Translations under genes and position numbers: made by a program
Notes under the pieces: model-generated
What the model saw: only the letters and a program-made list of their open reading frames with translations
Told to the model about the DNA's origin: nothing
Databases searched by the model: none
From: a virus
Direction: 5' to 3' (one strand)
IMG/VR virus record: IMGVR_UViG_2912521645_000003
Location: 1-15,641 of that record
DNA: 15,641 bases
In this document: piece after piece, positions 1 to 15,641 of the stretch
Position numbering within the stretch: position 1 is the first letter of the stretch
How the letters are laid out: each line of letters begins with the position of its first letter

Positions 1-1236
1 GTGGCAAAGCGCCAGACAAACCTACTTTCAGACATCAAGCTCAAGCACCTCGTGCGAGCCGGCTCGCCCGTCGCAAAGTCGGACGGTGCCGGGCTCACGT
101 TCACGCTCTCGGCCGCCGGTACCGCAACCTGGGTGCTGCGCTTCAGCCACGGCGGACGCCGGCATGAGCTCACGCTCGGTAACTATCCCGATCTCGCGCT
201 TACCGCCGCACGCAAGCTTGCCGCGGCAAAACGCGTCGAAGTCCAGCAAGGCACCAATCCGGCGGTAGAGAAACGCAAGGAGAGGGCGAGGAAAGACTGG
301 AGCGTGCGGCAGCTCATCGCGGACTATCGCGAACGCGTCTTGGTGACGCTCGCAAACAGCACACAGCGAAGCTACGGCCGCAACCTCGATCGTGTTGAGC
401 GTGGCATGGGTTCGCTGTCGGTGCGTGTCGTCGGCGCGGCCGACGTGGTTGCAGAGATCGAGCGCACGAAGCTCGGGTGGGTCGAGACGTTCACGCTCTG
501 GTGCGTGCTCAAGGCCATATTCAAGCACGCAGTCGGAAAGCGGTTGATCGACGCGAACCCGTGCGCGGGTGTCGCGCTGGAAGCGATCATCGGTAAGCGG
601 CCACCAGTGCGCCAGCGCCTGATGCTGACTCACGAAGAACTCAGCGTGCTCATGAATGCGAACATGCGCGACGTGAATCTCTATGCCGTGCGAATCGCGC
701 TCGCTACTGGGGTGCGTATCAGCGAGCTCTACACTTCGCTTCGCGCGAACCTTCATCTCGATGAAGCTCGATGGCATATCCCCGCGAGCAAAACAGGCCC
801 GGCAATGGACATTCCGCTTGCGCCGAGCGTGATCGAGTGGTTTGAGCGCTTGCTCGACCTGGCTGGAACGTCGGAATACATCCTGCCGGCCCGATTGAGC
901 AATCGCCTGGATCGGCACGATGGGGACACGCACGTATCGAAAGATGCCATACGCGAGGCAATCGATTATTGGATCGACAATCACGAGCCGCAGATTCGCC
1001 GGTTCACGCCACACGATTTGCGTAGCACGATGAAGAGCCACATGCGCAAGCTGGGCGTGTCCCGCGACATTTCCGAAATGTGCCTCAATCACAAGCTCGC
1101 CGGCGTCGAGGGGATCTACGACCAGTACACGTATTGGGACGAGCGAAAGGTAGCGCTAGAGCTGTGGGCGACCTACCTAATGACGCGCATGCGCAACGAA
1201 GAATGGAATGTGACGCCGATGAAACGATCGGCGTAA
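1..1236 (+). CDS. int: Tyrosine recombinase / phage integrase, P4-like with N-terminal arm-binding (DUF4102-type) domain
   Basis: 411-aa ORF starting on GTG at window base 1. The N-terminus (LSDIKLKHL...GLTFTLSAAGTATWVLRF...LGNYPDLALTAARKLAAA) is the typical P4-integrase arm domain. C-terminal catalytic signature is visible: R in ATGVRISEL, HDLRST (H-x-x-R), LNH, and Tyr in GIYDQYTY. Confidence 0.95.
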   Translation: MAKRQTNLLSDIKLKHLVRAGSPVAKSDGAGLTFTLSAAGTATWVLRFSHGGRRHELTLGNYPDLALTAARKLAAAKRVEVQQGTNPAVEKRKERARKDWSVRQLIADYRERVLVTLANSTQRSYGRNLDRVERGMGSLSVRVVGAADVVAEIERTKLGWVETFTLWCVLKAIFKHAVGKRLIDANPCAGVALEAIIGKRPPVRQRLMLTHEELSVLMNANMRDVNLYAVRIALATGVRISELYTSLRANLHLDEARWHIPASKTGPAMDIPLAPSVIEWFERLLDLAGTSEYILPARLSNRLDRHDGDTHVSKDAIREAIDYWIDNHEPQIRRFTPHDLRSTMKSHMRKLGVSRDISEMCLNHKLAGVEGIYDQYTYWDERKVALELWATYLMTRMRNEEWNVTPMKRSA

Positions 1237-1327
1237 TGGTTTGCCGCGCCTAGTTCGACGGGACGAATACCGGGTGCCCTACCCGGCCGGCGCGGCTCCT
1301 AGATAGGGCTTTGCTACGGGACAAGCG

Positions 1328-2086
1328 ATGGGTGTATTTCAATGGATCGTGGATGAGGATGGCCCCGAGGCACCATACTCCGATTTGCCGGGGATCGATA
1401 ACCTGCTTACGGGGATCCATAGGATGATGGAATGGGAGGGCGAGATACCGGGATCAGTCGCAATCTCCCCTACATTCGCCCAGCTTGAGGCCGGGGCCGA
1501 GTATGCGCTTGGGGAACTCGCCAAAGCCGAATTGAAATATCGGGCCGCTATGGAATCGAGCGGCGAGCCAATTTCCGATGACTACGCCATCGATCCTGTG
1601 GATATGCTCATTGAGCATATGGAATCGGCAACAGAAGAGGATTTGTTGCGCGACTACCCCAAGGGGTTGCCGGAAAACCAAGTTTATGTGCTCGGCGCAC
1701 TCGCGCTTGTATATGTGGATAGAGCTATCGGGCATCTCCTCCACAACAGATCTGTAGATGCGGTCAACGCTATGGCAAGGGCGTGTTCTGCCACCCATGC
1801 GGCGGGATTTTTTGATGGTCAAGATCAAGGGATAGCGTGGATTCAGCGCACCAACTCATCCAAAGGCGGGGCGGTTCGCAACGAGCCGTATAAGAAGCTG
1901 CAGAAATGGGCGAAGGCACGCTATCAAGCGAGAACGTGGAAATCGCCGCATCAAGCATCCCACGAACTGAGAGACTCGGTATTGGAACAGGCCGCTGCAC
2001 TTGGTGTAACTCTGAGCCCATACCGCGCACAGCAAACAATCTACGGATGGCTCCTTAGCGCGGACAAGGAGCCATCTCCAAAATAG
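1328..2086 (+). CDS. Hypothetical protein, orphan cargo between int and alpA (no family recognised)
   Basis: 252-aa ORF. No competing ORF of similar quality. Rare-for-host codons (AGA, AGG, ATA, TTG, GTA, TTT) and AT-ending codons are visibly more frequent than in flanking genes. No motif I can assign. Confidence 0.7.
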   Translation: MGVFQWIVDEDGPEAPYSDLPGIDNLLTGIHRMMEWEGEIPGSVAISPTFAQLEAGAEYALGELAKAELKYRAAMESSGEPISDDYAIDPVDMLIEHMESATEEDLLRDYPKGLPENQVYVLGALALVYVDRAIGHLLHNRSVDAVNAMARACSATHAAGFFDGQDQGIAWIQRTNSSKGGAVRNEPYKKLQKWAKARYQARTWKSPHQASHELRDSVLEQAAALGVTLSPYRAQQTIYGWLLSADKEPSPK

Positions 2087-2257
2087 TCGAGCGCAAAACA
2101 TTCGAGCGCATGCTACTCGAATACGAGTGCAAGCACCTGAATGCGGCTGCCTCGCCCTCGCCTGCTCTTGCCGACCACTTGTACTGCGTCAGCCTGCCGC
2201 CCGCCTACGTCAACACGGCACTCGGCTAGTTTCACGTGTTTCCCTGCTATTAAATCC

Positions 2258-2296
2258 GTATCGCCCGTCGCATTCTGAATCACGACGGCGCGATAC
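2258..2296. promoter_or_regulatory. Imperfect palindrome upstream of alpA (candidate operator)
   Basis: GTATCGCCCGTCG (2258-2270), 12-nt spacer, CGACGGCGCGATAC (2283-2296). The arms are reverse complements apart from one inserted base. It lies about 40 nt upstream of the alpA start. CGATAC recurs at 2327-2332. Confidence 0.25.
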
Positions 2297-2334
2297 TCGC
2301 CGGGCAGTGTCGCGCCATACTAGGAGCGATACTG

Positions 2335-2565
2335 ATGTCTCAACTCGCCAGCGCGCCACTCTCGAAAGCGCTCGTTTCGTTCGATTCCCTTCCCAATTCC
2401 GCACACGTTGATGTGCGGACTGTCGCCGGTCTCTATGGCTGCTCAGTGCCGACCGTCTGGCGTCGCGTTGCCTCCGGCCTCATCCCCGCTGCAAAGAAAT
2501 TCGGCCATTCGTCCCGCTGGAACGTCGGCGAACTCCGCACGAATCTGATGCCGGAGGCCGCATAA
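2335..2565 (+). CDS. alpA: AlpA-family (Phage_AlpA / excisionase-like MerR-fold) transcriptional regulator
   Basis: 76 aa. VRTVAGLYGCSVPTVWRRVASGLIPAAKKFGHSSRWNVGEL fits the AlpA pattern (HTH ... G-hydrophobic-P-x-P-x-K-x-G-x-x-x-R-W). SD AGGAG at 2322-2326. Confidence 0.85.
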   Translation: MSQLASAPLSKALVSFDSLPNSAHVDVRTVAGLYGCSVPTVWRRVASGLIPAAKKFGHSSRWNVGELRTNLMPEAA

Positions 2566-2566
2566 C

Positions 2567-2932
2567 ATGACGACGAAAAAAAAGGCCGACCAACAGGCCA
2601 GCCCGGACAAAGAGAATCTCAATTCGAACGCCAATGTTAACACGATGTTTTCGAAAAAGCCGCTCGGCAAAATCGATCGCGTGTTGTTCGAATTGCGTCG
2701 CGGGATCTCGTTGAATCGCTTCGACGCTGAGCGCCTGGGCGACCACTGCCTGAACACGACTATCTCGATTCTGCGCGCGGAGGGCTGGCTCATAACTGGC
2801 GAATGGGAAACTGTTCCGACCCGGTTCGGCAAAACGGCCCGCGTGCTCCGCTACCGCCTGACGGGATACCGCAACCCGGCAGAGGTCGCCGACGAAATCG
2901 CCGCGATCCTGGGCGAAGGGAGGACTGCATGA
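2567..2932 (+). CDS. Winged-helix DNA-binding protein, HTH_39-like
   Basis: 121 aa. LNRFDAERLGDHCLNTTISILRAEGWLITGEWETVPTRFGKTARVLRYRL matches the HTH_39-type pattern (target-like helix, x-R-I-x-x-L-R-x-x-G-x-x-I, then G-x-x-x-R-V-x-R-Y-x-L). SD GGAGG at 2553-2557. Starts 1 nt after the alpA stop. Confidence 0.75.
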   Translation: MTTKKKADQQASPDKENLNSNANVNTMFSKKPLGKIDRVLFELRRGISLNRFDAERLGDHCLNTTISILRAEGWLITGEWETVPTRFGKTARVLRYRLTGYRNPAEVADEIAAILGEGRTA

Positions 2933-2952
2933 TGCGTCCCTTCAAAAAAACC

Positions 2953-2982
2953 TTGCAGCCCGTAAACCGGCGCGCGTATACT
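2953..2982 (+). promoter_or_regulatory. Candidate sigma70 promoter TTGCAG-18-TATACT
   Basis: TTGCAG at 2953-2958 and TATACT at 2977-2982, in the 293-bp stretch between the 121-aa gene and the ATG at 3226. Confidence 0.3.
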
Positions 2983-3033
2983 TTTCGTGTGGCTGAGACA
3001 ACAGCCGCCGGGTTTGGCGACCTGAGATCTACA

Positions 3034-3063
3034 GGCGGACGACCGCCAAAGCGCGGTTTTTTT
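3034..3063 (+). terminator. Terminator-like element with two mutually exclusive hairpins followed by T7
   Basis: Hairpin A is GGCGG(3034-3038)-ACGA-CCGCC(3043-3047). Hairpin B is ACCGC(3042-3046)-CAAAGC-GCGGT(3053-3057), running directly into TTTTTTT (3057-3063). The stems are short (5 bp). Confidence 0.35.
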
Positions 3064-3225
3064 ACGTCCGCACGCCTCTGCGCGCACCTACGATCAATGG
3101 GTGGGCCGTGGCGGGGAGACGCTTGCGTCTGCCGGTTTCCTGTAGGCCGGTTCGCCAACCCTGTCACGTGCCCGCCCACCCCATTTGGCGATGGAAGGCG
3201 GGTTTCCTCACTACAGGAGGCCGCT

Positions 3226-3411
3226 ATGCGTGCTAACGCCCCTGCTCGTCCTGAGCAATCGCAACTTCCCCCGTCGTATTCCGAAATCATCAATCGCGCA
3301 CTGCGCGAAGCCGCACTCGCGCCCACCGTCTACGATGCGCTCGACATTTGCGGCGCCGTGATGGCGCAGCTCGCCGAACTCTGCCGTCAGGAGGAAGCGA
3401 GCCATGCGTGA
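3226..3411 (+). CDS. Hypothetical small protein (61 aa); alternative upstream start at 2929
   Basis: ATG at 3226 is preceded by AGGAGG (3215-3220) at 5-nt spacing. The same frame is open back to ATG 2929, which has GGGAGG at 2918-2923 and an ATGA overlap with the upstream stop. The 2929-3225 translation is R/G/P/C-rich and contains the hairpin/T7 element. Confidence 0.45.
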   Translation: MRANAPARPEQSQLPPSYSEIINRALREAALAPTVYDALDICGAVMAQLAELCRQEEASHA

Positions 3412-3598
3412 CGCCAACATGATTGAAGCCCTTCGCTACGCGCTGGCGAAGCAAGTACCCGACATGGAGCGCGGGTTCGTCATCCAAACGAACTATGGCG
3501 ATCTGGTGATCAACGCCGAGGACGCCGACCACTTCGCAGCACTGGCCCGAGTCATCCTCGGCGACAAGCTGGCCGCTGCGGAGGTGCGTCATGGTTGA
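3404..3598 (+). CDS. Hypothetical small protein (64 aa)
   Basis: ATG overlaps the upstream stop (ATGCGTGA). AGGAGG at 3389-3394. Confidence 0.65.
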   Translation: MRDANMIEALRYALAKQVPDMERGFVIQTNYGDLVINAEDADHFAALARVILGDKLAAAEVRHG

Positions 3599-3842
3599 CA
3601 CAATCAAGAGCCTTGACGATGCGCTTCGCGAAAGCATCGATGAGTCCAATATCGCAATCGAAGGATTCCAGCGAATCAGGGACTTGCTCAAAGTGATCGA
3701 GCATCTGGCAATCGCGAATGGAGTCGCCCATATCACGACCGTTGCCAAAGAAGCCTCTCTTATCGCGCTTGAATACGGCGACATTGCGAGTACAGGACGG
3801 GGAGCATTCGAAGCATCCCGCAAGGAGGTGCTTCATGGCTAA
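3591..3842 (+). CDS. Hypothetical small protein (83 aa)
   Basis: ATG overlaps the upstream stop (ATGGTTGA). GGAGG at 3580-3584, 6 nt from the ATG. Confidence 0.65.
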   Translation: MVDTIKSLDDALRESIDESNIAIEGFQRIRDLLKVIEHLAIANGVAHITTVAKEASLIALEYGDIASTGRGAFEASRKEVLHG

Positions 3843-4113
3843 CCTCCGATGCCGTCCGGGCGACTTGGCCCGCGTTATCCGCGCATGGAATCCGGCTCTT
3901 GTCGGCCGCATCGTCTTGGTCGGCACACTTCATTCGATCGGCGAGTCCGAATGGAATGTAACGCTACTCGGCGCTCCCGGCATGACGCTAACGAAGAACC
4001 GCAAGCGGCTCCGCATCGGCAATCGCATGCTCGCCCACGACTCGTATCTTGAGCCGCTACGCGGAGACGAACTACTCGGCCACGTCAACGAACGGGAGGC
4101 CAGCCATGCCTGA
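3835..4113 (+). CDS. Hypothetical protein (92 aa), prophage-type CRPGDLARV...GRIV motif
   Basis: Internal ATG at 3835 of the 3718..4113 ORF, chosen because AAGGAGG (3822-3828) lies 6 nt upstream and the start overlaps the upstream stop (ATGGCTAA). The N-terminal C-x-P-G-D-L-A-x-V...G-x-I-V pattern is common in small prophage proteins. Confidence 0.7.
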   Translation: MANLRCRPGDLARVIRAWNPALVGRIVLVGTLHSIGESEWNVTLLGAPGMTLTKNRKRLRIGNRMLAHDSYLEPLRGDELLGHVNEREASHA

Positions 4114-4342
4114 CCAGAAAATGCCCCGCCTCGAACGGGCTGTGCTGGAGGCGCGAGACAAATTCGCTCGTCTCGAAGCCCTGTTCCATGTGATCAAAGA
4201 GCGCTTGGAGGATGACTGTACCTACGAATGGCTGCTTGCCGACCTCGGCGCGGCTACGGCGGCTCAGTACGCAGTCGAAATGAATCAGATTGGCCAGCAG
4301 CATAGCGCTAAGCAGTCCTCACTAGGTATGGGAGGCGCATGA
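4106..4342 (+). CDS. Hypothetical small protein (78 aa)
   Basis: Internal ATG at 4106 of the 4049..4342 ORF. GGGAGG at 4094-4099, 6 nt upstream. Overlaps the upstream stop (ATGCCTGA). Confidence 0.65.
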   Translation: MPDQKMPRLERAVLEARDKFARLEALFHVIKERLEDDCTYEWLLADLGAATAAQYAVEMNQIGQQHSAKQSSLGMGGA

Positions 4343-4566
4343 GCATTTACGACCACGATCAGACCGTGTTGGAGGTTCAGAAGAGCGCCACGCAGCGGAT
4401 TCGAATCTCGCATCGCTGGTACAAGGGCCGGCGGTACGTCGACGTGCGCCTGATGGTTGTCGACCGGTCGGGCGAATTCGTGCCGACGCGGCAGGGAATC
4501 AGCATCCGCCTCAAGCTGCTCGCGCAGATCATTCAAGGTCTGACGCTGGCCGCACGGGAGGGCTGA
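4339..4566 (+). CDS. Possible PC4/p15-like ssDNA-binding protein (75 aa)
   Basis: RISHRWYKGRRYVDVRLMVVDRSGEFVPTRQGISIRLKLLAQIIQGL resembles the bacterial/phage PC4-like pattern (x-G-x-x-Y-V-D-I-R ... G-E-x-x-P-T-x-x-G-I-S-L). ATGA overlap with the upstream stop. GGGAGG at 4330-4335. Confidence 0.6.
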   Translation: MSIYDHDQTVLEVQKSATQRIRISHRWYKGRRYVDVRLMVVDRSGEFVPTRQGISIRLKLLAQIIQGLTLAAREG

Positions 4567-5114
4567 TGGCAAAGAAAGCGTGGTCCGATCCGCTCGGGCC
4601 GCACGTTCGAATCTATCACTCGCTGCTCAATACCCCAGCGTGGCGCGTTCTCGGCCCGTCTGCAGTGAAGTTGTACGTAGATATGCGAATGACGCTCAAC
4701 GGCTCGAACAACGGCAGCATCGGGGCTTCCCTGTCGCTGATGAAGCATAAGGGATGGACCGCCCCGACGACGCTCGCCAAGGCGCTGTACGAGCTGCGTG
4801 CGCTCGGTTTCATTGCCGTGACGATCGAAGGCGGCTTGCGGCAAGGTAGCCGCGTGCCGTCGCTCTACCGCTTCACGGACGTGGAAGTGTACGAGCAGCC
4901 GAAAACCGGCGTACAGGCGATAAAGGCTACTCACGACTACCGGGCTTTTGAGTCGGTACGTGAAGCCGAGCGAGCGCTCACCGAAGGATTGGAAAGACTT
5001 CGAACGGAGGGAAGGCAGAAGCAACAGAGCAGGAAAAAATCCCCTGTACAGAAACCGTACCCGTCCAATACAGAAACCGTACCCGAACCGCAGAATTTCC
5101 AGTACAGAAACTGA
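4566..5114 (+). CDS. Winged-helix protein, candidate iteron-binding replication initiator
   Basis: 182 aa. IYHSLLNTPAWRVLGPSAVKLYVDMRMTLNGSNNGSIGASLSLM...TTLAKALYELRALGFI is the pattern seen in small phage/plasmid replication-organiser N-termini. TGATG overlap with the upstream gene. GGGAGG at 4556-4561. The 3' end overlaps the iteron array. Confidence 0.7.
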   Translation: MAKKAWSDPLGPHVRIYHSLLNTPAWRVLGPSAVKLYVDMRMTLNGSNNGSIGASLSLMKHKGWTAPTTLAKALYELRALGFIAVTIEGGLRQGSRVPSLYRFTDVEVYEQPKTGVQAIKATHDYRAFESVREAERALTEGLERLRTEGRQKQQSRKKSPVQKPYPSNTETVPEPQNFQYRN

Positions 5115-5244
5115 ACAGGGAGACCCCTTTCCAGTACAGAAAACGAACAGGGAGCGAAAACGCCCGGAACGCCCGTTTCATAAGGGGTTTCGGGCGTTTT
5201 TTTATCATTTTTCGGCCTCGCAATCCCCTGTACAGAAAATGTAC
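5047..5244 (+). repeat. Iteron array plus AT-rich tract (candidate origin of replication)
   Basis: Core TACAGAAA occurs five times in direct orientation, starting at 5047, 5069, 5103, 5135 and 5231. Copies 1 and 2 are a perfect 17-mer (TACAGAAACCGTACCCG), 22 bp apart. Copies 3 and 4 share TTCCAGTACAGAAA..GAACAGGGAG, 32 bp apart. Copy 5 shares ATCCCCTGTACAGAAA with copy 1. TTTTTTTATCATTTTT (5197-5212) lies between copies 4 and 5. Confidence 0.6.
5168..5203 (+). terminator. Rho-independent terminator after the Rep-like gene
   Basis: AACGCCCG (5168-5175) and CGGGCGTT (5191-5198) are perfect reverse complements with a 15-nt loop. A T-run follows at 5197-5203. Confidence 0.55.
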
Positions 5245-5289
5245 TGCTTTATAGTATTGCCATACCTACGAGTTTTTCCGGAGCGTGCG

Positions 5290-5535
5290 ATGGATGCTAC
5301 GCGAATCATGTATCCCTGCATTTCATGCGGACGACAGTTCCAGTTCGGCCCACATCGTTACGATGGCAGGGTCGCGAAACTCTACGGCAATGCGCCAGTT
5401 TGCAACACGTGTTGGAACGCGAATTTCGACGGATGGGGTCCATCAGTCCAACCGAAGCTGCTCGCCGTGCTCAAGGAAATGGGACTTCCGGTACCTCCTC
5501 GTAACAAGAACGGCTGGCTTCCGCGCGGTGATTGA
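5290..5535 (+). CDS. Hypothetical zinc-ribbon protein (81 aa)
   Basis: Internal ATG at 5290 of the 4948..5535 ORF. Two CxxC pairs (CISCG and CNTCW). GGAG at 5279-5282. Candidate -10 TATAGT at 5250-5255, with iteron 5 lying over the -35 position. Confidence 0.6.
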   Translation: MDATRIMYPCISCGRQFQFGPHRYDGRVAKLYGNAPVCNTCWNANFDGWGPSVQPKLLAVLKEMGLPVPPRNKNGWLPRGD

Positions 5536-5578
5536 TCCCGCCTCTGAGTTATCCACAGGGGGTACAAAATCGGGGCGC

Positions 5579-5734
5579 AAAGGGTGCAAAAACGGCACCC
5601 TTTCGGGCGAAATTGGGACTGTTCCGGCGGAAATTGGGTCTGTTTGACCGGCACAAATACGCGTCAATCTCCCACAAACCCTTTGCCCGCAAGGCCGTGC
5701 GCGAAAGGGTGCAATCCAGCGCAAGGGAAAGGGT
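5579..5734. repeat. Repeat-dense intergenic control region (left half, split by the IS)
   Basis: AAAGGGTGCAA at 5579-5589 and 5703-5713. A third copy is split: 5727-5734 plus CAA at 7077-7079. Copy 1 sits in the palindrome AAGGGTGC-AAAAACG-GCACCCTT. GAAATTGGG[A/T]CTGTT direct repeats at 5609-5623 and 5630-5644 (21-bp period). Confidence 0.4.
5730..5734. repeat. Target-site duplication (left copy) GGGTG
   Basis: The 5 bp immediately outside the IS left terminus are identical to 7072-7076. Confidence 0.85.
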
Positions 5735-5766
5735 GTGGAGTTGACCCTGTAATCCCGGACACGGCG

Positions 5767-6654
5767 TCACACTAAAGTTGCTGAATCCATCGAGCGCCGG
5801 AACTCGCGGGGCGAGCGGTATTTCAGCGCGCTATGGGGATGCTTCTCGTTGTAATGCTCGAATGCGATGGCCAAGTTGTGTGCAGCAGTCGCCGCGTCCG
5901 GCTTCGGCATAAAGGCGACGTAATCGCGTTTCATGGTCTTCACGAAGCTCTCGGCCATGCCGTTACTTTGCGGGCTGCACACCGGCGTGGTCAATGGCTT
6001 CAGGCCAATGTCCATCGCAAACCGGCGTGTGTCGTCGGCTGTATAGCCTGAACCATTGTCGCTCAGCCACTCGATTTCGGACGGTGTATGCAGTTCGTCG
6101 CCAAACCGATTTTCCACTGCCGCCAGCATCACGTCGCGCACAATGTCGCCGCTGTGGCCCGCCGTCGTAGCAGCCCAGCTCATGGCCTCCCGGTCGCAGC
6201 AGTCCAGCGCGAACGTCACCCGCAGCGGTTCACCGTTGTCGCAGCGGAACTCGAAGCCGTCCGAACACCAACGCTGGTTGCTGCGCGCCACGGCCACCTT
6301 GCCATCGTGCCGACGTTGCGGCCGAGGCGGAGTCGGACGACGTTGCATCAGCAGACCATGCGTGCGCATGACGCGATAGATGCGCTTCGCATTGAACGGC
6401 ACCTGTCCGGCAGCAACACGTTCATTGCGCAACGTGCCCCAGACTCGGCGATAGCCATAGCTGGGCAATTCGCCGACGACTCGGCGGATTTCTTCGACCA
6501 CGCTCGCATCGTCGGTCTGCCGCGATTGACGGCCATCGCGCCACGTCGTCGGACGCGACAGTCGTGCCGATACGTTCGAGCGCGACACGCCGAGAACTTC
6601 ACAAACCAGTTTCACTGGTCGTCCTCCGGCAGCGAGGGCGAGTGCGCTATCCAT
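5767..6654 (-). CDS. IS3-family transposase OrfB (DDE integrase domain), IS2 InsD-like
   Basis: 295 aa. [37 protein letters not shown] and [18 protein letters not shown] match the IS2 InsD DDE region. Confidence 0.92.
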
Positions 6655-6977
6655 TTTTTTGCTCGGCCATACTCGACTGCTTCGCGGAGAATCTCGTTCT
6701 CCATGGTTTTCTTGCCGAGCATCCGCTGCAGCTCGCGAATCTGCTTGAGCGCATCGGCCAGCTCCGATGCCGGAACCACTTCCTCGCCAGCCTTGACCGC
6801 CGACAGGCTCCCGTCTTGGTACAGCTTGCGCCAGTGGAACAACTGATTCGGGTTCACGCCATGCTGGCGCGCGACCATCGAAACCGACTTCCCCGGCTCC
6901 AAGCTCTCCCGCACCATGGCCAGCTTCTGCTCCGCCGTCCAGCGCCGGCGACGCTCCGGGCCCGTCAACACTTCCAT
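6612..6977 (-). CDS. IS3-family transposase OrfA (HTH), IS2 InsC-like
   Basis: Start moved to ATG 6977, giving 121 aa beginning [22 protein letters not shown]. This parallels IS2 InsC (MIDVLGPEKRRRRTTQEK...). The track's longer form begins on GTG at 7007. Confidence 0.88.
6654..6660 (-). other. A7 programmed -1 ribosomal frameshift site of the IS (OrfA-OrfB fusion)
   Basis: The plus strand reads TTTTTTT at 6654-6660. On the coding strand this is GCA AAA AAA TGG in orfA, with orfB in the -1 frame starting at the overlapping ATG. This is the canonical IS3-family arrangement. Confidence 0.8.
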
Positions 6978-7071
6978 CACTTCCTGCCTGGTGTTAGTCA
7001 AAAACACAGTCTTATGCCTACCCGTTAGTTTAAGCGGGAGACCGTGTCCGGAGATTCAGGGGGCTGCTCCA

Positions 7072-7076
7072 GGGTG
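7072..7076. repeat. Target-site duplication (right copy) GGGTG
   Basis: Identical to 5730-5734, immediately outside the IS right terminus. Confidence 0.85.
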
Positions 7077-7109
7077 CAATATTCGACACCCTCCAAATCT
7101 CACCCCTCT

Positions 7110-7141
7110 CCCCCGGTAAGGCTCACTTATCCCCCCGGTAA
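7110..7141 (+). repeat. Direct repeat CCCCCGGTAA x2 (22-bp period)
   Basis: Copies at 7110-7119 and 7132-7141, in the right half of the split intergenic region upstream of the candidate packaging-operon promoter. Confidence 0.4.
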
Positions 7142-7201
7142 ATGCCGCCACGCGTCGCTGAAACGTTACGGTAACGATCCCCCTCCTCTCCGCCTCGCCT
7201 G

Positions 7202-7230
7202 TTGTAAACGTCCGCGATGTGGCAGATAAT
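7202..7230 (+). promoter_or_regulatory. Candidate sigma70 promoter TTGTAA-17-GATAAT for the packaging/head operon
   Basis: TTGTAA at 7202-7207 and GATAAT at 7225-7230, in a locally AT-rich patch (7225-7262) just upstream of the first ORF of the HNH-terS-terL cluster. Confidence 0.35.
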
Positions 7231-7259
7231 TGCCTGAAATCCATAATTCGAGCAATTAA

Positions 7260-7466
7260 ATGCAACCCAGAGACATGCCTCTGGCTGCTACTGCGCCTAA
7301 GTCCGAGCACTGCGCCATCGAGCAAATTGATGCGACTGTTGCGCACGCGCTGGCCGCGCGCGGCGAGTTGGAGCGAATCCTGTACCGCTGGGTCGGTGCG
7401 GGCACGATGCGCACACAACCGTCACGACGATTCCTGCCGCTGCCTCCGCCGAGGTCGATGCGATGA
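7260..7466 (+). CDS. Hypothetical small protein (68 aa; alternative start 7275)
   Basis: The ORF ends in an ATGA overlap with the HNH start, which suggests coupling. No convincing SD at either start. Confidence 0.35.
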   Translation: MQPRDMPLAATAPKSEHCAIEQIDATVAHALAARGELERILYRWVGAGTMRTQPSRRFLPLPPPRSMR

Positions 7467-7756
7467 GCGCACGTGTCCAACCGCGCACGCGCGGCAGCAA
7501 GTGGATGAAGGTCCGCGCCCGCATCCTTCGACGCGATCCGATCTGCGTGTTGTGTGCTGATCAGGACGTTGTGCGCGAGTCGGTTGTCGTGGACCACATC
7601 AAGCCGCTCGAGCATGGCGGCACCGACGCCGACGACAACCTCCGCGGGCTGTGTGCCGATCATCACGACCAGGTGACGCGACAGCAGTTCGGCCATCGGG
7701 AGCGGCGCAAGGCATTCGGGCCTGACGGCCTGCCGCTCGATGGCAGTTGGTCGTGA
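7463..7756 (+). CDS. HNH endonuclease (phage packaging-associated type)
   Basis: 97 aa. CVLC...VDHIKPLEHGGTDADDNLRGLCADHH is the HNH motif. It sits immediately upstream of terS/terL, as in HK97-like cos phages. Confidence 0.9.
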   Translation: MSARVQPRTRGSKWMKVRARILRRDPICVLCADQDVVRESVVVDHIKPLEHGGTDADDNLRGLCADHHDQVTRQQFGHRERRKAFGPDGLPLDGSWS

Positions 7757-7765
7757 CTTGCGACA

Positions 7766-7818
7766 GCAGCCGGGGGGCGGTCGATTTTCTGCGCTTCAAA
7801 AACCCGGAAACCGGCTGC
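7766..7818. promoter_or_regulatory. Inverted repeat in the HNH-terS spacer (candidate cos/terminase recognition region)
   Basis: GCAGCCGG (7766-7773, followed by GGGG) and CCGGCTGC (7811-7818, followed by CCCC) are perfect reverse complements. The small palindrome CCGGAAACCGG lies at 7804-7814. Confidence 0.25.
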
Positions 7819-7857
7819 CCCCTTCGCTTTCATAAACGTGGACAAAAAAGGTAAAAC

Positions 7858-8298
7858 ATGTCTCAACGCGGGCGGAAATCCGCCGCATCGATCGTAACGG
7901 CGCCAGCCGCGCCGATCGCGGCCGAACAGCGCCTTGCGCCGCCACTCCACCTGAGTGACGGCGAGCGCACGGTCTGGATGGAGGTCGTCAACGATCAACC
8001 GGCGAGCGCGTTCACGGCGACCCATGCGCCGCTGCTCGAAATGTACTGTCGTCACATCACGAACGCTCGCGTACTGGCCGAAGAGGTTTTGAATTTCGAA
8101 CGCGCATGGCTCGCAGACGACGATGGCCTGAAACGCTACGACCGGCTGCTCGCCATGTCTGAGCGCGAGAGTCGCGCGGCCTCGTCGCTCGCTACGCGAC
8201 TGCGCATCACGCGGCAGGCCGTCGAGCATCCGACGACGGTAGGCCGTTCGCTGTCGAATCAGAAAAAGGCAAGGAAGCCATGGGAACTCCCCGCGTAA
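7858..8298 (+). CDS. terS: Terminase small subunit, P27 family
   Basis: 146 aa. N-terminal GRKSAAS...AP..L, W..V and LLE.YC....ARVLAEEV... followed by a C-terminal basic tail, typical of P27-family (Terminase_4) TerS. Position between HNH and TerL. Confidence 0.85.
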   Translation: MSQRGRKSAASIVTAPAAPIAAEQRLAPPLHLSDGERTVWMEVVNDQPASAFTATHAPLLEMYCRHITNARVLAEEVLNFERAWLADDDGLKRYDRLLAMSERESRAASSLATRLRITRQAVEHPTTVGRSLSNQKKARKPWELPA

Positions 8299-9800
8299 AG
8301 CGCGTCTCCCGCGGCGAGCGCAACATCCGATGGATCGAAGAACACTGCCGCATCCCTGAAGGCCGGCTCGTCGGGCAGCCCGTCAAGCTCACGAAAGAGC
8401 AACGCGGCTGGATCAAGCAGATTTACGACACGCCGACGCGCACGTTCATCCTCTCAATGGCGCGCAAGAACGCCAAAACGGCCCTCTCAGCGTTCCTCGT
8501 GTTGCTTCACCTCGTCGGCCCGGAGGCGCGGCCGAACAGCCAGCTATACAGCGCAGCGCAATCCCGCGACCAGGCGGCCGTGCTGTTCGAACTCGCGGCG
8601 AAGGTTGTCCGCATGTCCGAGGATCTGTCGCAGTACGTCACCATCCGCGACACGGCGAAGGAGCTGCTGTGTCACGACCTCGGCACGATCTACAAGGCGC
8701 TGTCGGCCGACGCAGCGACCAAATTCGGCCTGAGCCCCGCACTCACGATCCATGACGAGCTCGGCCAGGTCAAAGGCCCACGCTCCCAACTGTACGAAGC
8801 ACTGGAAACGGCGAGCGCAGCGCAGGAAAGCCCGCTATCGATCGTCATCAGCACGCAGGCCCCTACCGATGGTGACCTGCTCAGCTTGCTCATCGACGAC
8901 GCGCTCAGCGGTGCCGATCCGCGTCTGAAGGTGGCGCTCTATACCGCGCCGCTCGACATGGATCCATTCGGCGATGAGGCGATCCGGCTGGCGAACCCGC
9001 ATTTCGACGCGTTCATGAATCGCGAGGAAGTGCGCCGCATGGCGTCCGATGCGAAGCGCCTGCCGAGCCGCGAATCGGCCTATCGCAACTTGGTTTTGAA
9101 TCAGCGCGTCGAAGCTCGCAATCCGTTTGTCGCGCGCGCAATCTGGATGGAGAACGGCGGCGAACCTGCCGAGCTGGACGGCGAGGACGTTTATGGCGGC
9201 CTCGATTTATCGAGCGTGAGTGACTTGACGGCGCTCGTTCTGCTGTCGGAGGCCGGCGACGTTCATCCGACATTCTGGCTACCGGCGGACGGTCTGGAAG
9301 CGAAGGCGCGCGCCGATCGCGTGCCTTACGACGTGTGGGCGCGTGGTGGCCTGCTTCAGACGACGCCCGGCAGCGCCATCGAATACGAATTCGTCGCCGA
9401 ATACTTGCGCGGCGTGTTCGACCGCTGCAACGTGCGCGCGCTCGCGTTCGACCGGTACAACATGCGATTCCTGAAACCGTGGCTTGAGCGGGTCGGCTTC
9501 ACGGATGAAGAGTTGAGCCGGTTCGTCGAATTCGGCCAGGGCTTCGTTTCCATGTCGCCAGCTATCCGCGAGCTAGAAGCGCGGCTGCTCGCGCGCAAGC
9601 TCCGACACGGCGGGCACCCCGTCTTGCAAATGTGTGCCGTGAACACGGTCGCCGTTTCCGATCCGGCGGGCAACCGCAAATTCACGAAACAGAAGTCAAC
9701 GGGCCGCATCGACGGCATGGTGGCTTTGGCGATGGCGGTCGGCGCCACGCAACAAAATGCGACGGAATCCGAAATCGAACCTCAAATGTTCTTCATTTAG
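8280..9800 (+). CDS. terL: Terminase large subunit (Terminase_1 / HK97-like)
   Basis: 506 aa. N-terminal IRWIEEHCRIPEG...GQPVKLTKEQRGWIKQIYD. Walker A-like ARKNAKT. Walker B LTIHDELG. C-terminal nuclease region including GRIDGMVALAMAV. Confidence 0.92.
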   Translation: MGTPRVKRVSRGERNIRWIEEHCRIPEGRLVGQPVKLTKEQRGWIKQIYDTPTRTFILSMARKNAKTALSAFLVLLHLVGPEARPNSQLYSAAQSRDQAAVLFELAAKVVRMSEDLSQYVTIRDTAKELLCHDLGTIYKALSADAATKFGLSPALTIHDELGQVKGPRSQLYEALETASAAQESPLSIVISTQAPTDGDLLSLLIDDALSGADPRLKVALYTAPLDMDPFGDEAIRLANPHFDAFMNREEVRRMASDAKRLPSRESAYRNLVLNQRVEARNPFVARAIWMENGGEPAELDGEDVYGGLDLSSVSDLTALVLLSEAGDVHPTFWLPADGLEAKARADRVPYDVWARGGLLQTTPGSAIEYEFVAEYLRGVFDRCNVRALAFDRYNMRFLKPWLERVGFTDEELSRFVEFGQGFVSMSPAIRELEARLLARKLRHGGHPVLQMCAVNTVAVSDPAGNRKFTKQKSTGRIDGMVALAMAVGATQQNATESEIEPQMFFI

Positions 9801-9802
9801 CC

Positions 9803-9830
9803 TTGACATTGGCACTTTATGCGTGATAAT
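9803..9830 (+). promoter_or_regulatory. Near-consensus sigma70 promoter TTGACA-16-GATAAT between terL and the protease-capsid gene
   Basis: TTGACA at 9803-9808 and GATAAT at 9825-9830, inside a 56-bp AT-rich spacer. No SD is evident before ATG 9857. Confidence 0.4.
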
Positions 9831-9856
9831 GACGACACTCACGCAATAAAACGCCA

Positions 9857-11749
9857 ATGAATCGACAAATTTCGAAATTTATCACCAAGCAAACCGCGAA
9901 GGCTTCGAATAAAGCGTTCTCGCGGTTCGAGGTGAAGAACCTCGACGACGGTTCGCGGGTGCTCAAGGGCATCGCCTCGACGCCGACGCCAGATCGCGTA
10001 GGCGATACCGTCGTTCCCGAAGGCATCCAGTTCAAGACGCCTTTCCCGCTGCTGTGGCAGCACGACCCGAGCAAGCCCATCGGCACCGTCAACAAAATGA
10101 CGATCACGGCAGCCGGTGCAGAGATTGAAGCAACGATCGCCCCGCCAGGCACCGCTGCGTACATCGACGAGGCATACAACCTCATCAAGGCCGGCCTAGT
10201 ACCGGGCCTGTCCATCGGATTCCGCCCTCTTGACGCCGTGTACGACAAGGCGACGGGCGGCTTTCTCATCAAATCCTGTGAGCTGTTCGAACTCAGCGCC
10301 GTGACGATCCCGGCAAACGCTGATGCGGCAGTTCAATCGATCAAGGCGCATGACAAATCCCGTGCGGGAGCGCCCGTCGTGCGTTTGAGTGCTCCCACCA
10401 TCAAGGAATCTGACATGACCATTGCTGAACGACTCAAGGCTCTCGCGAAAAAGCGAGCGGAACACATCGCACGCAAAAAGGCGCTGATGGACGGCGCGGA
10501 CGCAGACGGCGGCCGCACGCTGAACGAAGCCGAGTCGACGGAATACGACCAGCTCGACGCCGAGCTGAAGTCGCTCGCCGCCCACGAAACGCGCCTCAAG
10601 GAACAGCAATCGATCGAAGCCAAGTCGGCTGTCCCGGTCGCTGGCGGCCCGGCGGCACACTCGCCGGTCATCGTGAAGCCGAACGTCACCAAGGGCACTG
10701 CGTTCACGCGCTACGCGATCGCACTCGCGCGCTCGAAGGGCAACCTCATGCAAGCGGCAGAGATTGCGAAGCAATGGAAGGATTCAACGCCCGAAGTCGA
10801 AATCGTGCTCAAGGCGGCGGTCGCAGCAGGCACCACGACTGATCCGGCGTGGGCCGGGCCGCTCGTCCAGTATCAGGACATGGCGGCCGAGTTCATCGAG
10901 CTGCTGCGCCCGGCTACGATCGTCGGTCGCATCGAAGGTCTTCGTCGTGTGCCGTTCAATGTCCGCATCCCTGGCCAGGCGACGGGTTCGTCGGTCGGTT
11001 GGGTTGGCGAAGGCAAGCCCGCGCCCGTGTCGGCACTGGCGTTCAATACGACGACGCTAGGCTTCTCGAAGGTGGCAGGCATCGTCGCGATCACGGAAGA
11101 GCTTGCGCGCTTCTCGACGCCGAGCGCCGAAGGGGTCATCCAACAGGATCTCATTTCGACAATCAGCCAATTCCTCGACGGGCAATTCATCGACCCGTCT
11201 GTTGAAGCCGGCGCGAATGGCCTGTCGCCCGCGTCGATCACGAACGGCGTCAAGGCGATTCCGGCATCCGGCAAGGATGCGGAAGCCGTGCGCGCTGACG
11301 TGAAGAAAGTCTTCCAGGCGTTCATCAAGGCCAATCTGTCGGTCGCCGGCGCGGTCTGGATCATGTCGGAAACGACGGCCCTCTCGCTCTCGCTGATGCT
11401 GAACGTCATGGGCCAGCCGGAATTCCCGGGCCTGACCATGGCCGGCGGCACGTTCTTCGGCCTGCCCGCGATCCTCTCGCAGACGGTCGGCGACAACATC
11501 GTGCTCGCGAAGGCAAGCGAAATCCTGGTCGCTGACGACGGCGGTGTGACGCTCGACGTTAGCCGCGAAGCATCGCTGCAGATGGACAGCGCGCCCGTCG
11601 CAGGTGCTACGGAGCTTGTGTCGCTGTGGCAAAGCGGCTTCATCGCCATGAAGGCCGAGCGCTTCATCAACTGGAAGCGTCGCCGCGTCGAAGGCGTCCA
11701 GTACATTTCCGGCGCGGCCTACGGCGACGCGGCGACCGACGGCGCGTAA
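9857..11749 (+). CDS. HK97-family prohead serine protease (S78) fused in frame to HK97-family major capsid protein
   Basis: 630 aa. The N-terminal ~170 aa hold protease motifs (LKGIASTPTPDRVGDTV, LLWQHD, GLSIGF, ELFELSAVTIPAN). A coiled-coil, delta-domain-like segment follows (ERLKALAKKRAEHIARKKAL...LKEQQ). The C-terminal ~300 aa form a Phage_capsid-type region. An internal in-frame ATG at 10415 has AAGGA at 10403-10407. Confidence 0.9.
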   Translation: MNRQISKFITKQTAKASNKAFSRFEVKNLDDGSRVLKGIASTPTPDRVGDTVVPEGIQFKTPFPLLWQHDPSKPIGTVNKMTITAAGAEIEATIAPPGTAAYIDEAYNLIKAGLVPGLSIGFRPLDAVYDKATGGFLIKSCELFELSAVTIPANADAAVQSIKAHDKSRAGAPVVRLSAPTIKESDMTIAERLKALAKKRAEHIARKKALMDGADADGGRTLNEAESTEYDQLDAELKSLAAHETRLKEQQSIEAKSAVPVAGGPAAHSPVIVKPNVTKGTAFTRYAIALARSKGNLMQAAEIAKQWKDSTPEVEIVLKAAVAAGTTTDPAWAGPLVQYQDMAAEFIELLRPATIVGRIEGLRRVPFNVRIPGQATGSSVGWVGEGKPAPVSALAFNTTTLGFSKVAGIVAITEELARFSTPSAEGVIQQDLISTISQFLDGQFIDPSVEAGANGLSPASITNGVKAIPASGKDAEAVRADVKKVFQAFIKANLSVAGAVWIMSETTALSLSLMLNVMGQPEFPGLTMAGGTFFGLPAILSQTVGDNIVLAKASEILVADDGGVTLDVSREASLQMDSAPVAGATELVSLWQSGFIAMKAERFINWKRRRVEGVQYISGAAYGDAATDGA

Positions 11750-11761
11750 GCGGAGAACGTC

Positions 11762-11941
11762 ATGCAAACCTATGAGGTAGCCGTGGCCTTCCCCTATGCG
11801 GGGCGCACGCGGCACGTCGGCGAGCGAATCGAGATCAGTGACCCGAATCATGTCCGACTGCTGATCCTCCTCCGGAAGATCCGCGAGCCCGCATCGAAGC
11901 GTTCCACGTACAAGCGCCGCGACATGCGGCCGGAGGGCTGA
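11762..11941 (+). CDS. Hypothetical small protein (59 aa), below the ORF-track size cutoff
   Basis: Hand translation gives MQTYEVAVAFPYAGRTRHVGERIEISDPNHVRLLILLRKIREPASKRSTYKRRDMRPEG. GGAG at 11753-11756. The stop overlaps the portal start (TGATG). Confidence 0.5.
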   Translation: MQTYEVAVAFPYAGRTRHVGERIEISDPNHVRLLILLRKIREPASKRSTYKRRDMRPEG

Positions 11942-13230
11942 TGCGGCTCTTCTCGTGGATGCGGAAAGCCGCCCCGCCACTTCCGGTTGGCGGTGGCAGC
12001 TCGATTGCCGGCGTCGTGCGCGAACCGTTCGCGGGCGCGTGGCAGGCCAGTATGGGCGTTGATGGCCGCCACGACCTGCTCGCGTTCTCGGCCGTGTACG
12101 CGTGCGTGGATCGCATCGCCTCGGACATTTCGAAACTCGGCATCCGGTACGTGAAGCAGATCGGCAATATCTGGCAGGACGCCAGTGCGCCTCGCTTCAC
12201 GGGGCCGCTGCGCCGGCCGAATCCGTACCAGAATCGAATTCAGTTCGTGAAGGCATGGCAGGTGTCGAAGCTGCTCGCCGGCAACACCTATGTCCTGCTT
12301 GTTCGCGACATGCTGCGCAATGTGGTCGCAATGTACGTGCTCGACCCGACACGCGTTGTTCCGCTCGTCGCGCCCAGCGGTGCGGTGTTCTATCAGGTGG
12401 CCGCCGACCCGCTGCGCGGCCTGCCAGAGAAAGTCACGATTCCGGCGTCCGAGATCGTCCACGATCGCGGTATCTGCCCGTGGCATCCGCTCATTGGTGT
12501 ATCGCCGATCGTTGCGGCAGCCGCGGCCGGCACGATGGGAAACCGTATCCAGCAGAACAGCCGGAAGTTCTTCGGGAATATGTCGCGGCCTGGCGGCATC
12601 CTGTCCGCGCCCGGCAAGATCAGCGACGAAACCGCGAACCGGCTGAAGACCCATTGGGAAACGAACTACGGCGGCGAAAACGCCGGCCGTTTGGCTGTGG
12701 TGGGTGACGGGTTGAAGTACGAAACCGTCATGATGACCGCGACGGATGCTCAGCTCGTTGAACAACTGCGTTGGGCCGTTGAGGACGTCGCACGCTGCTA
12801 TCACGTCCCGCTCTACAAGATCGGTGCCGACCCGACCGGCTCCAAGACGGCGGCCAACATCGGCGCGCTCGAACAGTCGTACTACACCGATTGCCTGCAA
12901 GCCCCAATCGAAGAGCTCGAGCTCTGTCTCGATGACGGTTTCGAAGTCCCGGACGGTCAGGGGTTTGACGTTGATGTGCGCGGGCTGTTGCGCATGGATC
13001 CGGCCGCACGATATGACGCGCACTCAAAAGCCGTAGGCGGTGGCTGGATGGCCCCGAACGAGGCGCGCGCTGCCGAGAACATGGCGCCGGTTCCGGGCGG
13101 CGATACGCCCTACCTCCAACAGCAGAATTACTCGCTGCGTGCGCTCGCCGAGCGCGACAAGAGTCCGGCGCCGAGCAGTCCCATGACGGCCAGCATGCCT
13201 GAATCAACGGAACCGACGCATGGCAATTAA
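11941..13230 (+). CDS. Phage portal protein, HK97 family
   Basis: 429 aa. AVYACVDRIASDISKL, NPYQNRIQF...LLAGNTYVL, SPI........G......N.RKFFGN..RPGGIL and YHVPLYKIG fit the HK97-type portal family. Confidence 0.92.
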   Translation: MRLFSWMRKAAPPLPVGGGSSIAGVVREPFAGAWQASMGVDGRHDLLAFSAVYACVDRIASDISKLGIRYVKQIGNIWQDASAPRFTGPLRRPNPYQNRIQFVKAWQVSKLLAGNTYVLLVRDMLRNVVAMYVLDPTRVVPLVAPSGAVFYQVAADPLRGLPEKVTIPASEIVHDRGICPWHPLIGVSPIVAAAAAGTMGNRIQQNSRKFFGNMSRPGGILSAPGKISDETANRLKTHWETNYGGENAGRLAVVGDGLKYETVMMTATDAQLVEQLRWAVEDVARCYHVPLYKIGADPTGSKTAANIGALEQSYYTDCLQAPIEELELCLDDGFEVPDGQGFDVDVRGLLRMDPAARYDAHSKAVGGGWMAPNEARAAENMAPVPGGDTPYLQQQNYSLRALAERDKSPAPSSPMTASMPESTEPTHGN

Positions 13231-13537
13231 ACAACTCGTCTCATTCAATCGCGCACTTTCGCATCTGCGCGTAGAGGCTGGCGACGATGACGACGCGATC
13301 AAGGATCTGATCGACGCGGCCAGCGACATCGTCGTGGACTACCTGAAACTCAAGGCAATCCCCGAGACTTGGGCGCTCGAAGACGGCGACACTGCAAGCA
13401 CAGTCCCCGGAGCAGTACGCTCGGCCGTCCTACTCGTGCTCGGCACCCTATACGATGACCGCGAAGGCACGACCGACCCGCTCACACCAGCGGTCGAATC
13501 GCTGCTCATGCGCTTGCGCGATCCGGCGGTGGCTTGA
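13220..13537 (+). CDS. Head-tail connector/adaptor, gp6-like (Phage_connect_1)
   Basis: 105 aa. LSHLRVEAGDDDDAIKDLIDAASDIVVDYL is the characteristic gp6-like N-terminal motif. The start overlaps the portal 3' end. Confidence 0.85.
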   Translation: MAIKQLVSFNRALSHLRVEAGDDDDAIKDLIDAASDIVVDYLKLKAIPETWALEDGDTASTVPGAVRSAVLLVLGTLYDDREGTTDPLTPAVESLLMRLRDPAVA

Positions 13538-13571
13538 GGCTCAATCACAGAATGATCTGCGCTGACGCGTT

Positions 13572-13600
13572 TTGACGCAGCGCCGAATTGCGATTACACT
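13572..13600 (+). promoter_or_regulatory. Candidate tRNA promoter TTGACG-17-TACACT with GC-rich discriminator
   Basis: TTGACG at 13572-13577 and TACACT at 13595-13600, followed by CCGCGC and then tRNA base 1 at 13607. Confidence 0.45.
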
Positions 13601-13606
13601 CCGCGC

Positions 13607-13683
13607 CGCGGGGTGGAGCAGTCTGGCAGCTCGTCGGGCTCATAACCCGAAGGTCATAGGTTCAAATCCTATCCCCGCAACCA
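13607..13683 (+). tRNA. Initiator tRNA-fMet (anticodon CAT)
   Basis: 77 nt, folded by hand into a cloverleaf. Acceptor CGCGGGG/CCCCGCA with a C1xA72 mismatch. D arm GAGC/GCTC. Anticodon stem TCGGG/CCCGA carries the three consecutive G:C pairs. Anticodon CAT at 13641-13643. T arm ATAGG-TTCAAAT-CCTAT. Encoded CCA. Near-identical to the E. coli initiator tRNA as I remember it. Confidence 0.93.
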
Positions 13684-13690
13684 ACATTGA

Positions 13691-13721
13691 AGCCCGCTCT
13701 GCGAAAGCAAGCGGGCTTTTT
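13691..13721 (+). terminator. Rho-independent terminator of the tRNA gene
   Basis: AGCCCGCT (13691-13698) and AGCGGGCT (13710-13717) are perfect reverse complements with an 11-nt loop. The stem is followed by TTTTT. Confidence 0.75.
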
Positions 13722-13910
13722 GCATTCCGCGGTCGGAATGGGATCCCTCATCCTTGAATGGCGATGCCGAGCAGTTCAGAACGAGCTGGCATCGGATCGC
13801 CATGCAGCTGAATAGCTATTCGAGATCTCGCCGCGCGTCGGTCCGATGCCGTGAATCCCGCTCGCAGCACAATGCGAATGGCTGCCGAGAACAAACAGGC
13901 ATAGGTTTCA

Positions 13911-14144
13911 TTACTTCCAGTGAGCCTTTACAACGAGGCGCCACTTGATCGGGCCCGAGTTCGCAGGATGCGGGTGATGCGCCTGAGGAGGTAGCGTATT
14001 TCCGACGGTGGAAACTGCGCTGCCGCCGCATACCTCACATCGGTAGATCCCGGAATAAGGCGTCGAATCTCCCGGAGAGTGTAACAAATCGAACTCTGCC
14101 CCGAACTCCTGAGAGAGATAGTTGCCGTCTTTGTAATAAGCCAT
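13911..14144 (-). CDS. Hypothetical small Cys-containing protein (77 aa), third gene of the PanA-like operon
   Basis: Start moved to MAYYKDG (ATG at 14144), which has a GGGGAAGGGGA purine tract upstream. The track's 14186 start lacks an SD. Contains YSGIYRCEVCGG ... LPPQAHHPH ... GPIKW, with one CxxC and a His cluster. Confidence 0.55.
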   Translation of the reverse strand: MAYYKDGNYLSQEFGAEFDLLHSPGDSTPYSGIYRCEVCGGSAVSTVGNTLPPQAHHPHPANSGPIKWRLVVKAHWK

Positions 14145-14257
14145 TTTGGTCCCCTTCCCCATGAGTGGGGATACCAATCGTCGCATAGCTACTTATCTCA
14201 TAAATTGCGGTAAACCCTCGCGTGCGAATTTCTTGAATGACGCGCGGATGACTACCG

Positions 14258-14668
14258 TCAGATCGGTAAGCTGAGGATGCTTTTTGGCGTCTTAGACGAC
14301 TGCTGTAGACCTGCCTTGATCAATTGAAGTTGTTGTGCCGTGAAGTCCGGCAAATATCCGACATACAATCTGTTGTTGATATTAGCTTGAAGGTCTCTGA
14401 CAAAAATCTCTTGAGCCCGGGCGTAATAGATGTAACTGTCGTGTTGGATGAATGGGTGCGATCCAGCGTGGAATACGCACGTCGTGTCGTATGGAATTCC
14501 GGCGGGCGGCGTTGAGAAATTCACGACACATACACAGTCTTGGCTGCCCATGTTCGGAAAGGGCATCGGATCGTTCAAAATCACAAAAAGATGGCTGTGA
14601 TTCCCGGGGCCGCTCGGAGCCAAGAATGCTGCGCCGGCATGGATTGCCCAGCCGTTCGGTGTACTCAC
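14258..14668 (-). CDS. Hypothetical protein, candidate toxin partner of the Panacea-domain protein (family not recognised)
   Basis: 136 aa. The GTG start overlaps the upstream stop by 4 nt (GTGA at 14665-14668). The HLFVILNDP...CVCVVNFST...DTTCVFHAGSHPFIQHDSYIYYARA pattern loosely recalls MazF/PemK-CcdB SH3-like barrels. Low-GC codon usage. Confidence 0.7.
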   Translation of the reverse strand: MSTPNGWAIHAGAAFLAPSGPGNHSHLFVILNDPMPFPNMGSQDCVCVVNFSTPPAGIPYDTTCVFHAGSHPFIQHDSYIYYARAQEIFVRDLQANINNRLYVGYLPDFTAQQLQLIKAGLQQSSKTPKSILSLPI

Positions 14669-15240
14669 GCGGTTGTGAGCACCGCGTTTATTTGCGCGAT
14701 CTCGCCAAGGCGAAACATAATTTCCGCGATTGCGGAATCTGAATACTTCAGCTCTCTAAGCAGGCGCTTATGTGATACCTCGGTCGGATTGCCCTGCTTG
14801 TCAGTCCATTCATGACAGGACATATGGAGGTAGTCAGTCAACGCGTAATGATTGCGCTCACCGAACTTTTCCCATATGGAATCGAGTATCGAGATGTCGG
14901 CGCTGCTAAGTCTCGTCGAATGATCAAAATACTCTTCGGGAGTCTCAGACATTATCGGCCTACGAACCTCGACCTCGTGATTCGCAAGGTATGAGATACG
15001 ATCTTCCCAGCCAGCAACGTCACCAGCTAGACGCTGATATGTCGCGAATAGAACAGGAGATGTTTCGAAAACTTGCAGCTGGTCGCCAGTCAGCGGCTCT
15101 GCGTGTTGAGCAAACGACTCACGCTCTGCGAGATACAGAAGACGATTCAACTTCACCACATTCATTGGGGCACGAGCGCGGACGAGCAGATACATCGCGG
15201 CATCTACTGCCTTCCTCTCGTCGTACAGGTGCGGGAACAT
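14665..15240 (-). CDS. Panacea-domain (DUF4065, SocA/GepA/PanA-like) putative antitoxin
   Basis: 191 aa. VKLNRLLYLAERESFAQHAEPLTGDQLQVFETSPVLFATYQRL and LSSADISILDSIWEKFGERNHYALTDYLHMSCHEW match the two conserved halves of DUF4065 (KLxKLLYxA ... GPV ... Y, and yG..s...L...tH.e.pW). AGGAGG SD 4 nt upstream of the ATG. Confidence 0.75.
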   Translation of the reverse strand: MFPHLYDERKAVDAAMYLLVRARAPMNVVKLNRLLYLAERESFAQHAEPLTGDQLQVFETSPVLFATYQRLAGDVAGWEDRISYLANHEVEVRRPIMSETPEEYFDHSTRLSSADISILDSIWEKFGERNHYALTDYLHMSCHEWTDKQGNPTEVSHKRLLRELKYSDSAIAEIMFRLGEIAQINAVLTTA

Positions 15241-15267
15241 GGAACCTCCTAGCCGTCAATAGGCTTT

Positions 15268-15292
15268 GTTGTGAGCGTACCGAGGTCACAAC
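15268..15292. promoter_or_regulatory. Inverted repeat in the divergent PanA-like/PrtN intergenic region (candidate operator)
   Basis: GTTGTGA (15268-15274) and TCACAAC (15286-15292) are perfect reverse complements with an 11-nt spacer, about 30 nt upstream of the PanA-like start. Confidence 0.3.
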
Positions 15293-15380
15293 GCTCTGTC
15301 CATAGGGTTAACGGTCGCAGTCGCACAAAGTTGACATGCATGGCCAAAGTGATGCAACCCCAATTAATCAAAAAACACCT

Positions 15381-15641
15381 ATGAACACTGTTTTCCTGCT
15401 GATGGCGCAGTACGGAGCGACTGCCATCGTTCCGGTCGAGCTCGTCTGTCGTGACTACTTCTCGCATCTCACCGTGCCCCAGTTTGTTCGCAAGGTGAGC
15501 GCCGGCGACATTGCTATCCCGCTCGTTCGAATGGAAAGGTCACAGAAGGCTGCAAAGGGCGTCCACATTCAGGATCTGGCGAACTACATCGCCGAGCGTC
15601 GGGCAGCCGCGGTGAAGGAATACGCGCAATTGAACTCCTAA
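15381..15641 (+). CDS. prtN: PrtN-family (pyocin activator-like) DNA-binding regulator
   Basis: Start moved to ATG 15381. MNTVFLLMAQYGATAIVPVELVCRDYFSHLTVPQFVRKVSAGDIAIPLVRMERSQKAAKGVHIQDLANYI is a close match to the PrtN family consensus as I remember it. The gene ends at the window end with TAA. Confidence 0.85.
   Translation: MNTVFLLMAQYGATAIVPVELVCRDYFSHLTVPQFVRKVSAGDIAIPLVRMERSQKAAKGVHIQDLANYIAERRAAAVKEYAQLNS

Follow-up and report, generated by a model that had tools for sequence, protein, structure and literature searches.

The window analysed here, a stretch of 15,641 nucleotides, samples a mobile island integrated in Burkholderia thailandensis, and this island is probably an integrative phage satellite that builds its own capsid, packages its own DNA and borrows tails and lysis from a helper phage. 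Pfam, PHROG and PADLOC searches of all ORFs between its att repeats found neither tail nor lysis genes, and spread therefore most likely proceeds via helper-phage tails, a dependence that we infer from the gene content. The head-closure protein is probably taken from the helper as well. The island is an element of a known kind in an unusual version, controlled by an antisense RNA. The first-pass annotation had described a head-only, tail-less, integrative element, which holds with the gene inventory confirmed. Its reading as a capsid-forming satellite (cf-PICI-like) is still the best one, but the borders it gave were wrong, the head-closure gene is missing and two of the three supposed departures from the classic layout (the fused protease-capsid gene and the gene order) are ordinary.

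The whole element is an insertion of 18,185 bp (16,844 bp without an insertion sequence, IS) at the 3' end of rng, the RNase G gene, within its last codons. An exact 27-bp direct repeat, AGCAGTACGACATCGTGCTGATGTAGG, marks its bounds, with one copy at each end. The left border lies outside the window, about 150 bp to the left of position 1, and the right border 2.4 kb past the window's right edge, so that the limits proposed earlier (1-13537) fall short on both sides. Extending leftwards and searching for the matching direct repeat, as had been suggested, located attL in rng and not, as expected, in the 3' end of a tRNA or tmRNA; attR lies past the window, 4.4 kb beyond the adaptor gene. The region between the repeats is indeed larger than proposed, but devoid of tail and lysis genes. 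From the integrase start to the adaptor stop, the earlier estimate of about 12.2 kb without the IS agrees with 12,196 bp after IS removal. The border features are as follows (negative positions and those above 15,641 are extrapolated window coordinates and lie outside the window):

-204 to -178, attL core, the last 27 bp of rng
-62 to -42, two left ATTGGTAGC arm sites
1-1236, + strand, P4-family tyrosine integrase (PF13356, Arm-DNA-bind_3; PF00589, Phage_integrase; phrog_1)
17892-17912, two right ATTGGTAGC arm sites
17981-18007, attR core

Just four arm sites occur in 32 kb, two per element end. The P4-family integrase is the agent that places the element at the rng 3' end; it is 75% identical to the integrase of a Paraburkholderia tropica element that is likewise flanked by rng 3'-end copies. 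An empty site with the order rng-xanthine permease-PAE-PlcR is present in B. pseudomallei (L024). GC content is 0.55-0.63 within the element versus 0.69 in the flanks.

The left arm continues with an RNA motif and small proteins:

1243-1308, + strand, int-alpA RNA motif (RF02996, 57.8 bits against a gathering score of 35.8)
1328-2086, + strand, 252-aa ORF in a variable slot
2335-2565, + strand, small HTH protein at the AlpA position (HTH_17, 23.1 bits, under the cut-off of 27)
2567-2932, + strand, 121-aa winged-helix protein (HTH_39, PF14090, E 2e-4)

The int-alpA motif directly adjoins the integrase stop codon on its 3' side and is also present in L010, a second, different copy of the element in the same genome. 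No match was found for the 252-aa ORF in Pfam, PHROG, NCBIfam or PADLOC; its slot holds 297-aa or DUF6387 proteins in relatives and is swapped in L011 and L025. Where alpA had been called, there is indeed a small HTH gene, but its HTH_17 score is below threshold and BLASTP detected no similarity to the PF05930 AlpA proteins of relatives, leaving the AlpA-like assignment unconfirmed. The slot of the HTH_39 protein is taken by an ANT/pRha antirepressor in L010, L015 and L017.

The earlier sequence-only reading had not noticed the next region, which is of the phage P1 immI type:

2953-3218, + strand, antisense-RNA immunity region holding a C4 RNA (RF01695, 68.6 bits against a gathering score of 45)
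2953-2982, + strand, promoter-like site TTGCAG-17-TATACT
3014-3020, + strand, box a1, TTGGCGA
3029-3035, + strand, box b1, CTACAGG
3041-3063, + strand, hairpin with a T7 run
3093-3183, + strand, C4 RNA (RF01695)
3185-3191, + strand, box a2
3211-3218, + strand, box b2, CTACAGGA

Loop and junction of the C4 RNA are complementary to the boxes on either side of it, and box b2 overlaps the GGAGG ribosome-binding site of the first early ORF (start 3226). On the + strand of the window CTACAGG occurs at two places only, the two b boxes. Among relatives the target boxes (four b types, three a types) co-vary with the C4 loop and the junction alike, and the RNA scores above the Rfam gathering threshold here and in four of them. 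Pfam and PHROG gave no CI/Cro match before the tRNA, in line with the earlier annotation; such a repressor is absent because the small C4-type antisense RNA stands in for it as the element's control.

The boxes precede the early operon and the candidate origin:

3226-3411, 3404-3598, 3591-3842, 3835-4113 and 4106-4342, + strand, chain of five small ORFs without function by family search
4339-4566, + strand, PC4-like protein (PF02229, E 4e-11)
4566-5114, + strand, 182-aa winged-helix protein (AlphaFold2 pLDDT 77)
5047-5244, + strand, five iterons TACAGAAANNGNAC (5 matches, 0 expected from 200 shuffles)
5291-5535, + strand, 81-aa Cys-rich ORF

The five small ORFs, for which no family matches were obtained, are kept in relatives, and each stop overlaps the following start by 8 nt, which suggests translational coupling. 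PC4 is a family of single-stranded-DNA binding proteins, and a PC4-like gene occurs in every relative examined at gene level, including the primase-bearing Caballeronia element, except L015, where no PC4 match was found. The Rep-like gene claimed earlier is shown to encode a winged-helix protein: the AlphaFold2 model consists of a winged helix and a long C-terminal helix, and Foldseek returned generic winged-helix matches only (best E 0.025). The gene occupies the slot of a 910-aa PriCT/Toprim/DUF927 primase in L019, its 3' end extends into the iterons and its dN/dS is 0.12-0.14. The protein family is found across Burkholderiales, with one member named 'replication protein' in UniRef. By its position and the iterons, the 182-aa protein is a candidate replication initiator. 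The iterons reported earlier are real, all on the + strand, and represent a candidate origin; primase and helicase families had no match before the tRNA. Homology to L010, L011 and L012 breaks off across 5272-5571, and the Cys-rich ORF, which has no family match, lies within a 300-bp segment missing from these relatives and would be a small inserted gene.

Packaging and head genes form the right part of the backbone:

7260-7466, + strand, 68-aa ORF, called in L010 too
7463-7756, + strand, HNH endonuclease (PF01844; phrog_2323, E 5e-23)
7858-8298, + strand, small terminase TerS (phrog_12559, E 1.8e-54)
8280-9800, + strand, large terminase TerL (phrog_9, E 3e-111; PF03354, PF20441)
9857-11749, + strand, fused S78 prohead protease-HK97-type major capsid protein (PF04586 and PF05065; phrog_617, E 1.8e-149)
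11762-11941, + strand, 59-aa ORF, at the same position in related phages
11941-13230, + strand, portal protein (PF04860, E 8e-83)
13220-13537, + strand, head-tail adaptor Ad1, HK97 gp6-like (PF05135, phrog_40)

Pfam and PHROG thus placed integrase, HNH, TerS, TerL, protease-capsid, portal and gp6-like adaptor where they had been called, and likewise gave no match to tail, tape-measure, baseplate or lysis families before the tRNA. The phrog_617 match spans the fusion over its full length. This fusion and the order terL, protease-capsid, portal had been considered departures from the classic layout, but they are ordinary for a known type of phage head module: Stx phages and Salmonella phage FSL SP-016 have the same fusion (42-44% identity), and the order is normal in these and in a Pseudomonas prophage, where the head module (42-56% identity to that of the element) continues into full tails. 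Similar capsid proteins come from phage records of about 46-69 kb. Ad1 ends the backbone, and homology to every relative goes no further than its stop codon. A head-closure gene follows Ad1 in L015, L017 and L019 but not here. SPP1- and HK97-type heads normally depend on a head-closure protein to retain their DNA, and because the gene is absent the capsid may not be self-sufficient. Of the two head-tail joining genes by which cf-PICIs are defined, the element lacks the head-closure 'connector', which has decayed in its close relatives.

More than 20 related Burkholderia elements share the backbone of integrase, regulators, PC4-like protein, 182-aa winged-helix protein with iterons, HNH, TerS, TerL, protease-capsid, portal and Ad1. 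B. pseudomallei carries related elements (L011-L014, L025), and 17 IMG/VR proviruses of 12.5-21 kb hold the backbone; none of these gave a tail-tube or tape-measure match. The Caballeronia relative (L019) has integrase, AlpA, the 910-aa primase, head genes, Ad1 and head closure, which is the canonical satellite set. It is unlikely that the element is a defective prophage remnant, a temperate siphophage minus its tail, lysis and lysogeny modules with the rest inert and decaying. In favour of a remnant, the head module is that of an ordinary phage, this copy carries an IS, L036, L041 and L042 are broken, and relatives contain leftovers that give the impression of an eroded phage ancestor: stray genes in L015, L017, L039 and L040 (a neck fragment, a lambda-I-like tail-assembly gene or a lone tape-measure gene), and head-closure genes whose decay arose separately in several lineages and took at least four forms, with scars or pseudogenes directly after Ad1. 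However, the head genes are under strong purifying selection, with a concatenated dN/dS of 0.06-0.13, about 0.1 over 5.4 kb, in every pair. This includes L011 and L033, which split after head-closure loss, share the deletion scar and the cargo, and differ at 144 of 5412 nt (dN/dS 0.10). Intact TerS, TerL, capsid, portal and Ad1 genes are retained by 15 of 17 loci, the att core and arm sites are undamaged at both ends of the element, and this 12-kb backbone has switched between two unrelated integrase types (25% identical to each other) and att sites, with its cargo swapped. Instead of phage-type repressor, replication and lysis genes, the left arm has a satellite-type integrase, HTH proteins and an RNA switch. 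A near-identical full phage, which would have favoured a remnant, was absent from 50,697 phage records searched at the DNA level (best 74% identity, terL only).

Purifying selection on head genes without any tail gene or head closure would also fit a host-domesticated or self-sufficient capsid element, GTA-like or forming tail-less DNA-filled capsids, that is selected for a purpose other than hijacking helper tails, and cf-PICI capsids are naturally released without tails, which they encounter later (preprint 10.1101/2025.02.11.637232). We regard this as highly improbable, given that the element varies between strains, is bounded by att sites and carries an integrase, with integrases and cargo that can be exchanged, as a mobile element and not a fixed host locus would be, and has no lysis genes. 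Moreover, HNH-terminase genes that adjoin a conserved non-coding region point to packaging of the element's own DNA.

If the family works as a satellite, this copy may still be disabled, as the IS parts the early and replication genes from the HNH-terminase-head operon. We consider this quite possible, if not quite probable. By alignment to the uninterrupted L010 and L011, the insertion was placed as follows:

5731-5735 and 7072-7076, 5-bp target duplication GGGTG
5736-7071, - strand, IS3-family insertion sequence of 1336 bp (HTH_Tnp_1, rve, rve_3) with terminal inverted repeats TGGAG...CTCCA
5767-6654, - strand, IS orfB
6612-7007, - strand, IS orfA

The IS, its genes on the opposite strand, interrupts a conserved non-coding region between origin and packaging genes that is continuous in L010, L011 and L012. 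Within this stretch are GGGTGCAA repeats and an inverted repeat, and a late promoter or cos could be located there; between origin and HNH, the IS could cut packaging-gene expression or damage cos. Yet the insertion is clean, broke no genes and left all head genes of this copy intact. Promoter-like sites lie downstream of it at 7202-7247, although such matches are no commoner than in shuffles.

As a satellite, the element would have the following life cycle. At rest, the C4 RNA would block translation of the first early ORF, and the block would pass along the overlapping ORFs to the PC4-like protein and the 182-aa initiator. The block would be lifted by a helper phage or by a signal that acts via the upstream HTH proteins, whereupon the element would excise and replicate from the five iterons. 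HNH, TerS and TerL would then make a cos-type cut and package unit genomes into procapsids of portal and protease-capsid fusion. Ad1 would cap the portal, helper head-closure protein and tails would finish the particle, and helper lysis would free it.

What follows Ad1 is a bay of exchangeable cargo:

13572-13600, + strand, promoter-like site of the tRNA
13607-13683, + strand, tRNA-Met, putatively initiator-type (ARAGORN, Rfam)
13698-13715, + strand, terminator-like hairpin of the tRNA
14258-14668, - strand, 136-aa partner overlapping the next gene (phrog_19071)
14665-15240, - strand, SocA/Panacea antitoxin-domain protein (PF13274, E 3e-15)
15381-15641, + strand, PrtN-family DNA-binding protein (PF11112, E 3e-29)

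Judged by its C1 end and the GGG/CCC anticodon-stem pairs, the tRNA-Met is of the initiator type; it is missing from the empty site in L024 and is cargo inside the element, not a border. The Panacea protein and its partner, for which PADLOC gave no match, are probably a toxin-antitoxin pair. Past the window follow a 213-aa excisionase-like HTH protein, a 162-aa membrane protein, a 150-aa ORF, the arm sites and attR. Cargo in relatives includes HEPN plus GmrSD.

Exact protein matches assign the window to chromosome CP008914.2 of assembly GCA_000808035.2, given by the sources as Burkholderia thailandensis. The left-hand neighbour of the integrase gene is rng (RNase G), with no tRNA there, and an exact copy of the 27-bp 3' end of rng, AGCAGTACGACATCGTGCTGATGTAGG, lies 18.2 kb downstream, immediately ahead of a xanthine/uracil permease gene and 2.4 kb past the right end of the window. 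Just inside each repeat lies a tandem ATTGGTAGC pair, found nowhere else in 32 kb, and these pairs fit the pattern of arm-type integrase sites. The first-pass annotation had proposed a search of related genomes for the empty site, and one was found in a B. pseudomallei assembly, in which rng is followed by the same permease, PAE and PlcR, with neither island nor tRNA. It follows from the rng repeats, the arm sites and the empty site that the insertion comprises 18,185 bp, or 16,844 bp without its insertion sequence (IS). The GC content is 0.55-0.63 inside the insertion versus 0.69 in the flanks. attL had been expected at a tRNA/tmRNA 3' end; this expectation gave way to the rng 3'-end copies. 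The tRNA-Met was also rejected as a border because it is missing from the empty site, and no tRNA 3'-end repeat longer than 11 nt occurs within the 32-kb region.

The last rng codons read GTC TTG ATG TGA in the island-free genome (L024, 7245-7271) and GTG CTG ATG TAG in the island-bearing one, both encoding identical amino acids. Since the endings differ between island-free and island-bearing genomes, it appears that integration of the element provides rng with its terminal codons. The rng core holds an imperfect dyad, ACATC-GTGCT-GATGT. In the Paraburkholderia tropica relative (L015) the core (942-968, 18582-18608) is the same rng 3' end but reverse-complemented relative to integrase and arm sites, so that this element is opposite in orientation to rng.

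ORF listing and family scans bore out the gene inventory of the first-pass annotation, as listed here together with the genes that follow it up to attR.

Features of the integrated element (window coordinates unless stated otherwise)
1-1236, P4-family integrase with Arm-DNA-bind_3 domain (PF13356 and PF00589)
1328-2086, 252-aa ORF with no assigned function
2335-2565, 76-aa HTH protein
2567-2932, 121-aa winged-helix protein
3226-4342, run of small overlapping ORFs
4339-4566, PC4-like protein
4566-5114, 182-aa protein
5047-5244, five iterons TACAGAAANNGNAC, none expected by chance
5736-7071, IS3-family IS with GGGTG duplication (limits set by alignment to relatives without the IS)
7463-7756, HNH protein (PF01844)
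7858-8298, TerS (phrog_12559)
8280-9800, TerL (PF03354 and PF20441)
9857-11749, fused S78 protease and HK97-type capsid protein, 630 aa (PF04586 and PF05065)
Directly before the portal gene, 59-aa ORF
11941-13230, portal (PF04860)
13220-13537, gp6-like adaptor Ad1 (PF05135; phrog_40 'head-tail adaptor Ad1')
13607-13683, tRNA-Met(CAT), the sole tRNA detected by ARAGORN
Right of tRNA-Met, SocA/Panacea antitoxin-domain gene with a 136-aa partner
15381-15641, right of tRNA-Met, PrtN-family gene
Between Ad1 and attR, excisionase-like HTH protein, 213 aa
16328-16816 (extrapolated; 13109-13597 in L005, the DNA reaching beyond the right edge), minus strand, membrane protein, 162 aa
Between Ad1 and attR, 150-aa ORF

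The 76-aa protein at the AlpA position matched HTH_17 with 23.1 bits, under the cut-off of 27, and did not resemble the AlpA proteins (PF05930) that relatives encode. Neither the 252-aa ORF nor the cargo gave a PADLOC match. A low-GC segment of 300 bp (5272-5571), situated between the iterons and a conserved non-coding region, contains an 81-aa Cys-rich (CxxC...CxxC) ORF; it is absent from the relatives compared, namely the second, different copy in the same genome (L010) and two B. pseudomallei elements (L011 and L012).

Between Ad1 and attR lie 4.4 kb with the tRNA, the PrtN-like gene, the probable toxin-antitoxin pair and three further ORFs, and none of the ORFs in this stretch matched a tail or lysis family. 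The first-pass annotation had named att repeats around a larger region with tail and lysis genes as grounds for refutation; the repeats do bracket a larger region than first outlined, but one without such genes. Because it is absent from the empty site, the tRNA-Met is cargo of the element; GGG/CCC anticodon-stem pairs and C at position 1 mark it as a putative initiator tRNA, and its unit (13572-13722) carries promoter-like and terminator-like sites of its own. The 162-aa protein, the sole membrane protein of the element, has several hydrophobic segments and no family match, and may have a holin-like or abortive-infection role. PrtN, the 'pyocin activator', turns on tailocin genes in Pseudomonas; that the PrtN-family protein of a satellite might by analogy act on late genes of a helper or a tailocin is pure speculation.

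The fused protease-capsid protein matched 1178 phage records. An identical layout of HNH, TerS, TerL, protease-capsid, small ORF, portal and Ad1 was found in Stx phages, Salmonella phage FSL SP-016 and a Pseudomonas prophage (L020, 56% identity), in all of which the module runs on to head closure, tail completion, tail tube, chaperones and tape measure. The protease-capsid fusion and the gene order, which had been listed as departures from the classic satellite layout, are instead inherited phage traits, since they are shared with full phages. The element resembles temperate siphophages (Stx1/Stx2, FSL SP-016, L020 and vB_SBP9) in head gene order, with protein identities of 42-56%, whereas in these phages head closure, tail and lysis genes follow and the records examined span about 46-54 kb, as against an element of 16.8 kb whose backbone ends at Ad1. 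No close phage record was found at the DNA level, the best match being 74% identity restricted to terL. Ad1 was considered as a pointer to the helper: that of the Burkholderia phage vB_SBP9 is 50% identical overall and 67-69% across the last 48 residues (tblastn). Since the vB_SBP9 portal is 54% identical, mosaicism with this phage is not clear, and the observation was left as a lead. Siphophages of the vB_SBP9 type in Burkholderia encode head closure and tails.

Relatives were located through protein clusters and IMG/VR. The second copy in the same chromosome (CP008914.2, 2043460-2065349) lies about 105 kb from the window element; the genes for the PC4-like protein, the 182-aa protein and the head are common to both, but integrase and cargo differ, and an ANT antirepressor stands where the window element has the 121-aa protein. 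The origin-HNH junction of this copy is free of any IS; its cargo contains several. In B. pseudomallei strains the backbone occurs at rng and, with HEPN and GmrSD_N cargo, at tRNA-Arg(CCT); the two integrase types share 25% identity. No exact repeat of at least 14 nt was found as att of the tRNA-Arg(CCT) elements in the loci examined. The cargo bay of these elements (L011 13824-15571; also L029, L033, L036, L041 and L042) encodes HEPN (RiboL-PSP/MAE_28990) and GmrSD_N (DUF262) proteins, likely an anti-phage defence pair, and the truncated second integrase that follows this cargo suggests tandem islands.

IMG/VR contained 17 such proviruses in isolate genomes, 12.5-21 kb long and with capsid identities of 93-96%. 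The whole backbone was recovered in them by tblastn, and the same method with tail-tube and tape-measure proteins as queries revealed neither gene in any of the 17. In comparisons with each of the relatives, homology to the window at the nucleotide level ends at the Ad1 stop codon. More distant relatives extend further. The P. tropica element (87%), bounded on both sides by rng 3'-end copies with the same arm repeat and carrying an integrase 75% identical to that of the window, has head closure and a neck/tail-completion gene in addition to Ad1, together with a solitary tape-measure gene (928 aa) and no tail-tube gene. In the B. gladioli relative (L017, 77%), Ad1 is accompanied by head closure and a lambda-I-like tail-assembly gene. 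The relative from Caballeronia sp. LZ001 (L019, 74%) encodes an integrase, two AlpA proteins, a PC4-like protein, a 910-aa PriCT/Toprim/DUF927 primase, the head proteins, Ad1 and head closure, and adjoins a complete prophage. In L019 13941-21872, the satellite relative stops about 400 bp before terL of this siphophage-type prophage, whose genes there encode TerL, portal, ClpP, capsid, Ad1, head closure, tail completion and tail tube; the arrangement may be helper-adjacent or helper-embedded. A scan of a genome collection with the capsid protein gave, among the matches listed, one distant MAG at 42% identity. Satellite-looking Ralstonia 'phages' of 12.9-18.7 kb, found through adaptor matches, were set aside as probable prophage fragments because the one examined (ON170149.1, 12.9 kb) has a 936-aa ORF, tape-measure-sized by length alone.

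The gene that follows Ad1 in distant relatives, overlapping it by ATGA, encodes head closure (PF05521). It is present in the P. tropica, B. gladioli and Caballeronia relatives and decayed in those of the B. pseudomallei complex, in several ways. In the window no head-closure ORF follows Ad1, and the tRNA begins 69 bp on.

State of the head-closure gene in elements that have lost it
L039 and L040, TGG-to-TGA nonsense codon
L030 and L032, 32-codon stump
L034, remnant with an in-frame stop
L027, long remnant without a start codon
L011 type, short scar
Window element and L010, nothing recognisable

In SPP1- and HK97-type necks the head-closure protein is normally required to retain DNA. In contrast to the head-closure gene, those for TerS, TerL, capsid, portal and Ad1 are full length in 15 of 17 loci, and dN/dS of the head genes (5412 concatenated nt) was 0.06-0.13 in all pairs. 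The tRNA-Arg elements L011 and L033 have the same scar and the same cargo and must therefore have diverged after head closure was lost; they differ at 144 sites with a dN/dS of 0.10. Constraint of this degree in a pair that split after the loss argues that the head genes stayed useful without a resident head-closure gene. The simplest reading would be that a helper supplies the head-closure protein along with the tail. That the elements are prophage remnants, by contrast, is unlikely. Some weight stays with this explanation because the stray tail-related genes in the distant relatives show descent of the lineage from a phage by erosion, and some relatives are plainly damaged. In the window element itself, the IS sits in a conserved non-coding stretch between origin and HNH gene, where it may shut off late expression or impair cos.

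How such an element is controlled had been left without an answer by the first-pass annotation, which noted the lack of CI/Cro-like genes; the absence stands, but an antisense-RNA immunity region had been overlooked. Rfam searches detected two RNAs missing from that annotation. One is an int-alpA motif (RF02996) at 1243-1308, directly 3' of the integrase stop codon, which also occurs in L010 (2528-2594). The other is a C4 antisense RNA (RF01695) at 3093-3183, with 68.6 bits against a gathering score of 45, which recurs with 63-66 bits in L010, L011, L017 and L019. A promoter-like TTGCAG-17-TATACT (2953-2982) lies upstream of the C4 RNA, and TTGGCGA and CTACAGG boxes stand on both sides of it (upstream at 3014 and 3029, downstream at 3185 and 3211), complementary to the junction (positions 60-66) and the second-hairpin loop (positions 46-53) of the RNA. 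Box b2 lies within CTACAGGAGGccgctATG, and the downstream CTACAGGA extends into the GGAGG ahead of the ATG at 3226. Behind this putative switch stand seven ORFs, the first starting at 3226 and the last being the 182-aa gene; neighbouring ORFs overlap or abut, and the last two share one base. Across about 20 elements loop and boxes change together, giving four b types (CTACAGGA, AACGTTGG, CGTACTGGA and CGTCTCTGGA) and three a types (TTGGCG(A/T), TTGACAG and ATTGGAGT); in this sample the b type of the window, CTACAGGA, is unique. Since the window element and L010 have differing b boxes, the two should be heteroimmune. The candidate C4 switch accounts for the missing CI/Cro.

Control of icd-ant by c4 antisense RNA in phage P1 was reportedly worked out by Citron and Schuster in 1990. 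The element resembles immI of P1/P7 in having a C4 RNA inside its own operon with flanking a and b boxes, a downstream b box over the ribosome-binding site of the following ORF and specificity types that differ between co-resident elements. Unlike immI, which controls icd-ant, its switch fronts small ORFs, the PC4-like protein and the candidate initiator, and ANT, where present in relatives, is encoded upstream of the C4 RNA. The C4 region also resembles the CI RNA immunity of satellite P4, which is said to be known from the work of Deho and Ghisotti.

No primase or helicase domain was found in any ORF. The 182-aa protein belongs to a family spread across Burkholderiales without a Pfam domain; it had no match in Pfam, PHROG or NCBIfam, and a PDB sequence search returned nothing meaningful. 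Its AlphaFold2 model (mean pLDDT 77) consists of a winged helix and a long helix at the C-terminus, and with this model Foldseek retrieved only generic winged-helix proteins (MarR-like, RTP; best E 0.025). The iterons at the 3' end of its gene, its position in the slot of the Caballeronia primase and a dN/dS of 0.12-0.14 point to, rather than prove, a role as replication initiator.

Satellites that make their own heads are described as cf-PICIs, with the prototype EcCIEDL933 of E. coli and a 'cfPICI' model in SatelliteFinder (PMC10085698; preprint 10.1101/2025.02.11.637232) that has 11 core components and forbids tails and holins (PMC10085698). Like these, the element is an integrative island in the range of 10-18 kb with the integrase at one end, a small regulator/replication arm, HNH, TerS, TerL, portal, protease, capsid and head-tail adaptor of its own, no tail or holin genes, and a variable accessory/defence region behind the packaging operon. 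Set against the cf-PICI criteria, we found the integrase with att-bounded integration, every one of these packaging and head functions and the expected size, and a scan of all ORFs between the att repeats yielded neither a holin nor a complete tail module; pri-rep, the connector and the proteobacterial gene order were not found. Where an AlpA/MerR/Stl-type regulator is expected next to int, the element has the HTH protein with the sub-threshold HTH_17 match and the int-alpA RNA motif. Counted by components, it should score 8-9 of 11 in the SatelliteFinder model. Proteobacterial cf-PICIs are arranged capsid-protease-portal-connectors followed by hnh-terS-terL (PMC10085698; 10.1101/2025.02.11.637232), unlike the order hnh-terS-terL-protease/capsid-portal-adaptor of the element, and a fused protease-capsid has been reported in Firmicutes variants (PMC10085698). 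In cf-PICIs, induction depends on a helper phage, and small self-made capsids are transferred with helper tails. They encode both adaptor and connector, which set tail specificity, whereas the element is without the connector (head closure). It further differs in having a 182-aa winged-helix protein and iterons instead of pri-rep, a C4-type antisense RNA control, and a head module from another phage lineage (Stx/SP-016/Pseudomonas prophage type). With P4-like satellites it shares an arm-binding integrase of the P4 family, immunity based on RNA, a small HTH protein in the AlpA slot and an integration site beside the end of a conserved gene. However, the alpha primase-helicase, sid, psu and delta families had no match in the element, and P4 remodels the head of its helper, whereas the element encodes a full head. 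The first-pass description as a cf-PICI-like satellite thus holds for the way the element appears to work but not for clean membership of the class; judged from its sequence, it would be a variant cf-PICI with an independent head lineage, a P1/P4-type RNA switch, a minimal initiator and no head closure.

Tentatively, and as a proposal somewhat short of probable, we suggest a Burkholderiaceae lineage of independently evolved capsid-forming satellites, in which an immI-type RNA with exchangeable specificity would gate early/replication genes, a minimal winged-helix protein rather than a primase would serve as initiator, and head closure would have been discarded repeatedly while capsid, portal, terminase and Ad1 stayed under selection, stopper and tail being taken from the helper. 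If this is true, the exchangeable RNA specificity would let heteroimmune copies coexist in one genome, and theft of both the head-closure 'stopper' and the tail would amount to a deeper piracy than that described for cf-PICIs. If such a lineage is confirmed, the lifestyle of 'own head, stolen tail' would have had a further origin, from a different phage head lineage, and the range of capsid-forming satellites would include the Burkholderia pseudomallei complex, to which a select-agent pathogen belongs. The cargo that the islands ferry comprises probable defence and toxin-antitoxin genes (HEPN plus GmrSD, Panacea) and extends even to a putative initiator tRNA. Were the RNA switch real, compensatory mutations in C4 loop and b2 box should switch immunity; were the stopper stolen, supply or removal of the head-closure protein of the helper should decide the infectivity of particles.

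In the literature searched we found no paper tying C4 RNA to PICIs or describing cf-PICIs of Burkholderia. Entries in IMG/VR and genome annotations for 'proviruses' of this type, about 12-21 kb long, probably represent satellites rather than defective phages, and PI-406E-1, a 17.9-kb unclustered 'putative prophage' (PMC2920897), may be an element of this family.

Follow-up and report, generated by a model that had tools for sequence, protein, structure and literature searches.

A probable PanAT toxin-antitoxin operon with a predicted MazF/PemK-like toxin beside an initiator tRNA gene in Burkholderia thailandensis DNA

INTRODUCTION

Toxin-antitoxin pairs built on a Panacea-domain antitoxin (PanA) were surveyed by Kurata et al. 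2022 (PNAS, PMC8832971), who sorted the partner toxins (PanT) into clusters; SocAB, with the founding DUF4065/Panacea antitoxin, is cluster T10. The described system closest to the locus reported here is that of Pseudomonas moraviensis, whose PanT (WP_083201923.1, partner PanA WP_083354365.1) is included in cluster T6. This PanT is toxic, is neutralised by and pulled down with its PanA, specifically inhibits protein synthesis (35S-Met incorporation) and not DNA synthesis, and is placed by HHpred in the EndoA/PemK/MazF group (PMC8832971). A separate cluster, T5, was placed in EndoA/MazF by HHpred at 99.5% in the same study (PMC8832971). The pairing of a PanA with a MazF-like toxin is thus already known, having been described and validated in 2022.

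RESULTS

A lower-GC patch next to an initiator tRNA gene contains three minus-strand genes

The locus occupies the right end of the window, by which we mean the entire 15,641-nucleotide stretch of viral DNA that was analysed. Its features are as follows.

13607..13683, plus strand: initiator tRNA-Met (CAT), found by ARAGORN and as Rfam RF00005 at 64 bits
about 13691-13722: terminator-like site, the terminator hairpin of the tRNA-Met
13911..14144, minus strand: gene for a 77-aa CxxC...HHxH protein (phrog_15514)
14258..14668, minus strand: panT, 136 aa, with a GTG start overlapping the panA stop; assigned to cluster T6, MazF/PemK-like predicted fold
14665..15240, minus strand: panA, 191 aa, with an ATG start; stand-alone Panacea domain (PF13274)
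15245..15250, minus strand: Shine-Dalgarno AGGAGG of panA, 4 nt before the panA ATG, as read from the sequence
15336..15641, plus strand: PrtN/excisionase-like gene (PF11112, E=2.7e-29; phrog_1300 excisionase, E=6.4e-31)

The original prediction had described a co-oriented minus-strand trio in a patch of lower GC content, just after a tRNA-fMet gene, and the coordinates and base composition agree with this description. GC content is 0.485-0.55 over 13.8-15.6 kb compared to 0.58-0.66 in most of the window; the patch begins just downstream of the tRNA-Met and its terminator hairpin, and the three genes start 228 nt downstream of the tRNA. The tRNA sequence carries the hallmarks of an initiator, namely a C1xA72 mismatch and three G-C pairs (GGG/CCC) closing the anticodon stem. 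A search of the 20-kb B. thailandensis locus for a second copy of the tRNA 3' end was negative, which leaves a tRNA-integrated island unproven.

Exact matches to the three products are present at NCBI as Burkholderia thailandensis proteins (WP_009903783.1, WP_009903785.1 and WP_080558122.1), and because of these matches and the conserved homologues of each product, all three ORFs are evidently real genes rather than chance ORFs. The PrtN/excisionase-like gene, which is divergent from panA and for which NCBI calls an 86-aa form starting at 15381, accompanies panAT in Burkholderia and has the same position in B. catarinensis. A promoter scan detected no sigma-70-like promoter upstream of panA. 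The overlap that the original prediction had reported between the first two genes is readily seen in the sequence, as the panA TGA and the panT GTG meet in GTGA, a 4-nt overlap of the two genes.

The upstream gene encodes a stand-alone Panacea protein

The 191-aa protein was thought to carry both halves of the DUF4065/Panacea domain, and an HMM search had been proposed as the check. Indeed, we find that PanA matches PF13274 (SocA_Panacea) with E=3.4e-15 and 57.4 bits, well above the cut-off of 25.7, and that the match is nearly full-length, covering profile positions 1-112 of 113 in residues 31-145. The domain is followed by a C-terminal tail of ~45 aa (residues 146-191), and PanA has no HTH or other N-terminal domain. 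PanA also matches phrog_1281 (E=4.7e-16). The NCBI names are consistent with this assignment: WP_009903783.1 is a 'Panacea domain-containing protein', and some members of the PanA cluster are named 'SocA family protein'.

The PanA-PanT pair is conserved across genera and links to toxin cluster T6

In a survey of the neighbourhoods of toxin homologues, as suggested in the original prediction, all 30 loci, representing about 19 distinct contexts, had a PanA homologue directly upstream of the toxin homologue and in the same orientation. The distance between the two genes is -4 to +25 nt throughout, except at one locus (L034), where an apparent 163-nt overlap comes from an over-long upstream start chosen by the ORF caller. 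The loci come from at least 8 genera, with hosts that include Burkholderia, Paraburkholderia, Caballeronia, Janthinobacterium, Pseudomonas, Sphingomonas and Gallionellales as well as uncultured prophages, and phages of Klebsiella and Yersinia carry the pair too. Kurata et al. define the architecture as two genes, <=100 nt apart and conserved across species; the genes studied here overlap by 4 nt, and the arrangement recurs in all 30 loci.

Two lines of homology connect the pair to cluster T6. First, Dataset S1 of Kurata et al. 2022 (PNAS, PMC8832971) lists the B. catarinensis PanA WP_128847277.1 with a partner, gene order A|T, overlap -4 and toxin cluster T6, and this PanA is the representative of the 90% cluster that contains the window PanA. 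The only overlapping gene downstream of the B. catarinensis PanA encodes a protein (P0001) that is 96% identical to the window PanT; WP_128847274.1 was equated with P0001 by gene adjacency, not by an accession match. Second, both window proteins have homologues in a P. fluorescens pair, with 37% identity for the toxin (BLASTP, E=2e-16) and 32% identity for PanA (E=2e-22), and the P. fluorescens PanA begins with MIFSEQKVAQ, the N-terminus described for the validated P. moraviensis PanA. Through this orthologue and this homologue, we assign the window PanT to cluster T6. The PF13274 match, the GTGA overlap, the synteny and the cluster assignment together uphold the reading of the locus as a PanA-type type II pair.

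From the domain and family assignments, the strict synteny and the coupled translation observed here, together with the modelled fold, we consider it highly probable that the locus is a two-gene type II PanAT operon, in which a stand-alone PanA is joined to a T6 PanT with a predicted MazF/PemK-like fold, and that it is located in a small patch of B. thailandensis DNA acquired by horizontal transfer. PanA would be made from the upstream gene and PanT from the downstream gene, with translation coupled via the GTGA overlap. By analogy with the P. moraviensis T6 pair, free PanT would arrest growth by shutting down protein synthesis specifically, presumably by cleaving mRNA or tRNA as a ribonuclease, and PanA would neutralise it in a direct protein-protein complex. 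That PanT is toxic and inhibits translation, and that PanA neutralises it and binds it in a complex, is thus extrapolated from a homologue with 37% identity. The biological role may be stabilisation of the element, anti-phage abortive infection, or both.

That PanAT is primarily an abortive-infection system, which concerns its role and is compatible with the toxin-antitoxin mechanism, is a possibility that we hold to be somewhat doubtful. Temperate phages and prophages carry PanAT, a sensory role of Panacea has been hypothesised by Ernits et al. 2023, and defence or toxin-antitoxin genes lie near some of the pairs (a reverse transcriptase in P. fluorescens, HEPN_Toprim_N genes in P. bannensis and HipBA in P. 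pallida). However, this neighbourhood evidence is anecdotal, the literature searched yielded no phage-defence test of T6 PanAT, and neither PanA nor PanT matches a PADLOC model; in PADLOC-DB v2, PanA, PanT, the 77-aa protein and the PrtN-like protein were all without a match at E<=1.

We regard it as improbable that the genes, conserved as a pair in phages or islands, serve a non-toxic function, or that the Burkholderia copy is inactive. Kurata et al. 2022 (PMC8832971) recorded several of the PanT candidates they tested as 'not toxic' in E. coli, and truncated toxin copies of 102-121 aa are present in related Burkholderia. The window PanT, however, is full-length and retains every residue that is invariant in its family, and the strict two-gene synteny, the translational coupling and the validated toxin-antitoxin pair within cluster T6 likewise argue for the PanAT operon.

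PanT is predicted to have a MazF/PemK-type fold

The 136-aa protein matches phrog_19071 (E=9.7e-24) and has no match in Pfam, NCBIfam or PADLOC. Similarly, neither the window PanT nor any of 122 family members matches Pfam PemK_toxin (PF02452) at E<=1, and PDB sequence searches with both PanT profiles gave no match, to MazF or otherwise. The family is a large, phage-borne one, with over 2000 clusters at 50% identity and no model in Pfam, NCBIfam or PADLOC; an exhaustive search at E<=1e-3 counted 2057 representative clusters.

We describe the fold from structure prediction, which was the check originally proposed for this protein. An AF2 model built from a 122-sequence alignment has a pLDDT of 96.3 and a pTM of 0.91; an earlier model from an 11-sequence alignment (pLDDT 47.5) was discarded as unusable. 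The best 37 Foldseek matches to the model in the PDB are all MazF/EndoA/MoxT toxins, with a probability of about 1 and a target-normalised TM-score of 0.53-0.65, and the best matches in BFVD are PemK-like. PanT is thus predicted to have the CcdB/MazF-type SH3-like beta-barrel fold. The original prediction had called the protein loosely MazF/CcdB-like but unplaceable in any named family; the MazF/CcdB-like impression held up in the AF2 and Foldseek results, but the protein can be placed, in T6. Nor did the expectation of a new toxin or new fold survive, since the model finds its match only in MazF/PemK toxins and the B. catarinensis orthologue pair is catalogued as T6. A CcdB-like gyrase poison is a very unlikely identity for PanT, since CcdB, although it has the same fold, appears far lower among the Foldseek matches (E about 0.3, TMt 0.49-0.54), below top matches that are all MazF-type RNases, and the validated T6 homologue inhibits protein and not DNA synthesis.

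At the level of sequence, the relationship to MazF is much less distinct. Alignment of the PanT family with a MazF profile by hhalign was co-linear and not significant (probability 1-4%, E 0.01-0.05); the profile comprised 5 hand-entered sequences (MazF/Kid/ChpBK/EndoA), of which E. coli MazF was verified against PDB 3nfc. In the PanT family, His26, Asp61 and His71 are invariant, Cys64 and Ser78 are near-invariant, and Tyr82 is conserved. These residues do not evidently reproduce the Arg29/Thr52 dyad of MazF: the non-significant alignment puts the invariant His26 at MazF H28, beside R29, and positions 52 and 53 are conserved in <60% of the family. We claim no equivalence of catalytic residues with MazF because the hhalign match is not significant. 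The chemistry and target of PanT may differ from those of MazF, since the Arg/Thr dyad is not evidently conserved and other residues are conserved instead. We tentatively suggest that T6 PanTs could be MazF-fold enzymes in which the dyad is replaced by His26/Asp61/Cys64/His71/Ser78, these residues forming either an acid-base RNase site with two histidines or a metal (Zn) site, and hence with a cleavage chemistry or RNA target unlike that of canonical MazF.

The 77-aa gene is independent of PanAT

As originally noted, the third gene starts 113 nt after the panT stop and has its own Shine-Dalgarno sequence, being preceded by GGGGAAGGGGA. The longest ORF at this gene reaches 14186 (91 aa); NCBI, like the homologues, has the 77-aa form. 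The protein matches phrog_15514 with E=4.6e-14, and among its 61 homologues SGIYRC..C is invariant and H56 and H59 are near-invariant. It may, quite speculatively, represent a new small zinc-binding prophage accessory family.

The gene is found beside PanAT in B. thailandensis, B. catarinensis and Burkholderia sp. BCC0397 only, and is absent at all other PanAT loci examined (L001-L004, L009-L018 and L029-L037). Elsewhere, in Ralstonia, in a B. gladioli prophage and in a phage-like element of Rhizobium, its homologues are found with no PanAT. The DNA of the 77-aa gene is 96.6% identical between B. thailandensis and B. catarinensis, compared to 86.5% for panAT, which indicates that the two have separate histories. 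A three-gene operon was rejected, as the synteny places the 77-aa gene apart from PanAT. The gene is restricted to close Burkholderia copies and found without PanAT in other prophages, and therefore is, as judged from these comparisons, not the third component that had been suggested but an independent, prophage 'moron'-like passenger outside the toxin-antitoxin module. That the 77-aa protein serves PanAT as a regulator, chaperone or co-toxin in a three-component system is most improbable and already largely refuted by this synteny, despite the shared orientation, close spacing and adjacency in three Burkholderia, and accessory third genes are not general in PanAT (Kurata et al. 2022, PMC8832971).

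DISCUSSION

The analysis allows WP_009903785.1 and roughly 2000 related clusters, labelled "hypothetical protein", to be named as PanT (T6), a predicted MazF-fold toxin partnered by PanA. Biologically, it adds nothing unexpected, as pairs of a Panacea antitoxin and a MazF-like toxin have been on record, with validation, since 2022.

Of the known systems, the window pair most resembles P. moraviensis PanAT. In both, a stand-alone PanA comes first and a toxin of 130-140 aa overlaps the PanA stop; the two share toxin cluster T6, through the B. catarinensis orthologue, and a MazF-like structural prediction, and the near-identical P. fluorescens pair provides homologues of both window proteins (37% for the toxin, 32% for PanA). 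They differ in sequence (about 35% identity), in the overlap (-4 here, -1 in P. moraviensis) and in the Burkholderia host and tRNA-adjacent setting.

The MazF/PemK/EndoA toxins (PF02452; MazEF, Kid/Kis) share with PanT the predicted fold (Foldseek probability about 1), a similar size, a beta-rich core and a C-terminal helix, a co-linear, non-significant profile alignment, and translation inhibition as the toxic phenotype, which is seen in the homologue of PanT. In contrast, PanT has no significant sequence or profile match to them, has additional C-terminal helices and conserves His26, Asp61, Cys64, His71, Ser78 and Tyr82, which do not evidently match the Arg29/Thr52 dyad of MazF, and its antitoxin is a Panacea protein, not of the MazE/AbrB type.

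SocAB of Caulobacter crescentus shares the Panacea-domain antitoxin, but its SocB, an unrelated toxin, acts by blocking the DnaN sliding clamp, whereas the window toxin has a predicted MazF fold; SocA acts as a ClpXP adaptor and not by simple sequestration. Finally, PanT cluster T5 likewise comprises a PanA-partnered toxin without a CDD match, but forms a separate sequence cluster, and the orthologue of the window toxin is listed in T6.

Gene content of the panAT patch and identification of the antitoxin

Three minus-strand genes lie in a patch of reduced GC content (0.485-0.55 in the panAT region, compared to 0.58-0.66 across most of the window), and every detail of this layout in the original prediction, including the GTGA overlap and the 113-nt gap, was read back from the sequence.

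14665-15240, minus strand: gene 1 (panA), 191 aa; ATG start with AGGAGG 4 nt upstream
14258-14668, minus strand: gene 2 (panT), 136 aa; GTG start overlapping the gene 1 TGA as GTGA
13911-14144, minus strand: gene 3, 77-aa Cys/His protein; starts 113 nt past gene 2, with a purine-rich ribosome-binding site

The longest ORF for gene 3 is 91 aa; the 77-aa start is used by database annotation and homologues. All three proteins have exact matches in B. thailandensis: WP_009903783.1 ('Panacea domain-containing protein') for gene 1, and WP_009903785.1 and WP_080558122.1 (both 'hypothetical protein') for genes 2 and 3.

Gene 1 had been proposed to carry a DUF4065/Panacea domain. Indeed, Pfam SocA_Panacea (PF13274) is matched over its full length (profile positions 1-112 of 113, 57.4 bits with a cut-off of 25.7, E=3.4e-15), and beyond this domain the protein has only a C-terminal tail of ~45 residues, an extra N-terminal domain being absent. 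Judged by sequence, gene 1 encodes a genuine PanA.

The partner toxin has a predicted MazF/PemK-like fold

Gene 2 has zero matches in Pfam, NCBIfam and PADLOC, and in PHROGs it falls into phrog_19071 (function unknown, E=9.7e-24). The 12 relatives found by word-indexed search are all from Burkholderia/Paraburkholderia, while an exhaustive profile search yielded 2057 representative clusters at E<=1e-3, of which 506 pass E<=1e-10; almost all members lie in the range 125-145 aa. No Pfam family is matched by any of 122 members (0/122), and PDB sequence searches detected zero chains for the family. AlphaFold with an 11-sequence alignment gave no usable model (pLDDT 47.5); the model used here was built from 122 sequences (pLDDT 96.3, pTM 0.91). 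The 37 best Foldseek matches of this model in the PDB are all MazF/EndoA/MoxT toxins (probability ~1, target-normalised TM-score 0.53-0.65, E from 3.5e-3), including M. tuberculosis MazF-mt1, -mt3, -mt6 and -mt9 and MazF of B. subtilis, E. coli, S. aureus and B. cereus/anthracis, with CcdB far down the ranking, below the MazF-type toxins. In the viral BFVD structure library, the best matches are 'PemK-like protein' and 'Endoribonuclease'. Because the best matches in both libraries are all of the MazF/PemK type, gene 2 is predicted to adopt a MazF/PemK-like fold, not a novel one. Thus, the loose MazF/CcdB-like pattern noted at the outset was a sound reading, but the proposal of a new toxin is contradicted both by this model and by a near-identical orthologue already in the catalogue of Kurata et al.

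Shorter copies of the toxin occur in Burkholderia (121 aa for P0002 and 102 aa for P0011 and P0163, compared to 136), and in one B. vietnamiensis assembly the accessions of PanA and the 77-aa protein are consecutive, with the toxin missing between them. These short or missing copies may reflect decay of the toxin gene or gaps in annotation.

The pair belongs to the described PanAT cluster T6

The DUF4065 domain was given the name Panacea in a neighbourhood survey that sorted its partner toxins into 88 clusters (Kurata et al. 2022, PNAS 119:e2102212119, PMC8832971). Row Burkholderia_catarinensis_89 of its Dataset S1 lists WP_128847277.1 (noNTD) with the partner WP_128847274.1, a 'hypothetical protein', as pT6, T6, order A|T, overlap -4 (PMC8832971). 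We find that the window PanA falls in the 90%-identity cluster represented by WP_128847277.1, and that in B. catarinensis the sole gene with a 4-nt overlap on the PanA stop is P0001, a 136-aa protein 96% identical to gene 2. The same dataset gives the B. catarinensis toxin a CDD match to 'Sema superfamily' (PMC8832971), a label that is almost certainly spurious because the model is MazF-like and a Pfam match is absent.

T6 also includes a P. moraviensis pair (PanA WP_083354365.1, PanT WP_083201923.1), whose toxin has no CDD match and an HHpred likeness to EndoA/PemK/MazF RNases; its toxicity to E. coli is neutralised by PanA, which co-purifies with it, and the toxin selectively inhibits 35S-methionine incorporation (PMC8832971). 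As an independent check, we examined a homologous pair from P. fluorescens (toxin 37% identity to that of the window, E=2e-16; PanA 32%, E=2e-22). The N-terminus of its PanA, (L/M)IFSEQKVAQ, is the exact ten-residue extension reported for P. moraviensis PanA. By homology, then, the window pair is a member of a described, experimentally validated PanAT class, and its orthologue is already catalogued as T6, with P0001 equated to WP_128847274.1 by adjacency. The PanA-type toxin-antitoxin reading was therefore right, for a class that had already been described and validated.

The gene order is conserved. In 30/30 loci (~19 distinct contexts, from exact-protein look-ups and a genome scan), a PanA homologue lies directly upstream of the toxin homologue on the same strand, with a gap of -4 to +25 nt; the exception, L034, has an apparent 163-nt overlap from the ORF caller's over-long upstream start. 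Contexts include prophages, chromosomal islets, a megaplasmid and a reverse-transcriptase neighbourhood. The toxin is also found in nine sequenced temperate phages; both phage records examined (Klebsiella and Yersinia) have the pair, and the gene upstream of the Klebsiella toxin is noted as DUF4065. Homologous pairs at three loci, L002 2574-4177 (P. pallida megaplasmid), L009 4123-5160 (P. fluorescens) and L001 163-1759 (P. bannensis), adjoin other defence or TA genes, respectively hipBA, a reverse transcriptase (RVT_1) and two HEPN_Toprim_N genes.

The 77-aa gene is not part of the system

The gene 3 family (phrog_15514, 75-80 aa) is well conserved, with the pattern SGIYRCxxC...PLPPQNHHQH...IRWRL, in which SGIYRC-x2-C is invariant and H56 and H59, within PLPPQNHHQH, are near-invariant. 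It has no Pfam model; a C2H2-type zinc-binding protein is plausible from these residues. The gene had been put forward as a possible third component, a role we reject. It adjoins panAT only in close Burkholderia copies (B. thailandensis, B. catarinensis and Burkholderia sp. BCC0397), is missing from every other PanAT locus examined, and occurs alone, like a 'moron', in Burkholderia, Ralstonia and Rhizobium prophages (L019, L021-L025). Homologues are present without a Panacea gene in Ralstonia solanacearum, between the replication and terminase modules of a B. gladioli prophage, and between the replication and protease/capsid genes of a Rhizobium phage-like element, where the gene is lone and in opposite orientation. 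Moreover, DNA identity between B. thailandensis and B. catarinensis is 96.6% for gene 3 but 86.5% for panAT; this difference implies that the two have separate histories and suggests mosaic exchange within the block shared by these species.

Genomic setting

This shared block, comprising a PrtN-like gene, panA, panT and the 77-aa gene, spans window 13750-15641 and L008 3976-6103 in B. catarinensis, where it lies near tRNA-Arg(CCT), not tRNA-fMet. In the window, the panAT patch and the PrtN/excisionase-like gene are on the 3' side of a tRNA marked as a bacterial initiator by its C1xA72 mismatch and by the three G-C pairs that form the base of its anticodon stem. An island inserted at tRNA-fMet is plausible but unproven, since neither an integrase nor an att repeat was found within 10 kb. 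The features left of the tRNA appear to form a separate, phage-like mobile element.

1-1236: P4-type integrase (Arm-DNA-bind_3 + Phage_integrase)
1243-1308, plus strand: int-alpA RNA, directly after the integrase gene (Rfam RF02996, 57.8 bits, above gathering score)
3093-3183, plus strand: C4 antisense RNA (Rfam RF01695, 68.6 bits, above gathering score)
5767-7028, minus strand: IS3-family insertion sequence (HTH_Tnp_1 ORF + 295-aa rve/rve_3 transposase)
~7463-7756: HNH
7858-8298: TerS
8280-9800: TerL
9857-11749: prohead protease-major capsid fusion
11941-13230: portal
13220-13537: gp6-like head-tail connector
13607-13683, plus strand: tRNA-Met(CAT), followed by its own terminator

The element ends 70 nt short of the tRNA, and the IS3-family insertion splits it, with early genes on one side and the HNH/terminase module on the other. 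C4 is a P1/P7-type immunity RNA; together, the two RNAs are consistent with a P4/satellite-like element. No tail genes were seen in window 1-13537, and this apparently tail-less element recalls the capsid-forming phage satellites (cf-PICI-like).

Proposed mechanism and comparison with MazF

The best-supported reading is a type II system in which PanA would bind and neutralise a MazF-fold PanT. Free PanT would block translation, most likely through RNA cleavage, a chemistry that is inferred. As to its role, the module may serve to keep its island stable or to abort phage infection. PADLOC has no model for the panAT module, and a phage-defence test of a T6 pair was not found in the literature searched. 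The gene 2 family is of value for annotation as a large unnamed family of MazF-fold toxins, and also for its uncharacterised catalytic constellation. Its conserved polar residues (His26 122/122, His71 121/122, Asp61 120/122, Ser78 117/122, Tyr82 114/122, Ser124 113/122 and Cys64 112/122) do not obviously reproduce Arg29/Thr52 of MazF. In a profile-profile alignment to MazF that is co-linear over the full length but not significant, His26 falls at or adjoining the position of the MazF catalytic Arg.
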